Part shown: positions 1 through 64,000 of the stretch, piece after piece
Numbering within the stretch: position 1 is the stretch's first letter
Layout of the letters: each line of letters starts with the position of its first letter
Origin: an uncultured Actinomycetota bacterium
GTDB lineage: Bacteria > Actinomycetota > Actinomycetes > Mycobacteriales > CADCTP01
Assembly: GCA_963728945.1 (NCBI GenBank)
Contig: CAVSMA010000002.1
Span: 674,723-738,722 of the forward strand
Reading direction: 5' to 3'
Length of the DNA stretch: 64,000 nucleotides
Notes under the pieces: model-generated
The model's database searches: none
The model's input: only the letters and a program-made list of their open reading frames with translations
Told to the model about the DNA's origin: nothing
Position numbers and translations under genes: made by a program

Positions 1-1
1 G

Positions 2-799
2 GGCTTCGCGTACGGGCCGCAGGTCGACCCGGCGGGCGACCTGTCCGGTGCGTACGCCGAGGAGGTCCGACAGCCTGCCCCGGTGCTCACCGAGGTCTCC
101 TTCGACGTCGCCGCCGGCCGCACGGTCGCGCTCGTCGGGCCGACCGGCAGCGGCAAGTCGACGCTGGTCTCGCTGCTGGTCCGGCTGGTCGACCCGGACA
201 CCGGTGCGGTCCTGCTCGACCACGACGACCTGCGCGAGCTGGCCCGCGGCGGGGTGGCCGACCAGGCCGCGCTGGTCAGCCAGGCCACGTTCCTGTTCGA
301 CGACACGGTGCGCGGCAACGTCACGCTCGGCGCGGACATCGACGACGAACAGGTCCGCGCGGCGCTGTCGCTGGCCCAGGCCGAGCGGTTCGTCGACGCG
401 CTGCCGCAGGGCCTGGACGCCAGGATCGGCGAGCGCGGCACGACGCTGTCCGGCGGCCAGCGGCAGCGGCTCGCGCTGGCCCGGGCGCTGGTCCGGCACC
501 CGCGGCTGCTCATCCTCGACGACGCCACCTCCAGCGTCGACCCGGCGGTGGAAGCGGCGATCCTGCACGGGCTGCGCTCCGCCGACCTCGGCGCGACCGT
601 CGTCGTGGTGGCCTACCGGCGGGCCACGATCGCGCTCGCCGACGAGGTGGTCTGGATCGAGCACGGCAGGGTCGTCGACCGCGGCACGCACGAGGAGCTG
701 ATCGGCCGCACGCCGGGCTACGCGCTGCTGGTGAACGCGTACGACGACGAGGCCGAGCGGCGGGCCGGGCTGGTCGGCGCCGAGGAGGCGGCCCGATGA
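2..799 (+). CDS. ABC exporter, fused permease/ATPase; only the C-terminal ATPase domain is in the window (5' end outside)
   Basis: Frame is open from the window edge. Walker A GPTGSGKST, ABC signature LSGGQRQR, Walker B LLILDDATSS. Its TGA overlaps the next ATG (ATGA, 796-799). Confidence 0.9.
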   Translation, partial: GFAYGPQVDPAGDLSGAYAEEVRQPAPVLTEVSFDVAAGRTVALVGPTGSGKSTLVSLLVRLVDPDTGAVLLDHDDLRELARGGVADQAALVSQATFLFDDTVRGNVTLGADIDDEQVRAALSLAQAERFVDALPQGLDARIGERGTTLSGGQRQRLALARALVRHPRLLILDDATSSVDPAVEAAILHGLRSADLGATVVVVAYRRATIALADEVVWIEHGRVVDRGTHEELIGRTPGYALLVNAYDDEAERRAGLVGAEEAAR

Positions 800-2619
800 C
801 CCGGATGTCCGCCAACCGTCCACTGGAGACGGACGACGCGCTGACCCTGGCCGGGGCCGGCCGCCGGGACGGCGCGCTCGCCACGATGAAGCGCGGACTG
901 CGGCTGGTGCCGGAGCTGCGCCAGGGCCTAGGGCTCACCCTGCTGCTCGCGCTGATCGCCACCGGCGGCCGGGTGGTCGTCCCGCTGGCCGTGCAGCAGA
1001 CGCTCGACCGCGGGCTGCTGGCGACCGGCGGGCCGGACCTGAGCCAGGTCGCCTGGATCGTCGCCGGCTGTGCCGGCATCGTGCTGGTCACCGCGGGCGC
1101 CGCATACCTGCTGAACTACCGGCTGTTCCGGACCACCGAGACCGCGCTGGCCGCCCTGCGGGTGCGGGCGTTCCGGCGGGTGCACGACCTGTCGATGCTG
1201 CACCAGCAGGCCGCCCGGCGCGGGTCGCTGGTGTCCCGGGTGACCAGCGACGTCGACCAGATGTCGGTGTTCATGCAGTGGGGCGGCATCCTCGTCGTCA
1301 CCTCGACCGGCCAGCTGCTGATCGCGACCGTGCTGATGGCGGTCTACTCCTGGCAGCTGACCCTGCTGGTGTGGGCGTGCTTCGTGCCGCTCGCCATCGC
1401 GCTGCCGAAGCTGCAGCGGCGGCTCGCCGGCGTGTACGCGACGGTCCGGGAGCGCATCGGCGACCTGCTCGGAGCGGTGTCCGAGTCGGTGGTCGGCGCC
1501 CAGACCGTCCGGGCGTACGCGGTGGAGGACCGGACCGCGGAGCGTATCGACGCCGCGATCGACCGGCACTACCGCTCGGCGGTGCGGGCGCAGAAGACCA
1601 CGGTGCTGGTGTTCACCAGCGGCGAGCTGGTGGCCGCGCTGGCCAACACCGTGGTCGTGGTGGCCGGCGTGCTGCTCGGCATCGGGGGGCACGGGCTGAC
1701 CGCCGGCAAGCTGGTCGCGTTCCTGTTCCTGGTCACGCTGTTCATCGCGCCGGTGCAGGTGGCCTCGGAGGCGCTGTCCGAGGCGCAGAACGCGCTGGCC
1801 TCGTTCCGCCGGGTGCTCGACGTGGTCGACGCCGAGCCGGACGTCGCGGACCCGGCCGGCGGCACCCCACTGCCGCCCGGGCCGCTCGCGGTCAGGTTCG
1901 ACTCGGTGATGTTCCGCTACCCGCAGGCCAACCGAGCCGCGCTGGTCGACGTCGACCTGGAGATCCGGCCGCGCAGCCGGGTGGCGGTGGTCGGCGAGAC
2001 CGGCTCCGGCAAGACCACGTTCGCCAAGCTGCTCACCCGGCTGATGGACCCGACCAGCGGGGAGGTGCTGGTTGGCGGGGTGCCGCTGACCGAGGTGCCG
2101 TTCGGGTCGCTGCGGACCCGGGTGGTGATGGTGCCGCAGGACGGGTTCCTGTTCGACGAGTCGGTCGCGGACAACGTCCGGTACGGCCGGCCGGACGCCA
2201 CCGACGACGAGATCGTCGCCGCGTTCGGCGCACTCGGGCTCGGCGAGTGGCTGTCCGGGCTGCCGGACGGGGTGCTGACCAGGGTCGGCCAGCGCGGCGA
2301 GGCGCTGTCGGTGGGCGAGCGGCAGCTGGTCGCGATCGCCCGCGCCTACATCGCCGACCCGGACGTGCTGGTGCTCGACGAGGCGACCTCGGCGGTCGAC
2401 CCCGCGACCGAGGTGCGACTGACCCGGGCACTGGACTCGCTGACCCGCGGCCGGACCACGCTGATCATCGCGCACCGGCTGGCCACCGCCGAGAACGCGG
2501 ACGAGATCCTGGTCGTCGACGCCGGCCGGGTCGTGCAGCGCGGGCCGCACGCCGAGCTGGTCACCCAGGACGGCCCGTACGCCCGGCTGCACGCGTCCTG
2601 GATGTCGCAGCGGCAGTGA
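796..2619 (+). CDS. ABC exporter, fused permease/ATPase (second half of a likely heterodimeric pair)
   Basis: 607-aa ORF with a hydrophobic N-terminal exporter domain. Then Walker A GETGSGKTT, signature LSVGERQ, Walker B VLVLDEATSAVD, H-loop IIAHRL. Translationally coupled to the upstream gene. Confidence 0.92.
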   Translation: MTRMSANRPLETDDALTLAGAGRRDGALATMKRGLRLVPELRQGLGLTLLLALIATGGRVVVPLAVQQTLDRGLLATGGPDLSQVAWIVAGCAGIVLVTAGAAYLLNYRLFRTTETALAALRVRAFRRVHDLSMLHQQAARRGSLVSRVTSDVDQMSVFMQWGGILVVTSTGQLLIATVLMAVYSWQLTLLVWACFVPLAIALPKLQRRLAGVYATVRERIGDLLGAVSESVVGAQTVRAYAVEDRTAERIDAAIDRHYRSAVRAQKTTVLVFTSGELVAALANTVVVVAGVLLGIGGHGLTAGKLVAFLFLVTLFIAPVQVASEALSEAQNALASFRRVLDVVDAEPDVADPAGGTPLPPGPLAVRFDSVMFRYPQANRAALVDVDLEIRPRSRVAVVGETGSGKTTFAKLLTRLMDPTSGEVLVGGVPLTEVPFGSLRTRVVMVPQDGFLFDESVADNVRYGRPDATDDEIVAAFGALGLGEWLSGLPDGVLTRVGQRGEALSVGERQLVAIARAYIADPDVLVLDEATSAVDPATEVRLTRALDSLTRGRTTLIIAHRLATAENADEILVVDAGRVVQRGPHAELVTQDGPYARLHASWMSQRQ

Positions 2620-2852
2620 CCACGGTTCCCCCGTTCGATAGCTGGTCGCCGTAGGCGCGGTCGCTTACTGTCCGAGGTGGGTAGCGCCTCAGTCCTGGTC
2701 CAGGATGATGCCACACTGCATCCGTTGACCAGTTCACCCATCGGGAGGGCCCGTGCCCGCTCACCCGCCGGCACGCCGGTGCCCGATCTGCGGTTCCCCG
2801 GTGCCCGAGCTGCTCGTCGCCGGACGGCCGGCGCCGCCGCGGCCGGCCGCGG

Positions 2853-3881
2853 GTGTTCTGCTCGTCCCGCTGCCGGCTCGGCGACCGGCGGCTGCGGGTC
2901 GAGCCCGACCCGGACCGGCGCCGGCGGGAGGTCGCCGCGTTCGCGACCGCGGTGCGAGCGGCGATCGCCGGGCACGGGTCGGTACTGCGCGACCTGGCCG
3001 AGGAGCTGGTCTGCGCCTACCCGTCGCTGGCCTCCGGCGTGGCCACCCTGTCGGCGTGGCAGTCCGGCAGCAGCTCACCGCCGCGGACGGTCGTCGGCCG
3101 GGACCGGGTGCTCGCCCTGGAGCGGGTGCTCGGCCTGCCGCTGGGTGAGCTGGTCCTGCGCATGCCGGGCGGACCGGTGGTGCCGGCGCCGCGCCCGCCG
3201 ACCCCGGCCCAGCAGGACGGTCCGGCCGCCCGGCGGGCCCGGCTCGCCCACCTCGTCGGCGGGTTCGGCGGCTCCCGGCAGGTGCTGGTGATCTCGCTGG
3301 CGAAGGAGGTGCTGCTCGACCCGGCCGGCCGGCCGCGGTGCGCGCGGGTCAGCGCCCGGGTCCGCGCCCTGCAGGACGGTGTCGACCGGCTCTGGTACGT
3401 CGACGGCGACGACCCGCGGCTGCGCCCGCTGGTGACCGCGACCAGCGGCTGCCGCCCCGGGCGGCGGGTGCCCGAGCGTGGTCGGGCCGGCCCCGGCCTG
3501 GTCGCCACCGAGCTCGTGCTCGACCGGTCGCTCGGCCCGGGGGAGCGGTACGGGGTCTCGTTCCTCGTCTCGTACGAGCCGCGGGCGGGCACGGCGCCGG
3601 CGAGGCCGGCCGAGCCGGTGCTCCGCCAGCTGGTGACCCGCCCGCTGGAGAGCCTCGACCTCGGGTTGGGCGTCGACCCGGCCGCACCACCGGGCGCGGT
3701 GCTCGCCTGCCGGTGGCGGGCCCGGGACGGCGCCGAGGTGTCCCGCCGGGAGCTGACCCTGCCCGGCTGCCGGTCGTACCAGGTGGTGGTGGCCGACCCG
3801 GTGCCCGGCAGCTACGGCTTGCGGTGGGCGGCGGTCACCCCGGCACGGCTTCCGACCCGGTCGGGCACCAGTGCGGCCTGA
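2853..3881 (+). CDS. hypothetical protein, possible zinc-ribbon DNA-binding regulator; this is the ORF body only, and the probable true start is GTG 2753 in another frame
   Basis: 342-aa ORF with good third-position GC, beginning (V)FCSSRCR. The upstream frame carries SD GGGAGGG, GTG 2753 and RRCPICGSP. No family recognised by eye. Confidence 0.55.
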   Translation: MFCSSRCRLGDRRLRVEPDPDRRRREVAAFATAVRAAIAGHGSVLRDLAEELVCAYPSLASGVATLSAWQSGSSSPPRTVVGRDRVLALERVLGLPLGELVLRMPGGPVVPAPRPPTPAQQDGPAARRARLAHLVGGFGGSRQVLVISLAKEVLLDPAGRPRCARVSARVRALQDGVDRLWYVDGDDPRLRPLVTATSGCRPGRRVPERGRAGPGLVATELVLDRSLGPGERYGVSFLVSYEPRAGTAPARPAEPVLRQLVTRPLESLDLGLGVDPAAPPGAVLACRWRARDGAEVSRRELTLPGCRSYQVVVADPVPGSYGLRWAAVTPARLPTRSGTSAA

Positions 3882-3988
3882 CGCTCGTTCGTCCAGCAGG
3901 AACGCAGCGCGCACACAGCCGACGCACAGCGTTCGCCCAGTGCCGCCACAGCGGCGGGAGGGAGGCTCAGGCGCGACGACGGACCTGA

Positions 3989-4717
3989 GTGGGTGACAGC
4001 ATGAACACGATGGGTGGGATTGTGAACGGCGCGCGCCGGCGGGTGCTGGTGGTCGACGACGAGGAGAACGTCGCCCACCTCGTGTCCTCCGCACTGCGGT
4101 TCGACGGGTTCGAGACGCTGACCGCGGACTCGGGCTCCCGCGCGCTCGCCGCGGTGGCCGAGCACGAGCCGGACCTGGTCGTGCTCGACGTGATGCTCGG
4201 CGACCTGGACGGCGTCGAGGTGCTGCGCCGGCTGCGCTCGGGCGGCAGCGACGTGCCGGTCGTGTTCCTCACCGCGCGGGACGCCGGCGAGCACCGGGTC
4301 GAGGGCCTGCGGGCCGGCGCCGACGACTACGTGGTCAAGCCGTTCAGCGTGGAGGAGCTGCTCGCCCGGGTGCACGCCGTGCTGCGCCGCACCTCCCCGC
4401 CGGACAAGCCGCCGACGTCGCTGCTCAAGGTCGCCGACCTCGAGCTGGACGAGGACAGCCACGAGGTCCGCCGGGCCGGGAACGACGTCCAGCTGACGCC
4501 GACCGAGTTCGAGCTGCTGCGCTACCTGATGCGCAACGAGCGGGTCGTGCTGTCGAAGTCGCAGATCCTCGAGCGGGTCTGGAAGTACGACTTCCAGGGC
4601 CGGTCCAACATCGTCGAGCTGTACGTGGGCTACCTGCGCAAGAAGGTCGACTCCGTCGAGCCGCACCTGATCCACACGATCCGCGGCGTCGGCTATGTTC
4701 TGCGCGCGCCGAGGTGA
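3989..4717 (+). CDS. OmpR/PhoB-family response regulator
   Basis: 242-aa ORF. Receiver motifs VLVVDDEE, DLVVLDVMLGDLDG, VVKPF. Winged-helix output domain (TPTEFELLRYL, IRGVGYVLR). ATG 4001 is an alternative start. Confidence 0.9.
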   Translation: MGDSMNTMGGIVNGARRRVLVVDDEENVAHLVSSALRFDGFETLTADSGSRALAAVAEHEPDLVVLDVMLGDLDGVEVLRRLRSGGSDVPVVFLTARDAGEHRVEGLRAGADDYVVKPFSVEELLARVHAVLRRTSPPDKPPTSLLKVADLELDEDSHEVRRAGNDVQLTPTEFELLRYLMRNERVVLSKSQILERVWKYDFQGRSNIVELYVGYLRKKVDSVEPHLIHTIRGVGYVLRAPR

Positions 4718-4718
4718 G

Positions 4719-6208
4719 ATGAACCGCTTCTCCCTCCGCGCGCGCCTGGTCGCCCTCGCGGTCCTCCTCGTCGCCTTCGCGGTGACCGCGGTCGGCGCGG
4801 CCACCTACGTCGCGCTCCGCAACTATCTCTACAGACCAGCTCGACGGCCGCCTCCAGCAGACCGCGTCGTGCCGTGCAGGGATACCTCGTCAGACGAGTC
4901 GCGCAGGACTACCGACGGCGTGCGCCGCCGACGGGCGGACCGCGAGGCGGCGGCCGTCCTCGTGCAACGGTAGCGGCTCGCCCGACGTCGCTGGCCGCTC
5001 CAGCGACGGCCGGGTCTGCCAGCTGACCGACGCCACGGCCACGACGAGGCCGTCGGCCTGCAGGCCGTCGACGGCGGGACACTACCGAATGGCGTCGAGC
5101 CGCAGACGCGCAGGTCGCCTCGCCGTCCCGAACCGCGACGCCGACCGACGGCACGTCGTGGCGGACTGTCTGCCGATCGACGCCAGGTGAGCAGGACCCT
5201 GGGACGCATCATCGGGCTCGAGCTCGTCATCGGAACCGCCGTCGTGGTCGCGACGGCGGATGCATCGGCACGATCGGGGTTCGGTTGGGGCTGCGGCCGC
5301 TGGACCGGGTGACGCGGACCGCGCGGACGGTGGCCGCGGAGCTGGGGCCGGACGGCAGCGGGCTGGAGAACCGGGTGCCGGATGCGGCCCCGGACACCGA
5401 GGTCGGGCAGCTGGCCGAGGCCGTGAACACCATGCTCGACGCGGTCGAGCAGGAGTACACCGCGCGGTACGAGAGCGAGCAGCGACTGCGCCGGTTCCTC
5501 GCCGACGCCTCGCACGAGCTGCGCACCCCGCTCACGTCCCTGCGCGGGTACGCCGAGCTGGTCCGGATGCGTGGCGGTCTCGACACCGAGGCGTCCGACT
5601 CGCTGCGCCGGATCGAGGCCGAGGGTACCCGGATGAGCGGGCTGGTCGAGGACCTGCTCACGCTCGCCCGGTCCGACCGCGGCACGATCGCCGAGCGGGT
5701 GCCGGTCGACGTGGCGGAGGTGGTCGACGACGCGGTCGCCGGCCTGCGCGCCGCCTACCCGCACCGGCAGGTCGCGGTGACCCACCGCGGCCCGCTGGTG
5801 GTGCTCGGCGACCGCAACCAGGTGCTGCAGGTGGTCACCAACATCCTCACCAACGCCGCGGTGCACGCGACCGCCCCGGTGCCGATCACCGTCACCGCCG
5901 GACAGGAAGGCGACGAGGTCGTGGTCCGGGTGGTCGACGCCGGTCCCGGCCTGCCGCCCGAGCAGGCGGCCCAGGTGTTCGACCGGTTCTGGCGGGCGGA
6001 CACGGCCCGCACCCGGGCGCGCGGCGGCTCCGGGCTCGGCATGTCGATCGTGGCGGCGCTGGTCGCCGGCCACGGCGGCCGGGTGGACTTCGAGTCCACC
6101 GTCGAGCACGGCACCACGGTGACCGTCCGGCTCCCGGCCGCGCCGCGTCCCGCCGAGACCCTGTCGTCCGAGGCGACGCCGCCTGCCTCGGCCCCTGTCC
6201 CGCGGTGA
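4719..6208 (+). pseudogene. sensor histidine kinase (TM-sensor-TM-HAMP-HisKA-HATPase_c) with its reading frame interrupted in the sensor domain
   Basis: TM1 (LVALAVLLVAFAVTAVGAA) is in frame 0 from ATG 4719, 2 nt after the RR stop. That frame hits TAG at 4971-4973. TM2 (IIGLELVIGTAVVVATA) reads in frame 0 at ~5208-5258. HAMP, the H-box SHELRTPL and GGSGLGMSIV are in frame 2 up to 6208. No single open frame spans the gene. Confidence 0.75.
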
Positions 6209-6302
6209 CGCCGGCGGCTGCGTGGCCGCTTCGCGCGGCCGTGCGGAGACGTAGTCCGGCATAAGGTTCCCGTCCGGGCTCCGGATCCCTATCGTTGCCG
6301 GT

Positions 6303-6830
6303 ATGACGGCGATCCTGGACTCGCAGTCCGCGCAGGTCGGCGAGAAGGCCCCGGAGGTGGTACGGCCTCCGGCCCCGCCGGTCAGCCGGCCCGCGCCGGT
6401 ACGGCCGCCGGCCACCCAGGCCGCGCCGGTACGGCCGCCGGACCCGCCGCGGGTCCGCCGGGTCCTGTCCGCCCGGGGCGTGCGCCTGTTCGGGGCCGCG
6501 ATGATCGCGCTCTACACGCTCGGCGTTGCCGTGCAGCCGGCACCCAACGGCCCGGAGCCGATCGCGCCCTGGTGGGCCGACGTGCTCAACACGGTCGCGT
6601 TCTTCGGCCTGCTGACCGTGTTCGCCGGCGCGATCGCCGGGCGCCGCTGGACGCTGTGGACCGGTCTGGCCACCGGCGCCAGCCTGCTCGCGCTGAGCGC
6701 CAGCTGCCCGGCCGAGGGGCACCACGAGATCGCCGCGTGGTGGTTCGTGCAGATGGCCGCCTTCGTCGCGATGACCGTGCTGCCGGCGACCCTGCTGCGG
6801 CGTACTCAGGCCGGGTCGAGCGCGGGGTAG
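6303..6830 (+). CDS. hypothetical integral membrane protein with a Pro-rich N-terminus
   Basis: 175-aa ORF. PAPVRPP repeats are followed by 3-4 hydrophobic helices. Good GC3. No family recognised. Confidence 0.55.
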   Translation: MTAILDSQSAQVGEKAPEVVRPPAPPVSRPAPVRPPATQAAPVRPPDPPRVRRVLSARGVRLFGAAMIALYTLGVAVQPAPNGPEPIAPWWADVLNTVAFFGLLTVFAGAIAGRRWTLWTGLATGASLLALSASCPAEGHHEIAAWWFVQMAAFVAMTVLPATLLRRTQAGSSAG

Positions 6831-7744
6831 CGCACTCCGGTCTTCTCCTCGGAGACCTCCCACAGCCGCTCCGCCACCGCGCGGTCGCGGGCGCGTGAGC
6901 TGACCGCGACCCGCTTCGGCGCGCCACGCAGCTCCAGGAACCCGTCCGGCCCGAACACCTCGCCGCCGCGGACGGCCGGGTCGGTCGCGGCGCGCAGCGT
7001 GGGCAGCGCGCCGTCCCGGGCGGACTGCCCGATCACCCGGCTCACCGCCTCCGTCGCCCGCTCCATGACCTTGTTGCCGGCCAGCCGCGGCCCCGCGGTC
7101 TGCAGGTTGGTCGCCGCGTACCCGGGGTGGGCGGACAGGGCCAGCAGCTCGACCCCGGCCGCGTCGGCCCGCCGCTGCAGCTCGAACGTGAACAAGAGGT
7201 TCGCCAGCTTCGACTGCGCGTACGCCGGCCACTTGCGGTAGCGGCCGCGGGCGTCGAGGTCGGTGAAGTCGATTCGGCCGATCCGGTGGTAGCCGCTGGT
7301 CACGGTGACCACGCGGGCACCGGGCCGGGCCAGCAGCTTGGGCAGCAGCAGCCCGGTCAGCGCGAAGTGGCCGAGGTGGTTGGTGCCGAACTGGCTCTCG
7401 AACCCGTCCGGCGTGTGCCGCAGCGGCACCGCCATCACGCCCGCGTTGTTGACCAGCAGGTCGAGGCCGTCCGGCCGGTACCCGGTCGCGAACGCCCGGA
7501 CCGAGGCGAGGTCGGCCAGGTCGAGGCGACCGAGCTCGGCGGTCGCGGCGGGCACCTCGGACCGCAGCCGGGCCAGCGCGTCCGCGCCGCGGTCGGGGTC
7601 GCGGGCGGCCAGCGTGACCGCCGCGCCGTGCCGGGCCAGTTCGACCGCCGCACCGAAGCCGATGCCGGAGTTGGCTCCAGTGACGACCGCCGTACGGCCG
7701 GTCAGGTCGGGGATGTCCACAGTCGTCCATGCCACGGGCCCCAT
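6806..7744 (-). CDS. short-chain dehydrogenase/reductase (SDR)
   Basis: Internal ATG 7744 of the 431-aa ORF gives 312 aa. It starts [29 protein letters not shown] and carries TGxxxGIG, NNAG and YAQSK (YxxxK) motifs. Confidence 0.85.
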
Positions 7745-7777
7745 CCTGCCGGTCGCCGGCGGCGGCCGCGCGGCAGA

Positions 7778-8188
7778 ATGACGGGCATGTCCGCAGCCGC
7801 CCGCCAGTCCGACCTCGACCCGACGATCGCCGCGCGGCTCAAGCGCGACGAGCACGGCCTGTTCCCGGCCGTGGCCCAGCAGTGGGACACCGGCGAGCTG
7901 CTCATGGTCGGCTGGATGGACGACGAGGCGCTGCACCGCACGCTGACCACCGGCCGCTGCACGTACTGGTCGCGCAGCCGCCGGGAATACTGGGTGAAGG
8001 GCGAGACGTCCGGTCACCTGCAGTGGGTCCGCTCGGTCGCGCTCGACTGCGACGGTGACACCGTGCTGGTCAAGGTCGACCAGGTCGGCGCCGCCTGCCA
8101 CACCGGCGACCGCACCTGCTTCGACGCCGACACGCTGCCCGCGGTCGTGCTGGAGCGCCCGGCGGCGGTGGACCGGGGGACGCCGTGA
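7778..8188 (+). CDS. hisI: phosphoribosyl-AMP cyclohydrolase
   Basis: ATG 7778 (alternative 7787) lies inside the 7127-8188 ORF. Motifs [38 protein letters not shown]...AACHTG. Stop overlaps the trpE start. Confidence 0.88.
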
Positions 8189-9711
8189 CGACCGGTCAGG
8201 CGGTCCCGGACCGGGCCGGGTTCGCCCGGCTGGCCCGCGGCTCCCGGCTGGTGCCGGTGACCCGCCGGCTGCTCGCCGACGGCGAGACCCCGGTGGGGGT
8301 CTACCGCAAGCTCGCCGGCGGGCGGCCGGGCACGTTCCTGCTCGAGTCGGCCGAGCACGGCCGGTCCTGGTCGCGCTGGTCGTTCGTGGGCGTGCGGTGC
8401 TCGGCCACGCTGTCCGAGCGGGACGGGCGGGCGGTGTGGACCGGTACGCCGCCGCCCGGCGCGCCGACCGACGGCGACCCCCTGGAGGTGCTGGCCGCCA
8501 CCTGGCGGGCGCTGCTCGGCCCGGCGCCGGCCGGCGAGCTGCCCGACCTGCCGCCGCTGACCGGCGGGCTGGTCGGCTACCTCGGCTACGACGTGGTGCG
8601 CCGGATCGAGCGCCTCCCGGCGTACGCGACCGACGACCTCGGGCTGCCCGAGCTGACCATGCTCGTCGCGACCGACGTCGCGGTCGTCGACCACTACGAG
8701 GCCAGCGTGCTGCTGGTCGCCAACGCGCTGGTGCCGCCGGACGCGCCGGCCGGCGCCGTCGACGCCGCGTACGAGGACGCGGTGGCCCGGCTGGACGCGA
8801 TGACCAGGGACCTGGCCACCCCGGCGCCGCCGAGCGTCGCCGTGACCCGGCCGGTGCCGCCGGCCGAACACGTGTCCCGGACGCCGGCCGGGCAGTATCA
8901 GCCGGCGGTCAAGGCGGCGCTGGACGCGGTGCGGGCCGGCGAGGTGTTCCAGGTGCAGATCGGGCAGCGGTTCGAGACCCGCACGGACGCCGACGCGCTG
9001 GACATCTACCGGGTGCTGCGGACGCTGAACCCGTCGCCGTACATGTACCTGCTGCGCCTGGACGGGTTCGACATCATCGGGTCGTCACCCGAGGCGCTGG
9101 TGACCGTGACCGGCGGGCGGGCGGTGCTGCACCCGATCGCCGGCACCCGCAAGCGCGGCGACACGCCCGAGCGGGACGCCGAACTGGCCGCCGAGCTGGT
9201 CTCCGACGTCAAGGAGCGGGCCGAGCACGTGATGCTGGTCGACCTGGCCCGCAACGACCTCGGTCGGGTGTGCGCGCCGGGGACCGTCCGGGTGGTCGAG
9301 TTCGGCGCGCTGGAGCGCTACTCGCACGTCTGGCACATCGTCTCCACCGTCACCGGCGAGGTCGCGGCGGGCCGGGACGCGCTCGACGTGCTCACCGCCT
9401 GCTTCCCGGCCGGCACGCTGACCGGGGCGCCGAAGGTGCGGGCGATGGAGATCATCGACGAGCTCGAGCCGGTACGCCGCGGCGTGTACGGCGGGGCGGT
9501 CGGCTACCTCGACGCCGCCGGCGACCTGGACATGGCGATCGCGATCCGGACCGCGGTGGTCCGGGACGGGACCGCCTACGTGCAGGCGTCCGCCGGCATC
9601 GTCGCCGACAGCATCCCGGCCGCCGAGGAGCTCGAGACCCGCAACAAGGCCCGCGCGGTGCTGCAGGCGCTCGCCACCGCCGCCACCCTCACCCCGCCGC
9701 CGATCCCATGA
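8185..9711 (+). CDS. trpE: anthranilate synthase component I
   Basis: 508 aa. Motifs [46 protein letters not shown]. Confidence 0.95.
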
Positions 9712-10343
9712 CCACCACCCCTGAGCCCGCGGAGCGCGGCCGCGCGACCCCGGCCGGACGAGGTGCGGGACGGGAGCTGGTCTCGGTGGCGGCGGTGTGC
9801 GCGGTCGGCGGCGGGATGGTGCTGTTCGCGGTCGGGCGGCCGTGGGTGGAGCTCGTCGCGCACCGTGCGTCGCCGCTGCCGGACGTCACGCTCGGGCTGT
9901 CCGGGCGCACCCTCGAGCCGCTCGTCGCCGGGCTCGGCATCGTCGGGCTGGCCGGCGTGGTCGGGCTGCTGGCGACCCGCCGCTGGGGCCGGCTGGTCGT
10001 CGCCGCGATCGTCGCGCTGTCCGGGCTCGGCGTGCTGGTCACCGCGCTCACCCGGCTCACCGCCCCCGGCGCCGCCGAGGCCCGTGACCTGCTGGCGGGC
10101 GCGGGCCGGTCCGCCGGCGCCGCCGCGGTCACCGCGACCGCGCACCCCGGCTGGCCGCTGCTCGCCGCGGCCGGCGGGCTGCTGCTCGCCCTCGGCGGCC
10201 TGGCCGCGCTCGCGCGGTCCCGGCGCTGGCCGACCATGTCGGCCCGGTACGAGACGCCGGCCGCCCGCACCGGCCGCCTGCGCACCGACGCCGCCGTCTG
10301 GGACGCGCTCGACCGCGGCGACGACCCGACCGCGGGCCCCTGA
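9708..10343 (+). CDS. Trp-biosynthesis-associated membrane protein (Rv1610-type)
   Basis: ATG 9708 overlaps the trpE stop (ATGA). 211 aa with about 4 hydrophobic helices. It sits in the conserved position directly after trpE. Confidence 0.75.
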   Translation: MTTTPEPAERGRATPAGRGAGRELVSVAAVCAVGGGMVLFAVGRPWVELVAHRASPLPDVTLGLSGRTLEPLVAGLGIVGLAGVVGLLATRRWGRLVVAAIVALSGLGVLVTALTRLTAPGAAEARDLLAGAGRSAGAAAVTATAHPGWPLLAAAGGLLLALGGLAALARSRRWPTMSARYETPAARTGRLRTDAAVWDALDRGDDPTAGP

Positions 10344-10411
10344 CCCGGCCCGTACCGTCCTCGAACACGGCGCTGATGTGACCGCGCCGCCGCGGACCGT
10401 ACGGTGGCTGC

Positions 10412-11098
10412 GTGCTGGGGGACAGCAAGGGGCTCGTGCTCGTCGTGGAGGACGAGCGGGCGATCGCCGACCTGGTCCGGCTCTACCTGGCCCGGGAGGG
10501 GTTCGGCGTGCACGTCGAGGCGGACGGCGCCGCCGGGCTGGCCGCCGCCCGCCGGCTGCACCCGGTCGCGATCGTGCTCGACGTCGGCCTCCCCGGCCTC
10601 GACGGCACCGAGCTGTGCCGGCGGCTGCGCGCGGACGGCGACTGGACGCCGGTGCTGTTCGTGACCGCCCGGGACGACGAGGTCGACCGGGTGCTCGGCC
10701 TCGAGCTCGGCGCGGACGACTACGTGACCAAGCCGTTCTCGCCGCGCGAGCTGGTGGCCAGGGTGAAGACCGTGCTGCGGCGCACCCGCGGGGTCGAGCG
10801 GTCCACCCCGCGGCTGCAGGTCGGCCGGGTCTCGCTCGACCCGGACCGCCGCCGCGCGTACGTCGACTCGACCGAGGTCGTGCTCACCACGACCGAGTTC
10901 GACCTGCTCGCGTTCCTGCTCCGCCGGCCCGGCCGGGTGTACGAGCGCGAGCACCTGCTCTCCGAGGTCTGGGGCTACGCCGCCGCGGCCGGCACCCGCA
11001 CGGTCGACGTGCACGTCGCCCAGCTGCGGGCCAAGCTCGGCGACGCCAGCCCGATCCGTACGGTCCGCGGCGTCGGCTACTCCGCGGAGTCCCCGTGA
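10412..11098 (+). CDS. OmpR/PhoB-family response regulator
   Basis: 228 aa. Motifs VLVVEDERAIADL, IVLDVGLPGLDG, YVTKPF. C-terminal winged helix (TTTEFDLLAFLL, VRGVGY). Confidence 0.9.
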   Translation: MLGDSKGLVLVVEDERAIADLVRLYLAREGFGVHVEADGAAGLAAARRLHPVAIVLDVGLPGLDGTELCRRLRADGDWTPVLFVTARDDEVDRVLGLELGADDYVTKPFSPRELVARVKTVLRRTRGVERSTPRLQVGRVSLDPDRRRAYVDSTEVVLTTTEFDLLAFLLRRPGRVYEREHLLSEVWGYAAAAGTRTVDVHVAQLRAKLGDASPIRTVRGVGYSAESP

Positions 11099-12645
11099 GC
11101 GAGCCCGGCCCGGCGGCCCGACCCGGTGCCGAGCCGCGTGGTGCCGAGCCGGGGGGCCCGCCGTTCACCCGCCCGCGGCCGGGCCGCCGGCGGGGCACGC
11201 TGGCGGGGCGGATCGCGCTGGTCACCACCGCGGTCGCAGTGGTCGCCGTGCTGGTCGCCGGGCTGGTGTCGCTGAGCCTGGTGAACCGGGCCGGCGACGC
11301 CGACGCCCGTCGCACGCTCTCCGCGCTGGCCGACGCCGCGGCCGAGGGCGCCGGCGGCAACGGCCGGCTCGGCGACGGGTCGGTCGCGCTCGGCCGGCAG
11401 CGCACCCGCAACCAGCTCAACGCGCTCAGGATCGACTTCACCTTCCTCACCCGGACCGGCGCGACCAGCGGCGGCCCGGCCGACGGCCTGGCCAGCCGGG
11501 CGCTCACCGAGGCCGAGCGGACGGAGGTGGTGGCCGGTCGGTCGATGTCGCTGACCCGCAACGTCGGCGGGGTGCGGACCCTCGTCGAGGCGCGGCCGGC
11601 CACCGTCGGCGGCGTCGTGCTGGCACAGTCGATCTCGGACGCCTCGTTCGCCGGCGCCGCGGTCCGGCGGATCGCGCTGTCGTTGCTGATCGGCCTGGCG
11701 GTGGCGGCGCTGGCCGGGGTGCTGCTGGCCCGGCTGCTGTCCCGCCCGCTGCGCCAGGCCGCCAGGACCGCGCGGCTGCTCGCCGCCGGCGCCCGCGACG
11801 TCCGGGTCCCGCCGGAGGGACCGGCCGAGGTCGCCGAGGTCGCCGACTCGCTGAACGCCCTGTCCGCGGCGCTGGCGACCAGCGAGGGTCGGCAGCGGGA
11901 GTTCCTGCTGTCGGTCAGCCACGAGCTGCGCACCCCGCTGACCGCGATCACCGGGTTCGCCGAGTCACTGGCCGACGGGGTCACCACCGGGCCGGACGTA
12001 CAACCGGTCGCCCGCACCGTGCTCGGCGAGGCGCACCGGCTGGAGCGGTTGGTCAGCGACCTGCTCGACCTGGCCCGGCTGGGCGCCCAGGACTTCCGCA
12101 TCGACCTGCAACCGGTCGACCTCACCGCGCTGATGGAGACGGCCGGCGAGGTGTGGCGGGCGCGCTGCGAGGCGGTCGGCGTCGTCGGCCTTACCGACCT
12201 GCCGCACCAGCCCCTGCTGTGCGTCACCGATCCCACCCGGGTCCGCCAGATCGTCGACGGCCTGGCCGAGAACGCGCTGCGGGTCACCCCGGCCGGCCGC
12301 CCGGTCCTGCTCGGCCTGTACCAGACGCAGGGCTTCGCGGTCATCCAGGTCCGCGACGGCGGACCGGGCCTGTCCCCGGAGGACCTGCCGGTCGCGTTCG
12401 AGCGGTCGGTGCTCTACCAGCGCTACCGGGGCGTCCGCCAGGTCGGCACCGGCGTCGGGCTCGCCCTGGTGCACGGGCTGACGACGAGGCTCGGCGGCAG
12501 CGCGGACGCCGGCCGGGCGCCGGAGGGCGGCGCCTGCTTCACCGTCCGGCTGCCGCTGCAGCCGGCCCGGAACGCGATCACGGTCCCGCTGCCGCCCCCG
12601 GGCCGGCCCGGGGGCGGGTCGGTTGCCGCCCCCGGCTCTCGGTAG
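11095..12645 (+). CDS. sensor histidine kinase (2 TM, HAMP, HisKA, HATPase_c)
   Basis: GTG 11095 overlaps the RR TGA. TM helices [24 protein letters not shown] and [24 protein letters not shown]-box [12 protein letters not shown]-box GTGVGLALV. Confidence 0.85.
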
Positions 12646-12679
12646 GGTGCCGGGGGAGGCAGCCGAGGAAGGGACCAGC

Positions 12680-13495
12680 GTGAGCGTTCTCGACGAGATC
12701 CTCGTCGGAGTCCGCGCCGATGTCGCCGCTCGCGAGGCCGTCACCCCGCTCGCCGAGGTCAAAGCGGCCGCGGCCAGGAAGCCGGCGGCGCGCGACGCGA
12801 TCGCGTCGCTGCGGCTGCCCGGGGTGGGCGTCATCGCGGAGGTGAAGCGGGCGAGCCCGTCCGCTGGCGCGCTCAGCCCGATCGAGGATCCGGCCTGGCT
12901 CGCCGGCGAGTACGAGTCCGGCGGCGCCCGGGTGATCAGCGTGCTCACCGAGGAGCGCCGGTTCTCCGGCTCGTTCGCCGACCTCGACGCGGTCCGGGCC
13001 AAGGTCGAGGTGCCGGTGCTGTGCAAGGACTTCATCGTCTCCTCCTACCAGGTGCACGAGGCGCGGGTGCACGGCGCCGACATGGTGCTGCTCATCGTCG
13101 CCGCGCTCGAGCAGAACGCGCTGGTCGGCCTCGTCGAGCGGACCGAGTCGCTGGGCATGACCCCGCTGGTCGAGGTGCACGACGAGGCCGAGGCCGACCG
13201 GGCGCTGGAGGCCGGAGCCAAGGTGATCGGCGTCAACGCGCGCAACCTCAGGACGCTCGAGGTCGACCGCAGCGTGTTCGAGCGGATCGCGCCGGGCCTG
13301 CCCAGCCGGGTGCTGAAGATCGCGGAGTCCGGCGTGCGCGACCCGCACGACCTCATCGCCTACGCGGCCGCCGGCGCGGACGCGGTGCTGGTCGGCGAGG
13401 GGATCGTGACCAAGCCGAGCCCGCGCCAGGCCGTGGCCGACCTGGTCACCGCCGGCTCGCACCCTGCCACGCCGCGGCCGGCTCATGACCGCTGA
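12680..13495 (+). CDS. trpC: indole-3-glycerol-phosphate synthase
   Basis: GTG 12680 is preceded by GAGGAAGGGA. 271 aa. Motifs [31 protein letters not shown]. Confidence 0.92.
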
Positions 13496-14699
13496 GACCG
13501 TCCCGGACGCGTCGGGCCACTTCGGCCCGTACGGGGGGCGGTTCGTGCCGGAGGCGCTCATCGCGGCGCTGGACGAGCTGGCCGCCGACTATGCGGACGC
13601 GCGGCAGGACCCGGCGTTCACCGGCGAGCTCGACCGGCTGCTGCGCACGTACGTCGGCCGGCCGACGCCGCTGACCGAGGCGGCCCGGCTGACCGCGCAC
13701 GCCGGCGGCGCCCGGATCCTGCTGAAGCGGGAGGACCTGGCCCACACCGGCTCGCACAAGCTCAACAACGCGCTCGGCCAGGCGCTGCTGACGAAGCGGA
13801 TGGGCAAGACCCGGGTGATCGCGGAGACCGGGGCCGGCCAGCACGGGGTGGCGACCGCGACCGCCTGCGCATACCTCGGCCTGGACTGCGTGGTCTACAT
13901 GGGCGAGGAGGACACGGTCCGGCAGGCGCTCAACGTGGCCCGGATGCGGATGCTCGGCGCCGAGGTCATCCCGGTGCGGACCGGGACCCGGACGCTCAAG
14001 GACGCGATCACCGAGGCGATGCGGGACTGGGTGACCAACGTGGCCTCCACCCACTACGTGATCGGCTCGGTGATGGGGCCGCACCCGTTCCCGATGCTGG
14101 TGCGCGACCTCCAGCGGGTGATCGGCGACGAGGCCCGCGCGCAGCTGCTCGACCTGACCGGCCGGCTGCCGGACGCGGTGACCGCCTGCGTCGGCGGCGG
14201 GTCCAACTCGCTGGGCATCTTCACCGCGTTCGTGCCCGACCCCGGCGTCGCCCTGATCGGGTACGAGGCCGGCGGCACCGGCGTCGAGGGTGCGCTGCAC
14301 GCGGCGACGATCGCGGCCGGGCGACCGGGCGTGCTGCACGGCATGCGGAGCTACCTGCTGCAGGACCCGGACGGGCAGACGCTGCCGACCGCGTCGATCT
14401 CGGCCGGGCTCGACTACCCCGGGGTCGGTCCGGAGCACGCCTGGCTGTACGACACCGGCCGCGCCTCGTACCGGTCGGTGACCGACGGGCAGGCGATGGA
14501 GGCGCTGCGGCTGCTCGCGCACACCGAAGGAATCCTGTGCGCGATCGAGACCGCGCACGCGGTGCACGGCGCGGTCGAGCTGGCCCGCGAGCTCGGGCCG
14601 GAGCAGATCGTGCTGGTCTGCCTGTCCGGCCGGGGCGACAAGGACATGGACACGGCCGCCCGCTGGTTCGACCTGCTCGACCCGGGCGCCGCCGGGTGA
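13485..14699 (+). CDS. trpB: tryptophan synthase beta chain
   Basis: 404 aa. PLP-lysine motif HTGSHKLNN, plus GAGQHG and GGGSNSLG. Confidence 0.95.
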
Positions 14700-15493
14700 C
14701 GAGCCGGCTCGCCGAGACCTTCGCCGCGGCGGCGGCGGACCGGCGCGGGACACTGGTCGGCTACCTGCCGGCCGGGCTCACCCCGGCCGCGACGTTCGCC
14801 GCGATGGTCGAGGCCGGCGTCGACGTCGTCGAGGTCGGCCTGCCCTACTCGGACCCGGTGATCGACGGGCCGGTGATCCAGCAGGCGGTGGACCGGGCGC
14901 TGGCCGCCGGCACCACGCCGGCCGACGTGCTGCGCACGGTCGAGGCGGTCACCCGCACCGGCGTCCCGGCCGTCGTCATGACCTACTGGAACCCGATCGA
15001 GCAGTACGGCGTCGACCGGTTCGCCGCCGACCTGGCCGCGGCCGGGGGAGCAGGCATGATCACTCCGGACCTGACCCCGGAGGAGGCCGGTCCCTGGCTG
15101 GAGGCGGCGGACAAGCAGGGACTCGACCCGATCTTCCTCGTCGCGCCGTCGTCGACCGACGAGCGGGTCGCCCGGATCTCGTCGCTGTGCCGCGGCTTCG
15201 TGTACGCCACCTCGGTCATGGGCGTGACCGGCGCACGGGCGCAGACCTCGGCCGCGGCGCCCGGGCTGGTCGCCCGGGTCCGCCGGGTCACCGACCTTCC
15301 GGTCGGCGTCGGGCTCGGCGTGTCGAACGCGGACCAGGCCGCAGAGGTGGCCGGCTACGCGGACGCCGTGATCGTCGGGTCCGCGTTCGTCCGGGCGGTG
15401 CTCGAGGCCGGCTCGGACGCCGCCGCCGCCCGGGCGGCCGGGACGCTGGCGGCCGAGCTTGCCGGCGGGGTGCGCCGCCGGGTCAGGGCATGA
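14696..15493 (+). CDS. trpA: tryptophan synthase alpha chain
   Basis: GTG 14696 overlaps the trpB TGA. 265 aa. Motifs [32 protein letters not shown]. Confidence 0.92.
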
Positions 15494-16451
15494 CCAGCAG
15501 CTTCCCGGTGGTGCGCCGGCTCTCCAGGTCGGTGTGCGCGGCGCCCACCTCGTCGAGGCGGTAGCGGCCACCGATCCGGACCCGCAGCGAGCCGTCGGCG
15601 ACCGCGTCGAAGACCGCGGCCGAGCGCTCCAGCAGCTCCTCCCGGTCCGCGATGTAGTGCGCCAGCGTCGGCCGGGTGAGGAACAGCGAGCCGCCGGCCT
15701 GCAGCCGGCGCGGGTCGACCGGCGGCACCGGCCCGCTGGACGCGCCGAACAGCACCAGGTAGCCGCGCGGGCGCAGGCAGGCCAGGCTCGCGTCGAAGGT
15801 GGTTGCGCCGACCCCGTCGTACACCGCCGCGACGCCGGTGCCGCCGGTGATCCGGGCGACCTCCTCGGCCACGTCGACCTGGTCGTAGCGGATCACCTCG
15901 ACGGCGCCGGCCTCCCGGGCCAGCTTCGCCTTCTCCTCGGTCGAGGTGGTCGCGAGCACGTCCCCGCCGCGCGCTCGGGCCATCTGCACGAGCAGCGACC
16001 CGGTGCCGCCGGCGGCGGCGTGCACGAGCACGGTGTCGCCGGACTGCACCGGGTAGGTGGAGTGGGTCAGGTAGTGGGCGGTCATGCCCTGCAGCAGCAC
16101 CGCGGCCGCGGTCTCGTCGTCGACCCCGACCGGGACCGGGACCGCGCGGGCGGCGGGCACCACGGCCCGGGTCGCGTAGGCGCCGGGCAGCATCGCCCAG
16201 GCCACCCGGTCGCCGGTGTCGACGCCGACCACGCCCTCGCCGACCGCGGCGACCGTGCCGGCGGCCTCGGTGCCGAGCCGCAGCGGCAACTCGCCGGGGT
16301 AGGCGCCGGTGCGGTTGTAGACGTCGACGAAGTTCACGCCGGCCGCGGTGACGTTCACCAGCAGCTCGCCGGGGCCGGGCTCCGGGTCGGGCAGCTCGGC
16401 GACCTCGATCGCCTCCGGGCCGCCGTACGCCCGGATGATCGCCGCCCGCAT
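15483..16451 (-). CDS. NADPH:quinone oxidoreductase (MDR/zeta-crystallin family)
   Basis: ATG 16451 inside the 383-aa ORF gives 322 aa (MRAAIIRAYGGPEAIEV...). Motifs AAGVNFVDV and HAAAGGTGS. The 3' end overlaps trpA convergently by 11 nt. Confidence 0.85.
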   Translation of the reverse strand: MRAAIIRAYGGPEAIEVAELPDPEPGPGELLVNVTAAGVNFVDVYNRTGAYPGELPLRLGTEAAGTVAAVGEGVVGVDTGDRVAWAMLPGAYATRAVVPAARAVPVPVGVDDETAAAVLLQGMTAHYLTHSTYPVQSGDTVLVHAAAGGTGSLLVQMARARGGDVLATTSTEEKAKLAREAGAVEVIRYDQVDVAEEVARITGGTGVAAVYDGVGATTFDASLACLRPRGYLVLFGASSGPVPPVDPRRLQAGGSLFLTRPTLAHYIADREELLERSAAVFDAVADGSLRVRIGGRYRLDEVGAAHTDLESRRTTGKLLVMP

Positions 16452-16924
16452 CAGGCGAGGGCCAGGTCGCGGGTGAGCGTGCGGACCACGCCGGACCGCG
16501 CGCCGGCGCAGTCGGTCACGACCGCGGCGGCGGTCGCGGTGATCCGCTCGGGCAGGCAGCCGGCGTCGTACCAGCCGAGGTGGTCGATGCGGCCGCGGCC
16601 GTTGAGCACCGGCTCTCCGGAGACCAGCTCGCACCGGAACGCGTAGGTCATCAGGTCGGGCAGGTCCTCCTCGTCGCCGCGCAGGTTGCCGCAGAGCAGG
16701 TAGAGACCGAGCAGGTCGACGACGCGGGCCTCGATGCCGGTCTCCCGCCGCAGCTCCCGCACGACGGCGTGGGCAGGTGCCTCGCTCGGGTCGATGTGCG
16801 CGCCGGGCAGACCCCAGCGGTGTCGCGCGTCGGCCTTGCGGACCAGCAGCACTCGGCCCTCGGCGTCGCAGAGGACCGCGGCCGCGGCCCGCGTCACGTG
16901 TCCCATGGCACAGACCCTAACCAC
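16451..16924 (-). CDS. NUDIX hydrolase
   Basis: Nudix box GAHIDPSEAPAHAVVRELRRETGI. Stop overlaps the qor-like start (ATGA on the minus strand). ATG 16906 is an alternative start. Confidence 0.8.
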   Translation of the reverse strand: MVRVCAMGHVTRAAAAVLCDAEGRVLLVRKADARHRWGLPGAHIDPSEAPAHAVVRELRRETGIEARVVDLLGLYLLCGNLRGDEEDLPDLMTYAFRCELVSGEPVLNGRGRIDHLGWYDAGCLPERITATAAAVVTDCAGARSGVVRTLTRDLALA

Positions 16925-17012
16925 GCCCGGGCCGCTCTGCTAAGCCCTCGGGCGGAGCAGTCCGGGCAACGGCGCCTCCGGGCGGTTGGAAGCGACACCC
17001 TAGACTCGGCGG

Positions 17013-18515
17013 GTGCTGCTTGCGTCGTTCCCGAGCCCCAGCCGCGCCGTCTGGGATCTCGGTCCGATCCCGATCCGGGCGTACGCGTTGTGCATCATCG
17101 CGGGGATCATCGCTGCGATCTGGATCGCCGAGCGGCGCTGGGTGGCGCGCGGCGGGAAGCGCGGCACGGTCTCGGACATCGCGGTCTGGGCCGTCATCTT
17201 CGGGCTGGTCGGCGGCCGGCTCTACCACGTGATCAGCGACAACGAGCTCTACTTCCGGGCGGGGCGCGACCCGTGGCGGGCGTTCTACGTCTGGGAGGGC
17301 GGGCTCGGCGTCTGGGGCGCTATCGCGCTCGGCGGGGTCGGCGCCTGGATCGGCTGCCGGCGGCGCGGGATCAAGCTGCCGCCGTTCGCGGACGCGGCGG
17401 CGCCCGGGATCGCGGTCGCGCAGGGCATCGGGCGGTTGGGCAACTACTTCAACCAGGAGCTGTTCGGCCGGCCGACCGACCTGCCCTGGGGGGTGCGGAT
17501 CGACCCGGACCGGCCGAGCACAGTGCCGGGCGCGACGGCGTACCACCCCACGTTCCTGTACGAGATGCTGTGGGACTTGGGGCTCGCGGGCGTTCTGATC
17601 TGGGTCGACCGGCGGTACAAGATGGGCCGCGGCCGGGTCTTCGCCCTGTACGTGATGGGCTACACCGCCGGGCGGGTGTGGATCGAGATGCTGCGCATCG
17701 ACACCGCCAACCACGTGCTCGGGCTGCGGCTGAACGTGTGGACCTCGATCCTGGTGTTCGCCGGCGGGCTGGTCTACTTCCTGTTGCACCCGGGGCCGCG
17801 GGAGACCGTCGTCGAGCCGGACGCCGTCCCCGCCACCGGCGGCCCGCCGGCGCGACCGGCACCCCCACCGACGAGACCGACGAGAAGTCGCCCGCTGCCG
17901 TCGACGGCGAGACCGAGGCGGACGGCGAGGACGACGACGCGAAGACACCGGCAGGCGACGCCGGTGACGCGACCGGCCCGGCGGCCGAGGTTGCTGCCAC
18001 CACCCCCGCCGACCCCGACCCGGCTGGGACAGCCGTCCCTGCCGAGAACGCTGTCCCGACCGAGGACCCGCTGCGGGCCGAGCATCCCGTCGGGATCGAG
18101 GATCCCGTCCGGGCCGAGGACCGCCGTCGCGGACCGGGGATCCCGTCCGGGCCGAGGACGGCGTCGCGGCCGGGGATCCCGTCCGGGCCGAGGACGGCGT
18201 CGCGGCCGGGGATCCCGTCCGGGCCGAGGACCGCGTCGCGACCGGGGATCCCGTCCGGGCCGAGGACCCGGTCCCGGCCGAGGACCCCCGGGACGAGGAC
18301 CCGGTCCCGGCCGAGGACCCCCGGGCCGAGGACGCGCTCCGGGCCGAGGACCCGGTCCGGGCCGAGGGCGGCGTCCGGAGCGAGGACGGCGTCGCGACCG
18401 GCGGTGGCGTCGCGGCGGAGGACGGCGAGTCGGCGGCGGAGGACGGCGTTCCGGCCGGGCGGCGCAAGCGCTGACCCACATCCGCACCCGCAGTAGTTGC
18501 ACGCGCATGTTCTAG
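17013..18515 (+). CDS. lgt: prolipoprotein diacylglyceryl transferase with a long low-complexity C-terminal extension; the end and frame of the tail are uncertain
   Basis: GTG 17013. The first ~265 aa are canonical Lgt ([39 protein letters not shown]). The computed ORF runs to 18515, but codon usage in the tail favours other frames (see findings). Confidence 0.85.
18101..18440 (+). repeat. coding tandem repeat of 36-bp units that decay into 12-18-bp GCCGAGGAC-type units
   Basis: Unit is GATCCCGTCCGGGCCGAGGACGGCGTCGCGGCCGGG. Units start at 18101 (a 38-nt variant), 18139, 18175, 18211 and 18247 (truncated). In frame 1 they read [12 protein letters not shown]. Confidence 0.85.
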
Positions 18516-18523
18516 AATCTGCG
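18504..18523. promoter_or_regulatory. imperfect 20-bp palindrome (candidate operator) in the AT-richer gap upstream of the cox cluster
   Basis: CGCATGTTCTAGAATCTGCG has a perfect 8-bp core TTCTAGAA and matching CGCA/TGCG ends. It lies 163 nt upstream of the coxS ATG. Confidence 0.25.
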
Positions 18524-18685
18524 TCGGCACCGATCCGAAACGTCCGCAACCGCGGATCCACGCCGTGCTCCCGATTCCGTCCACGCGGCGAGCCCATCGA
18601 ACCGGACGGCTTCCGGCCCCGTGCCCTCGGACCTAGGGTGATCGGCATCGGCATCACCGGCTCAGGCAGTTGGGGGAGTGTGCCC

Positions 18686-19162
18686 ATGGCGAGGATCGAA
18701 GTCACCGTCGACGGCGTCCGTTACCACGACGAGGTGGAACCGCGGCTGCTGCTCGTGCACTACCTCCGCGAACGGTTGGGAAAGGTGGGCACCCCCATCG
18801 GGTGCGACACCTCCAACTGCGGCGCCTGCACGGTGCACGTCGACGGGGTCAGTGTGAAGTCGTGCACCATGCTGGCGGTGCAGGCCGACGGCACGCAGAT
18901 CACCACGATCGAAGGGCTGGCCCAGAACGGCCAGCTGCACCCGGTACAGCAGGCCTTCCACGACAACCACGCCCTGCAGTGCGGCTTCTGCACGCCGGGC
19001 ATGATCATGGCCTCGGTCGACCTGCTCCAGCACAACCCGTCGCCCAGCGACGAGGAGATCCGGCACGGCCTGGAGGGCAACCTCTGCCGGTGCACCGGCT
19101 ACCAGAACATCGTCCGCGCGGTCCGCCAGGCCGCCGAGAAGAGCGCGGAGGTGACGGCGTGA
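18686..19162 (+). CDS. coxS: molybdo-hydroxylase small subunit, 2x[2Fe-2S] (CoxS-type)
   Basis: ATG 18686 follows GGGGGAG. 158 aa. Cys motifs [11 protein letters not shown] and [10 protein letters not shown]...CRCTGY. Confidence 0.9.
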
Positions 19163-21666
19163 CCGAGGAACTCGACGCCGGCCTCGTCGCCGAGCAGGTC
19201 GAAGAGCACCCCGAGGCGATCGACCAGCCGGACCCCACCAGGCACATCGGCCGGCCGCTGAAGCGCAAGGAAGACCGGCGGCTGATCACCGGCCGCACCC
19301 GGTGGACCGACAACATCCAGCTGCCCGGCCTGATGCACATGGCGATCGTCCGCAGCCCGGTCGCGCACGCCCGGATCAACCGGGTCGACGTCAGCGCCGC
19401 GCTCGACCGGCCCGGCGTGATCGCCGCGTTCAGCGCCGCCGACCTCGGCGACGCGCTCGGCACGCTGCCCTGCGCCTGGCCGGTGACGGCGGACATGGTC
19501 CACCCCGACCACCACCCGCTGGCCATCGACGAGGTCAGGCACGTCGGCGAGGCGGTCGCGGTCGTCGTGGCCACCGACCGCTACGCGGCGGCCGACGCGA
19601 CGGAGGCCGTCGAGGTCGACTACGAGCCGCTGCCGGCCGTGACCGACATGGAGGAGGCGCTCAAGGACGAGGTGCTCGTCCACGCCGACAAGGGCACCAA
19701 CAAGACCTACCTGTGGCCGTTCGACGGCGGCGACTACGACGCGGCCAGGGCGCAGGCCGAGGCCGAGGGCGGCATCGTGTTCAAGCGCCGCTACATCCAG
19801 CAGCGGCTGATCCCGGCCGCGATGGAGCCGCGCTCGGTGGTCGTCGAGCCGCTCACCGAGGGCGACGAGTACACGGTCTACTCGGCCACCCAGATCCCGC
19901 ACATCCTGCGGCTGATGCTGGCGCTCACCTGCGGCATCCCCGAGCAGCAGATCCGGGTCATCGCCCCGGACGTCGGCGGCGGCTTCGGCTCGAAGCTCAA
20001 CGTGTACGCCGAGGAGGTCATCGCGCTGGTGGTGGCCCGCAAGCTGGGCCGCCCGGTGAAGTGGACCGAGTCGCGCAGCGAGGGCTTCCAGGCCACGATC
20101 CACGGCCGCGACCAGATCCAGGACATCGAGGTCGCCGCGACCCGGGACGGCCGGATCCTCGGGCTCTCGGTCGACCTCAAGGCCGACATGGGCGCCTACC
20201 TGCAGCTGGTGACACCGGGCATCCCGGTGCTCGGCGCGTTCATGTTCAACGCGATCTACAAGATGGACGCCTACCGGTTCCGCTGCACCGGCGTGTTCAC
20301 GACCAAGACGCCGACCGACGCCTACCGCGGCGCCGGCCGGCCGGAGGCGACCTACGCGATCGAGCGGATCATGTCCGACCTCGCGTACGAGCTCGGCATC
20401 GACCCGCTCGAGCTGCGCCGGCGCAACTGGATCAAGCACGAGGAGTTCCCGTACACCACGATCGCGGGGCTGACCTACGACAGCGGCAACTACGAGGCCG
20501 CCACCGCGCGGGCGCTCGAGCTGTTCGGCTACGACGAGCTGCGCCGCGAGCAGCAGGAGCGGCGGGACCGCAACGACCCGGTGCAGCTCGGCATCGGCAT
20601 CTCGACGTTCACCGAGATGTGCGGGCTCGCGCCGTCCCGGGTGCTCGGCTCGCTCTCGTACGGGGCCGGCGGCTGGGAGGCCGCCAGCATCCGGATGCTG
20701 CCGTCCGGCAAGGTCGAGGTCGTCACCGGCACCACGCCGCACGGCCAGGGCCACCTGACCGCGTGGAGCCAGATCGCCGCGGACGCGCTCGGCGTGCCGT
20801 TCGAGGACGTCAACGTGATCTTCGGTGACACGCAGTCCTCCCCGGTGGGCATGGACACGTACGGGTCGCGCAGCCTGGTCGTCGGCGGCGTCGCGGTGCA
20901 CCTGGCCGCGCGCAAGGTCGTCGACAAGGCCCGCAAGGTCGCCGCGCACCTGCTCGAGGCCGCCGAGGGCGACGTCGAGTTCAGCGGCGGCACGTTCTCG
21001 GTCAAGGGCTCCCCGGACGCGAAGACCACCATCCAGGAGGTCTCGCTGGCCACGTTCGCCGCGCACAACCTGCCCGACGGCATGGAGCCGACGATCAACG
21101 CCGACGCGGTGCTCGACCCGGAGAACTTCTCCTTCCCGCACGGCACCCACCTGTGCGCGGTCGAGGTCGACACCGAGACCGGCCGGCCGACCATCCGCAA
21201 GTACGTGGCGGTCGACGACATCGGCAACGTGATCAACCCGCTGATCGTCGAGGGCCAGGTGCACGGCGGGCTCGCCCAGGGCATCGCCCAGGCGCTGTAC
21301 GAGGAGGCGGTCTACGACGCCGACGCCAACCTGGTGACCGGCACGATGGTGGACTACCTGGTCCCGTCCGCGGCGGACCTGCCGGAGTTCACCACCGACC
21401 GGACCGAGACCCCGTCGACGACCAACCCGCTCGGGGTCAAGGGCGTCGGCGAGGCCGGCACGATCGCGTCCACGCCGGCCGTGGTCGGCGCGGTCGTCGA
21501 CGCGGTGCACCACCTCGGCGTCCAGGAGATCCGGATGCCCACCACGCCGGAACGGGTCTGGCGCGCGATCAACAACTCGGGCTCCGACGGAGGCAGCCGC
21601 GCCGCCGAGGGCACCATCGCGTACGGCGGCCCGCAGACCTCGACGACGGCCGGAGGTGCCGAGTGA
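19159..21666 (+). CDS. coxL: molybdo-hydroxylase large subunit, form II CoxL-like
   Basis: GTG 19159 overlaps the coxS TGA. 835 aa. Xanthine-dehydrogenase/aldehyde-oxidase molybdopterin-binding fold. Active-site loop is AYRGAGR (20320-20340). Confidence 0.9.
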
Positions 21667-22523
21667 TCCCCCCGGAGTTCGACTACCTGCGGCCGCACTC
21701 GGTCGACGCGGCGGTCACCGAGCTCGGTCGGGCCGGTGAGGACGCGAAGGTGCTGGCCGGCGGGCAGAGCCTGCTGCCGCTGCTGCGGCTGCGGCTGGCA
21801 TATCCGACCGTGCTGGTCGACCTCGGCGGTGTCGGTGAGCTGCGCGGCGTCCGGCGGGACGGCGACGAGCTGGTGATCGGCTCGATGACCACCCACCACG
21901 AGGTGATGCACGACCCGCTGGTCGCCGAGCACTGCCCGCTGCTGGCCCAGGCCACCAGCACGGTGGCCGACCCGGCGGTACGGCACCGGGGCACCTTCGG
22001 CGGCGCGCTCTCGCACGCCGACCCGGCCGGCGACCTGCCGGCGGTGGCGGCCGCGCTGGACGCGACGTTCGTCATCGAGGGCCCGAACGGGCGCCGCTCG
22101 GTGCCGGCGGCCGAGTTCTTCTCCGACTACCTGGAGACGGCCGTGCAGCCCGGCGAGGTGCTGGTCGAGGTGCGGGTGCCGGTGCTCGGTCCCGGCTGGG
22201 GCAGCGCGTACGAGAAGTTCAACCGGGTCGCCCAGGCGTGGGCGGTCGTCGGCGTGGCCGCGCTGGTCCGCACCGAGGGCGGCTCGATCGCCGAGGCCAG
22301 GATCGGGCTGACCAACATGGGCCCGACCCCGGTCCGGGCCACCGCCTGCGAGCAGGCGCTCGCCGGCGTCTCCACCCGGAACGGCGGCATCGGCCAGGCC
22401 ACCGACCTGGCCGCCGACGGCACCGAGCCACCGTCCGACCTGTCCGCGCAGGCCGACTACCGGCAGCACCTGGCCAGGGTGCTGAGCCGGCGCGCGGTGC
22501 AGAAGGCGGTCGCCGCAACCTGA
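21663..22523 (+). CDS. coxM: molybdo-hydroxylase medium FAD-binding subunit (CoxM-type)
   Basis: GTG 21663 overlaps the coxL TGA. 286 aa. Motifs VLAGGQSLLPLLRLR, GTFGGALSHADP. Confidence 0.9.
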   Translation: MIPPEFDYLRPHSVDAAVTELGRAGEDAKVLAGGQSLLPLLRLRLAYPTVLVDLGGVGELRGVRRDGDELVIGSMTTHHEVMHDPLVAEHCPLLAQATSTVADPAVRHRGTFGGALSHADPAGDLPAVAAALDATFVIEGPNGRRSVPAAEFFSDYLETAVQPGEVLVEVRVPVLGPGWGSAYEKFNRVAQAWAVVGVAALVRTEGGSIAEARIGLTNMGPTPVRATACEQALAGVSTRNGGIGQATDLAADGTEPPSDLSAQADYRQHLARVLSRRAVQKAVAAT

Positions 22524-22624
22524 CCGCAGACAACCGCACGATCCGTGGCCGCCTCGAAACCGGGGCGGCCACGGCGCAGTATGGGTGGGTACCGGTGCCT
22601 CGGTACCCGGGCGAGGGAGGGCGA

Positions 22625-23536
22625 TTGGACGGGCGTGGTCTGCTGCCGGTCGGCGTGGAGTCACCGGCGGACCTGGTGGGCCGGCTCGCCGAGGTCGGCT
22701 ACCTGGCGGACGAGGGCCTGGCCACCGCCGCATACCTGGGGCTGCGGCTGCACCGGCCGCTGTTCTGCGAGGGTGAGGCCGGCGTCGGCAAGACCGAGCT
22801 CGCCAAGGCGCTGGCCAGCGTGCTCGACGCGCCGCTGATCCGGCTGCAGTGCTACGAGGGCATCGAGGCGTCCCAGGCGCTCTACGACTGGGACTTCCCC
22901 CGCCAGCTGCTGCACCTGCGGACGGCGGAGGCGGCGGCGGACTTCGACCCGACCGCGGTCGAGCAGGAGCTGTGGTCGCGCCGGTTCCTGGTCGCCCGGC
23001 CGCTGCTGCAGGCGCTGGAGACCAGCCCGTCGGTGCTGCTGGTGGACGAGGTCGACCGGGCCGACGACGAGTTCGAGGCGTTCCTGCTCGAGGTGCTGTC
23101 CGACTTCTCGGTCACCGTGCCGGAGCTGGGCACACTGCGGGCCGAGGTCCCGCCGGCCGTCGTCGTCACGTCAAACCGGACGCGCGACGTGCACGACGCG
23201 CTCAAGCGCCGCTGCTACTACCACTGGCTGGAGCACCCGGAGTTCGACCGCGAGGTCGCCATCGTCCGGCTGCGGGTGCCGGAGGCGTCGGCCCGGCTGT
23301 GCGCGGAGGTCACCGCGGCCGCCCACGCGCTGCGCGACGCCGACCTGCTCAAGCCGCCGGGGATCGCGGAGACCGTGGACTGGGCGCAGGCGCTGGCGGC
23401 CCTGGGCGCGCCCGGGCTCGACCCCGGGCTGGCGGCCGCCACCCTCGGCGCGGTGGTGAAGTATCGCGAGGACGTCGAGCGGGTGCGGTCCCTCGACGTC
23501 GGCGCCCTGCTCACCCGGGCGGTGATGGGCGCGTGA
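22625..23536 (+). CDS. coxD: MoxR-type AAA+ ATPase (CoxD-like maturation factor)
   Basis: The start is uncertain: TTG 22625 follows GAGGGAGGG, but the frame opens at 22238. Walker A GEAGVGKTE, Walker B LLVDEVDRA. Confidence 0.8.
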   Translation: MDGRGLLPVGVESPADLVGRLAEVGYLADEGLATAAYLGLRLHRPLFCEGEAGVGKTELAKALASVLDAPLIRLQCYEGIEASQALYDWDFPRQLLHLRTAEAAADFDPTAVEQELWSRRFLVARPLLQALETSPSVLLVDEVDRADDEFEAFLLEVLSDFSVTVPELGTLRAEVPPAVVVTSNRTRDVHDALKRRCYYHWLEHPEFDREVAIVRLRVPEASARLCAEVTAAAHALRDADLLKPPGIAETVDWAQALAALGAPGLDPGLAAATLGAVVKYREDVERVRSLDVGALLTRAVMGA

Positions 23537-24759
23537 GCGGCCCGGCCGGCGACCGGCCGGCGGCGCCCGCCGCCCGGCTGGTCTCGGCCGGTGCCGGCTC
23601 GGCCCCGACCGCCGGTCACGCCGACGGGGTCGGCGACCCGGTGCGGGTGATGGTGGGCCTCGGCCGGGCGCTCGACTCGGCCGGGTTGCGGGTCGGGCCG
23701 GACCGGGTCGCCGAGGCGGTCCGGGCGGCGGTGGCGCTCGACCCGACCCGGCGTACCGACCTCTACTGGGCCGGCCGGCTCACGCTCTGCGCCAACCCTG
23801 ACGACCTGCCCAAGTACGACGCGGTGTTCGCCGCGCTCACCGCCGGCGACGTGCCCCGGCTGCGGCCGCGCCCGCAGCACCTGGTCCGGGCCGTGCCGGT
23901 CACGCTGGCCGTCCCGGACGCCGGCGGCTCCGACGACGAGGAGACCGAGGCGGGCGCCGACACCGTGCTGCGGGCGGCGGCGAGCACGGTCGAGACGCTC
24001 CGGCACAAGGACGTGACCACGCTGGGTGCCGCCGAGCGGGCCCGGCTCGACCAGGCGCTGGCCGCGCTGTCGCTGCCCGGCGAGTCCCGCCCCTCCCGGC
24101 GCCGCCGGCCGTCGCCGCACCCCGGCGCCGTCGACCCCCGCCGAACCGTCCGGGCGCTGCTGCGCTCCGGCGGCGAGCCCGTCCGGCCGCGCTGGACCCG
24201 CCGGTCGGTCCGGCCCCGGCCGGTGGTGCTGCTGGTCGACGTCAGCGGCTCGATGAGCGGATACGCCGACGTGCTGCTGCGGTTCGCGCACGCGGCCACC
24301 CGCCGCCGCGGCGTCCGCACCGAGGTGTTCACCCTCGGCACCCGGCTGACCAGGGTGACCAGGGAGATGGCCGGGCCTGACCCGGAGCGGGCGATGGGTG
24401 CGGTCGCCGCCGCCGTGCCGGACTGGTCCGGCGGCACCCGGCTCGGCGTGCTGCTGCGGGAGTTCCTGGACCGCTGGGGCCAGCGCGGGGTGGCCCGCGG
24501 CGCGGTCGTCGTGATCATGTCCGACGGCTGGGAGCGGGACGACCCGGCGCTGCTCGGGGCACAGATGCGCAGGCTCGCGTTGTTGGCCCGCCGGGTGGTC
24601 TGGTGCAACCCGCGGGCCGGCCGGGCCGGCTTCGCACCGCTGGCCGGGGGCCTGGCCGCGGCATTGCCGTACGTGGACGACTTCGTCTCCGGGCACAGCC
24701 TGGCGGCGCTGGAACAGCTGGCGAGGATCGTCGCCGGGGTGGAGGTGCGCGGTGCGTGA
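23533..24759 (+). CDS. coxE: VWA-domain protein (CoxE-like)
   Basis: GTG 23533 overlaps the upstream TGA. 408 aa. MIDAS-type VVLLVDVSGSMSG. Confidence 0.8.
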   Translation: MSGPAGDRPAAPAARLVSAGAGSAPTAGHADGVGDPVRVMVGLGRALDSAGLRVGPDRVAEAVRAAVALDPTRRTDLYWAGRLTLCANPDDLPKYDAVFAALTAGDVPRLRPRPQHLVRAVPVTLAVPDAGGSDDEETEAGADTVLRAAASTVETLRHKDVTTLGAAERARLDQALAALSLPGESRPSRRRRPSPHPGAVDPRRTVRALLRSGGEPVRPRWTRRSVRPRPVVLLVDVSGSMSGYADVLLRFAHAATRRRGVRTEVFTLGTRLTRVTREMAGPDPERAMGAVAAAVPDWSGGTRLGVLLREFLDRWGQRGVARGAVVVIMSDGWERDDPALLGAQMRRLALLARRVVWCNPRAGRAGFAPLAGGLAAALPYVDDFVSGHSLAALEQLARIVAGVEVRGA

Positions 24760-25876
24760 CGTTCTCGGTTCGCTGCGGTCCTGGTATGACGCGGGGCAGC
24801 CGTTCGCGCTGGCTACGGTCGTCGGGACCTCGAAGAGCGCGCCCCGGGCGCCGGGCGCGGCGATGGCGGTCGAGCCGGGCGGCGAGGTGGCCGGCAGCGT
24901 CTCCGGCGGCTGCGTCGAGGGCGCGGTCTACGACCTGGCCCAGGACGTGCTCGGTGGCGAGCCGCCGGTGCTGCAGACCTACGGCTATTCCGACTCGGAC
25001 GCGTTCGCGGTCGGGCTGACCTGCGGTGGGTCGGTGTCGGTGTTCGTGCAGGCCGTCTCGGCCGCCGACCACCCGCAGGTCGGCGAGGTGCTCGCGTCGA
25101 TCGAGGCCGAGCAGCCGGTGGCACTGGCCACGGTGATCTCCGGGCTCGGGGACGTCGGCGCGCGGATGGCGGTCTGGCCGGACCGGGTCAGCGGCTCGCT
25201 CGGGGTCGAAGGGCTCGACGCCGCGGTCACCGACGACGCGCGCGGGATGCTCGCCCAGGGCGCCACCGGGCAGCGGCACTACGGCCCGGCCGGCGAGCGG
25301 CGCCGGGACGAGGTCACCGTGTTCGTCGAGGCGTACGCGCCGCCGCCGCGGATGCTGGTCTTCGGCGCGATCGACTTCGCCGCCGCGGTGGCCCGGATCG
25401 GCTCGTTCCTCGGCTACCGGGTGACCGTCTGCGACGCGCGCGCGGTGTTCGCCACCGCCCGCCGCTTCCCGGACGCCGACGAGGTGGTCGTCGAGTGGCC
25501 GCACCGCTACCTCGCCCACGAGCTCGCCCGCCAGCAGGTCGACGAGCGCACGGTGATCTGCGTGCTCACCCACGACCCGAAGTTCGACGTGCCGCTGCTG
25601 GAGGTCGCGCTGCGCACGCCGGCCTGGTACGTGGGTGCGATGGGCTCCCGCAACACGCACGAGGACCGGCTCGACCGGCTGCGCGAGGCCGGCATGACCG
25701 AGGCCGAGCTGGCCCGGCTGCGCTCGCCGATCGGGCTCGACCTCGGCGCCCGCACGCCGGAGGAGACCGCGGTGGCGGTGGCGGCGGAGATCGTCGCCGG
25801 CCGCTGGGGCGGCACCGGCGTGCCGCTCGGCCAGACCGAGGGCGCCATCCACCGGGCCGCGCGCGCCACCGCATGA
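24752..25876 (+). CDS. XdhC/CoxI-family molybdenum-cofactor insertion chaperone
   Basis: 374 aa. XdhC N-terminal region (FALATVVGTSKSAPRAPGA) and a Rossmann-like C-terminal region (MLVFGAIDFAAA). Overlaps the coxE-like gene by 8 nt. Confidence 0.8.
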   Translation: MRDVLGSLRSWYDAGQPFALATVVGTSKSAPRAPGAAMAVEPGGEVAGSVSGGCVEGAVYDLAQDVLGGEPPVLQTYGYSDSDAFAVGLTCGGSVSVFVQAVSAADHPQVGEVLASIEAEQPVALATVISGLGDVGARMAVWPDRVSGSLGVEGLDAAVTDDARGMLAQGATGQRHYGPAGERRRDEVTVFVEAYAPPPRMLVFGAIDFAAAVARIGSFLGYRVTVCDARAVFATARRFPDADEVVVEWPHRYLAHELARQQVDERTVICVLTHDPKFDVPLLEVALRTPAWYVGAMGSRNTHEDRLDRLREAGMTEAELARLRSPIGLDLGARTPEETAVAVAAEIVAGRWGGTGVPLGQTEGAIHRAARATA

Positions 25877-26466
25877 GGGTCGCCGGCCTGGTGCTCGCGG
25901 CCGGCGGTGGCAGCCGGTACGGGTCGCCGAAGGCGCTGGTCCAACTGCGCGGCCGGCTGCTGGTCGAGCGGGCGGCCGATCTGCTCGCCGCCGGTGGCTG
26001 CGACCCGGTCGTCGTCGTGCTCGGCGCCGCGGCGGACCAGGTGCTGGCGGCCGCGCGGCTGCCGCGGACCGGCGTGCGCACCGTGGTCAACCCGGACTGG
26101 CCGACCGGGATGGGCTCGTCGCTGCGGGTCGGTCTGGCGGCGGTGCCGGCCGAGGCCGAGGCCGTCGTGGTCACGCTCGTCGACACCCCCGGGCTCGGCC
26201 CGGAGTCGGTGCGCCGGCTGGTGGCCGGCGGCGGCCCGGACGGCGCCGCGCAGGCCACGTACGGGGGCCGGCGTGGCCACCCGGTGCTGCTCGGTCGTAC
26301 GGTGATCACCGAGGTGGCGGCCGCCGCGACCGGCGATCGCGGTGCCGGCCCGTGGTTGGCCGCCCACCCCGAGCGGGTGCGGCTCGTCCCGTGTGACGGC
26401 ACCGGCGACCCGCGAGACGTCGACGTGCCGGATGATCTCGCCGCAGTGGTGGCGGGGGAGGAGTAG
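25873..26466 (+). CDS. MobA/MocA-like nucleotidyltransferase (molybdenum-cofactor cytidylyltransferase type)
   Basis: ATG 25873 overlaps the upstream TGA. 197 aa. N-terminal LVLAAGGGSRYGSPK motif. Confidence 0.75.
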   Translation: MRVAGLVLAAGGGSRYGSPKALVQLRGRLLVERAADLLAAGGCDPVVVVLGAAADQVLAAARLPRTGVRTVVNPDWPTGMGSSLRVGLAAVPAEAEAVVVTLVDTPGLGPESVRRLVAGGGPDGAAQATYGGRRGHPVLLGRTVITEVAAAATGDRGAGPWLAAHPERVRLVPCDGTGDPRDVDVPDDLAAVVAGEE

Positions 26467-26468
26467 CT

Positions 26469-27221
26469 ATGCGCCTCGACCACGAGTTCACCGTTCCGGT
26501 GCCGGCCGCCCAGGCGTGGCCCGTGCTGCTGGACATCGACCGGATCGCGCCCTGCATGCCCGGCGCGACGATCACCAAGGTCGAGGGCGACGACTTCGAG
26601 GGCACGGTCAAGGTGAAGGTCGGCCCGATCACGGTCACCTACGGCGGGACCGCGAGCTTCCTGGAAAAGGACGAGGCGCAGCGGATCGCGGTGATCGAGG
26701 CGCGCGGCAAGGAGACCCGCGGCTCCGGCACGGCCAACGCCCGCATCACCGCGCAGCTGTTCGACAACGGCGACGACTCGACCAGGGTCGCGGTGGTCAC
26801 CGACCTGTCGATCACCGGCAAGCCGGCCCAGTTCGGCCGCGGGGTGATGAACGACATCGGCAACAAGCTGCTCGGCCAGTTCGCCGACTGCCTGGCCGGC
26901 GAGCTCGGCGGCACCTCGATGGCCGCGCCGGCGCCGGCGCCGGCCGGGGCGGAGCCGGCCTCGGCCGAGTCCGGCGTGCCCGCGCAGAGCCAGGCCGAGG
27001 CGGCCTCCGCCAACCCGGACAGCGCCAGCGCGACCGAGTCGAGCGCCGCGGCCGGGTCGCGCCCGGCGCCGGCTTCGGTGCTGGACGCGCCGCCGCGGGA
27101 GGCCGAGGCGATCGACCTGGTGAAGGCGGCCGGCGGCGCGGTGGCCAAGCGGGTGGGGCCGGTGATCGGGGCGCTCGCCCTGCTCGCGGTGCTGTTCGTG
27201 GTGCTGCGCCGGCGCCGGTGA
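26469..27221 (+). CDS. coxG: CoxG-like SRPBCC protein with a C-terminal membrane anchor
   Basis: 250 aa. The N-terminal ~150 aa are CoxG-like (KVKVGPITVTYGGTASF...GKPAQFGRGVM). An Ala/Pro-rich linker follows, then a terminal hydrophobic helix VIGALALLAVLFVVL. Confidence 0.8.
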   Translation: MRLDHEFTVPVPAAQAWPVLLDIDRIAPCMPGATITKVEGDDFEGTVKVKVGPITVTYGGTASFLEKDEAQRIAVIEARGKETRGSGTANARITAQLFDNGDDSTRVAVVTDLSITGKPAQFGRGVMNDIGNKLLGQFADCLAGELGGTSMAAPAPAPAGAEPASAESGVPAQSQAEAASANPDSASATESSAAAGSRPAPASVLDAPPREAEAIDLVKAAGGAVAKRVGPVIGALALLAVLFVVLRRRR

Positions 27222-27266
27222 GGCACCTGTCACATCCGTAACGTCGCGGTCGTCCGGCAGGTGCCT
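27221..27266 (+). terminator. possible stem-loop terminator after the cox cluster
   Basis: 9-bp stem AGGCACCTG / CAGGTGCCT (27221-27229 / 27258-27266) starts at the last base of the coxG stop. The loop is large (28 nt) and there is no U-tract. Confidence 0.3.
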
Positions 27267-27361
27267 GCTGGTGCCTGTCCCGGCTAGACTTTGGTCGTTC
27301 CTTGGGCCGACGTCGTCCCTGCGCGCACCACCACAGTTGCAGACGACGGGAGCCGCCCGTG

Positions 27362-30300
27362 ATGCCGTTCTCCGCGCTTCCGGCCGCCCAGGGCCTCTAC
27401 GACCCGCAGTCCGAGCGGGATGCCTGCGGCCTCGCCATGGTCGCCGACCTGCGCGGTCGTCCCACCCACGGCACGGTGACGCAGGCTCTGGCGGCCCTGC
27501 ACAACCTGCGCCACCGTGGCGCGGCCGGCGCCGAACCCAGCTCCGGCGACGGGTCCGGGCTGCTCATGCAGGTGCCCGACGCGTTCTACCGGGCGGTGGC
27601 GGGCGTCCGGTTGCCGGCGCCGGGGGAGTACGCGACCGGCATCGCGTTCGTGCCCACGGACGAGGGCGCGGCCGAGCGGGTGGCGCAGATCGCCGCGGAG
27701 CTCGCCGCCGAGGAGCGACTGTCGGTCCTCGGCTGGCGGGAGGTGCCGACCGACCCGACCGGCGTCGGCCCGACCGCGCGCTCGGTGATGCCCCGGTTCC
27801 GGCAGCCGTTCCTGGCCCCGACCACTCCGCTGACCGGTCCGCTCGACCTGGAGCGGCGCGCGTTCTGCCTGCGCAAGCGGCTGGAGCGGCGTACCGCCGC
27901 CGAAGGGTGTGCGGTCTACCTGCCCTCGCTGTCCGCCCGCACGGTGGTCTACAAGGGGATGCTCACCACCGACCAGCTGGTGACGTTCTTCCCTGACCTG
28001 CACGACGAGCGGACCGCGACCGCGATGGCGCTGGTGCACAGCCGGTTCTCGACCAACACGTTCCCGTCCTGGCCGCTGGCCCACCCGTTCCGCTACATCG
28101 CGCACAACGGCGAGATCAACACGATCAAGGGCAACCGCAACTGGATGCGGGCCCGGGAGGCGCTGCTGGAGACCGACGTCTTCGGCGAGCTTGCGGAGCC
28201 GAGGCGGCGACCTGTCCCGGCTGCTGCCCGTGTGCACCGACGGCGCGTCCGACTCGGCGTCCTTCGACGAGGTGCTCGAGCTGCTGCACCTGTCCGGCCG
28301 CAGCCTGCCGCACGCGGTGCTGATGATGATCCCGGAGGCGTGGGAGAACAACACCGAGATGGACCCGTGCCGGCGCGGGTTCTACGAGTTCCACGCCAGC
28401 CTGATGGAGCCGTGGGACGGCCCGGCCGGCGTCGCGTTCACCGACGGCACGCTGGTCGGAGCGGTGCTCGACCGCAACGGGCTGCGGCCGGCCCGGTGGT
28501 GGCGCACCGCCGACGACCGGGTGATCCTCGCCAGTGAGGCCGGCGTGCTCGACGTCGACCCGGCCGAGGTCGTGGCCAAGGGCCGGCTGCGGCCGGGCCG
28601 GATGTTCCTCGTCGACACCGCCGCCGGCCGGATCGTCGAGGACGACGAGATCAAGAACAAGCTGGCCGCGGCCGAGCCGTACCGGCACTGGGTGGCGGCC
28701 GGCATGGTCACGCTGGCCGAGCTGCCGCCCCGGGACTACCCGCACCCGCGGCACGAGGACACCCTGCGCCGGCAGCAGATCTTCGGCTACACCGAGGAGG
28801 AGCTGCGGGTGCTGCTGGAGCCGATGGCGGCCACCGGCGCCGAGGCCACCGGCTCGATGGGCACCGACACCCCGGTCGCCGTGCTCTCGCAGCGGCCGCG
28901 GCTGCTCTACGACTACTTCAGCCAGCTGTTCGCCCAGGTCACCAACCCGCCGCTGGACGCGATCAGGGAGGAGCTGGTGACCTCCCTGGCCTCCACGATC
29001 GGGCCGGACGTCAACCTGCTGGCCGAGGTGCCGGAGGCGGCGAACAAGATCGTGCTGCCGTTCCCGGTGCTGGCCAACGACGAGCTGGCCAAGGTCGCCG
29101 CCGGCACCCCGACCCTGCCCGCGGTCACCGTCCGGGGCCTGTACGAGGTGGACGGCGGCGGTGCCGCGCTGGCCCAGGCGATCACCAGGGTGCGGGCCGA
29201 GGTGGTCGCGGCGATCGAGGGCGGGGCCCGGATCGTGCTGCTCACCGACCGCGGCAGCGACGCGGCACACGCGCCGATCCCGTCGCTGCTGCTGACCGCG
29301 GCGGTGCACCACCACCTGGTCCGGGAGCGGCTGCGCACCAAGGTCGGCCTGGTCGTGGAGACCGGCGACTGCCGCGAGGTGCACCACGCCGCGCTGCTGA
29401 TCGGCTACGGCGCCGGCGCGATCAACCCCTACCTGGCGATGGAGACGGTCGAGCAGCTGTTCACCGCCGGCCGGCTGCCCGGGGTCGCCGACCCGGCCGC
29501 CGCGGCCCGCAACCTGGTCCGGGCGCTGGGCAAGGGCGTGCTCAAGGTGATGTCGAAGATGGGCATCTCCACGGTCGCCTCGTACACGGGTGCGCAGGTG
29601 TTCGAGGCGCTCGGGCTGAGCGAGCAGGTGGTCGACGACTACTTCACCGGCACCTCGTCCCGGCTCGGCGGGGTCGGGCTGGACGTGCTGGCCGAGGAGG
29701 TGGCGGTCCGGCACCGGCTCGCCTACCCGCGCAACCCGGCCGAGCGGGCGCATCGCGGCCTGGAGACCGGCGGCGAGTACCAGTGGCGGCGCGAGGGCGA
29801 GGTGCACCTGTTCAACCCGGAGACGGTGTTCCTGCTGCAGCACGCCACCCGGTCCCGGCGGTACGAGGTGTTCCGCCGCTACACCCAGCAGGTCGACGCG
29901 CTCTCGGCGGAGGCGGCGACGCTGCGCGGGCTGTTCCGGCTGCGCCGGGACGCCCGGCCGTCGATCCCGGTCGAGGAGGTCGAGCCGGTCTCGTCGATCG
30001 TGCGCCGGTTCTCCACCGGCGCCATGTCGTACGGGTCGATCTCGATCGAGGCGCACGAGACGCTGGCGGTCGCGATGAACACGCTCGGCGGCCGGTCCAA
30101 CTCCGGCGAGGGCGGCGAGGACCCCGACCGGCTGCGCGACCCGCTGCGGCGCTCCGCGGTCAAGCAGGTGGCCAGCGGCCGGTTCGGCGTGACCAGCGAC
30201 TACCTGGCCTCGGCCGACGACATCCAGATCAAGATGGCGCAGGGCGCGAAGCCGGGCGAGGGCGGCCAGCTGCCCGGCTCGAAGGTCTACCCGTGGATCG

Positions 30301-31904
30301 CGAAGACCCGGCACTCCACCCCTGGCGTCGGGCTGATCAGCCCGCCGCCGCACCACGACATCTACTCGATCGAGGATCTGGCCCAGCTGATCCACGACCT
30401 GAAGAACGCGAACTCCGAGGCCAGGGTGCACGTCAAGCTGGTCGCCGAGGTCGGCGTCGGCACGGTCGCGGCCGGCGTGTCCAAGGCGCACGCCGACGTC
30501 GTGCTCATCTCCGGGCACGACGGCGGCACCGGCGCGGCCCCGCTGACCTCGCTCAAGCACGCCGGCATGCCGTGGGAGCTCGGGCTGGCCGAGGCGCAGC
30601 AGACGCTGCTGCTCAACGGTCTGCGGGACCGGATCACCGTGCAGGTCGACGGGCAGATGAAGACCGGCCGGGACGTCGTGGTGGCCGCGCTGCTCGGCGC
30701 CGAGGAGTACGGTTTCGCGACCGCGCCGCTGGTCGTCTCCGGCTGCGTGATGATGCGGGTCTGTCACCTGGACACGTGTCCGGTCGGCGTGGCGACCCAG
30801 AACCCGGAGCTGCGCAAGCGTTTCACCGGCAAGCCCGAGTTCGTGGTGACGTTCTTCGAGTACGTCGCCGAGGAGGTCCGCGAGCTGCTGGCCGAGTTGG
30901 GTTTCCGGTCGCTGGACGAGGCCATCGGGCACGCCGAGCTGCTGGACACCGCGCCGGCCGTCGACCACTGGAAGGCGGCCGGGCTCGACCTTGCCCCGCT
31001 GCTGGAGGTGCCGCGGCTGCCGGCCGGCGCGGCCCGGCGGCGGATGCGCGGTCAGGAGCACGGGCTGGACGAGGCGCTGGACAACACGCTGATCCAGCTC
31101 TGCGAGGGCGCGCTGATGGACGCCTCGCCGGTGACGCTGGAGCTGCCGGTCCGCAACGTGAACCGGACCGTCGGCACGATGCTCGGCTCGCTGGTCACCC
31201 GGCGGTTCGGGGCGGCCGGGCTGCCGGACGACACGATCGACCTCACCTTCACCGGCTCGGCCGGCCAGTCGTTCGGAGCGTTCCTGCCCCGCGGCATCAC
31301 GCTGCGGCTGCACGGCGACGCCAACGACCACGTCGGCAAGGGCCTCTCCGGCGGCCGGATCGTGGTCCGGCCCGACCCGGCGGCACCGTTCGTGGCGGAG
31401 CACAACGTGGTCGCCGGCAACGTGCTGGCGTACGGGGCGACGTCCGGGGAGCTGTTCGTGCGCGGCGTCGTGGGGGAGCGGTTCTGCGTCCGCAACTCCG
31501 GGGCGACCGCGGTCGTCGAGGGCGTCGGCGACCACGCCTGCGAGTACATGACCGGCGGGCAGGTGGTGATCCTCGGCGGGCACGGGCGCAACCTGGCGGC
31601 CGGCATGTCCGGCGGGCTGGCGTACGTGCTGGACCTCGACCCGCGGCGGGTCAACCCGGCGATGGTCGACCTCGAGCCGGTGTCCGCCGACGACGCCGAC
31701 CGGCTGCGGGAGACGGTGGCCCGGCACGCGCAGCTGACCGGGTCCACGGTGGCGGAGCGGCTGCTGGCCGACTGGGACGGCGCGCTGTGCCGGTTCACCG
31801 CGGTCGTGCCGCGCGACTACAAGCGGGTGCTGGAGGCGACCCGGCGGGCCGAGCAGGACGGGCGGCCGGTCGACGAGGCGATCATGGAGGCGGCGCGGGG
31901 GTAG
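27362..31904 (+). pseudogene. gltB: glutamate synthase large subunit, interrupted by a single +1 frameshift at ~28187-28208 (assembly indel or real)
   Basis: The N-terminal amidotransferase domain (CGLAMVADL...[18 protein letters not shown]...NGEINT) is in frame 2. The rest ([15 protein letters not shown]..., FMN and GXGXG domains) is in frame 0 up to 31904. Total length is 4543 nt = 3n+1. Confidence 0.9.
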
Positions 31905-31913
31905 CGGCTGCGG

Positions 31914-33314
31914 TCACGCGGCTGGGGCCAGGCGCTGCAGCAGGGTCCAGAGCGCCTCGACGTGCCGGCGCTCGGTGAACGTCCCCCCGATCGACACCCG
32001 CAGCACGTACCGGCCGTGCGCCCGGGTGTGCGACAGGTAGGCCTCGCCCGACTCGTTGACCGCCCGCAGCAGCGCCTCCGAGGCCTCGTCACCGGCGACC
32101 AGGCGTAGGCAGACCAGGCCGAGCGGGTGCGGCGCCACCACCTCGAACCGCGGGTCGGCGCGGGCCCAGGACGCCAGCTCCTGGGCGAGCGCGACGCAGG
32201 TGCGGATGTGCTCGCGCAGCCCCTGCGCGCCGTACCAGCGCAGCACCGCCCACAGCTTGAGCGCCCGGAACCGGCGGCCGAGCGGGATCTGCCAGTCCCG
32301 GTAGTCGATGACCGCGCCGGATTCGGTCGGCGCGTTGCGGAGGAACTCCGGCAGCACCGAGAGCGCGCCGACCAGCGCGTCCCGGTCGGCGACCCAGAAC
32401 GCGTCGCAGTCGAAGTTGGTCAGCAGCCACTTGTGCGGGTTGGTGGCGTACGAGTCGGCGAGCTCGAGGCCGTCGTTCAGCCAGCGGAGCTCGGGGCAGA
32501 CCGCGGCCACCCCTGCGTATGCGGCGTCGACGTGCAGCCAGATTCCCTCGGCCCGGCAGAGTTCGCCGAGCGCGCGGACCGGGTCGATCGCGGTGGTCGA
32601 GGTGGTGCCGACGGTGGCGAGCACGAACAGCGGCGTGACGCCGGCGGCCCGGTCGGCGGCGACCGCGGCCCGCAGCGAGCCGGCGGTCACCGACAACGAG
32701 GACGGGTCGACGTCGAGCACCCGGATCGCGGCGTCGCCGAGCCCGGCGATGCGGACCGCCTTCTCGCCGGCGGAGTGCGACTCGGGGGAGAGGTAGACCG
32801 CGTACCGGTCGCGGATCCCATCGGTACGCACCGTGCCGCCGGAGACCTTGTGCAGCGCGGCGACCAGGGCGCAGAGCACGGAGCTGGACGCGGTGTCCTG
32901 GATGACGCCGGAGCCGAGGAACCGCTCCGGCAGGCCGAGCAGCTTTGCCAGCCAGTCCATCACGACGGTCTCGACCTCGGTCACCGCCGGCGAGGTCGCC
33001 CAGAGCATCCCCTGCACGGCCAGTCCCGAGCTCAGCAGATCCCCGAGCACCGCCGGCCCGGACGCGTTGGCCGGGAAGTACGCGTAGAACGAGGGATGCT
33101 GCCAGTGCGTGATCCCCGGCATGACGACCCGCTCCATGTCGGCCAGGACGGCGGAGAAGGGTTCGCCCTGCTCGGGCGCTGTCGACGGCAGCAGGGCGGC
33201 GACGTCCCCGGGCTTGACGCGCGCGCCGACCGGACGCGACTCGATGTTCTCCCAGTAGTCGGCGATCCAGTCCACGACCTGCCGCCCGTACTCCCGGAAC
33301 TCGTCCGGGGTCAT
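31914..33314 (-). CDS. group II PLP-dependent (aromatic-L-amino-acid-type) decarboxylase
   Basis: ATG 33314 inside the 723-aa ORF gives 466 aa. Motifs HWQHPSFYAYFP, DAAYAG, and the PLP-lysine motif NPHKWL. The stop is 9 nt from the gltB stop (convergent). Confidence 0.85.
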   Translation of the reverse strand: MTPDEFREYGRQVVDWIADYWENIESRPVGARVKPGDVAALLPSTAPEQGEPFSAVLADMERVVMPGITHWQHPSFYAYFPANASGPAVLGDLLSSGLAVQGMLWATSPAVTEVETVVMDWLAKLLGLPERFLGSGVIQDTASSSVLCALVAALHKVSGGTVRTDGIRDRYAVYLSPESHSAGEKAVRIAGLGDAAIRVLDVDPSSLSVTAGSLRAAVAADRAAGVTPLFVLATVGTTSTTAIDPVRALGELCRAEGIWLHVDAAYAGVAAVCPELRWLNDGLELADSYATNPHKWLLTNFDCDAFWVADRDALVGALSVLPEFLRNAPTESGAVIDYRDWQIPLGRRFRALKLWAVLRWYGAQGLREHIRTCVALAQELASWARADPRFEVVAPHPLGLVCLRLVAGDEASEALLRAVNESGEAYLSHTRAHGRYVLRVSIGGTFTERRHVEALWTLLQRLAPAA

Positions 33315-33398
33315 GTGCGTCACGCACCCATCCTGCCAAGAACGTTCCACCGACTCGGCTCCTCGTGGCACGCGCGGAGCCCCGCCGTCCCACTCGCC

Positions 33399-33831
33399 CC
33401 GCACGGGCTCCCCGACCGGCACCGCACGCACGGCGACGAGGTCCGGGGGCTCCGGCCCCGACCCGCGCCGCACGCACGGCGACGAGGTCCGGGCGGCTCG
33501 GGCCGGCACCGCCCGGGCGGCGACGAGGTCCAGGGCCTCCGGCCCCGACCGGCGCCGCACGGACGGTGACGAGGTCCGGGGGCTCCGGCCCCGACCCGCG
33601 CCGCACGTACGGCGACGAGCTTCGGAGGGGCTCGGGCCGGCACCGCACGCATGGTGACGAGCTTCGGGGGCTCGGTCCGGCACCGCACGCATGGTGACGA
33701 GGTTCGGGGGGGCCTCGGCCCCGGGGCCGGCGCCGCACGTATGGTGACGAGGTCCGGGGGCCCCCGACCGGCACCGCACGCACGGCGACGTACCGGAACG
33801 CGGGGGTGCCGGGGGGCTCGGCCCCCCGGCC
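33399..33831. repeat. non-coding tandem array: about 9 full and 1 partial copies of a 40-50-bp GC-rich hairpin-forming unit
   Basis: Units start at 33422, 33468, 33509, 33555, 33601, 33643, 33683, 33733 and 33774. Consensus is CCGCACGCAYGGYGACGAGGTCCGGGGGCTCCGGCCCCGACCSGCR. Unit lengths are 46, 41, 46, 46, 42, 40, 50 and 41 nt, so they are not multiples of 3. Confidence 0.9.
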
Positions 33832-33885
33832 AGCATGCACCCCGACCCGGCGAGCGCGTTCCGCGAGCACGCCTCGCCGGAGGGG

Positions 33886-33969
33886 TGCCGGGAGCGGGAC
33901 TCGAACCCGCAAGCCCTTTCGGGCAGATGCTTTTGAGGCACCCGTGTATGCCGATTCCACCATCCCGGC
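33886..33969 (-). tRNA. tRNA-Leu (anticodon CAA), class II with a long variable arm; CCA is not encoded
   Basis: Manual fold: acceptor GCCGGGA/UCCCGGC, anticodon stem GGUGC/GCAUC, loop CU-CAA-AA, variable arm UGCCCGAAAGGGCUU, T-arm GCGGG-UUCGAGU-CCCGC, discriminator A. Confidence 0.95.
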
Positions 33970-34026
33970 TCGGCGCGCACCCGGAGTCTAGCCAGGTACG
34001 CTGCGGTCTCCGGCTCGCGACGACGC

Positions 34027-34659
34027 GTGTCCGCACCACGCCTTGGAGTGCCCGTGTCCGATGCGCCACCCCGCCGCGTCCTCATCGCCGAGGACGAGGC
34101 GCTGATCCGCCTCGACCTGAAGGAGATGCTCGAGGAGGAGGGCTATGCCGTGGTCGGCGAGGCGGGCGACGGTGAGCAGGCCATTGCGCTGGCCGACTCG
34201 CTGCGCCCGGACCTGGTCATCCTCGACGTCAAGATGCCGAAGGTGGACGGGATCGCGGCGGCCGAACGGATCGCCGGTGACCGGATCGCCCCGGTGGTGA
34301 TCCTCACCGCGTTCGGCCAGCGTGATCTGGTCGAACGTGCCCGCGAGGCCGGCGCGATGGCCTACCTGGTCAAGCCGTTCCAGAAGAAGGACCTGGTGCC
34401 GACGATCGAGATGGCGACGTCCCGGTTCGCCGAGATCGTCGCGCTCGAGCAGGAGGTCGGTGGGCTGCAGGAGCGGTTGGAGGCACGCAAGACGGTCGAA
34501 CGGGCCAAGGGCGTGCTGATGACCGAGCACGGCATGACCGAGCCGGAGGCGTTCCGCTGGATCCAGCGGACGGCGATGGACCGGCGCACGACGATGCGGG
34601 CGGTGGCGGAGGCGGTGCTCGCGGCCGGCTTCGACCTGACCGCCGACTCGGGGCGCTGA
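34027..34659 (+). CDS. pdtaR: ANTAR-domain response regulator (PdtaR-like)
   Basis: Receiver motifs VLIAEDEALIRLDL, DLVILDVKMPKVDG, YLVKPF. ANTAR domain (LEARKTVERAKGVLM...EAFRWIQRTAMDRR). GTG 34054, preceded by GGAG, is a likely alternative start. Confidence 0.88.
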   Translation: MSAPRLGVPVSDAPPRRVLIAEDEALIRLDLKEMLEEEGYAVVGEAGDGEQAIALADSLRPDLVILDVKMPKVDGIAAAERIAGDRIAPVVILTAFGQRDLVERAREAGAMAYLVKPFQKKDLVPTIEMATSRFAEIVALEQEVGGLQERLEARKTVERAKGVLMTEHGMTEPEAFRWIQRTAMDRRTTMRAVAEAVLAAGFDLTADSGR

Positions 34660-34873
34660 TTCGGCCCCTAGCCTGGGCAAATGCCGGGCAAAGGACAGTT
34701 GGGACGATCGCCCGCGGCGTGTCGGCGGGTTTCGGCGCGTCGCGGTTCAGTTACGACTTGGCGCACGGGTGACCGAGCGCACAGAACCGTGCGCTATCTT
34801 CGCCGGGATCGCCTACCCCGGCCGTCCGGGCCGGCTGCAGGCGTGACATACCCAGTTTCCACGGAGGTAACTC

Positions 34874-36061
34874 GTGCGGCGTGCGTACTCCCGGGGTCTG
34901 GTGGCCGCAGCGGCTGCCTCGGCCCTCGTGCTTTCCGCCTGCGGCGGCGGCAATGACAACGGCGGCAGCTCGGGCGGCGGCGGCTCGTCCGGCGGCGGCT
35001 CGGTGACGATCGGCTTCTTCGGCGCTCAGACCGGTCCCAACGCCCAGCTCGGCATCAACATCTCCAACGGCGTCGAGCTGGCTATCGAGCAGCACAACGC
35101 GAAGTCCGGCGTCACCCAGGTCAAGCTGATCAAGTACGACACCCAGGGCGACCCGGCGCAGGCTACCAACCAGGCCAAGAAGGCGGTCTCCGACAAGGTC
35201 GCCGCGATCATCGGCCCGGCATTCTCCGGTGAGTCCAAGACGGCCGACCCGATCTTCGAAGAGGCCGGCATCCCGAACGTCTCGCCGTCGGCCACCGCCG
35301 TCGCGCTCGGCCAGAACGGCTGGAAGTTCTGGCACCGCGTCCTGGCCAACGACGACGTGCAGGGCCCCGGCGACGCCGACTTCATCGCCAAGACCCTGAA
35401 CGCGAAGACCGTCGCGGTCATCGACGACCAGAGCGAGTACGGCAAGGGCCTCGGCGACGCGGTCCGCAAGCAGCTGGCGACCGACGGCGTCAAGGTCGCG
35501 GTCAACGACTCGATCAACCCGGACGCGTCGAGCTTCTCCTCGACGGTCAACAAGGTGAAGCCGGCCAACCCGGACGTCGTGTTCTTCTCCGGCTACTACT
35601 CGGCGGCCGGCAAGCTGGTCAAGCAGTTGAAGGACGGCGGCGTGCAGGGCACGTTCATGTCCGGTGACGGCACCCTGGACGCCCAGTTCATCGCCGGTGG
35701 CGGCGCTGCGGCCAACGGCGCGTTGCTGAGCTGCACCTGCTCGTCGGCGGTCGGCTCGTCCGACCCGGCCGTGCAGAAGTTCGCGACCGACTACAAGGCC
35801 AAGTTCAACGCCGACCCGGCGACCTACTCGGCCGAGGGCTACGACGCGACGAACGCGGTCCTGCAGGCGATCGACGCCGGCAAGACCGACCCGGCGGACA
35901 TCAACGACTTCGTGACGAAGATCGACTTCAAGGGCGTCTCGAAGCAGATCAAGTTCGCTCCGAACGGCGAGCTCGCCAACGACCTGCTGTTCATCACGGA
36001 GGTGAAGGACGGCAAGCTGGCGTTCCTCGGCGACACCACCCAGGCGAAGCCCTCCGCCTGA
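34874..36061 (+). CDS. branched-chain amino-acid ABC transporter substrate-binding lipoprotein (LivJ/K-type)
   Basis: 395 aa. Lipobox LVLSACGGG. Type I periplasmic-binding-protein pattern. RBS GGAGG lies 7 nt upstream of the GTG. Confidence 0.85.
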   Translation: MRRAYSRGLVAAAAASALVLSACGGGNDNGGSSGGGGSSGGGSVTIGFFGAQTGPNAQLGINISNGVELAIEQHNAKSGVTQVKLIKYDTQGDPAQATNQAKKAVSDKVAAIIGPAFSGESKTADPIFEEAGIPNVSPSATAVALGQNGWKFWHRVLANDDVQGPGDADFIAKTLNAKTVAVIDDQSEYGKGLGDAVRKQLATDGVKVAVNDSINPDASSFSSTVNKVKPANPDVVFFSGYYSAAGKLVKQLKDGGVQGTFMSGDGTLDAQFIAGGGAAANGALLSCTCSSAVGSSDPAVQKFATDYKAKFNADPATYSAEGYDATNAVLQAIDAGKTDPADINDFVTKIDFKGVSKQIKFAPNGELANDLLFITEVKDGKLAFLGDTTQAKPSA

Positions 36062-36148
36062 CCGTTCCGAACGCACCAGGGCGGGAGCTGGGACATACTG
36101 TCCCGGCTCCCGCTCATCGCGTCCCCAGACATCTCGTGGAGCGGCCTC

Positions 36149-37087
36149 GTGTGGAATGACTTCACCCAGCAGTTCTGGTCGTCCACCATCGACGGACTGA
36201 CCAACGGCGCCATCTACGGCCTCGTCGCGATGGGCTACACGCTCGTCTACGGCGTCCTGCGACTGATCAACTTCGCGCACTCCGAAGTCTTCATGATCGG
36301 CACCTTCGCCGCTCTCGGCGCGCTGACCCTCTTCGGCATCGACAGTCCGCAGTCCGGCCTGGCGCTGGTCGGCGTGCTGCTCCTGATGACGCTGGTCGCG
36401 ATGGCCGCCTCCGGCGGCATCGCCGTCGTGCTGGAACGCGTGGCGTACCGACCGCTGCGCAAGCGCGGCGCCTCCCGGCTGGCCGCGCTGATCTCGGCGA
36501 TCGGCGCTTCGTTCTTCCTGCAGGAGGTCTTCGCGATCTGGCAGGGCCGCGACCAGCTGACCTTCCCGCGGGTGATGAACAAGGACGTCTGGCTCAACAT
36601 CGGGTCCGGCCAGGTGCGCAACGACAAGGTGCTGGTCATCGTCGCGGCGATCCTGATGATGCTGGCGCTGGACCGGTTCGTGAACACGACCCGACTCGGC
36701 CGCGGCATCCGGGCCACCGCGCAGGATCCGGACACCGCCGTACTGATGGGCGTGAACATCGACCGGGTCGTGCTGTCCACGTTCCTGATCGGCGGAATTC
36801 TGGCCGGCCTGGCCGCAGCGCTGTACGGGGTGTTCTTCGAGATCACCCAGTACAACGTAGGCTTTCTCCTGGGCATCAAGGCGTTCACCGCCGCGGTGCT
36901 CGGCGGCATCGGCAACATCCGCGGCGCGTTGATCGGAGGCCTGGTGCTCGGACTCATCGAGAACTACGGGGCGAGCATCTTCGGCACCCAGTGGCTCGAC
37001 GTCGTCGCGTTCTCGGTGCTGGTCCTGGTCCTGATGTTCCGGCCGACCGGCATCCTCGGCGAGAATTTGCAGCGGGCACGAGTATGA
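36149..37087 (+). CDS. livH: branched-chain amino-acid ABC permease
   Basis: 312 aa, polytopic. LivH-type N-terminus (LTNGAIYGLVAMGYTLVYGVLRLINFAHS). Confidence 0.85.
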   Translation: MWNDFTQQFWSSTIDGLTNGAIYGLVAMGYTLVYGVLRLINFAHSEVFMIGTFAALGALTLFGIDSPQSGLALVGVLLLMTLVAMAASGGIAVVLERVAYRPLRKRGASRLAALISAIGASFFLQEVFAIWQGRDQLTFPRVMNKDVWLNIGSGQVRNDKVLVIVAAILMMLALDRFVNTTRLGRGIRATAQDPDTAVLMGVNIDRVVLSTFLIGGILAGLAAALYGVFFEITQYNVGFLLGIKAFTAAVLGGIGNIRGALIGGLVLGLIENYGASIFGTQWLDVVAFSVLVLVLMFRPTGILGENLQRARV

Positions 37088-38286
37088 GCGCGCTGTCCGG
37101 TCTCCGTCGCCGGCTACAGGTCCCCGACGTCCTGGGCGTCCTGGGGGTGTGGTGGGACCGCACGCCCTGGTACGGCCGATGGGCGGTCTACCTGCTGCTG
37201 ATCATCTGTGCGTTCCTCCTGCCGTCGAGCTCGATCGGCTCGTTCATGACGCCGGAGTCCGACTGGGCGAGCGTGCTGTTCTATCCGATCGGCATCTACG
37301 TGCTGCTCGCGATCGGCCTCAACGTGGTGGTCGGTCAGGCCGGCCTGCTCGACCTCGGCTACGTCGCGTTCTTCGCCATCGGCGCGTACGCGCTGGCCGT
37401 GTTCGCGACGAAGCGAGGGTGGAACTTCTGGGAGATCGTGCCGGCCGGCATCATCATCGCCGCCGCGGCCGGGGCCATCCTCGGCGCACCGACGCTGCGA
37501 CTGCGCGGCGACTACCTGGCGATCGTGACGCTCGGGTTCGGTGAGATCATCCGCATCACCGCGAACAACCTCAACTACACCGGCGGGCCGCGCGGCATCT
37601 CTCAGATCCCGCACCCGCCGTCGTCGCCGAACGTCGAGGTCGGTGGCGTCAAGGTGCTGCGCTACGGCGTGCTCGACGCCCGGCCGTACTACTACCTGCT
37701 GCTGGTGGCGATCATCCTGGTGATCATCCTCGTGAAGCGGCTGGAGAAGAGCCGGGTCGGCCGGTCCTGGTCGGCCATCCGGGAGGACGAGGACGCGGCC
37801 GAGCTGATGGGCGTGCCGACGTTCAAGTTCAAGATCGTCTCGTTCGTCATGGGCGCGTCGATCGGCGGGCTGGCGGGTGTCATCTTCGCCGCCCAGACCA
37901 CCTCGATCACCCCGCCCAACTTCCCGTTCATCCTGTCCGCGCTGATCCTCTGCGCGGTGGTGCTGGGCGGGTCAGGCAACCTGCTCGGCGTCATCCTCGG
38001 CGCGTTCCTCATCGCCTGGCTGCCCGAGCGGTTCCGCGGGTTCGAGGAATACCGGGTGATGGTGTTCGGTGCCGCGCTGGTGATCATGATGATCGTCCGG
38101 CCCGAGGGGCTGCTGCCCAGCCGGCAACGACGGGCGGAGCTGGCCGAGGGCACCGGCGGGATGGGGTCGCTCGGCGGCGAGGTCGGCGCGGTCGCCGGCC
38201 AGCGGATCGAGGTCGACGAGGAGCTGGTCTCCGGGCATCCGCCCGAGGTCCTCGCCGGCCGGGACGAGCGGGAGGCGGGAGCGTGA
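37084..38286 (+). CDS. livM: branched-chain amino-acid ABC permease
   Basis: ATG 37084 overlaps the livH TGA. 400 aa. LivM-type core (NVVVGQAGLLDLGYVAFFAIGAY). Confidence 0.85.
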   Translation: MSALSGLRRRLQVPDVLGVLGVWWDRTPWYGRWAVYLLLIICAFLLPSSSIGSFMTPESDWASVLFYPIGIYVLLAIGLNVVVGQAGLLDLGYVAFFAIGAYALAVFATKRGWNFWEIVPAGIIIAAAAGAILGAPTLRLRGDYLAIVTLGFGEIIRITANNLNYTGGPRGISQIPHPPSSPNVEVGGVKVLRYGVLDARPYYYLLLVAIILVIILVKRLEKSRVGRSWSAIREDEDAAELMGVPTFKFKIVSFVMGASIGGLAGVIFAAQTTSITPPNFPFILSALILCAVVLGGSGNLLGVILGAFLIAWLPERFRGFEEYRVMVFGAALVIMMIVRPEGLLPSRQRRAELAEGTGGMGSLGGEVGAVAGQRIEVDEELVSGHPPEVLAGRDEREAGA

Positions 38287-39056
38287 CCAGTCTGCTGGAG
38301 CTCGCCGGCGTCACGCAGCGGTTCGGCGGCGTGGTGGCGCTCTCGGAGATCGACCTCAGCGTGCCGGAGGGTTCGATCTTCGCGCTCATCGGCCCGAACG
38401 GTGCCGGTAAGACCACCGTCTTCAACCTCGTCACCGGCGTCTACGCACCCACCGAGGGGGAGATCCGGTTCGACGGCACGGTGATCTCCGGACGCCGGCG
38501 CTACCTGGTGACCAGGGCGGGAATCGCCCGGACGTTCCAGAACATCCGGCTGTTCGACAACATGTCGGCGCTCGAGAACGTCATGGTCGGGGCCGACGCC
38601 GGGCACACGACCGGGGTGTTCAGCGCCGCGCTGGGCCTGCCCCGGCACCGCCGGGAGGAACGCGACGGCCGGGCCCGCGGGCAGGAGCTGCTGGAGTTCG
38701 TCGGGATCGGGAGGGTGGGCGAGGAGACCGCGAAGAACCTCTCCTACGGCGGCCAGCGCCGGCTGGAGATCGCCCGGGCGCTCGCCACCGACCCGAAGCT
38801 GCTGCTGCTCGACGAGCCCGCCGCCGGGCTGAACGCGTCGGAGAAGGTCGGGCTGGCCCAGCTGATCCGCAAGATCAGGGACTCCGGCCGGACCGTCTTC
38901 CTCATCGAGCACGACATGAGCATGGTCATGCAGATCAGCGACCGGGTGGCGGTGCTCGACTTCGGCCAGAAGATCTCCGAGGGGGCGCCGGCCGAGGTGC
39001 AGAACGACCCCAAGGTCATCGCCGCCTACCTGGGAGAGCCCGCCGATGCTTCTTGA
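38283..39056 (+). CDS. livG: branched-chain amino-acid ABC ATPase
   Basis: Walker A GPNGAGKTT, signature LSYGGQRRLEIA, Walker B LLLLDEPAAGL. Overlaps the upstream stop. Confidence 0.9.
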   Translation: MTSLLELAGVTQRFGGVVALSEIDLSVPEGSIFALIGPNGAGKTTVFNLVTGVYAPTEGEIRFDGTVISGRRRYLVTRAGIARTFQNIRLFDNMSALENVMVGADAGHTTGVFSAALGLPRHRREERDGRARGQELLEFVGIGRVGEETAKNLSYGGQRRLEIARALATDPKLLLLDEPAAGLNASEKVGLAQLIRKIRDSGRTVFLIEHDMSMVMQISDRVAVLDFGQKISEGAPAEVQNDPKVIAAYLGEPADAS

Positions 39057-39762
39057 GGTCGAGGACCTGCGGGTCCACTACGGCAAGATCGAGGCGATCC
39101 GGGGGATCTCGATCGAGGTCGACGAGGGCGAGATCGTCACGCTCATCGGGGCGAACGGCGCGGGCAAGACGACCACCCTCAAGACGCTGTCGGGCCTTCG
39201 CCGGGTCAGCTCCGGTCGGGTGCGGTTCGACGGCAGCGACATCACCGGCGTGGCCGGGCACAAGCGGGTGCTGCTGGGGATCTGCCAGGCGCCGGAGGGT
39301 CGCGGGATCTTCCCGGGCATGACGGTGCTGGAGAACCTCGACATGGGGACCTACGCGCGCAAGTCGCCGGACTACGACGGGGACCTCGACCGGGTGTTCA
39401 CGCTGTTCCCGCGCCTGGCCGAGCGGCGGCGGCAGCCGGGCGGCACGCTGTCCGGCGGCGAGCAGCAGATGCTGGCGATCGGCCGGGCGCTGATGGCGCG
39501 GCCGCGGCTGCTGCTGCTCGACGAGCCGTCGATGGGGCTGGCGCCGCTGATCGTGCAGCAGATCTTCCAGATCCTGAAGGAGATCAACGAGTCCGGCACG
39601 ACGATCCTGCTGGTCGAGCAGAACGCGACGCAGGCGCTGCAGCTCTCGGACCGGGCGTACGTGCTGGAGACCGGCTCGATCGTCAAGTCGGCGCCGGCGG
39701 CCGAGCTGCTCGACGACCCGTCCGTGCGCGAGGCCTACCTCGGCGGCGCCGCCGCCCACTGA
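39046..39762 (+). CDS. livF: branched-chain amino-acid ABC ATPase
   Basis: Walker A GANGAGKTT, signature LSGGEQQMLAIG, Walker B LLLLDEPSMGL. Confidence 0.9.
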   Translation: MLLEVEDLRVHYGKIEAIRGISIEVDEGEIVTLIGANGAGKTTTLKTLSGLRRVSSGRVRFDGSDITGVAGHKRVLLGICQAPEGRGIFPGMTVLENLDMGTYARKSPDYDGDLDRVFTLFPRLAERRRQPGGTLSGGEQQMLAIGRALMARPRLLLLDEPSMGLAPLIVQQIFQILKEINESGTTILLVEQNATQALQLSDRAYVLETGSIVKSAPAAELLDDPSVREAYLGGAAAH

Positions 39763-39780
39763 CCCGTCCGGGCTCGGGGA

Positions 39781-40341
39781 TCAGGTGCCGGGGAGGGCGA
39801 TGTCCTTGCCGATGTCGCCGACGCGGAGGGCCCGGACGATCGACTTCGGCGGCAGGTCGAACCAGAGATCCATCTCCAGCCGCCCCTCGGCCGGGACGGT
39901 GGCGATCTTGGGCTGCCGGGCGATGTTCATCGCGTCGTAGTCGGGCTTGTAGGTGGTGCCGTTGGCGTCGACCAGCAGCATCTTCTCGGTGTTGAACGTC
40001 CGGAACGTCGACATGCCGTTGTCCAGCGCCACCCGCACCCGCTCGTACTCGCCCCTGGGCAGCCACTCCGCGTGCGTGCCGATGATCGACAGCAGGTGCA
40101 CCCGCAGCCCGATCACGCTCACCGTGACCTGCGGTCCGGTGACGCTCGCGGTCGGCAGCGGGGTCTCGAACGGCCGGGCCGTCCGCGGCGCCAGCCGGTA
40201 GGTCGGGCTGGCCGTGGCCGGCGCGGCCGCGGCGGAGTCGGACGAGCCGGAGCTGCACCCGGCCGTGCCGGCCAGGGCGAGAGCGGCCAGGGTCGCGAGG
40301 GCGGCGGTGGCTCGGCGCACGACCCCGACCGTATCTCGCAA
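39781..40341 (-). CDS. putative lipoprotein (DUF4352-like beta-sandwich suspected)
   Basis: 186-aa ORF from TTG 40341; GTG 40320 is an alternative start. Lipobox LALAGTAGCSS. The family call is tentative. Confidence 0.65.
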   Translation of the reverse strand: MRDTVGVVRRATAALATLAALALAGTAGCSSGSSDSAAAAPATASPTYRLAPRTARPFETPLPTASVTGPQVTVSVIGLRVHLLSIIGTHAEWLPRGEYERVRVALDNGMSTFRTFNTEKMLLVDANGTTYKPDYDAMNIARQPKIATVPAEGRLEMDLWFDLPPKSIVRALRVGDIGKDIALPGT

Positions 40342-40356
40342 CTGTCACAGCTCTGC

Positions 40357-40390
40357 AAAAACGGGCCCGGACGGGAAGAACCCGGGCCGT
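40357..40390 (-). terminator. intrinsic-terminator-like hairpin plus U5, located in the 5' leader of the lipoprotein gene
   Basis: The minus strand reads ACGGCCCGGG-ttcttcccgt-CCGGGCCCGT-TTTTT. 8 of 10 stem positions pair. The T5 run (40357-40361) is rare in this G+C context and ends 16 nt before TTG 40341. Confidence 0.35.
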
Positions 40391-40457
40391 CTTCGGCGCC
40401 GTCCCATGTTTCCGCGTCACGGAACGGTCGCTACTCAACGCACCCGGGTCGTCGCAG

Positions 40458-40486
40458 AGCGTAGGAGAAGGGCGGGGTAGCGTCAA
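40458..40486 (-). promoter_or_regulatory. candidate sigma-70-type promoter (TTGACG-17 nt-TACGCT) on the minus strand
   Basis: The minus strand reads cggaTTGACGctaccccgcccttctccTACGCTctg. The spacing is exactly 17 nt. The predicted TSS at ~40451 would give a ~110-nt leader. Confidence 0.3.
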
Positions 40487-40626
40487 TCCGCCGCCGGGTG
40501 CGCTCCTCCGTTCGGCCGCTGCCGGTGGGAATCGTCGGGCCGGTAGGGTGAGCGCCCTACCGCCGGTACTCGGGACGTTCTTCCCCTCCGGAGCTACGGC
40601 CGGCGGACGGTGGGGGGAGGCAGCGC

Positions 40627-41223
40627 GTGTCCCGGTTCAGGGTGCGGGTTCGGACGGCGTCGTCGGACGACGTCGACGACTTAGTGGCGCTGGTCGGCAG
40701 CATGACCGACCTCGGCCCGGTGCGCGGCCGCCGGGTCGCGCGCGGCTGGCCGGACGGGTTCCGGACCCGGTGCGAGAAGGTGCTGGCCGACCCGGCGCAC
40801 CGGGTGGTGGTCGCCGTGGACGAGACCGACGCGGTCGTCGGCGCGGCCGTCTTCGCCGCCGACGCCGCGGCCGGGCTGCTCGATCCGCCGGCGGTATACG
40901 TGAGCCACCTGCTGGTCGCGCCGGCCCACCGCAGGCGCGGCGCCGGGCGGGCGCTGGTCTCCGCCGCCGCCGGCTACGCCGAGGAGCTCGGCGTCGACTC
41001 GGTCGTGGTGGCGGTCGCGCCGACCACCCGGGACGCGAACCGGTTCTTCGCCCGGCTCGGCTTCGCGCCGCAGGTGATCCGGCGGATCGCCGGGGTGCAC
41101 TCGCTGCGCCGGGCCCTGGCCAGTGCCGACCCGATCGGCGAGCCGACGCTGCCGCCCGCCCGGGCGGGCCTGACCCGGGCGCTGCCCCGCGGCCCCCGGT
41201 CCCGCCTGCGCCGCACCGGCTAG
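40627..41223 (+). CDS. GNAT-family N-acetyltransferase
   Basis: 198 aa. Acetyl-CoA motif A LLVAPAHRRRGAGRALV. RBS GGGGGGAGG upstream. Confidence 0.8.
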   Translation: MSRFRVRVRTASSDDVDDLVALVGSMTDLGPVRGRRVARGWPDGFRTRCEKVLADPAHRVVVAVDETDAVVGAAVFAADAAAGLLDPPAVYVSHLLVAPAHRRRGAGRALVSAAAGYAEELGVDSVVVAVAPTTRDANRFFARLGFAPQVIRRIAGVHSLRRALASADPIGEPTLPPARAGLTRALPRGPRSRLRRTG

Positions 41224-41446
41224 TCCGCCAGCCGCCGCGACGCCCATCCCGTCAGCGCGGCGGCCGGCGTCGCCACCGGAGCACCGCGGTCCGGGCCGGT
41301 CCGTCGGACCCGGACGCCGCCGCCGCACGGTCGTGTGCCTGCCCGGGCGCGCCCGCCTGCACCGGCGACCGGCCCGTCGCTGCGGTGAGCTGCCGGTCCG
41401 ACGTGGTCGAGGTCGGACTGTCGGAGGGCGGTCCTAGACTCCGGGC

Positions 41447-44149
41447 GTGACCGACCGACCCCGACTCCTGCTGCTGGACGGCCATTCGCTGGCGTACCGG
41501 GCGTTCTTCGCGCTGCCCGTCGAGAACTTCCAGACCACGATGGGCATCCCGACCAACGCGGTCTACGGGTTCACCTCGATGCTCATCAACCAGCTGCGCG
41601 ATGAGCAGCCGACCCACATCGGGGTCGCGTTCGACGTCTCCCGCAAGACGTTCCGCAACGAGACCTACGCGGAATACAAGGCCGGTCGGTCGGAGTCGCC
41701 GAGTGACTTCCGCGGTCAGGTCAGCCTCATCCAGGAGGTGCTCAACGCGCTGCGGATCCCGTGGTTCGGGGTCGAGGGCTACGAGGCCGACGACGTGATC
41801 GCGACGCTCACCAGGCAGGGCGTCGAGCAGGACATGGACGTGCTCATCGCGTCCGGCGACCGCGACTCGATCCAGCTGGTCGGCGAGCACGTCACCGTGC
41901 TCTACCCCCGCCGCGGCGTGTCCGAGCTGGTCCGTTTCACCCCGGAGGAGGTCGAGGCCCGCTACGGGCTGACTCCGGCGCAATACCCGGACTTCGCCGC
42001 CCTGCGCGGCGACCCCAGCGACAACCTGCCGAGCATGCCGGGCATCGGCGAGAAGACCGCCGCCAAGTGGATCCGCGAGTTCGGCTCGCTGACCGCGCTG
42101 GTCGAGCGGGTCGACGAGGTCAAGGGCAAGGCCGGTGACACGCTGCGGGCGCACCTGGCCAGCGTGCTGCGCAACCGTCAGCTGACCGAGCTGGTCAAGG
42201 ACGTGCCGGTGCCGGTGGGCCCGCAGGACCTCGTGCTCGGCCAGTGGGACCGCGACGAGGTGCACAAGCTGTTCGACAACCTGCAGTTCCGGGTGCTGCG
42301 GGAGCGGCTGTTCCAGACCCTGACCGCCAGCCAGCCGGAGGCCGACTCCGGCTTCGACGTGACCGCGACCGTGCTCGGCCCCGACGAGGTGCCGGGCTGG
42401 CTCGAGGAGCACGCCCGCTCCGGTCGCCGGGTCGGGGTGAGCCTGCGCGGCAGCTGGGGTCGCGGCACCGGCGTGGTCCAGGGCGTCGGCCTCGCGGTCG
42501 AAGGCGGCGCTCCGGACGAGGCGGCCTACGTCGACGCCGAGGCGCTCACCGACGTCGACGAGCGGGCCCTGGTCGAGTGGCTCGCCGACCCGTCGGTGCC
42601 CAAGGCGGTGCACGACCTCAAGGGCATGCTGCTCGCGCTCTACGCGCGGGGCTGGGACATCGCCGGAGTCACCAGCGACACCGCCCTCGCGGCCTACCTG
42701 GCGCTGCCCGGGCAGCGCACGTTCGACCTCGCCGACCTCGTGCTGCGTTACCTGCGGCTCGAGCTGCGGGCGGGCACCGAGCCGATCGAGGAGGGCCAGC
42801 TCACGCTCGACGGCGGCGAGGACGAGGCCGACGCGGCGATCGCCGAGCAGCAGTCGGTGCGTGCCCGCGCGGTGGCCGACCTGGCCCGCGCGCTCGACGA
42901 CGACCTCGACCGGCGCGGGGCGACCGTGCTGCTCCAGGACGTCGAGCTGCCGCTGACCCGGGTGCTCGCCGGCATGGAGCGCACCGGCATCGGCGCCGAT
43001 CTCGACTACCTGGTCGACCTGCAGTCCGAGTTCGCCGCCCAGGTCAAGGCCGTCGAGCAGGAGGCATACGCGGCGGTCGGCCGGGAGTTCAACCTCGGCT
43101 CGCCGAAGCAGCTGCAGGCGATCCTGTTCGACGAGCTGAAGCTGCCGAAGACCAAGCGGATCAAGTCCGGCTACACCACCGATGCCGACGCGCTGGTCTG
43201 GCTGTCCGAGCAGGCGCCGGACGTGCCGCTGCTCGGCGCCCTGCTTCGGCACCGGGACGTGTCCCGGCTCAAGACCGTGGTCGACTCGCTGATCCCGATG
43301 GTCGACGACCACGGGCGCATCCACACCACGTTCAACCAGGTGATCGCGGCGACCGGCCGGCTGTCCTCGCAGGACCCCAACCTGCAGAACATCCCGATCC
43401 GCACCGCGGAGGGCCGCCGGATCCGGCGGGCGTTCGTGGTCGGCACCGGCTACGAGTCGCTGCTCACCGCCGACTACAGCCAGATCGAGATGCGGATCAT
43501 GGCCACGCTGTCCGAGGACGCGGGGCTGATCGAGGCGTTCCAGTCCGGGGAAGACCTGCACACCTTCGTCGCGTCCAAGGCGTTCAACCTGCCGCCCGAG
43601 TCGGTCGACCCGGAGCTGCGCCGGCGGATCAAGGCGATGTCGTACGGGCTGGCCTACGGGCTGTCGGCGTACGGGCTGGCCCAGCAGCTGCGGATCCACC
43701 CCGACGAGGCACGCGAGCAGATGGAGGCCTACTTCGAGCGTTTCGGCGGCGTCCGTGACTACCTGCGCGACGTGGTCGCCGCCGCCCGGCAGGACGGCTA
43801 CACCGAGACGATCCTCGGCCGCCGGCGCTACCTTCCCGACCTCACCAGCGACAACCGGCAGCGCCGGGAGATGGCCGAGCGGATGGCACTCAACGCGCCG
43901 ATCCAGGGCTCGGCCGCGGACATCATCAAGGTCGCCATGCTCGGCGTCGACCACGGGCTGCGCGAGGCCGGGCTGCGGTCCCGGCTGCTGCTGCAGGTGC
44001 ACGACGAGCTGGTGCTCGAGGTCGCGCCGGGGGAGCGGGAGGCGGTCGAGCAGCTGGTCCGGAGCCAGATGGGCGGCGCCTACCAGCTTTCCGTCGAGCT
44101 GGACGTATCCGTCGGCGTCGGCCGCACCTGGGACGACGCCGGCCACTGA
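41447..44149 (+). CDS. polA: DNA polymerase I
   Basis: 900 aa. 5'-3' exonuclease N-terminus (LLLLDGHSLAYRAFFA). Polymerase motifs DYSQIEMRIMA, RRRIKAMSYGLAYG, QVHDELVLEV. Confidence 0.97.
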   Translation: MTDRPRLLLLDGHSLAYRAFFALPVENFQTTMGIPTNAVYGFTSMLINQLRDEQPTHIGVAFDVSRKTFRNETYAEYKAGRSESPSDFRGQVSLIQEVLNALRIPWFGVEGYEADDVIATLTRQGVEQDMDVLIASGDRDSIQLVGEHVTVLYPRRGVSELVRFTPEEVEARYGLTPAQYPDFAALRGDPSDNLPSMPGIGEKTAAKWIREFGSLTALVERVDEVKGKAGDTLRAHLASVLRNRQLTELVKDVPVPVGPQDLVLGQWDRDEVHKLFDNLQFRVLRERLFQTLTASQPEADSGFDVTATVLGPDEVPGWLEEHARSGRRVGVSLRGSWGRGTGVVQGVGLAVEGGAPDEAAYVDAEALTDVDERALVEWLADPSVPKAVHDLKGMLLALYARGWDIAGVTSDTALAAYLALPGQRTFDLADLVLRYLRLELRAGTEPIEEGQLTLDGGEDEADAAIAEQQSVRARAVADLARALDDDLDRRGATVLLQDVELPLTRVLAGMERTGIGADLDYLVDLQSEFAAQVKAVEQEAYAAVGREFNLGSPKQLQAILFDELKLPKTKRIKSGYTTDADALVWLSEQAPDVPLLGALLRHRDVSRLKTVVDSLIPMVDDHGRIHTTFNQVIAATGRLSSQDPNLQNIPIRTAEGRRIRRAFVVGTGYESLLTADYSQIEMRIMATLSEDAGLIEAFQSGEDLHTFVASKAFNLPPESVDPELRRRIKAMSYGLAYGLSAYGLAQQLRIHPDEAREQMEAYFERFGGVRDYLRDVVAAARQDGYTETILGRRRYLPDLTSDNRQRREMAERMALNAPIQGSAADIIKVAMLGVDHGLREAGLRSRLLLQVHDELVLEVAPGEREAVEQLVRSQMGGAYQLSVELDVSVGVGRTWDDAGH

Positions 44150-44184
44150 CGGGCAGCTCACCGCGGTTCTGCAAGACTGCGCCG

Positions 44185-45603
44185 GTGATCGGGCGGGTGT
44201 GGCGGGCGGTGGCGGGTGCCGCCGCGATGGTGGTGCTGGTGGCGGCGTGCGGCTCGGAGCCGGCGACGCGGTCCCGGGAGGACGCGATCCGGTCCACCGC
44301 GACCGCGGTCCCGTTCACCGGCTGCGGGAAGGTCGCGTGCACCGGCACCCTCGCCGGCGCCAAGTACGAGATCGAGATGCCACGCACGTGGAACGGCACG
44401 CTGCTGCTGTTCTCCCACGGCTACCGCCCGGCCCAGCCGGCGCCGCCGGACTTCGCGCCGGTGCAGGCCGACGCCCAGGACGCGCCGACCGACGCGGTCG
44501 CGACCGCGCTGCTGGCCAAGGGTTACGCGCTGGCCGGCTCGGCGTACGCCGGCAACGGCTGGGCCGTCGCCGACGGTGTCACCGCCGGCGAGCAGCTGCA
44601 TGACTTCTTCGTCCAGAAGGTCGGCAAGCCCGACCGCACGTACGTGTGGGGCGAGTCGCTCGGCGGCCTCGTCACCGAGCTGCTGGCGGAGAAGCACCCG
44701 GACTGGATCGCCGGCGCCGCCCCGCTGTGCGGCGTGCTCGGCGGCAGCAACCTCAACTTCGACCTCGCCCTAGACGTCGCCTACGGGGTGAAGACGCTGC
44801 TGGCGCCGGGCCTGAAGACCGACGACTACGCCTCGTACGACGAGGCGAAGGCAAGCTTCGAGCAGGCCCAGAAGGCGGTCCTGGCCGCCACCAACAGCAC
44901 CGCCGGCCTCGGCAAGCTGCTGTTGCTGGCCGCGCTGGTCGACGCGCCGACGCAGACCGCGAACTTCGACGGCTCCACCTTGCAGTCCCGCGGCGGCGCC
45001 CTGGTCGAGGGGATCCTCACCGGGCTCGCGTTCGGCACCACGATCCGGCAGGAGATCGAGGGCCGGGTCGGCGGCAACCCGTCCGGCAACGAGGACGCCG
45101 ACTACGCCACCCGCGTGTCCACCTCCGAGCGGGCGCTGATCGAGAGCGTCGCGCCCGGCTCGACCGCGGCCAACCTCGCGCTGCTGGCCAACGGCAGCCG
45201 GGTCGCGCCGGACGCCGCCGCCCGGGCCAAGTTCGCCACCCTCGGCACGCCGACCGGCGCGATCACGGTGCCGACGCTGACCTTGCACACCGAGGCGGAC
45301 CCGCTGGTGCTGGTGCAGAACGAGTCGGTGTTCGCCGGCAAGGTCGCCGCGTCGAAGGCCAAGACCGCCGACCTGGTGCAGCTCTACACGAAGGCGCCGG
45401 CCCGCTACGCCAAGCCCGCGCCGTACGGGGCGGGGCACTGCAACTTCACCACGGACGAGCTGACCGGCTCGGTGGCCGCGCTGGACGGCTGGGTGCGCGG
45501 CGGCGTCTACCCCGCCGGCCCGGCGGTGACCGCCGCGTTCGGTTCGGACCCCGGGCTCGACCTCAGCTACCGGCCCGGACCGTGGCCGGCCGCCACCTCC
45601 TGA
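44185..45603 (+). CDS. secreted lipoprotein, probable alpha/beta-fold hydrolase
   Basis: 472 aa. Lipobox VVLVAACGS. Nucleophile-elbow-like GESLGG. The exact family is not recognised. Confidence 0.6.
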   Translation: MIGRVWRAVAGAAAMVVLVAACGSEPATRSREDAIRSTATAVPFTGCGKVACTGTLAGAKYEIEMPRTWNGTLLLFSHGYRPAQPAPPDFAPVQADAQDAPTDAVATALLAKGYALAGSAYAGNGWAVADGVTAGEQLHDFFVQKVGKPDRTYVWGESLGGLVTELLAEKHPDWIAGAAPLCGVLGGSNLNFDLALDVAYGVKTLLAPGLKTDDYASYDEAKASFEQAQKAVLAATNSTAGLGKLLLLAALVDAPTQTANFDGSTLQSRGGALVEGILTGLAFGTTIRQEIEGRVGGNPSGNEDADYATRVSTSERALIESVAPGSTAANLALLANGSRVAPDAAARAKFATLGTPTGAITVPTLTLHTEADPLVLVQNESVFAGKVAASKAKTADLVQLYTKAPARYAKPAPYGAGHCNFTTDELTGSVAALDGWVRGGVYPAGPAVTAAFGSDPGLDLSYRPGPWPAATS

Positions 45604-46879
45604 CCAGCGTCGTCCGGGCGGTCCAGGACAGCCCGAGCACGGTGGCGGTCAGCGCGACCGCCAGCGCGGCGCCGACGACCTCGGTCAGCGAGTGGTGCGC
45701 GACGGTCGCCACCAGCACGGCCTCGGCGGCGACGATCACCCAGACCGCGATCGTCGCGCGCCCGCGGTCCGCCGCCAGCTGCGCGTAGAGCAGGAGCTGG
45801 ACGACCCCCAGCGCGGAACCGACCGCGACGAACATCCACGCCGGCCCGGCCAGCTCCCGGTAGACCGGGCCGCCCACCGCGGCCACCGCCAGCCCGCCGG
45901 CCAGCCGGGTCACGCCGGTCATCAGCAGGCCGAGCCCGGCCAGCACGGCCAGCCCGGTCCACAGCGTGCGGCCCGGCCGCGGCGAGGCGGCCAGCTGTGG
46001 CAGCAGCACCAGCACCACCGCCTGCGGCAGGAAGAACGCCGCCTTGGCCAGCACGGCGCCGGCCCCGTACAGGCCGGACGCGGCCGCCGGCAGGTAGTGC
46101 CGGGCCAGCACCGGGTCGAGGTTGGTGAGCAGGTAGAGCCCGGCCAGCGCCTGCCCGGCCACGAGCAGCTCGGCCACCCGCCAGCCGCCCCGGGCCGGCC
46201 GGGGCCGGCCGACCAGCAGCCAGGCGACCGCGGACGAGGCCAGCACGCCGGCGGCGACGCCGGCCAGCGCGCCGGTCACGTCGCCGAGCACGAGCAGGCC
46301 GGCGATCCCGCCGGCCACCCGGGCCGCCGCGTACACGATGAGGATCGCGGCGAGCCGGTGGAAGTCCCGCCGGCCCTGGGCGATCCCCTGCAGCGCGGCC
46401 AGCACGGTCGTCGCGGCGACACCGGCGGCGACCCAGACCGCGGCCGCGGGCCCGCCCAGGGACAGGAAGCGGTCGAGCGCCGGCGCCGCCAGCACACCGA
46501 CCAGCAGCATCGTGCCGGCGGCGGCCAGCCCGAGCCCGACCGCCTCGGCCGTAGCCCGCCCGCCGGTGCCGCCGGCTCGCACCACCCGGACCGCGACGAC
46601 CGCCTGCAGCGCGAGCGCCGGGACCGAGGCCACCAGCGTGACGGCGAGCAGCGCGACGAACACCCCGTACTGCTCCGGCGCCAGCAGCCGAGCCCCGGCC
46701 AGGCTCAGCCCGTACGAGAGCAGGTTGGCGACGGTCGTGCCGGCCGCCACCGCGATCCCGCCGGCGGCGACGGTCCGCCCCGCCGGCGGGTCGGACAGCG
46801 TCGGGCTGGTCGTGCTCAGTGCGGGCTCCCCACTCCTCGGCGGCTCGCCTTGGTACCACGGACCGGCTGTCCGGCGCAC
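45563..46879 (-). CDS. polysaccharide-biosynthesis/MOP-superfamily flippase (Wzx/MurJ-like)
   Basis: 438 aa, about 12-14 hydrophobic helices. GTG start is 10 nt after the kinase stop. The 3' end overlaps the convergent hydrolase gene by 41 nt. Confidence 0.65.
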   Translation of the reverse strand: MRRTAGPWYQGEPPRSGEPALSTTSPTLSDPPAGRTVAAGGIAVAAGTTVANLLSYGLSLAGARLLAPEQYGVFVALLAVTLVASVPALALQAVVAVRVVRAGGTGGRATAEAVGLGLAAAGTMLLVGVLAAPALDRFLSLGGPAAAVWVAAGVAATTVLAALQGIAQGRRDFHRLAAILIVYAAARVAGGIAGLLVLGDVTGALAGVAAGVLASSAVAWLLVGRPRPARGGWRVAELLVAGQALAGLYLLTNLDPVLARHYLPAAASGLYGAGAVLAKAAFFLPQAVVLVLLPQLAASPRPGRTLWTGLAVLAGLGLLMTGVTRLAGGLAVAAVGGPVYRELAGPAWMFVAVGSALGVVQLLLYAQLAADRGRATIAVWVIVAAEAVLVATVAHHSLTEVVGAALAVALTATVLGLSWTARTTLVRRWRPATVRAGS

Positions 46880-46889
46880 GAGGACGGGC

Positions 46890-47906
46890 TCAGGCCCGCC
46901 AGGTGGTCAGGCCCCGGCGCTCGAACGCGACGTCGGTGACCACGCCGCCCATCCGGGTCAGCGCCTCGGCCAGCCGGTGCTTCCGGGCGAAGTCGCAGTA
47001 GAACAGGATGTAGCCGCCACCCCCGGCGCCGGTGACCTTGCCGCCGAGCGCGCCGGCCCGCATCGCCACGTCGTAGGCCTCCTCGATGAAGTCGGTGGCG
47101 ATCAGCGGGGACATCCGCTTCTTCTGCTTCCACGCCTCGCCGAGCAGCGAGCCGAACTCGGACAGCTCGCCGCGCAGCAGCGCCGACTTCATCGCCACCG
47201 CCAGCTCCTTCTGCGCCCGCAGCCCGGCCAGCGTCTCCAGCTCGCCGCCGGCCAGCCGGGCGGTCTGGTCCTCGATGATCAGGGCCGACTGCCTGGTCGT
47301 GCCGGTCCAGCACAGCAGCAGGTTCAGCTGCAGCTCGTCGACGACCGAGTCGTTGACCCGCAGCGGGTTGACGATCACCCGCTCGCCGAACTCGATGAAG
47401 TTGAACCCGCCGAAGGTGGCCGCGTAGTGGTCCTGGTGGCCGCCGCGGATGCGCAGGTCGACCCGCTCGGCCTGGTAGGCGAGCTCGGCCACCTCGTAGT
47501 CCGTCAGCGGCAGCCGGTGGTGCTCGCGCAGCAGCCCGACCAGCGCGACCAGCATCGTCGAGGACGAGCCGAGCCCGGAGCCGGGCGGCGCGCTGGAGCG
47601 CAGCAGCAGGTCGAAGCCGCTGCCGGGGCCCGCGCCGTCGCCGCCGAGCCGGCGTACGGCGGCCTTGACCAGATCGAGCTCGCCGTCGAAGGACGGCTCG
47701 TCCCGGGCGTCGAAGTCGAGCGACACGCCGAGGTCGAGCGAGTGCACGCAGATCCGCTGGTCCACCCGCGGCGTCAGCGAGCCGTACGCGTACCGGTCGA
47801 TGGTGGCGGACAGCACGGCGCCGCCCTCGGTCTCCGGGAACGGCGCCACGTCCGTGCCGCCGCCGGCGAAGCTGAGCCGCAGCGGGGCCCTGGACCTCAC
47901 GACCAT
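46890..47906 (-). CDS. GHMP-family sugar(-phosphate) kinase (COG2605/HddA-like)
   Basis: 338 aa. Motif II PPGSGLGSSST, motif III KVTGAGGGGYILF. N-terminal RAPLRLSFAGGGTD. Confidence 0.8.
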   Translation of the reverse strand: MVVRSRAPLRLSFAGGGTDVAPFPETEGGAVLSATIDRYAYGSLTPRVDQRICVHSLDLGVSLDFDARDEPSFDGELDLVKAAVRRLGGDGAGPGSGFDLLLRSSAPPGSGLGSSSTMLVALVGLLREHHRLPLTDYEVAELAYQAERVDLRIRGGHQDHYAATFGGFNFIEFGERVIVNPLRVNDSVVDELQLNLLLCWTGTTRQSALIIEDQTARLAGGELETLAGLRAQKELAVAMKSALLRGELSEFGSLLGEAWKQKKRMSPLIATDFIEEAYDVAMRAGALGGKVTGAGGGGYILFYCDFARKHRLAEALTRMGGVVTDVAFERRGLTTWRA

Positions 47907-47983
47907 CCGTGGTTCGTACCACGACCGTCGGCGGCTGCGCCCCCCGGTGCAGCCCGCGAGCGGAGAGCTGACATCCTGCGCCG

Positions 47984-48376
47984 ATGGACGTGCATCTGCC
48001 GCGGTCCGGCGGCCGCGGACAGCCGGTCGGCACCCGCATCTGCCTGCTGCTCGCCGCGCTCGCCCTGCTCGCCTGCGTCTACCTGCTGGTCTCCCCGCTG
48101 GAGCGGCCGACGAGCCAGGGACCGCCGTTCGACTGCGGCACCGCGCTGACCGAGCCGTCCGGCGGGTTCGCGGCCGCGGTCTGCGGTGACATCAACCTGC
48201 GCCGGCAGCTGCAGGCCGGCGCGGTCGGCCTGGCCGCGGTCGTGCTCGCCGGCGGCGGGTGGCTGGCGTTCGGCCCGGCCTGGCGGCGGCGGTCGCAGGG
48301 GCCGCCGTTCGAGGACGAGGACGGCCTGCCCACCGAACGCGGGCACGACGGCCGCGGCGCCGCCGGCATGCCCTAA
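47984..48376 (+). CDS. hypothetical 2-TM membrane protein
   Basis: 130 aa. Helices ICLLLAALALLACVYLLV and AVGLAAVVLAGGGWLAF. The SQGPPF motif is duplicated, once after each helix. Confidence 0.5.
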   Translation: MDVHLPRSGGRGQPVGTRICLLLAALALLACVYLLVSPLERPTSQGPPFDCGTALTEPSGGFAAAVCGDINLRRQLQAGAVGLAAVVLAGGGWLAFGPAWRRRSQGPPFEDEDGLPTERGHDGRGAAGMP

Positions 48377-48433
48377 TGCCCCGCGTCAGAGGTTTCGTGC
48401 CGGTTCACGAAACCTCTGACGCGGGGCACTAGG
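48372..48433 (+). promoter_or_regulatory. perfect 23-bp (extended 27-bp) inverted repeat filling the whole intergenic gap; candidate RBS-sequestering or coupling hairpin, or an I-shaped terminator
   Basis: Arms are TGCCCCGCGTCAGAGGTTTCGTG (48377-48399) and CACGAAACCTCTGACGCGGGGCA (48406-48428), with loop CCGGTT. The upstream TAA (48374-48376) lies in the extended left arm. GTG 48434 directly follows the right arm. Confidence 0.6.
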
Positions 48434-49288
48434 GTGCCCGCCGTGGACGCCGCCGCCTTCGCCGCCGAGCTCGACGGCCTGTTCTCCGGACCGCTGGAAG
48501 ACGGGACGCCGGCCGACCCCAGGTTCGCCGAGGTCACCGCCGCCGTGCCGGGCTTCACCACGCCGGCCGAGCTTGCCGTGCTCAACCTGGCCGCCCGCCG
48601 GCTGCCGGCTGGCGAGGCCTACCTGGAGGTCGGCACGTTCAAGGGTCGCTCGCTGGCCGGGACGCTGCTGGACGCGCCGGATCGGCCCTACGTCGCGGTC
48701 GAGAACTTCCAGGAGTTCGGCATGCTCGCGGCCGAGTCCAGGGCCGAGCTGCAGTCCGTGCTGGACGCGGCGTCCCGGCCGGTCACCCTGCACGACGGCG
48801 ACTGCTTCGCGGTGCTCGCCCGCCGGGACGCGGTGCCGGCCCCGGTCGGCGTCTACTTCTACGACGGCGCGCACACCGGGCTGGCGCACTACCTGGCGCT
48901 CGGCGTGGTCGAGCCGCTGCTCGCCGACGAGGCGGTGGTGCTGGTCGACGACGCGAGCTGGCCGATGGTCGCCGCCGCGACCCGCCGCTACGTCGACCGG
49001 CACCAGGGCTGGACCGTGCTGCGGGACATCCGCGCCGCCGCCGACCACGACGAACGGTGGGCCAACGGGCTGCTGGTGCTGCGTTACCGCCGGCCGCCGG
49101 GCGCGCCGCGGGCGATGGCCGGTGACGTCCGCTGGCGCCGGCTGCTGCAGGTGCGTGCCCGCGGGCCGGCGACCTCGCTGGTCTGGCGGGCGCTGCACCG
49201 GTTCCCCGGGTTGGTGCCGCTGGCCAAGCGGGTCGTGCCGAAGTCGTCGCGGACGGTGCCGGCCGACCCGGTCGGCCCGGCGAGCTAG
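48434..49288 (+). CDS. class I SAM-dependent methyltransferase (Methyltransf_24/CmcI-like)
   Basis: 284 aa. Motifs YLEVGTFKGRSL and VYFYDGAHT (DGxH), typical of this methyltransferase group. Confidence 0.7.
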   Translation: MPAVDAAAFAAELDGLFSGPLEDGTPADPRFAEVTAAVPGFTTPAELAVLNLAARRLPAGEAYLEVGTFKGRSLAGTLLDAPDRPYVAVENFQEFGMLAAESRAELQSVLDAASRPVTLHDGDCFAVLARRDAVPAPVGVYFYDGAHTGLAHYLALGVVEPLLADEAVVLVDDASWPMVAAATRRYVDRHQGWTVLRDIRAAADHDERWANGLLVLRYRRPPGAPRAMAGDVRWRRLLQVRARGPATSLVWRALHRFPGLVPLAKRVVPKSSRTVPADPVGPAS

Positions 49289-49313
49289 CCCGAGCGGCCG
49301 TCGGGCCGGTGAG

Positions 49314-50561
49314 CTAGCCCGAGCCGAGCGGGGCCGGGTCGAGCGAGCCGGTCGGGATCCGGTCCCGCAGCACCAGCAGCGTGGCCGCCACCGCGAGCGC
49401 GCCGGTGCAGACCAGGCTGACCGCAAGGATCGCGGCGGGGGAGTCGTGCGGCCCGACCGCGATGACCAGCGCCTCGACCGCGACCACCACCCAGAGCAGC
49501 CGGCCCGGCCGCGGGTCGCCGGCCGCGACGGCGGCGAGCAGAGCCAGCTGCACCAGCGCCCAGAGCGTGCCGAGGATCGCGAACGGCACCGCGAGGTTCA
49601 CCGCCTCGGCGTAGCCGGGGTCGTCGCCGGCGATCACCCGGACCACCGGCCCGGCCGCGACCGCGGCGACCAGGATCCCGGCCGCGCCCACCCCGCCGGC
49701 CGCGGCGGCCGAGCGCAGCAGCAGCCCGCGGCCGGAACCGTCGCGGGCCAGCCGCGGGAACACCAGCGCCGGCACGAACTGGGCGCCCCACAGGCAGGCC
49801 TTGCCGAACAGCGCGGCCAGAGCGTACGCGCCCGACTCCTCGCGGGACAGGAAGTGCCGGGCCAGCAGCAGGTCCACGTTGGACAGCACGATCACGCCGG
49901 CGATCGCCGAGCAGGCCCTGGCCAGGTCGGCGAGCAGGTCCCGGGTCCGGCCGGGCACGCTCCAGCTGTCCGGGCCGCACATCCACCACAACCCGGCCGC
50001 GGCGGCGAAGGTGCCGACCGCGAGCGCCGCCATCGCGCCGGCCACCGACAGCGCGAGCAGCGCGGTGACCACGCCGGCGGCGAACCGGGCCAGCGCGGTC
50101 AGCAGCTGCCCGGCGGCGAACGCGGTGTAGCGCTCGTGCCCGAGCAGGCCACCGAGCAACGCGCCCTGCACCGAGTACGGCAGCAGCATCACGCCGAGCC
50201 AGAGCGCCGGCCACGGGCTGCCGAGGTGGAAGAACGCGTCCGCGACCGGGGCCAGCACGATCACCAGCCCGCCGACCACGGCGCCGACCGTGATCGACAG
50301 CCGCAGCCCGGCCCGCTCGTTGGCGCCCGCGGGCAGCTCGGCCGCCGCGGTACGCCGGGCCAGCACGTAGGTCAGCGCGCCGGCCGGGATGCCGCCGATC
50401 AGGCCCACCCCGAGCAGCGCGCCGAGCGCGCCGTACTCCGCCGGCCCGAACGAGCGGGTCAGCAGCACGGTCAGGCCGTAGCCGAGGGCGTTCGACAGCA
50501 CCGACGCGACCCCCAGCAACACCCCCGCCCGGGCCAGCGACGTGCCACCGCGCTGCGCCAT
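49314..50561 (-). CDS. polysaccharide-biosynthesis/MOP-superfamily flippase (second copy)
   Basis: 415 aa, polytopic. N-terminus ARAGVLLGVASVLSNALGYGLTVLLTRSFGPAEYG is typical of Wzx-like exporters. Divergent from the AftD-like gene. Confidence 0.7.
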   Translation of the reverse strand: MAQRGGTSLARAGVLLGVASVLSNALGYGLTVLLTRSFGPAEYGALGALLGVGLIGGIPAGALTYVLARRTAAAELPAGANERAGLRLSITVGAVVGGLVIVLAPVADAFFHLGSPWPALWLGVMLLPYSVQGALLGGLLGHERYTAFAAGQLLTALARFAAGVVTALLALSVAGAMAALAVGTFAAAAGLWWMCGPDSWSVPGRTRDLLADLARACSAIAGVIVLSNVDLLLARHFLSREESGAYALAALFGKACLWGAQFVPALVFPRLARDGSGRGLLLRSAAAAGGVGAAGILVAAVAAGPVVRVIAGDDPGYAEAVNLAVPFAILGTLWALVQLALLAAVAAGDPRPGRLLWVVVAVEALVIAVGPHDSPAAILAVSLVCTGALAVAATLLVLRDRIPTGSLDPAPLGSG

Positions 50562-50594
50562 CGCACCTCCGCGCGCAGCATATCGGGGTACCTA

Positions 50595-50606
50595 CCTACC
50601 GGTAGG
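50595..50606. promoter_or_regulatory. perfect 12-bp palindrome in a 55-bp divergent promoter gap
   Basis: CCTACCGGTAGG sits within GGTACCTACCTACCGGTAGGGT, between the flippase start (50561, minus) and the likely AftD-like start (50617, plus). Confidence 0.3.
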
Positions 50607-50616
50607 GTCTGGGCGC

Positions 50617-53600
50617 GTGGAGGACGTGCGGCCGGTCTCGTGGTGGACGCCCACCCGGACCGCGGCCGTCGTCCTCTGGGTGGTGCTGGCCGAGGTGGTG
50701 CTGCTCAGCTCGTTCGGCTCGTTCGTGGTCGACACCAAGCCGGAGCTCTACCTGGCCCCGTGGCGCAGCGCCGCCGCATACCTGTCCGCCTGGCAGGCGA
50801 ATCCGCAGCTGGGCTTCCCGTCGTTCAACGTCGGCCTGGCGCCGGTCGCGGCCACGGTCGGGCTGATCCAGGCGGTCGGGATCCCGCCCGAGCTGTCGGT
50901 GCGGGTGCTGCGGCTGCTGCTGTTCGCGGTCGGCTCGCTCGGCGCCGCCCGGCTGTACCGGTCGCTGCGGCCGGGCTCGGACCCGCTCGGGCCGCTGGTC
51001 GCCGGCACCGTGTTCGTCGCCAACCCGTACGTGGTCGTGGCCGGGACGACGCAGGCGATCCTGCTGCCGTGGGCGCTGCTGCCCTGGCAGCTGCTCTGCC
51101 TCGTGCATGCGCTGCGGGTGCCGGCCGGCGCCGGCCGCTGGGCCAGGTGGCGGTGGCCGGCCGGGTTCGCGCTCGCGTTCGCCGCGACGTCCGGGATGAA
51201 CGCGGGCGTGGTGCCGCTGTTCCAGCTCGTCGCGGTTCCGGTCGTGGTCGCGGTGGTCCGGCCGGAGTCGTGGCGGCGCGCGCTGGCGGTGGTCGGCCGG
51301 TGCGCGGTGCTGGTGGTCGCCGTCTCGCTGTACTGGATCGTCCCGTCGGTGCTGGCCGTCGGCGCCGGCGCGACCGTGGTCGACAACTCGGAGACGCCAC
51401 AGGGCATCTCCGGCCCGTCGTCGGCCGCCGAGGTGCTGCGCGGGCTGGGCCTGTGGCCGCTGTACGGCTCGGGCGGGCGCGGCGTGTGGCTGCCGGAGTT
51501 CGCCGGCTACCTCACCTCGCCGGTCGTCGTGCTCGCCTCGTTCGCGCTGCCGGTGCTGGCCGTCGCCGGTGCGCTGCTGGTCCGCGGACCGCTGCGCCGG
51601 CTCGGGGTCGGCCTGCTGCTGGTGGCGGTGCCGATCATGGTCGGGCTGTTCCCGGTGGCGCATCCGGCGCCGTTCGGCCGCGCGCTGGACTGGGCGTTCG
51701 TGCACCTGCCGTTCGCGGCGGCGTTCCGGACCACGAACAAGGTCGGCGCGGTGCTGGTGCTCGGCGTGACGTTGCTGGTGACCGGCGGCGTGGTCGCGGC
51801 CTGGCGGCGCTGGCCCGGCCGCGGCCCGCGGGCAGCGGTGGCGGCGGCCGTCGCGCTGGTGCTGGCCGGCTCGACCCTGCCGGCCTGGACCGGCCACCTG
51901 TACGTCAGCTCGGTCGACCTGCCGCCGTACTGGAAGCAGGCAGCGGCCGAGCTCGACGCCGGGCCGCCGGACCAGCGGGTCTGGTTGGTGCCCGGCGAGG
52001 TGCAGGCGTCGTACCGGTGGAGCGAGGACCGCCCGGACGACCTGTCCACCTCGGTGCTCGACCGCCCGTCGGTGGTGCGCACGGTGATCCCGGTGACCTC
52101 GGCGCCGGCGGCGAACCTGCTCGCCGAGCTGGACGGCGCGCTGCAGGAGCAGCGGCTGCCGCCCGGCGCGCTGTCCACCGCGGCCCGCTACCTCGGGGTC
52201 GGCGACCTGCTGCTGCGCAACGACGTCGTCTGGGAGCTGACCGGCGGGGCGCGGCCGGCGCAGGTGCGGGCACAGCTGGACGCCGACCCCGGGCTGCGGC
52301 AGGACGGGGACTTCGGCGGGGCGGGCCAGAACACGATCTCGCCGACGGTGCCGCCCGAGTCGGCCGGCGAGGCGGCACTGCCACCCCTGCAGCGGTATGC
52401 CGTGGACGGCGCCCGCGCGGTCACCCGCACCGACGCCGCCGCGGCCACCGTGCTGGTCGACGGGGACGGCGGGGCGCTGGCACCGATGACCGCGGCCGGG
52501 CTGCTGCCGGGCTCGCCGACCTTCCGCTACCTCGCCGACCTGTCGCCGGCCGAGCTCGCCCGGCTGCTGCCGGAGACCGCGCGGATCGTGCTGACCGACA
52601 CCAACCGGCGGCGGACCACGGTGGCCGGCCGGCTGGCCAACGGCACCGGCCCGCTGCTGTCGGCGGCGGCCGACCCGGGCGGGACGCGCGCGCTCGGCCC
52701 GGTCGGCGACCAGACCACGCTGACCGTGACCGGCGGCGCGGCGACCGCGACCGAGTCGGGCTCGGCGTTCGGGCCGGTCGCGGCGGCCAGCCCGGAGAAC
52801 GCGGCCGACGGCGATCCCCGCACCGCCTGGCAGTTCGGCGACTTCGGCCGGGCGGTCGGGCAGTCGGTCACGCTGCGGTTCGCGGCCCGGGCGGTGCCCC
52901 GGGTCTCGGTCGCGGTCCGGCCCGGGGCGGTGGCGATCAGTCGTGTCCGGATCGAGGTCGGCGGGCAGCACGCGGACCTCGGGGTCGGGCCGTCCGGGGT
53001 GGCGACATATCGGCCGGCGGCTCCGGTGCGGGCCGACTCCGTGCGGGTGACGGTGCTGGCGACCAGCGGCGAGGGCTTCAGCCGGGTCGGCATCGACGAG
53101 GTCACCGTCCCCGGCGTGCGGCTGACCAGGGTGGCCACCCTTCCGTCCACTGTGGACAGTCTGGTCGCCGGGCTGCCGGCCGCGGCGCGGCAGCGGCTGG
53201 CCGGCACACCGGTGGACGTGCTGCTCAGCCGGGCCCGCGGCGCCACGTCCGCGGACGACGAGGAGACCGGGCTGGCCCGGGACTTCACCGTCCCGGTGCC
53301 GCGCACGGCGGTCGCCAGCGCGCTGATCCGGCCGTCCGCCCCGCTGCCCGAGGCCGACCTCGACCGGCTCGCCGGCTACACCGGGCCGGTGCGGGCGACC
53401 TCAACGTCGCGGGCGTTCGGGCTGCCGACCGTGCGGGCGTCGCAGGCGCTGGACGGGCGGCCCGACACGGCCTGGCTGCCGGCGGTGCCGGTGGTCGGGC
53501 AGTCGCTGCGGATCAGCGCGCCACCGCGCCGGGTCGACCACGTGGATCTCACCCAGGTCGGTCGCCGGCTCACCGACTGGGCAACCCGGGTGCGGGTCAC

Positions 53601-55194
53601 GCTCGACGGCACGGTCGTCGCCACGGCGCCGGCCGCCCGCGGCACGACCCGGATCTCGTTCCCGGCCCGGACCGCGTCGCGGCTGGAGCTGACGATCCTG
53701 GCCACCCACAGCGGCCGGCCGGACGCGTCGGTGCGGATCTCCGAGGTCGACTTCGGTGGCGCGCGGATCCGCGGCACCGGAGCGCGGCCGTGCGTGCCGG
53801 TGTCCACTGTGGACGGGCACGCGCTGCTGATGCGGCCGGTCGCCCCGATCACCACCGACGACGCCGTGCCGTGGCAGGGGTGCGGGTCGCTGTTCCTCGG
53901 GCCGGGTCCGCACCGGGTGCGGCCGGTCGCCGGCTGGCAGCCGGACCAGCTGGCGTTGCGGGACACGCTCGGGCTGGGGGAGCGGCGACCGCCGCCGGGA
54001 CCGCGGTACGCGGTGGCGCCAGGGCGGGCCGGGTCGGCAACGGTACGGGTGTCGTCGGCCAACGGCGCCTGGTATCTGATCAGCGGGCAGGCGTACGACC
54101 CGCGGTGGAGGGCGAGCGTCGACGGTCACGATCTCGGGCCACCGATCCTTGTCGACGGGTACGCGGCCGGGTGGCGCGTCGACCTGCCCGGCACGACGCA
54201 CGTCGCGACGATCCGCTACGGACCGCAGCGCGTCACCGACGCCGGGTTCGCCCTGTCCGGCGCCACCGTCCTCGGCTGCCTGGCCCTGCTCGTCCTGCGC
54301 GCCCCGCCCCGGCGGCGGTTCGGCGCGCTGGGCCGGCGGCCGGTCGGCGCCGTCGCGACCGGCCCGGCACCCGACCTGCCGACCTGGACCGGCGGCCACT
54401 GGACCGCGCCGCCCGGGCCGGACGCCGACTGGTCGCCCGCGCCGCACCGACCGCCGCCCGGCGCCGGGCCGACCGGCTCCGCCACAGCCGAGTCGACGCC
54501 CCAAACGGACCGGTCGCCCCGGACGCCCGCAGGCCCCGAACCGGTCGCGGGGACCAGCGGGGTCGTGCCGACCGGAACGCCGGGATCGGCCGCCGCGACC
54601 GGCGCCGGATCGGTGGGCGGCGCCGGATCGGCGGGCGACGACGCACCGGCAGCGAGCGACGACGCACCGGCGGTGGGCGGCGCGGCGGTGGGCGGCGCGG
54701 CGGTGGGCGGCGCGGCGGTGGGCGGCGCGGCGGTGGGCGGCGCGGCGGTGGGCGGCGCGGCGGTGGGCGGCGCGGCGGTGGGCGGCGCGGCGGTGGGCGG
54801 CGCGGCGGTGGGCGGCGCGGGACCGGTGGGCGGCCGTGTGATGGGGGCCGGGGCGAGCGGGTGGCCGCCAGGCCGCGGCTCCGCGCGGCGGGTGGCCGGC
54901 TGGGTCGCGGTGGCCGCGCTGGCGTGGGTGCTGGGCGGGGCGGGGCTCGGGCTGGCGGCGGTGCTGCTGGCCGGGTGGCATCTGCTGCGGCCGCCGCGGC
55001 CGCGGACCCTGATCGTGGCGGCGGCGGGGCTGCTGGCCGCGGTGCCGGTGGTGTGGCTGGCGCTGCGGCCGGACATCGGCGGGGGGCTGTCCGCGCACGT
55101 GGTCGCGGACGACCTCTGGCCCCACCGGTTGGCCGGGCTGGCCCTGCTGCTGCTCGCCGTCGGCGTCACCCGGGCTGAGCGGGGGCGCCGGTGA
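50617..55194 (+). CDS. AftD-like (DUF3367) GT-C glycosyltransferase with discoidin/F5-8-type-C-like carbohydrate-binding modules and C-terminal TM helices
   Basis: The ORF opens at 50542. GTG 50617 avoids overlap with the divergent gene. There is an N-terminal polytopic domain with DTKPELYLAP. Two modules carry DGDPRTAWQ and DGRPDTAWL motifs. (AAVGG)n and 3 terminal TM helices follow. About 1525 aa. Confidence 0.8.
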   Translation: MEDVRPVSWWTPTRTAAVVLWVVLAEVVLLSSFGSFVVDTKPELYLAPWRSAAAYLSAWQANPQLGFPSFNVGLAPVAATVGLIQAVGIPPELSVRVLRLLLFAVGSLGAARLYRSLRPGSDPLGPLVAGTVFVANPYVVVAGTTQAILLPWALLPWQLLCLVHALRVPAGAGRWARWRWPAGFALAFAATSGMNAGVVPLFQLVAVPVVVAVVRPESWRRALAVVGRCAVLVVAVSLYWIVPSVLAVGAGATVVDNSETPQGISGPSSAAEVLRGLGLWPLYGSGGRGVWLPEFAGYLTSPVVVLASFALPVLAVAGALLVRGPLRRLGVGLLLVAVPIMVGLFPVAHPAPFGRALDWAFVHLPFAAAFRTTNKVGAVLVLGVTLLVTGGVVAAWRRWPGRGPRAAVAAAVALVLAGSTLPAWTGHLYVSSVDLPPYWKQAAAELDAGPPDQRVWLVPGEVQASYRWSEDRPDDLSTSVLDRPSVVRTVIPVTSAPAANLLAELDGALQEQRLPPGALSTAARYLGVGDLLLRNDVVWELTGGARPAQVRAQLDADPGLRQDGDFGGAGQNTISPTVPPESAGEAALPPLQRYAVDGARAVTRTDAAAATVLVDGDGGALAPMTAAGLLPGSPTFRYLADLSPAELARLLPETARIVLTDTNRRRTTVAGRLANGTGPLLSAAADPGGTRALGPVGDQTTLTVTGGAATATESGSAFGPVAAASPENAADGDPRTAWQFGDFGRAVGQSVTLRFAARAVPRVSVAVRPGAVAISRVRIEVGGQHADLGVGPSGVATYRPAAPVRADSVRVTVLATSGEGFSRVGIDEVTVPGVRLTRVATLPSTVDSLVAGLPAAARQRLAGTPVDVLLSRARGATSADDEETGLARDFTVPVPRTAVASALIRPSAPLPEADLDRLAGYTGPVRATSTSRAFGLPTVRASQALDGRPDTAWLPAVPVVGQSLRISAPPRRVDHVDLTQVGRRLTDWATRVRVTLDGTVVATAPAARGTTRISFPARTASRLELTILATHSGRPDASVRISEVDFGGARIRGTGARPCVPVSTVDGHALLMRPVAPITTDDAVPWQGCGSLFLGPGPHRVRPVAGWQPDQLALRDTLGLGERRPPPGPRYAVAPGRAGSATVRVSSANGAWYLISGQAYDPRWRASVDGHDLGPPILVDGYAAGWRVDLPGTTHVATIRYGPQRVTDAGFALSGATVLGCLALLVLRAPPRRRFGALGRRPVGAVATGPAPDLPTWTGGHWTAPPGPDADWSPAPHRPPPGAGPTGSATAESTPQTDRSPRTPAGPEPVAGTSGVVPTGTPGSAAATGAGSVGGAGSAGDDAPAASDDAPAVGGAAVGGAAVGGAAVGGAAVGGAAVGGAAVGGAAVGGAAVGGAAVGGAGPVGGRVMGAGASGWPPGRGSARRVAGWVAVAALAWVLGGAGLGLAAVLLAGWHLLRPPRPRTLIVAAAGLLAAVPVVWLALRPDIGGGLSAHVVADDLWPHRLAGLALLLLAVGVTRAERGRR
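54667..54834 (+). repeat. perfect in-frame 15-bp tandem repeat (GCGGCGGTGGGCGGC = AAVGG): 9 perfect copies plus degenerate flanking copies
   Basis: Perfect units start at 54682 and recur every 15 nt to 54802. The flanking copies are CCGGCGGTGGGCGGC (54667) and GCGGGACCGGTGGGCGGC (54817). Confidence 0.95.
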
Positions 55195-55991
55195 CCGTCT
55201 CCGTCGTCGTGCCGACGCGCAACTCGATGCGCACCCTCGCGGCCTGCCTGCGTTCGATCCGGGCGCAGGACGTACCGGTCGAGCTGATCGTCGTCGACAA
55301 CGCCAGCACCGACGGCACCTACGAGCTGGCCCGCGAGCTGGCCGACATCGCGGTGCGCGGCGGCCCCGAGCGCAGCGCGCAGCGCAACGCGGGCGTCCGG
55401 CGCGCCACCGCCGGCTGGATCCTGTGGATCGACGCGGACATGGTGCTGCCGCCGACCACGGTCTCGGCCGCCCTGGCGACCGCGACGGACACGGGCGCCG
55501 ACGCGGTCGCCGTGCCCGAGGTCAGCGTCGGGACCGGCTACTGGACGGCCTGCCGGGCGCTGGAGCGGTCCTGCTACGTCGACGACCCGAGCCTGCACAA
55601 CCCGCGGCTGCTGCGCCGGGAGCTGCTGCTCGGCGCCGCCGCGTTCGACCCGGCGATGGCCGGGCCGGAGGACACCGACCTGCGGCTGCGGCTGCGGTCG
55701 GCCGGCACCCGGACCGCGCTCTGCCCGGACGTGCTGATCGTCCACGACGAGGGTCGCCTGACGCTGCGCTCGATCCTGGCCAAGCGCGTCTACTACGGCC
55801 GCAGCCTGCCGGCGTTCGCGGCGAAGAATCCCGGTGCGCTTGCCGGTCAGGGCGCCGGCACGCTCGCGGCCCTGCTCCGGCACCGCGGCCGCCTCGCCCG
55901 CGATCCGGCCCACACGGCCGGCCTGCTCGCCATGCGCGCCGCCGAGACCGTCGCCTACGCCGTCGGCTACCACCAGGGGCGCCGCCGATGA
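55191..55991 (+). CDS. family 2 glycosyltransferase
   Basis: GTG 55191 overlaps the upstream TGA. 266 aa. Motifs VVVPTRNS, LIVVDNASTDGT, WIDADMV (DxD). Confidence 0.88.
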   Translation: MTVSVVVPTRNSMRTLAACLRSIRAQDVPVELIVVDNASTDGTYELARELADIAVRGGPERSAQRNAGVRRATAGWILWIDADMVLPPTTVSAALATATDTGADAVAVPEVSVGTGYWTACRALERSCYVDDPSLHNPRLLRRELLLGAAAFDPAMAGPEDTDLRLRLRSAGTRTALCPDVLIVHDEGRLTLRSILAKRVYYGRSLPAFAAKNPGALAGQGAGTLAALLRHRGRLARDPAHTAGLLAMRAAETVAYAVGYHQGRRR

Positions 55992-57043
55992 CGCGGCGGC
56001 TGCTGTGGGTCTCGCTGGCCGACCAGCGCCCGGGTCGGGAGCAGCGCTGGCTGTCGCTGCTGCCCGGCACCCGGCTGACCGCGCTCGCCGCCCGGCGCCC
56101 GCTGCCACCGGCCGACTGGGTGCCGGCCACGTACCGGCGGCCGGTGCGGCGGTTCGTCGAGGCCGGCGCGCTGGCCTGGGTGCGCGAGCTGGATGCGCTG
56201 CCACCGGCGTACGACTGGGTCGGCTCGCTGGAGCTCTGCTCGCTGGTGACCGGGCAGGCCGCCGGGTACGCCCGCCGGCACCGGCTGCGCCAGGTCGTGC
56301 TCACCTGGGAGAACGATCCGCGCCAGCCGCTCTACGCGGTCCCGCCGTACCGGACCGCGCTGCATCGGTCGCTGGCGACGGCGGACCTGTTCCTCTGCCT
56401 GGTCGACGCGGCCGCCGACCACCTGCGGGTGCTCGGCGTCGAGGAGGACCGGATCCGGGTGGTCAAGCCCGGCGTCGACACCCAGGTGTTCCGGCCCGCG
56501 GCGGCGCCGGTCGCCGAGCCCGTGCTGGCGTTCGTCTCGCCGGTCGCGGCGAACAAGGGGATCGACCGGGTGCTGGCCGCCTTCGCGCTGGTCCGGGCGA
56601 AGATCCCGGAGGCGCGGCTGCTCGTGCTCGGCGACGGCCCGCTGGTGCCGGTGGTACGCGGGCCCGGGGTCGAGTACCTCGGCCGCGGCGACGCCGCCCG
56701 GGTCGCGGCCGTGCTCCGGTCGGCGGCGGTGTTCGTCACCGCGCCCCGCTCGACCTGGAAGTGGTCCGAGCAGTTCGGCCTGGCCTATCTCGAAGCGATG
56801 GCCTGCGGGCTGCCCGTCGTGACGACGGCCTGCGGCACCAACCACGAGATCGTCGTGCCGCCGAACGAGCGGGTCGTCGACGAGGCCGGAGCGCTGGCCG
56901 AAGCGCTGCTAGGGCTGCTCGCCGACCCGGCCCGGCGGGCGGCGGTCGGCGCGCACAACCGCCGGTACGTCGAGGCGCACCACCAGCTCGCCGCGCAGTG
57001 CGCGCGGATGGGTGCCGCACTGACCGAGTTCGAGCGCCGGTGA
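55988..57043 (+). CDS. family 4 (GT-B) glycosyltransferase
   Basis: ATG 55988 overlaps the upstream TGA. 351 aa. C-terminal EQFGLAYLEAMACGLPVVTT (E-x7-E). Confidence 0.8.
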   Translation: MTRRLLWVSLADQRPGREQRWLSLLPGTRLTALAARRPLPPADWVPATYRRPVRRFVEAGALAWVRELDALPPAYDWVGSLELCSLVTGQAAGYARRHRLRQVVLTWENDPRQPLYAVPPYRTALHRSLATADLFLCLVDAAADHLRVLGVEEDRIRVVKPGVDTQVFRPAAAPVAEPVLAFVSPVAANKGIDRVLAAFALVRAKIPEARLLVLGDGPLVPVVRGPGVEYLGRGDAARVAAVLRSAAVFVTAPRSTWKWSEQFGLAYLEAMACGLPVVTTACGTNHEIVVPPNERVVDEAGALAEALLGLLADPARRAAVGAHNRRYVEAHHQLAAQCARMGAALTEFERR

Positions 57044-58758
57044 GCCGCGACCCGCTCGGCGCGGCGACAAGTCGCGGCCGGCTCGGTGCGGCGGTGCGGC
57101 GCGGCCCGCTGGGCGCAGCCGTCGGGCTCGTCGCCGGCCTGCTCGTGCTGGCGCCGGTGCTCGGCCGCGGCGTCGTCCTCTCCTACGACATGGTGTTCGT
57201 GCCGGACCCGCCGATCACCGGGTCCGTCCTCGGCACGGACGGCTCGGTGCCGCGGGCGGTGCCGACCGAGCTGCTGGCCGACCTGCTGGCCCGGGTGCTG
57301 CCGGTGGTGGTGGTCCAGCAGGGACTGCTGGTGGCGGTGTTCGTGCTGGCCGGCGCCGGCGCGGCGCGGCTGGTGCCGGGGCTGCCCGCCGCCGCGGCGG
57401 CGGCGCTCGCCTACGCCTGGACCCCGTACATGGCCGAGCGGCTGCTGATCGGGCACTGGCCGTTCCTGCTGGGGTACGCGGTGCTGCCGTGGGTGGTCGG
57501 CGCCGCCCTCGCGGCCCGGCGTGGCGGGTCAGTGCGCCCGCTGCTGCTCTGGCTGGCCGCCGCGGCGACCGCCGGCTCGACGTCGGCGCTGATCGCCACC
57601 GCCACCGCGCTCTGCGTGGTCGGCCTCCGTCCGGCGGCCCGGTTCGCCGGGGTGCTCGGCTTCGCGGCGGCGGTGAACCTGCCGTGGATCGTGCCGGCGC
57701 TGGCGCGGCCGGGCGGGGTGCCGGCCGACCCGGCCGGCGTCGCCGCGTTCGCCGCCCGGTCCGACACGCCGCTCGGGCTGGCCGGCAGCCTGCTCACGCT
57801 CGGCGGGATCTGGAACCCGGCCACCGTCCCGTACGGCCGCGACTCCGCGCTGGCCACGGTGGCGCTGGTCGCCGTGCTGGCCGCGCTGGTGCTCGGGCTG
57901 CGACCGGTGCTGGCCGAGAGCCCGGGCCTGGTCGCCGCCGGTGCCGGCAGCCTGCTGCTGGCGGCGGCCGGCGCGGTGCCCGGCCTCGATGCCGTGCTTC
58001 GGGCGGTGGTGGTGCACGTGCCCGGCGGTGGCCTGCTCCGGGACGGGCAGAAGCTGCTGGCGCCGGTCGCGCTGGTGATCGCGCTCGCGGCCGGGCACGC
58101 GGTGGGCCGGCTGGCCAGGGCCCCGCGGACGGCGCCCTGGGCGGTGCTGCTCGCCGTCCTGCCGGTGCTGGCGCTGCCCGGCCTCGCCTGGGGTGTCGGC
58201 GGCCGGCTGGCCGCCGCGCACTACCCGGCCGACTGGCTGGGGCTGCGGGCGGCGGTCGGGCAGGCCCCGCCGGGAGAGGTGGCCGCGCTGCCCTGGGGCA
58301 CGTACCGGCGGCTGGACTGGGCGGGCGACCACGTCGTGCTCGACCCGCTGCCGCGGCTGCTGGACCGGCGCACGCTGGCCGACGACGCGCTGCCGCTGTC
58401 CCGCGTGACCGTGCGCGGTGAGGACCCGCGGGCGGCCCGGGTCAGCGCCGGGCTTGCCGCCGGCGAGCGGCTGCCGGACCTGTTGCGGTCGGCCGGGGTC
58501 CGGTACGCGGCGGTGCACCGCAGCCAGCCCGGCTCGGCCGCGACCGAGCGGGCGCTGGCCGGGCTGCCGGTGCTGTTCAGCAGCCGGGACCTGCTGCTGG
58601 TCGAGCTGCCCGGCCCGACCGGGCCCACCCCGGGGGACCGGCCGTGGGTGGCCGTGCTCGGCCTCGGCGGTGCCGTTCTCTGCCTGGGCGCGGTGATCGT
58701 CCGGAGAAGACCCGGACTGCTACGCTCTCGCACACCCGACGAGCGAACCGGAGCGTGA
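57040..58758 (+). CDS. uncharacterised polytopic membrane protein (possible GT-C-like glycosyltransferase or polymerase)
   Basis: GTG 57040 overlaps the upstream TGA. 572 aa. About 10 hydrophobic helices, then a ~170-aa soluble C-terminal region and a final TM helix. First-loop motif YDMVFVPDPP. Confidence 0.6.
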   Translation: MSRDPLGAATSRGRLGAAVRRGPLGAAVGLVAGLLVLAPVLGRGVVLSYDMVFVPDPPITGSVLGTDGSVPRAVPTELLADLLARVLPVVVVQQGLLVAVFVLAGAGAARLVPGLPAAAAAALAYAWTPYMAERLLIGHWPFLLGYAVLPWVVGAALAARRGGSVRPLLLWLAAAATAGSTSALIATATALCVVGLRPAARFAGVLGFAAAVNLPWIVPALARPGGVPADPAGVAAFAARSDTPLGLAGSLLTLGGIWNPATVPYGRDSALATVALVAVLAALVLGLRPVLAESPGLVAAGAGSLLLAAAGAVPGLDAVLRAVVVHVPGGGLLRDGQKLLAPVALVIALAAGHAVGRLARAPRTAPWAVLLAVLPVLALPGLAWGVGGRLAAAHYPADWLGLRAAVGQAPPGEVAALPWGTYRRLDWAGDHVVLDPLPRLLDRRTLADDALPLSRVTVRGEDPRAARVSAGLAAGERLPDLLRSAGVRYAAVHRSQPGSAATERALAGLPVLFSSRDLLLVELPGPTGPTPGDRPWVAVLGLGGAVLCLGAVIVRRRPGLLRSRTPDERTGA

Positions 58759-58946
58759 CGCAGGTGCTCAGCGACGATCGGCGGACCGGTGCCAGCGACC
58801 GGGGCCAGATCCTCATCTCGACCCTGGTGGCGGCCGTGGTCGGCGGGCTGCTGGCGCTCGGCGCCTCGCTCGTGCTGGTCTCCTCGGCCTCGAACACCAA
58901 CGCGCCGCCGGTGAACAAGCCGCTGATCACCTACGACCAGAAGTAG
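58755..58946 (+). CDS. small single-TM protein (63 aa)
   Basis: GTG 58755 overlaps the upstream TGA (GTGA). One TM helix, ILISTLVAAVVGGLLALGASLVLV. Good GC3. Confidence 0.5.
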   Translation: MTQVLSDDRRTGASDRGQILISTLVAAVVGGLLALGASLVLVSSASNTNAPPVNKPLITYDQK

Positions 58947-58952
58947 CGCCGG

Positions 58953-60128
58953 TCAGCCGGCGGCCTCGACCGACGACGGCTCGGCCGACCGGTCGCCGGC
59001 CGGAAGAGCCGCCGCGCGCGGCGGCAGGCCGGTCAGCGCGCGCAGCTCCGCCTCCACCGCGGCGGCCGTCGCCGGCCAGCTGAACCGGGCCGCGTGCACC
59101 CGGGCGGCCCGGCCCATCGACTCCCGCAACGCCGGCTCGGTCAGCAGCCGGCGCAGCGCGACGGCGAACCCGGTCAGGTCGTCGGCGAGCAGCCCGGTCT
59201 CCCCGTCGAGCACCGACTCGGTCGGCCCGCCGGCGGACCGGAACGCCACCGTCGGCGTGCCGTGCGCCGCGCTCTCCACCACCGCGAGGCTCCAGCCCTC
59301 CTTCACCGACGGCAGCGCATGCACCCAGGCCGCGGCGAGCAGCCGGTGCTTGGTCACGTCGTCCACATATCCGGCGAACGTCACCGCGTCGCCGACTCCG
59401 AGCCGCTCGGCGTACGCCCGCAGCTGCGGCTCCCAGTAGCCGTGCCCGACGACGGTGAGCGTCGCGCCGGGGAGCGCGGCGACCGCGTCGATCGCCAGCT
59501 CGACCCGCTTGTGCGGCACCAGCCGGCCGAGCACGACCACGCTCGGCTGCGGGCTGCGCGGCCAGGCCGCGGTGGCCACCGGCAGCACCGGCGCGTCCAG
59601 CCCGGAGTAGACGACCCCGACCCGGTCCGCGTCGACGCCGACGGCGACCAGGTCGGACCGGGTGGCGGCGGAGACGGTCAGGTAGCGGCAGCGCCGGTAG
59701 ACCCGCGGCGCCAGCCGGGACTCCAACCACCAGCCGACCCGGCCGAGGGTCGGGCCGAAGACCGCGGTCCACTGCTCGCGGTGCAGGTGGTGGGTCACAT
59801 TGACGACCAGCGCCCGGGTGAACAGCGGCGCCCAGAACGGCATCCCGTTCTGCACGTCCAGCACCACGTCGTAGCCACCCCGCTGCCGGGCCAGTGCCAG
59901 CGCGGCCCGCGGGTAGACGGTGAACCGGCCGCCGCGGCGCACGTACGCCACCCCGTCGACGGTCTCGTCCGGCGCCGCGCCGGGGTAGCGGGCGCACCGC
60001 ACGGTCACCTCGTGCCCGAGCGCCGCCAGGCCGCTGGCCACCCGCTCGCAGAAGCTCTCCGCACCGCCGCCCTCGGGATGCCCCGAATCACGCCAGTTCA
60101 GGAGCAAGATGCGCAGCCCGTCCTGCAT
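58953..60128 (-). CDS. family 4 (GT-B) glycosyltransferase
   Basis: ATG 60128 inside the 420-aa ORF gives 391 aa (MQDGLRILLLNWRDSGHPEGGGAE...). E-x7-E motif EGWSLAVVESAAHGTPTVAF. Confidence 0.85.
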   Translation of the reverse strand: MQDGLRILLLNWRDSGHPEGGGAESFCERVASGLAALGHEVTVRCARYPGAAPDETVDGVAYVRRGGRFTVYPRAALALARQRGGYDVVLDVQNGMPFWAPLFTRALVVNVTHHLHREQWTAVFGPTLGRVGWWLESRLAPRVYRRCRYLTVSAATRSDLVAVGVDADRVGVVYSGLDAPVLPVATAAWPRSPQPSVVVLGRLVPHKRVELAIDAVAALPGATLTVVGHGYWEPQLRAYAERLGVGDAVTFAGYVDDVTKHRLLAAAWVHALPSVKEGWSLAVVESAAHGTPTVAFRSAGGPTESVLDGETGLLADDLTGFAVALRRLLTEPALRESMGRAARVHAARFSWPATAAAVEAELRALTGLPPRAAALPAGDRSAEPSSVEAAG

Positions 60129-60213
60129 CAGCCTCGACGCCCCCTTAGCGCTATAGAGGCGGCAGCGTAGTGGATCCCAGCGCCTCGTGTTACCCACCGG
60201 TACGGTCTGCGGC

Positions 60214-61062
60214 ATGTCGCGGCAGTGCGAGGTGTGCGGAGCCCGTCTGCGGGACTGGGTCCTGCGCGGCGGCGGAGTGCTGTTCCGCTGCCCGGACTGC
60301 GCCCACGTCGAGCGCGACCTGGCGGCCTGCCCGGCCGGCGCCCGGGATGTCGGCTACGGCGGCGACCCCGGCCTGGACGCCGCCCGGCTGCGGCTGACCG
60401 AGCGGCGGCTGCGCGCGCTCGTCCCGGGCGGCCGCTCGGTGTTCGAGATCGGGTACGGCTCGGGCGCGCTGCTGCGCCGGTTCCTCGACGCCGGCTGGTC
60501 CGTCGCCGGCGTCGACAAGGGCCAGCTCGAGGTCGGGGTCGACCCGGAGGTGCAGCGCACTGGGCGGCTCGACCGCGGCGAGCTGGAGGCGGTGCCGACC
60601 GCTGGCGAGCACGACCTCGTCGTCGGCGTGCACGTGCTCGAGCACCTGCGCGATCCGGCGGCCGGCCTGGCCGCCGCATACCGGTTGCTGCGTCCGGGCG
60701 GCACGCTGGCGCTGGTCACCCCGACCGCCGACTCGCTCGGACCGGACTGGTTCGGCGCCGCCTGGTGGCTGCTGGAGGACCCCACCCACGTGCGGTTCTT
60801 CTCTCCCGAGTCGGCTGGCCGCGCGTTGCGCCACACCGGGTTCACCGGCGTGCGGATGCGCCGGCTGGTGCTCGACACGCTGTCGATGGAGGCGGCCAGC
60901 GTGCGGCGGGCGATCGACCGGCGGCCGCGCCCGCGCGGGGTGCTGACCGAGCGTGGCACCGTGCTCGCCGCGCTGGCCGCGGCACCGATCACCGTTGCGG
61001 CGCGGGCCGTCCTGCCCCGGCTGCGGCCGTCGCTGGAACTGGTGGCTCACCGGCCCGGGTGA
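60214..61062 (+). CDS. class I SAM-dependent methyltransferase with an N-terminal zinc ribbon
   Basis: ATG 60214. CEVCG...CPDC (4 Cys), then motif I VFEIGYGSGALL and VVGVHVLEHL. Confidence 0.8.
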   Translation: MSRQCEVCGARLRDWVLRGGGVLFRCPDCAHVERDLAACPAGARDVGYGGDPGLDAARLRLTERRLRALVPGGRSVFEIGYGSGALLRRFLDAGWSVAGVDKGQLEVGVDPEVQRTGRLDRGELEAVPTAGEHDLVVGVHVLEHLRDPAAGLAAAYRLLRPGGTLALVTPTADSLGPDWFGAAWWLLEDPTHVRFFSPESAGRALRHTGFTGVRMRRLVLDTLSMEAASVRRAIDRRPRPRGVLTERGTVLAALAAAPITVAARAVLPRLRPSLELVAHRPG

Positions 61063-61114
61063 GAGTCGGGCTCCAACGCCCAAACGGTGCGGATCGCGGA
61101 CTAGGGTTGCATGC

Positions 61115-61879
61115 GTGCAACGATCCCGGGAGGCTGGCGGCGCCGTCCTCCCGCCAACCTCCGCCGCCCGCGCTGACTCCGCAGGTCTGCGACGATCGGC
61201 CAACCTGCTCCGGGCGTTCCGGGTCGAGCAGACCGACCCGGCGAGGTTCTACGGTTTGCTCGCCCGAGACTCGGTACGCATGGTGGGCGAGCACGGTTCA
61301 CTGGCGGGCCGCACGGTCCTCGACGTGGGTGCCGGACCGGTGCAGTTCGCCGCCGCGTTCGCCGCCGCCGGCGCCCGCTACGTCGCGCTCGACGCCGATC
61401 CCGCCGAGCTGCGCACCCGGCCGGCGATCGCCGCCCGGGGCGAGCGGCTGCCGCTCGCCGACCGGTCGGTCGACGTCTGCTTCTCCTCCAACGTCGTCGA
61501 GCACGTGCCGGCGCCGTGGCGGTTCGCCGACGAGCTGGTCCGGGTGACCCGCTCGGCCGGCCTGGTCGTCCTCGCGTACACGAACTGGCTCTCGCCGTGG
61601 GGCGGGCACGAGACCTCGCCCTGGCACTACCTGGGCGGCTACCCGGCCGCCGAGCGGTACGGCCGGCGCTACGGGCACCCGCCCAAGAACCGGTACGGCG
61701 CCGGCCTCTACCCGGTCTCGGTCGCCGCCGGGCTGCGCTGGGCCACCAGCCGTCCGGACGCCGAGCTGGTCGACGCACGGCCGCGCTACCTGCCGGCGTA
61801 CGCGCGGGCGCTGCTGCGGCTGCCGGCGCTGCGCGAGATCGCGACCTGGAACCTCTGGCTGGTGCTGCGCCGCCGATGA
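61115..61879 (+). CDS. class I SAM-dependent methyltransferase
   Basis: The start is uncertain (GTG 61115; the frame opens at 60953). Motif I VLDVGAGPVQFAAA, then VCFSSNVVEHV. Stop overlaps the next ATG (ATGA). Confidence 0.75.
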   Translation: MQRSREAGGAVLPPTSAARADSAGLRRSANLLRAFRVEQTDPARFYGLLARDSVRMVGEHGSLAGRTVLDVGAGPVQFAAAFAAAGARYVALDADPAELRTRPAIAARGERLPLADRSVDVCFSSNVVEHVPAPWRFADELVRVTRSAGLVVLAYTNWLSPWGGHETSPWHYLGGYPAAERYGRRYGHPPKNRYGAGLYPVSVAAGLRWATSRPDAELVDARPRYLPAYARALLRLPALREIATWNLWLVLRRR

Positions 61880-63999
61880 CCGACACCGCGCCGAGCCTGG
61901 TACGGCGGCTCCGGGTCACGACCGCCGCCGTGGCTCTCGTCGCGCTCGCGTTCAGCCAGGCGCCGGGCAAGCTGATCGGCGACACCAAGTCCGACCTCGT
62001 GCTGGACCCGGGCGGGTTCCTGCGCCGCGCGCTCGAGGCGTGGGACCCGCAGCAGGGCTTCGGGGTGATGGCCAACCAGTCCTACGGCTACCTGTGGCCG
62101 ATGGGGCCGTTCTTCTGGCTCGGCCACGAGCTCGGTGTGCCCGGCTGGGCGGTGCAGCGGGCCTGGTGGGCGCTGCTGCTCCTGGTCGGCTTCGCCGGCG
62201 CGCTCAAGCTGGCCGGCGCGCTCGGCATCGGCACCCCCGCGACCCGGCTGCTGGCGGCGCTGGCCTACACGCTCAGTCCACGGGCGTTGTCCGTGCTCGG
62301 CACGATCTCGGTCGAGGCGTGGCCGGCGGCGGTGTTGCCGTGGATCGTGCTGCCGCTGGTGCGCGGCGCCACCGGACAGACCAGCCCGCGTCGCGCCGCG
62401 GCCTGGTCCGGGGTCGCCGTGCTCTGCCTCGGCGGGGTGAACGCGACCGCGTCCGCCGCCGTGCTCCCGCTGCCGTTGCTCTACCTGCTCACCCGGCCGG
62501 CCGGCGTCCGCGGCCGGCTGCTGGCCTGGTGGGTCCCGGTGACGGTGCTGGCCGCGTCCTGGTGGGCGCTGCCGCTGTTGGTGCTCGGCCGGTACGGCTA
62601 CGACTTCCTCGACATGATCGAGACCGCGAAGGTCACCACCGCGGTCACCGGCCTGGTCGACACGCTGCGCGGCGGCGACCACTGGCTCGGCTACCTCGTC
62701 GTCGACGGCCGGCCGGTGTGGACCGCCGGCTGGGAGCTGGCCACCCGACCGGGGTTGGTGGTGGTGACCTCGCTGGTCGCGGCGGCCGGCCTGGCCGGGC
62801 TGCTGCTGCCGGGCCTTCCGGAGCGGCGCTGGCTGCTCGGCGGCGCGCTGCTCGGCACGGTGCTGGTCTCGGCCGCACACACCGGCGTGCTCACCGGCCC
62901 GCTGGCGCCGAGCCTGCAGTCGGCACTGGACAGCTGGCTGGCCCCGCTGCGCAACGTGCACAAGGCCGACCCGGTGCTGCGGTTGCCGCTCGCGCTCGGC
63001 CTGGCACACCTGCTCGCGGTGGCGGGTCGCGCCGCCGCTGCGGCCGGCCACCGGGTGCCGGCCGTCGGCGGTACGTCGCCGGCTCGTCGGGTGCCGGTGC
63101 GGGTCGCCGGCGCGGCCGCGCTCCCGGTCGTCGCCGGGCTGGTCGCGCTGAGCCTGCTGCCGGCCTGGGGCAGCGGGCTGGCGCCGACCGGCGCGTACGC
63201 GGCCACCCCCGCCTACTGGCAGCAGGCTGCGGACTGGCTCGACGAGCACGCGGACGGCGAGCGCACTCTGCTGCTGCCCTCCGCCAACGCGCCGGTCTAC
63301 CGGTGGGGGACGCCGCGGGACGAGCCGCTGCAGGCCCTGGCGTCCGCGCCGTGGGCGGTCCGGGACGGCGCCCCGCTCGGCGCGCCGGGCAGCACCCGCC
63401 TGCTCGACGGCCTCGACGCGCGGCTGGCGACCGGCCAGCCGTCCGCCGCGTACGCGGACGTGCTGGCCCGGGCCGGGATCCGGTTCGTGCTGCTGCGCAA
63501 CGACCTCGACCCGGACCGGTCCGGGTCCGAACGGCCGTCGGTGATCAGGGCCGCGCTGGCCGGCTCGCCCGGGCTGACCGAGGTGGCGGACTTCGGGCCG
63601 GCACAGCCGGTGGCGTTCCGGTCCGGTGACCACCTGTCCGGGGCGGTCGAACCGGACCCGCCAGCGCTGGAGGTCTTCGCGATCGCCGGTGCCGAGCGGA
63701 TCACCGCATACCCGGACGACGGGGCGGTCGCCCTGTCCGGCGGTCCGGAGGGCCTGCTCTCGCTGGCCGACGCCGGGCTGCTGGACGGTCGCGCGGTGAT
63801 GGGCACGATCGACGCCGAGGCCGCCGACGCCGACGAGACCAACCCCGACCAGCAGCCGCCGACCACGCTGGCCGAGGCCGGCACCGGCTCGGACGACGAC
63901 GCGGTCGTGCAGACCGACACCCAGCGCCGCCGGGCCTACAACCCCGGCGCCGATCCCGGCCGGCGCTACTCGGCCACGCTGTCCGCGGCCGACCCGCTG
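61876..63999 (+). CDS. second AftD-like (DUF3367) GT-C glycosyltransferase, 3' end outside the window
   Basis: Hand-translated from ATG 61876; it is absent from the ORF track because no stop occurs in the window. Sequence runs MTDTAPSLVRRL...GDTKSDLVLDPGGFLRRALEAWDPQQGFGVMANQSYGYLWPMGPFFWLG, polytopic N-terminus, and the frame stays open to the window edge. Confidence 0.8.
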   Translation, partial: MTDTAPSLVRRLRVTTAAVALVALAFSQAPGKLIGDTKSDLVLDPGGFLRRALEAWDPQQGFGVMANQSYGYLWPMGPFFWLGHELGVPGWAVQRAWWALLLLVGFAGALKLAGALGIGTPATRLLAALAYTLSPRALSVLGTISVEAWPAAVLPWIVLPLVRGATGQTSPRRAAAWSGVAVLCLGGVNATASAAVLPLPLLYLLTRPAGVRGRLLAWWVPVTVLAASWWALPLLVLGRYGYDFLDMIETAKVTTAVTGLVDTLRGGDHWLGYLVVDGRPVWTAGWELATRPGLVVVTSLVAAAGLAGLLLPGLPERRWLLGGALLGTVLVSAAHTGVLTGPLAPSLQSALDSWLAPLRNVHKADPVLRLPLALGLAHLLAVAGRAAAAAGHRVPAVGGTSPARRVPVRVAGAAALPVVAGLVALSLLPAWGSGLAPTGAYAATPAYWQQAADWLDEHADGERTLLLPSANAPVYRWGTPRDEPLQALASAPWAVRDGAPLGAPGSTRLLDGLDARLATGQPSAAYADVLARAGIRFVLLRNDLDPDRSGSERPSVIRAALAGSPGLTEVADFGPAQPVAFRSGDHLSGAVEPDPPALEVFAIAGAERITAYPDDGAVALSGGPEGLLSLADAGLLDGRAVMGTIDAEAADADETNPDQQPPTTLAEAGTGSDDDAVVQTDTQRRRAYNPGADPGRRYSATLSAADPL

Positions 64000-64000
64000 C

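Follow-up and report, generated by a model that had tools for sequence, protein, structure and literature searches.

The closest described systems for the locus reported here are the tandem repeats of Mycobacterium tuberculosis. MIRUs are intergenic repeats of 46–101 bp which occur in tandem and with variable copy number, and 41 loci are known in H37Rv (PMC3914561). The units of the ETRs of M. tuberculosis measure 53–79 bp (PMC3914561). Bacterial minisatellites or VNTRs are recognized by head-to-tail units of roughly 10–100 bp and by a number of units that differs between related genomes at the same locus. In 1997 Supply et al. reportedly placed the MIRUs between the genes of operons, with small ORFs overlapping the neighbouring genes. 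The present study describes a tandem array at positions 33399–33831, minus strand, of the window (the whole stretch of 64,000 nucleotides that was analysed), between a tRNA-Leu(CAA) gene and a PLP-dependent decarboxylase gene. It is made up of nine full units and one truncated unit, placed head-to-tail, with unit sizes of 40–58 bp (40–50 bp for the short units and 58 bp for the tRNA-proximal one). These sizes fall within the minisatellite range and reach only the lower edge of the MIRU range, and the number of units at the site differs between related genomes (nine, six and four) with shared flanks. The features of the locus are given below.

34054..34659, plus strand: response regulator with an ANTAR domain, PdtaR-like (PF00072, PF03861)
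33884..33969, minus strand: tRNA-Leu(CAA), 86 nt, with a long variable arm (ARAGORN; Rfam tRNA model, 52.7 bits)
33835..33883, minus strand: first trailer hairpin, CCGGCGAG...CTCGCCGG (fold -24.9 kcal/mol)
33774..33831, minus strand: long unit of 58 nt, the 'seed' unit (alignment of five loci)
33422..33773, minus strand: short units, eight in number (positions from Tandem Repeats Finder, 20-mer and profile HMM)
33399..33421, minus strand: truncated last unit, CCGGTCGGGGAGCCC then GTGCGG (read from the sequence)
33336..33398, minus strand: unique spacer from the array to the predicted promoter (read from the sequence)
33330..33335, minus strand: predicted -10 hexamer CAGGAT, 6 nt upstream of the GTG (from a nine-locus comparison)
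31914..33323, minus strand: pyridoxal-dependent decarboxylase of the aromatic-L-amino-acid type, 469 aa from GTG (PF00282, E = 9e-105)

Tandem Repeats Finder reported a period of 46 with 8.6 copies, 75% matches and 12% indels at 33410–33790, and higher-order periods of 87 and 133 were seen in the array. The 20-mer CCGCACGCAYGGYGACGAGG, with up to three mismatches, gave nine matches in the window as compared to 0.38 expected from shuffles. The matches start at 33422, 33468, 33509, 33555, 33601, 33643, 33683, 33733 and 33774, at successive spacings of 46, 41, 46, 46, 42, 40, 50 and 41. A profile HMM built from 19 units recovered nine units at 33420–33827, all on the minus strand, with E values from 1e-10 to 3e-5. 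The array was recovered by all three approaches, and the unit starts and lengths given in a preliminary description of this DNA were reproduced exactly by the 20-mer. Its figure of about ten units is borne out by the nine full units and the truncated one, but the tRNA-proximal unit (33774–33831) is longer than was described, at 58 nt. The array begins 53 nt from the tRNA, and its G+C content is 77–84% as compared to about 70% in the flanks. It had also been thought to fill the 5' region of the decarboxylase gene; instead, it stops 76 nt short of the GTG at 33323, and the intervening sequence is unique.

Counted from the tRNA side, the short units are 41, 50, 40, 42, 46, 46, 41 and 46 nt long. 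In the reading direction of the tRNA and the decarboxylase, each consists of a GC-rich segment of variable length, beginning with CCGG, and then the 23-nt linker ACCTCGTCRCCRTRCGTGCGGYG. The truncated unit forms the decarboxylase-side edge of the array, and an identical type of edge is present in the related locus L001. The unique spacer beyond it holds a 7-bp inverted repeat (GGAGCCC ... GGGCTCC) and is conserved among the window and the related loci L001 and L002. Units were numbered from the tRNA side and labelled W for the window, A for L001 and B for L002. Pairwise identity among the window units ranges from 65 to 93%, and each unit can be distinguished from its neighbours. The units at 33555 and 33422 (W5 and W8) are 93% identical along their entire length, and they appear to be private, recent duplicates within the array of the window.

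All six reading frames are open through the array. A coding repeat was rejected because the unit lengths are not divisible by three and because no gene is called in the spacer on nine related contigs; together with a difference of 137 nt between alleles, this upholds the earlier view that the array is non-coding. A CRISPR array, which had been dismissed before, was rejected here as well, since the variable halves of 14–27 nt are variants of one another and of one hairpin, and there are no unique spacers. No cas gene was found among the decarboxylase, the ANTAR regulator and the binding protein (Pfam), and no candidate for one was seen among the ORFs of 30.5–36.5 kb.

The unit was not found elsewhere in the 64-kb window, either by the 20-mer or by the profile HMM, which gave nothing outside the array at E <1. 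A two-unit pattern was searched in one genome each of 185,579 species. It matched 78 loci in unrelated GC-rich bacteria, each as a single match and none as an array, and we judge these to be fortuitous and probably located within coding DNA. A single-unit pattern of 29–32 nt gave two matches in 241 million metagenome records, both in the tRNA–decarboxylase spacer of the same locus. The spacer showed no similarity to phage and plasmid collections by blastn. Within the 64-kb window and the collections searched, the unit is confined to the tRNA-Leu/decarboxylase locus. MIRU-type dispersal over many loci was thus not seen in the window, the 185,579 species genomes or the 241 million metagenome records. 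The operon setting with overlapping ORFs is not present either, as the upstream neighbour is a tRNA gene and no gene is called in the spacer on the nine related contigs. As dispersal, which defines a MIRU- or REP-type interspersed family, was tested and not found in the window and these collections, the array is not a member of such a family. The MIRU/VNTR likeness drawn in the preliminary description is therefore retained for the VNTR behaviour, with nine, six and four units at the same site, but not for MIRU as an interspersed family, the unit being restricted to one locus. In the same way, the question of dispersal and copy-number variation raised there has a divided answer: there is no dispersal in the window or the collections, but copy number does vary among relatives.

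The tRNA-Leu(CAA) gene is transcribed in the direction of the array and its CCA is not encoded. The first trailer hairpin lies directly 3' of the tRNA and outside the repeat (minus strand, z = -0.9; plus strand, z = -2.2); a hairpin occupies this position in five of five relatives, with differing sequences. Just past the tRNA comes a conserved element of about 58 nt, in which a 10-bp GC hairpin is followed by CGCGTTCCGG and then by ACGTCGCC. This element is kept in all five relatives with the 86-nt tRNA-Leu, as seen in an alignment of five loci. In the long unit of the window the 10-bp GC hairpin lies at 33808–33830 and is followed by CACCCCCGCGTTCCGGTAC and then GTCGCCGTGCGTGCGG; the unit folds at -37.5 kcal/mol (z = -1.7). 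Eight of nine pairs of the hairpin are kept in all five sequences, one of them via a compensatory GC-to-AU change, and the outermost pair is gapped out in two sequences and a GU wobble in one. The first units of L001 and L002 each match the long unit at about 90% identity.

The tRNA-proximal window unit and three of the four L002 units have 15 extra nt in the linker, CCCGCGTTCCGGNAC, and in the unit alignment a short unit equals a long unit minus these 15 nt. As the short units lack them and the long units contain them, the short unit is a deletion derivative of the long one. The trailer element of about 58 nt is the ancestral seed of the array, and it may itself be a functional tRNA-trailer signal. 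In two more distant relatives, L003 and L004, the element is bracketed by short CCGG..GTCGCC direct repeats about 55 nt apart, which would be a classical substrate for the first slipped-strand duplication.

The source is an actinobacterium of high G+C content (about 70%), and the closest proteins were found in soil metagenomes and in MAGs carrying the label Mycobacteriales. Apart from L091 and L092, a pair at 78% identity with different genes upstream of the decarboxylase, all fetched relatives share the order ABC transporter, ANTAR regulator, tRNA, decarboxylase and gltB. Three lineages whose decarboxylases are 97–98% identical carry nine units (the window), six units (the L001 type) and four units (L002), the last along with about 300 bp of other sequence in the spacer. 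The edge units of these alleles are orthologous, as W0, A0 and B0 are about 90% identical, W1 and B1 90%, and W7 (the 33468 unit) and A5 (the last unit of L001) 95%, and the interiors differ. Orthologous edges, differing interiors and recent duplicates together are what minisatellite turnover, through unequal exchange or slippage, typically produces.

Related arrays with other unit sizes (62, 68 and 52/76 nt) are present at the same site. L004, which lies in assembly GCA_035995165.1, has 68-nt tandem units built from the same modules as the window units, and L003 has 52/76-nt tandem units which are not recognized by the unit profile HMM; these more distant array-bearing relatives show 85–88% protein identity. 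Five lineages have tandem repeats in this spacer, and at least two of the unit sequences are unrelated to each other. Among the earlier suggestions a recombination hotspot comes closest to the evidence, given that repeats of different unit sizes occupy the same spacer in five lineages. With such recurrence, it could be that a long structured spacer is favoured.

No array is present in three relatives at 83–85% identity. In L088 the tRNA ends 26 nt before the decarboxylase ATG and there is no spacer, in L089 the two are separated by 330 nt without any repeat, and in L090 a 433-aa gene occupies the spacer. That this ORF is a mis-called array was considered and rejected, as there is no tandem repeat inside and the ORF has the look of a genuine gene. 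Since these three lack it, the array is dispensable for both the tRNA gene and the decarboxylase gene. The six-unit allele of the L001 type shows not a single base difference among six independent JGI and ENA assemblies, so arrays at this site are neither assembly artefacts nor hypermutable over short periods. Among other assemblies in the 241 million metagenome records, the nine-unit allele was not found a second time. The region between the tRNA and gltB also varies in gene content among relatives, with MarR and cupin genes in L004 and an extra gene in L090.

The length of 469 aa is shared by decarboxylase homologues at 97–98% identity. A search for the exact decarboxylase product from an ATG start gave no match because the relatives start at the GTG three codons upstream. 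In nine of nine loci compared, a [T/C]ANNNT hexamer is found 6–7 nt before an in-frame GTG (TATTTT, TAGCTT, TAGCGT twice, TACCGT, CACCTT and CAGGAT three times), and this GTG lies 2–9 codons before a conserved His-Met-Thr-Pro. In M. tuberculosis, where leaderless mRNAs are common, the centre of a TANNNT -10 motif is found 7–12 bp before the start site (PMC3898074). We infer from this that the decarboxylase mRNA is leaderless, with the -10 at 33335–33330. The array would then precede the promoter, at -76 to about -510 from the predicted transcription start, and would not be part of a 5' UTR. A role as an RNA-stability or processing element of the decarboxylase mRNA, which had been listed among the possibilities, is hard to reconcile with an array upstream of the -10 of an apparently leaderless gene. 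A consensus scan of the spacer region found no sigma-70-type promoter, and transcription of the array could be possible only as read-through from the tRNA.

The ANTAR regulator gene is divergent to the tRNA and the decarboxylase and is followed by a branched-chain amino-acid (liv-type) ABC transporter; gltB is convergent with the decarboxylase. Ramesh et al. are said to have described in 2012 that ANTAR targets consist of two adjacent hairpins having hexanucleotide loops with A at position 1 and G at position 4. The array was rejected as a target RNA of this regulator, since no hexaloop with A1/G4 was seen on reading the units, and since no gene of the regulator's transcription unit lies downstream of the array.

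The two halves of the unit have diverged to different extents. When 14 short units from three alleles were compared with their consensus, 41% of alignment cells differed in the hairpin half, with many indels. In the linker 10.6% of cells differed (25 transitions, 8 transversions and 1 indel), which makes it about four times better conserved than the rest of the unit. As the linker changes are mostly transitions, we read them as drift and not as constraint. It could be, all the same, that conservation of the linker reflects selection, for example on a protein-binding site, beyond a higher indel rate of G/C runs. The linker was compared informally and by eye with the site consensuses of GlnR, PhoP (PHO-box) and CRP, and no fit was seen.

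A stem-loop had been described in each unit. GC stems of at least 8 bp are indeed present in six of the nine units, but the units at 33468, 33601 and 33643 have stems of only about 5 bp, and the 5' stem arm (CCGGCCCGAGCC...) is lost in three of nine. The loops of the main GC hairpins are 3–5 nt long (CGA, GGA, CCGGA), and loops of 7–9 nt are found in three units with decayed stems. Several units form stems of large absolute stability, -22 to -37 kcal/mol. Folding on both strands, as suggested in the preliminary description, brought out no unit that is more stable than its own dinucleotide shuffles (minus strand, z between -0.2 and +1.3; plus strand, z between -1.4 and +1.1). Compared with shuffles, the whole 570-nt spacer had z = -1.7 for the minus strand and z = 0.0 for the plus strand, which we read as no excess. 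The tRNA was the sole match to Rfam 15, both at the gathering score in the whole window and with E up to 10 at 33000–34300. At about 80% G+C stems arise from composition alone, and so the hairpins are no evidence of function. Within the unit, conservation does not lie with the hairpin.

Taken together, the array is best explained as an ordinary single-locus minisatellite of the VNTR/ETR type, a product of slippage or unequal recombination and most probably without dedicated function, and we put the probability of this reading at roughly 0.6. Slipped-strand mispairing or unequal recombination would first have made a tandem copy of the element of about 58 nt in the tRNA trailer. One of the copies would then have lost 15 nt to give a derivative of 41–46 nt, and this derivative would have been amplified further in blocks of one to three units. 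Amplification in such blocks would explain the 87- and 133-bp periods. The array would thus be a by-product of a mutational process and not an evolved device. Its sole likely effect would be a passive one, as a GC-rich spacer of about 430 bp between the tRNA gene and the decarboxylase promoter.

It could also be supposed that the GC hairpins of the trailer stop or slow RNA polymerase, or block 3' exonucleases, and in this way insulate the decarboxylase promoter from a strong tRNA promoter. The array lies directly behind the tRNA and in the same orientation, the tRNA-proximal hairpin is conserved with one compensatory change, the unit stems at -22 to -37 kcal/mol are strong in absolute terms, and the spacer as a whole is slightly more stable on the minus strand. 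However, a terminator scan of 32800–34400 on both strands found neither terminator-like sites nor a U-tract behind any of the hairpins, and in vitro the RNA polymerase of mycobacteria does not terminate at hairpins lacking a U-tract, even with NusA and NusG (PMC3993855). Moreover, one unit in three has lost the stem, variation is greatest in the hairpin half, the stability is not above that of shuffled sequence, and the array is absent in L088 and L089. A read-through barrier is thus unlikely, and the stacked terminators proposed before find no place here, for want of U-tracts and with the hairpins being the least conserved part. The repeats could instead be iteron- or operator-like protein-binding sites, or a 'tuning knob' set by copy number, upstream of the decarboxylase promoter, with the linker as the recognized part. 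That the linker is the best conserved part of the unit, that the array is at -76 to about -510 from the predicted transcription start and that copy number varies among close lineages would all fit with this. Against it, the linkers are spaced 40–50 bp apart and are not in helical phase, and on reading the linker no dyad symmetry or internal repeat was seen. No regulator gene specifically tied to the array is present within the window, the array is missing in relatives that keep the same gene and promoter architecture, and an allele identical in six assemblies shows no instability of the phase-variation kind. We consider such a role quite unlikely. There is only a small chance that the trailer element is functional, as a U-tract-independent stop or processing site or a linker-centred protein site, and that its amplification was selected as an adjustable insulator or expression dial for a leaderless decarboxylase promoter; this would explain why five lineages have independently kept tandem repeats in the spacer.

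tRNA genes are common integration sites. The gene content between the tRNA and gltB varies among the relatives, and the array could on these grounds be viewed as the scar of repeated integration and excision of mobile elements at the tRNA gene, with stacked att sites. This proposal of the preliminary description is largely refuted and now hardly credible, as the units are unlike the tRNA 3' end, a second copy of its 23-nt 3' end (up to three mismatches) is not present in the window, no integrase gene is found beside the tRNA, the spacer is without phage or plasmid similarity, and the units are contiguous with no island DNA between them. Expansion or collapse of the repeat by the assembler has in its favour that the nine-unit allele was seen in no other assembly and that many related metagenome contigs are short, perhaps because of breaks at the repeat. 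It is nevertheless very improbable, since all units are distinguishable and since six independent assemblies, drawn from two data sources, agree exactly on the related six-unit array. The preferred reading, a minisatellite generated by slippage or unequal recombination, is left with two main puzzles, the stronger conservation of the linker and the recurrence of tandem repeats at this spacer in several lineages. These two observations leave a small chance for a tunable insulator or an array of binding sites.

The significance of the locus is modest. It documents how, in an uncultured soil actinobacterium, a conserved hairpin element of a tRNA trailer can seed a minisatellite with quick turnover between close lineages. 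The locus could be used as a strain-resolving marker in metagenomes, and it is a likely breakpoint for assemblies. It is also a trap for annotation, as six frames are open and a conserved linker with a variable segment can mimic a CRISPR array. It should be noted as a cautionary case as well, since at about 80% G+C 'hairpins' are expected from composition alone.

Comparison with known systems places the array nearest to the VNTR loci. Pneumococcal boxB units of the BOX elements are about 45 bp. Like these and the REP/BIME elements of enterobacteria, the array is GC-rich, partly palindromic and intergenic, and such elements can be tandem. However, the REP/BIME and boxB families are dispersed in tens to hundreds of copies and the array occupies a single site. 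Within BIMEs the REPs occur in alternating orientation, and they rely on RAYT transposases, whereas the nine units here are all on one strand; neither high-copy dispersal nor alternating orientation, by which REP/BIME are recognized, was found in the searches above. With intrinsic terminators, including the proposed U-tract-less 'I-shaped' ones of actinobacteria, the locus has in common a GC hairpin after a stable-RNA gene. It differs in that no U-tract follows the hairpins of the array and in that the repeated copies have decaying stems; the conserved tRNA-proximal hairpin may be of the U-tract-less 'I-shaped' kind. MIRUs share with the array a similar size range, the tandem arrangement, the intergenic position and the variable copy number. 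They constitute one scattered family, whereas the present unit is found at one locus behind a tRNA gene and its length is not a multiple of three. The VNTR/ETR loci of M. tuberculosis are likewise head-to-tail, intergenic and with units of tens of bp in a GC-rich actinobacterium, and they too have a locus-specific unit, alleles differing by whole units and no need of a dedicated function. The units of the array are shorter (40–58 bp) and more diverged. The likeness is one of type and not of an established sequence relationship, and the polymorphism is seen here between lineages about 2–3% apart in flanking protein and not between strains. What further sets this locus apart from the VNTR/ETR loci is that the origin of its unit can be traced to an element of the tRNA trailer.

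The decarboxylase downstream of the array appears to be leaderless, judging from the sequence around its start. The element concerned is as follows.

33321-33335, minus strand: hexamer and GTG start of the decarboxylase, found at matching positions in relatives L001-L004 and L088-L091

At 9/9 loci compared, an in-frame GTG was observed with a [T/C]ANNNT hexamer 6-7 nt to its 5' side, that is, in the window, in L001-L004, which have tandem repeats in the spacer between tRNA-Leu(CAA) and the decarboxylase, in the array-less L088-L090 and in L091, one of a pair with 78% identity. The ATG at 33314, which is the choice of a simple ORF reading, is probably not the true start codon of the decarboxylase.

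The genes adjoining the decarboxylase differ between relatives (L004:5396-6278, L090:1189-2490, L091:1980-2330). L004 has MarR and cupin genes 3' of the decarboxylase, and in L004 and L088-L092 a pyruvate kinase gene separates the decarboxylase from gltB. Upstream of the decarboxylase, L090 carries an uncharacterised 433-aa gene and L091 an ArsR/MarR-type regulator. In the window, the interval from the tRNA to gltB contains none of these genes (MarR, cupin, pyruvate kinase, 433-aa or ArsR/MarR-type regulator).

Other repeats occur in the spacer of relatives. In L002, a close relative with four units, the spacer (3700-3900) holds about 300 bp extra as compared to the window, including a separate 28-nt tandem repeat, GGGGGCAGCGCCCCATGCCGGGGGTGCA, in about 2.5 copies; this extra DNA adds to the signs that insertions and duplications build up in the spacer. 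The spacer of L003 (3764-3939), a relative with 88% protein identity, contains units of 52/76 nt (CCGGGCCACACCGGCCCGGCCGG...) in tandem, which the profile of the window's unit did not recognise.

Elsewhere in the window, two tandem repeats are found inside coding sequence.

18033-18457: 18-bp repeat, about 20 copies, 70-88% matches, in the 3' part of ORF 17013-18515
54668-54834: 15-bp repeat, 10.9 copies, nearly perfect (98% matches), inside ORF 50542-55194

The 18-bp repeat encodes a low-complexity, Gly/Arg/Pro-rich C-terminal tail on a product whose N-terminus, on our reading, resembles prolipoprotein diacylglyceryl transferase (Lgt). The 15-bp repeat encodes (AVGGA)x11 close to the C-terminus of a 1550-aa product, apparently a membrane protein, and the high identity of its copies suggests that it expanded recently and may be a coding VNTR.

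A 94-nt tRNA-Pro(GGG) was called by ARAGORN at 9950-10043 of the window; the Rfam tRNA model stays below its gathering score there, and the call is probably a false positive.

The tRNA upstream of the decarboxylase is not of one kind among the relatives. The window and L001-L004 have a long-arm tRNA-Leu(CAA) of 86 nt, and in the array-less L088, L089 and L090 the equivalent position in the gene order is occupied by a class-I tRNA of 74-75 nt with anticodon CAA.

L088:1901-1975, class-I tRNA(CAA)
L089:2095-2170, class-I tRNA(CAA)
L090:1071-1145, class-I tRNA(CAA)

In these three tRNAs the D stem has 3 bp, the variable loop has 5 nt, position 73 is A, and the anticodon stem has an A.C mismatch at its base; the Rfam tRNA model gives those of L088 and L089 a score of 50.9 bits. 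A leucine anticodon on a short-arm tRNA is unusual.

Follow-up and report, generated by a model that had tools for sequence, protein, structure and literature searches.

What does an actinobacterium make with two large AftD-like membrane proteins whose genes lie among those for glycosyltransferases, flippase-like proteins, methyltransferases and a sugar kinase, and is the product an arabinan or another envelope glycan? We addressed this question for a locus in a window of 64 kb (the whole stretch of DNA that was analysed), the G+C content of which is ~75%.

Organization of the locus

GC3-guided gene calling together with Pfam and NCBIfam scans of the 64-kb window recovered 14 of the 14 genes named in a preliminary description of this DNA, each where it had been placed. 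The 18-kb envelope-glycan locus is thus real, and it abuts polA (41447-44149), as described. Four 4-nt start/stop overlaps (GTGA or ATGA, at 55191, 55988, 57040 and 58755) can be read from the sequence and join five genes in a chain, which implies that the chain is co-translated. A fifth overlap, at 61876, couples the methyltransferase gene MT11 to AftD-like 2; all five agree with the earlier account.

Pfam scans of 30 other genes of the window gave core-chromosome functions only (e.g., the trp operon, lgt, gltB, an ANTAR regulator and a Liv transporter), with none of the Emb, Aft, UbiA, DprE or Glf type, in line with the reported absence of the classical arabinogalactan genes from this window. 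No priming phosphoglycosyltransferase or polyprenyl-phosphate sugar synthase could be identified with confidence, and an acyltransferase-3 gene was found nowhere in the window.

Three AftD-related GT-C proteins

Both large proteins match the GT-C_AftD model (PF11847), as had been anticipated: AftD-like 2 (61876..64000, plus strand; the window holds its first 708 aa and the gene continues beyond) at 718 bits, and AftD-like 1 (50617..55194, plus strand; 1525 aa from a GTG start at 50617) at 199 bits. By phmmer, residues 7-690 of AftD-like 2 match M. abscessus AftD (6W98) at 484 bits. Cryo-EM structures of the latter are available (6W98, 6WBX and 6WBY; Tan et al. 2020), and the catalytic candidates named in that study are conserved in AftD-like 2. 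The putative catalytic E249 and D482/E483 are equivalents of E251 and D474/E475, and R317 is retained as the Arg that contacts the ACP phosphopantetheine. The protein also resembles mycobacterial AftD in having 11 TM helices in its GT-C super-domain, carbohydrate-binding modules in the periplasm and a TM bundle at the C terminus; the full-length orthologue of AftD-like 2 in one relative (L006) has 1386 aa, with the CBM domains present. The AftD proteins of Mycobacterium, Rhodococcus, Blastococcus and Actinokineospora are 43-47% identical to AftD-like 2, which groups with mycolata AftD in a single clade of a neighbour-joining tree. These comparisons identify AftD-like 2 as orthologous to canonical AftD.

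AftD-like 1 has the same general architecture (GT-C domain, periplasmic carbohydrate-binding modules, C-terminal TM bundle) and also contains a NADase_discoid domain (42 bits, cutoff 38). Its GT-C domain aligns with that of AftD2/6W98 over 686 columns (hhalign probability 100%, E 3.6e-47), and D32, E252, R320 and D467 are invariant in 16 members of its family. However, it differs from mycobacterial AftD in several respects. It has no phmmer match in the PDB, 6W98 included, retains just one acid of the D/E pair, and bears a Pro/Gly/Ala-rich insert of ~190 aa with (VGGAA)x10; a tandem repeat of 15 bp x 10.9 lies within the gene at 54668-54834. Identity to AftD-like 2 is ~27% over the GT-C domain. 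In the neighbour-joining tree its clade consists of Ornithinibacter, Knoellia, Demetria, Nocardioidaceae and metagenome-assembled genomes (MAGs), with no mycolata. AftD-like 1 thus belongs to a paralogue clade that is separate from canonical AftD and for which we saw members in non-mycolate lineages only. The two proteins had been introduced as AftD paralogues, and both are indeed AftD-family GT-C proteins, but they are no simple duplicates: they fall into two deep clades, and only the second copy groups with mycobacterial AftD.

A third member had been overlooked. The 572-aa polytopic protein of the chain (57040..58758, plus strand) was correctly located, but its identity was missed: it scores 415 bits against the NCBIfam MmpA equivalog NF053599 (cutoff 210), compared with 323-387 bits for its orthologues in Aeromicrobium, Ornithinibacter and L006. 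MmpA aligns with the AftD GT-C domain over 398 columns (hhalign probability 98.1%, E 1e-13). Foldseek searches with its AF2 model (pLDDT 82.6, pTM 0.85) gave AftD 6W98 as the best PDB match, followed only by other GT-C enzymes (STT3, PglB, ArnT, DPY19 and ALG9), and all 20 sequences compared retain D50 and D435. MmpA is therefore the third AftD-related GT-C-fold membrane protein of a locus that was thought to have two.

The STT3 and PglB matches bring to mind protein O-glycosylation or heptosylation, in which a lipid-linked oligosaccharide would be flipped and the GT-C enzymes would act as oligosaccharyltransferases on secreted or surface proteins. Some Gram-positive bacteria use GDP-heptose, which is relevant to the kinase discussed below, as the donor when they make the glycans of S-layer glycoproteins. 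We nevertheless find this scenario very improbable. The matches (TM 0.40-0.45) are unspecific, since GT-C folds are all alike; AftD, which acts on polysaccharides and carries carbohydrate-binding modules, is by far the closest relative; and the locus has no candidate acceptor protein or S-layer gene.

The last gene of the chain encodes a 63-aa single-TM protein (58755..58946, plus strand) with a Pfam DUF2613 score of 18 bits, under the cutoff of 22.1; two of three scanned orthologues also match weakly (13.7 and 15.6 bits). It has a TM helix and a C-terminal (I/V)xY(D/G) tail in common with the genuine DUF2613 protein of a Mycobacterium contig, on which the DUF2613 gene is directly upstream of aftD.

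Glycosyltransferases, methyltransferases and flippase-like proteins

The monocistronic GT4b gene (58953..60128, minus strand; 391 aa; Pfam Glycos_transf_1 100 bits, Glyco_transf_4 70 bits) is divergent from the methyltransferase genes. Genes at the same position and on the same strand in seven intact relatives (L001, L003, L005, L006, L007, L009 and L010) encode proteins with 50-72% identity to it, and the apparently degraded copy in L002/L004 has 39%. MT11 (61115..61879, plus strand; ~254 aa from the chosen GTG start at 61115; Methyltransf_11, PF08241, 58.6 bits) is 50-92% identical to its counterparts in the eight relatives in which this part of the cluster is covered, and in every one of them it directly adjoins GT4b and/or AftD2. 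An exhaustive search found GT4b-MT11, AftD-MT11, MT11-AftD2 and MT11-Methyltransf_24 fusions, and GT4b-type and MT11-type domains are fused in at least six protein clusters. These fusion proteins indicate that MT11 acts together with GT4b, AftD and a methyltransferase of the Methyltransf_24 type. The last combination is seen in protein P0420, which had no blastp match to the MT24 of the window at E <= 1e-5.

MT24 itself (48434..49288, plus strand; SAM-dependent; PF13578, 36.9 bits, cutoff 26.3) is kept beside the cluster in L002, L005, L006, L009 and L010. MT23 (60214..61062, plus strand; Methyltransf_23, PF13489, 79 bits) has an N-terminal CxxC...CxxC zinc ribbon with a weak Zn_ribbon_4 match; it is found in L002, L003, L006 and L007 and missing from L001, L005, L009 and L010.

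The remaining glycosyltransferases belong to the chain. GT2 (55191..55991, plus strand; 266 aa; Glycos_transf_2, 84.5 bits) is soluble, and hydropathy predicts no TM helix; orthologues with 57-90% identity occur in L002, L003, L005 and L006. Its PDB matches are weak and generic for GT2 (including DPMS at E 3.7e-4), which, with the missing TM segment, counts against a confident assignment as a donor synthase. GT4a (55988..57043, plus strand; 351 aa; Glyco_trans_1_4 and Glycos_transf_1) is present in L001, L002 and L005 and missing from L003, L006 and L007, and is thus an accessory gene.

Flippase 2 (49314..50561, minus strand; 415 aa, nine TM helices predicted by hydropathy), whose gene is divergent from the five-gene chain, has orthologues in L002, L003, L005, L007, L009 and L010. 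Its assignment as a Wzx-like MOP flippase is marginal: the Polysacc_synt match, over profile positions 6-255 of 274, scores 28.5 bits with a cutoff of 28.2. The other putative flippase, Wzx-like protein 1 (45563..46879, minus strand; 438 aa), is present as described, with 10 TM helices predicted by hydropathy and orthologues in L002, L007, L009 and L010. It has no Pfam or NCBIfam match, and its sole support as a flippase is paralogy to flippase 2 (32% identity over 394 aa). A small protein of 130 aa with two TM helices by hydropathy (47984..48376, plus strand) has no match above cutoff in the family scans and weakly conserved counterparts (40-65% identity) in L003, L005 and L002. Overall, the gene content (GT2, two GT4s, three methyltransferases, two Wzx-like proteins and a sugar kinase) fits the lipid-linked, probably methylated envelope glycan that had been proposed.

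Relatives and the Corynebacterineae block

Aeromicrobium wangtongii, Ornithinibacter aureus, Actinokineospora soli and three uncultured lineages share the architecture of the locus, of which Blastococcus has a reduced form. Among named relatives, uncultured 'Mycobacteriales bacterium' MAGs are the nearest; nothing supports the Micromonosporaceae host that had been considered earlier. Some families of the order Mycobacteriales in its broad (GTDB-style) sense have walls that contain arabinose, and the cluster is also present in Actinokineospora (Pseudonocardiaceae). Together with the orthology of AftD-like 2 to AftD, this could speak for a genuine arabinan pathway, with AftD-like 2, perhaps joined by AftD-like 1 and MmpA, as decaprenyl-phospho-arabinose-dependent arabinofuranosyltransferases that decorate an arabinogalactan- or LAM-like polymer; ubiA, dprE1/2 and the galactan/mannan genes would then lie elsewhere. 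We consider this unlikely. The cluster is found with both AftD paralogues in Aeromicrobium (Nocardioidaceae) and around an AftD1-type paralogue in Ornithinibacter (Intrasporangiaceae), and to our knowledge neither family is known for arabinogalactan. DPA-pathway and Emb/AftA-C genes are absent from the 64-kb window, and in mycolata themselves the phenotypes of aftD group with those of mycolate-export genes rather than with those of arabinogalactan genes.

The right half of the locus (MmpA, the DUF2613-like peptide, the divergent GT4, the methyltransferase and AftD-like 2) shares gene set, order and strand pattern with the Corynebacterium cg3161–cg3168 / Mycobacterium Rv0224c–Rv0226c plus aftD block. 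Compared with cg3161-cg3168 (NCgl2757-2764) and Rv0224c-Rv0228 plus Rv0236c/Rv0236A, it has in common AftD, an MmpA that here exceeds the equivalog cutoff, a monocistronic, divergent GT4 between methyltransferase and MmpA, an MtrP-sized class I methyltransferase, a DUF2613-type peptide and the identical strand pattern MT<-, GT4->, MmpA<-. The documented order in C. glutamicum is AftD, TmaT, MmpA, GT, MtrP, and the monocistronic GT4 gene Rv0225/MSMEG_0311 lies between those for the MtrP and MmpA homologues. By gene order and family, GT4b is the positional counterpart of Rv0225/MSMEG_0311/cg3166, and MT11 is that of MtrP (Rv0224c/NCgl2764). Knock-out phenotypes have been published for the AftD/MmpA/GT4 (Rv0225)/MtrP block of Corynebacterineae. 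The locus had been called uncharacterised, a view that a match to a characterised cluster was to overturn; the right half has such a match, so that the locus is not wholly uncharacterised, but nothing characterised corresponds to the left half. The window lacks a TmaT-type acyltransferase and an NCgl2760/Rv0227c homologue.

In mycolata, aftD, tmaT, mmpA and MSMEG_0311 share phenotypes, and AftD is predicted to bind TmaT as a heterodimer, a pair with a phenotypic correlation of r = 0.90-0.96. Mutants of C. glutamicum in mmpA, mtrP or tmaT resemble one another: TMCM acetylation and transport are defective, and LM/LAM is unchanged; for MmpA and MtrP this phenotype is no obvious pointer to glycan synthesis. 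One could therefore see the core as mainly a membrane scaffold or licensing complex for glycolipid modification and export, in which MmpA and AftD, largely without a catalytic role of their own, would partner an acyltransferase and a transporter, modelled on what has been proposed for trehalose monomycolate in mycolata. A TmaT-sized AT3 gene immediately after AftD2 in L005, L006 and L007 would suit such a complex, which we regard as distinctly unlikely here. An acyltransferase-3 gene is missing from the window and, downstream of AftD2, from the close relative L004 as well; invariant acids at the GT-C catalytic positions are retained in MmpA and in both AftD proteins; and the nameable carriers of the cluster, unlike mycolata, have no mycolic acids. 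The module also lies among GT2/GT4, flippase and sugar-activation genes and has GT4 fusions in some lineages, so that synthesis fits better than regulation.

The sugar kinase and a possible link to heptose

The GHMP-family kinase (46890..47906, minus strand; Pfam GHMP_kinases_N and _C) aligns over its full length with the PDB heptose kinases 3K85, 4USK/4USM and 4N3O (254-274 bits) and with NCBIfam HddA (298 bits). The latter score is under the equivalog cutoff of 600, which counts against the heptose reading. We consider the protein, from these HddA/WcbL-type matches, a candidate D-glycero-D-manno-heptose 7-phosphate kinase. In L003, L006 and L007 its orthologues are immediately followed by GmhA-like and GmhB-like genes, and a ManC-like NTP-transferase is part of the L003 and L007 loci; all four proteins (kinase, GmhA-like, GmhB-like and ManC-like) are under their NCBIfam equivalog cutoffs. 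By tblastn, no GmhA, GmhB or HddC is encoded in the window, where, in contrast to a complete HddA-type pathway, the kinase is the lone heptose-pathway gene. An arabinose- or xylose-containing product had been suggested, but the kinase matches and its neighbours in relatives indicate GDP-heptose instead, and these cluster-linked nucleotide-sugar genes of heptose type, not arabinose type, are a further argument against an arabinan. We found no description of a heptose-containing actinobacterial envelope polymer in the literature that we searched.

A proposed expanded envelope module

The locus consists of a core module (AftD, MmpA, GT4, MtrP-type methyltransferase and DUF2613-type peptide), which is genetically known from Corynebacterium and Mycobacterium, and an accessory sub-cluster that the window adds to it: another AftD paralogue, GT2, a further GT4, two Wzx-like flippases, two more methyltransferases and the HddA-type kinase. 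The kinase, by its family, could supply one step of a heptose pathway suggested by neighbouring genes in relatives. At the inner membrane face, the soluble GT4 and GT2 enzymes may assemble a lipid-linked oligosaccharide, polyprenyl-phosphate sugar donors or both, and the methyltransferases may O-methylate the oligosaccharide there. The Wzx-like proteins, judging from family membership, would flip the lipid-linked intermediates. Outside the membrane, AftD-like 1, AftD-like 2 and MmpA would extend or branch the glycan with polyprenyl-phosphate sugars, as their fold and conserved acids suggest, while the carbohydrate-binding modules of the AftD proteins may hold the polymer. Labour would be divided as in LM/LAM-type Wzx/GT-C lipoglycan assembly, where the GT-B/GT-A enzymes are soluble and act inside, several GT-C enzymes act outside, and flippase-like proteins sit in the membrane between them, but no PimA/PimB, MptA/B, Emb or Ppm1 homologues are identifiable.

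Given that the nameable relatives are without mycolic acids, the published role of the block in trehalose-mycolate acetylation and export would not apply as such. On balance, and with modest confidence, we favour the view that the locus is an expanded form of an ancient actinobacterial envelope module, and that it makes a lipid-linked, probably methylated and possibly heptose-containing glycan that may be anchored in the wall or the membrane.

Gene content and surroundings of the locus

The window has a G+C content of ~75% and a raw list of open reading frames crowded with spurious frames; coding frames were chosen region by region from third-position GC. With Pfam and NCBIfam assignments, the 14 genes found from 45.5 kb to the end of the window are those listed in a preliminary description. 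A 438-aa protein with 10 transmembrane (TM) helices (45563-46879) and a GHMP kinase (46890-47906) lie on the minus strand, followed by a 2-TM protein, a Methyltransf_24 enzyme (MT24; 48434-49288) and a Polysacc_synt (Wzx-type) protein (49314-50561, minus strand), which is divergent from a five-gene chain. The chain comprises AftD-like 1 (AftD1; 50617-55194), a GT2, a GT4 (GT4a; 55988-57043), a 572-aa polytopic protein (57040-58758) and a 63-aa TM peptide (58755-58946). To its right are a second GT4 on the minus strand (GT4b; 58953-60128), a Methyltransf_23 (MT23; 60214-61062) and a Methyltransf_11 protein (MT11; 61115-61879), and AftD-like 2 (AftD2; from 61876), which runs past the window end. 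GTGA or ATGA overlaps, read from the sequence at 55191, 55988, 57040, 58755 and 61876, show translational coupling within the five-gene chain and between MT11 and AftD2. Scanning 45-64 kb for promoters and terminators returned nothing exceeding shuffled expectation.

As noted previously, polA adjoins the locus on its upstream side. The 30 further window genes that were scanned are all core chromosome: ABC transporters, two-component systems, trpE/C/B/A, lgt, a xanthine-dehydrogenase set, gltB, an ANTAR regulator, a Liv transporter and a GNAT protein. None is of the Emb, Aft, UbiA, DprE or Glf type, in keeping with the earlier remark that the classical arabinogalactan genes are absent. Window proteins find their closest database counterparts at 89-96% identity, and looking up the exact GT2 sequence gave no hit. 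An earlier speculative suggestion that the host might be a Micromonosporaceae-type actinomycete with arabinose- or xylose-containing wall sugars found nothing in its favour and was dropped.

Two features of the surroundings deserve mention in their own right. The G+C content falls to 0.67-0.69 at 34000-38300 (about 0.75 elsewhere in the window), where branched-chain amino-acid ABC transporter genes encode two permeases and their periplasmic binding protein; the stretch may have been acquired, or the operon may merely be compositionally distinct. Between polA and the cluster, a predicted 472-aa lipoprotein (44185-45603) has an N-terminal signal with a Cys, an alpha/beta-hydrolase core and weak matches of the PHA-depolymerase/esterase type. 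Its gene is kept in the close relative L002 and missing from Ornithinibacter aureus and the uncultured lineage L005, and the protein could be an envelope esterase tied to the locus.

Two divergent AftD paralogues

Both large proteins pass the PF11847 model (GT-C_AftD, formerly DUF3367), as expected from their original description, with 199 bits for AftD1 and 718 for AftD2 against a cutoff of 26. The most plausible start of AftD1 is the GTG at 50617, giving 1525 aa. AftD2 matches Mycobacterium abscessus AftD (6W98) directly in phmmer (484 bits) over residues 7-690, the whole GT-C domain. AftD1 has no direct phmmer match in the PDB; compared by hhalign with an alignment that includes 6W98, it scores a probability of 100% (E 3.6e-47), and by sequence it is unambiguously homologous to AftD. 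The two copies are 28% identical to each other.

In M. abscessus AftD, E251 and D474/E475 are the catalytic candidates and R315 contacts the ACP phosphopantetheine (Tan et al.). The AftD2 equivalents are E249, D482/E483 and R317, of which E249 and R317 are strictly invariant in the AftD2 alignment; for the acidic pair, three sequences have DE and that of Aeromicrobium has ED. In AftD1, D32, E252, R320 and D467 are invariant and a Pro takes the place of the first acid of the D/E pair. Beyond the GT-C domain, AftD1 matches NADase_discoid (42 bits, cutoff 38) and, below threshold, F5_F8_type_C, and ends in three C-terminal TM helices by hydropathy. AftD2 is cut by the window end; its 1386-aa orthologue in the uncultured lineage L006 matches CBM_AftD and F5_F8.

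A neighbour-joining tree, built without bootstrap or other support values, divides the AftD family into two deep clades. Mycolata AftD groups with AftD2, and no mycolata member was seen in the AftD1 clade of that tree, which holds Ornithinibacter, Knoellia, Demetria, Nocardioidaceae, the upstream copy of Aeromicrobium and metagenome-assembled genomes (MAGs). AftD2 is 43-47% identical to AftD of Mycobacterium, Rhodococcus, Blastococcus, Actinoplanes, Pseudonocardia and Actinokineospora alike. A scan of species-representative genomes with AftD1 found one locus, in a Nocardioides MAG, at 40% identity. Given that AftD homologues were already known from 12 actinobacterial orders (Tan et al.), the occurrence of AftD outside the mycolata is not itself new.

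AftD1 also carries a 15-bp tandem repeat (54668-54834; 10.9 copies, 98% matches), encoding (VGGAA)x10, within residues ~1230-1420. The insert that bears it is absent from homologues, which span just 79-85% of the query, and may be a length-variable cytoplasmic linker. In L006, a 670-aa protein of the AftD1 clade (2534-4546, minus strand) is called as a GT-C domain alone, and an adjacent 355-aa reading frame carries AftD1-like C-terminal sequence. The gene may be split, or it may encode a minimal AftD close in size to MmpA, and it hints that MmpA-like proteins could have arisen from an AftD that lost its carbohydrate-binding region.

MmpA, a third GT-C protein

The preliminary description built the locus around two AftD-like GT-C enzymes; these stand, and a third GT-C protein had been missed. 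The 572-aa polytopic protein encoded at 57040-58758 matches the NCBIfam MmpA equivalog NF053599 with 415 bits (cutoff 210) over profile positions 3-528 of 543, and its orthologues in Aeromicrobium (387 bits), Ornithinibacter (323) and L006 (383) also pass. It has 10 TM helices by hydropathy and, in an AlphaFold model (pLDDT 82.6, pTM 0.85), an alpha/beta domain at ~390-530. A 20-sequence alignment of the MmpA family matches the AftD GT-C domain in hhalign with a probability of 98% (E 1e-13) over 398 columns. D50, just past TM1, and D435, which pairs with the AftD 'DEP' motif, are both invariant in the MmpA alignment. In Foldseek the best solved match to the model is AftD 6W98, followed by STT3, PglB, ArnT, DPY19 and ALG9. 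The presence of STT3 and PglB in this series might bring protein glycosylation to mind as the task of the locus, which we regard as highly improbable; all of these matches are GT-C enzymes, with AftD ranking first. Given its modelled GT-C fold and invariant Asp residues, MmpA may be a catalytically active GT-C enzyme, which brings the GT-C proteins of the locus to three.

MmpA (NCgl2761/Rv0226c) is needed in Corynebacterium glutamicum for the acetylation and transport of trehalose monocorynomycolate. The paper describing it reported a polytopic protein that has a single extracytoplasmic domain close to its C-terminus and partly resembles the AftD N-terminus, and stated that homologues are absent beyond corynebacteria and mycobacteria. 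The family matches reported here contradict that restriction. It is unlikely that the role in trehalose monocorynomycolate metabolism applies literally in lineages without mycolates.

The start of the MmpA-like gene (57034-57116) contains 3.1 copies of a 27-bp unit (71% matches), encoding PLGAA/RLGAA peptide repeats in the cytoplasmic N-terminus, where residues 1-16 have a pLDDT below 50.

Correspondence with a mycolata gene block

The right half of the locus matches a block of genes in the mycolata (Corynebacterineae). In C. glutamicum the block runs cg3161 (AftD), cg3162, cg3163 (TmaT), cg3164, cg3165 (MmpA), cg3166 (a putative glycosyltransferase), cg3167 and cg3168 (MtrP); the mycobacterial map has MSMEG_0310 (an MtrP homologue), MSMEG_0311, 0315 (MmpA), 0317 and 0319 (TmaT), of which MSMEG_0311 is a GT4 equivalent to Rv0225, monocistronic, essential and polar. 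Read in reverse, 57040-61879 of the window has a leftward methyltransferase, a rightward GT4, a leftward small peptide and a leftward MmpA. This arrangement of strands is what the names Rv0224c, Rv0225 and Rv0226c imply, and it recurs in the Actinokineospora locus. The proposed orthology of GT4b with Rv0225 and of MT11 with MtrP rests on family and conserved position; an exhaustive MT11 search with cluster look-up named no mycolata members, and relatives of MT11, MT24 and GT4b in the PDB are generic folds only.

The 63-aa peptide (58755-58946) may belong to the same correspondence. It scores 18 bits against DUF2613, below the cutoff of 22.1, and two of the three orthologues scanned score 13.7 and 15.6 bits (the third has no match). 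A Mycobacterium contig has a true DUF2613 gene immediately upstream of aftD; the contig stops within aftD, and so shows only upstream DUF2613 and GH3 genes. Mycobacterial DUF2613 has a TM helix and a C-terminal (I/V)xY(D/G) tail, both shared with the 63-aa peptide and its orthologues. The mycolata block differs from the window in its TmaT-type acyltransferase-3: the window is without any Acyl_transf_3 gene, and such a gene follows AftD2 in L005, L006 and Aeromicrobium wangtongii, with none downstream in the close relative L004. The locus belongs to no biochemically characterised polysaccharide cluster, but its core matches a block already characterised genetically in the mycolata.

The arabinosyltransferase assignment of AftD conflicts with recent phenotype clustering. 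In a 2026 preprint, aftD phenotypes cluster with those of tmaT, mmpA, MSMEG_0311 and mycolate-export genes, not with arabinogalactan genes, and an AftD-TmaT heterodimer is predicted. Were the older assignment to hold here, the locus would belong to a DPA-dependent arabinan pathway; we consider this unlikely, and neither ubiA, dprE1 nor dprE2 occurs within the 64-kb window. The newer proposal for the mycolata, a mainly non-catalytic complex that licenses lipid export, would draw on the clustering with mycolate-export genes, and seems to us more doubtful still for this locus, in which acidic residues are kept in all three GT-C proteins.

A CxxC...CxxC zinc ribbon stands at the N-terminus of MT23 (60214-60320). 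Mycobacterial MtrP has been proposed, in a 2026 preprint, to need a separate Trm112-like zinc-binding partner (ML1347), and by analogy the fused ribbon of MT23 might be a related arrangement.

Conservation of the locus in other lineages

Synteny was established from context look-ups of the encoding contigs and tblastn of window proteins against them, with taxonomy checked. In A. wangtongii (Propionibacteriales) the order is a ManC-like NTP-transferase, AT3/SGNH, AftD1, MmpA, the small peptide, GT4b (minus strand), MT23, MT11, AftD2 (uncalled but present), AT3 (minus strand), HddA, GmhA and GmhB. In O. aureus (Micrococcales), beside polA, it is AftD1, an NTP-transferase, Wzx, GT2, GT4b (minus strand), MT23, MT11, HddA, GmhA, GmhB and MmpA. 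The uncultured lineages L005 and L006 have the same core, Actinokineospora soli (Pseudonocardiales) has the AftD2 core with MmpA, and Blastococcus has a reduced form with MT24, Wzx, GT4b, MT11 and AftD2 and no MmpA in view. Synteny is conserved across at least four orders, and every one of the eight relatives in which both GT4b and MT11 were seen has the two genes in divergent orientation. Searches of the literature on DUF3367, AftD in Streptomyces and actinobacterial heptose turned up no description of the cluster outside the mycolata.

The exhaustive search with MT11 also brought out fusion proteins. An MT11-type domain is joined to a GT4b-type glycosyltransferase in six clusters, the GT4 part being nearer to GT4b than to GT4a; it also occurs C-terminally in AftD1-like proteins of 1769 and 1858 aa, N-terminally in AftD2-like proteins, and joined to a Methyltransf_24 domain. 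In no unfused locus do GT4b and MT11 share a strand, so the GT4-methyltransferase fusions are not frameshift artefacts; those of MT11 with AftD2 could be read-through of the ATGA junction. Together, the fusions speak for a single pathway that includes MT11, GT4b, the AftD proteins and a methyltransferase of the Methyltransf_24 type, with MT11 probably acting at the cytoplasmic face.

Several further observations concern the flanks and interior of these loci. An ANTAR response regulator, a GNAT protein and polA (window 34027-44149) are common to the window and O. aureus (1-6694 of its locus) at 65%, 42% and 59% identity, respectively, and the glycan cluster begins right after polA in both, which suggests that it occupies an old and stable position on the chromosome. 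In L002 (region compared, 5301-8696), whose neighbouring genes are 85-95% identical to those of the window, a 640-aa Acyl_transf_3 gene lies between the 2-TM gene and MT24; the window interval (47984-48434) is without it, and the 2-TM protein is just 41% identical. The interval looks like a local replacement or deletion hotspot, which leaves the window locus without an acyltransferase. Five relatives have genes matching PF11271 ('PorA') that border the AftD2 core (L004, 20807-21064; L005, 19587-21116; L006, 21616-21803; Blastococcus, 9665-9988; Actinokineospora, 466-1488), the last two being non-mycolate.

A possible link to heptose

Full-length alignments of the GHMP kinase (46890-47906) score 298 bits with NCBIfam HddA, whose cutoff of 600 they do not reach, and 254-274 bits with the solved heptose kinases 3K85, WcbL (4USK/4USM) and 4N3O. 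In O. aureus, L006 and A. wangtongii the kinase gene is directly followed by genes best matching the phosphoheptose isomerase and heptose-bisphosphate phosphatase families, and the O. aureus and A. wangtongii loci also have a ManC-like NTP-transferase; the best family scores of the GmhA-, GmhB- and ManC-like genes in these three loci are all below curated cutoffs. A tblastn search with the Ornithinibacter homologues found no GmhA, GmhB or HddC in the window, where the kinase stands alone. Among the loci sampled, heptose genes were seen only where there is an AftD1-type gene and in none of the AftD2-only loci of Mycobacterium, Blastococcus and Actinokineospora. A four-step GDP-heptose pathway has been described in Mycobacterium tuberculosis, with Rv0113 as GmhA, and our literature searches brought up no established envelope polymer of actinobacteria that contains heptose. 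The involvement of heptose is inferred from the genes neighbouring the kinase in relatives.

Of the two putative flippases, the protein at 49314-50561 matches Polysacc_synt (PF01943) marginally (28.5 bits, cutoff 28.2), and that at 45563-46879, with no Polysacc_synt match, is 32% identical to it. The GT2 was also considered as a polyprenyl-phosphate sugar synthase, which is unsupported: it has no TM helix, and its PDB matches are weak and of generic GT2 type.

Proposed function and significance

We somewhat favour the reading that the locus assembles a lipid-linked, methylated envelope glycan that possibly contains heptose. Protein families and folds, the acidic residues kept in three GT-C proteins, coupling, synteny and fusions form its observed basis. 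In this scenario, nucleotide sugars, probably including GDP-heptose, would supply the soluble GT4 and GT2 enzymes, which may make a lipid-linked glycan and/or polyprenyl-phosphate sugar donors. The glycan would be O-methylated by the SAM-dependent methyltransferases and flipped by the Wzx-like proteins, and outside the membrane AftD1, AftD2 and MmpA could then lengthen it or add branches, the polymer being held by the carbohydrate-binding modules of the two AftD proteins. Given that in non-mycolate bacteria the module is clustered with flippases, GT2 and GT4 enzymes, heptose genes and a second AftD, its ancestral role is suggested to be glycan synthesis.

A broader and decidedly more speculative possibility is that AftD, MmpA, the Rv0225-type GT4, MtrP and DUF2613 form an ancient pan-actinobacterial machine that predates mycolic acids and arabinogalactan and ancestrally made a methylated, heptose-containing lipid-linked glycan. 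MmpA would then act as a GT-C glycosyltransferase and not as a 'trehalose lipid delivery' scaffold, and the mycolate-export phenotypes that follow mutation of aftD, mmpA, mtrP and MSMEG_0311 in Mycobacterium and Corynebacterium would be downstream effects of glycan loss. If true, the orphan GDP-heptose pathway of M. tuberculosis would gain a destination.

AftD, Rv0226c (the MmpA orthologue) and Rv0224c (the MtrP orthologue) are reported to be essential in M. tuberculosis, as is the Rv0225 orthologue MSMEG_0311 in M. smegmatis and M. bovis. AftD, MmpA, MtrP and Rv0225 are discussed as drug targets, but the biochemistry behind them is unsettled: no reaction is known for MmpA or MtrP, and Rv0225 is described as the only M. 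tuberculosis GT4 without an assigned pathway. In the non-pathogenic, fast-growing Aeromicrobium, Nocardioides and Intrasporangiaceae, the module is perhaps non-essential and could be deleted. The clustering kept in bacteria without mycolic acids, together with the predicted GT-C fold and invariant acids of MmpA, offers a testable alternative, namely that these genes make a glycan.
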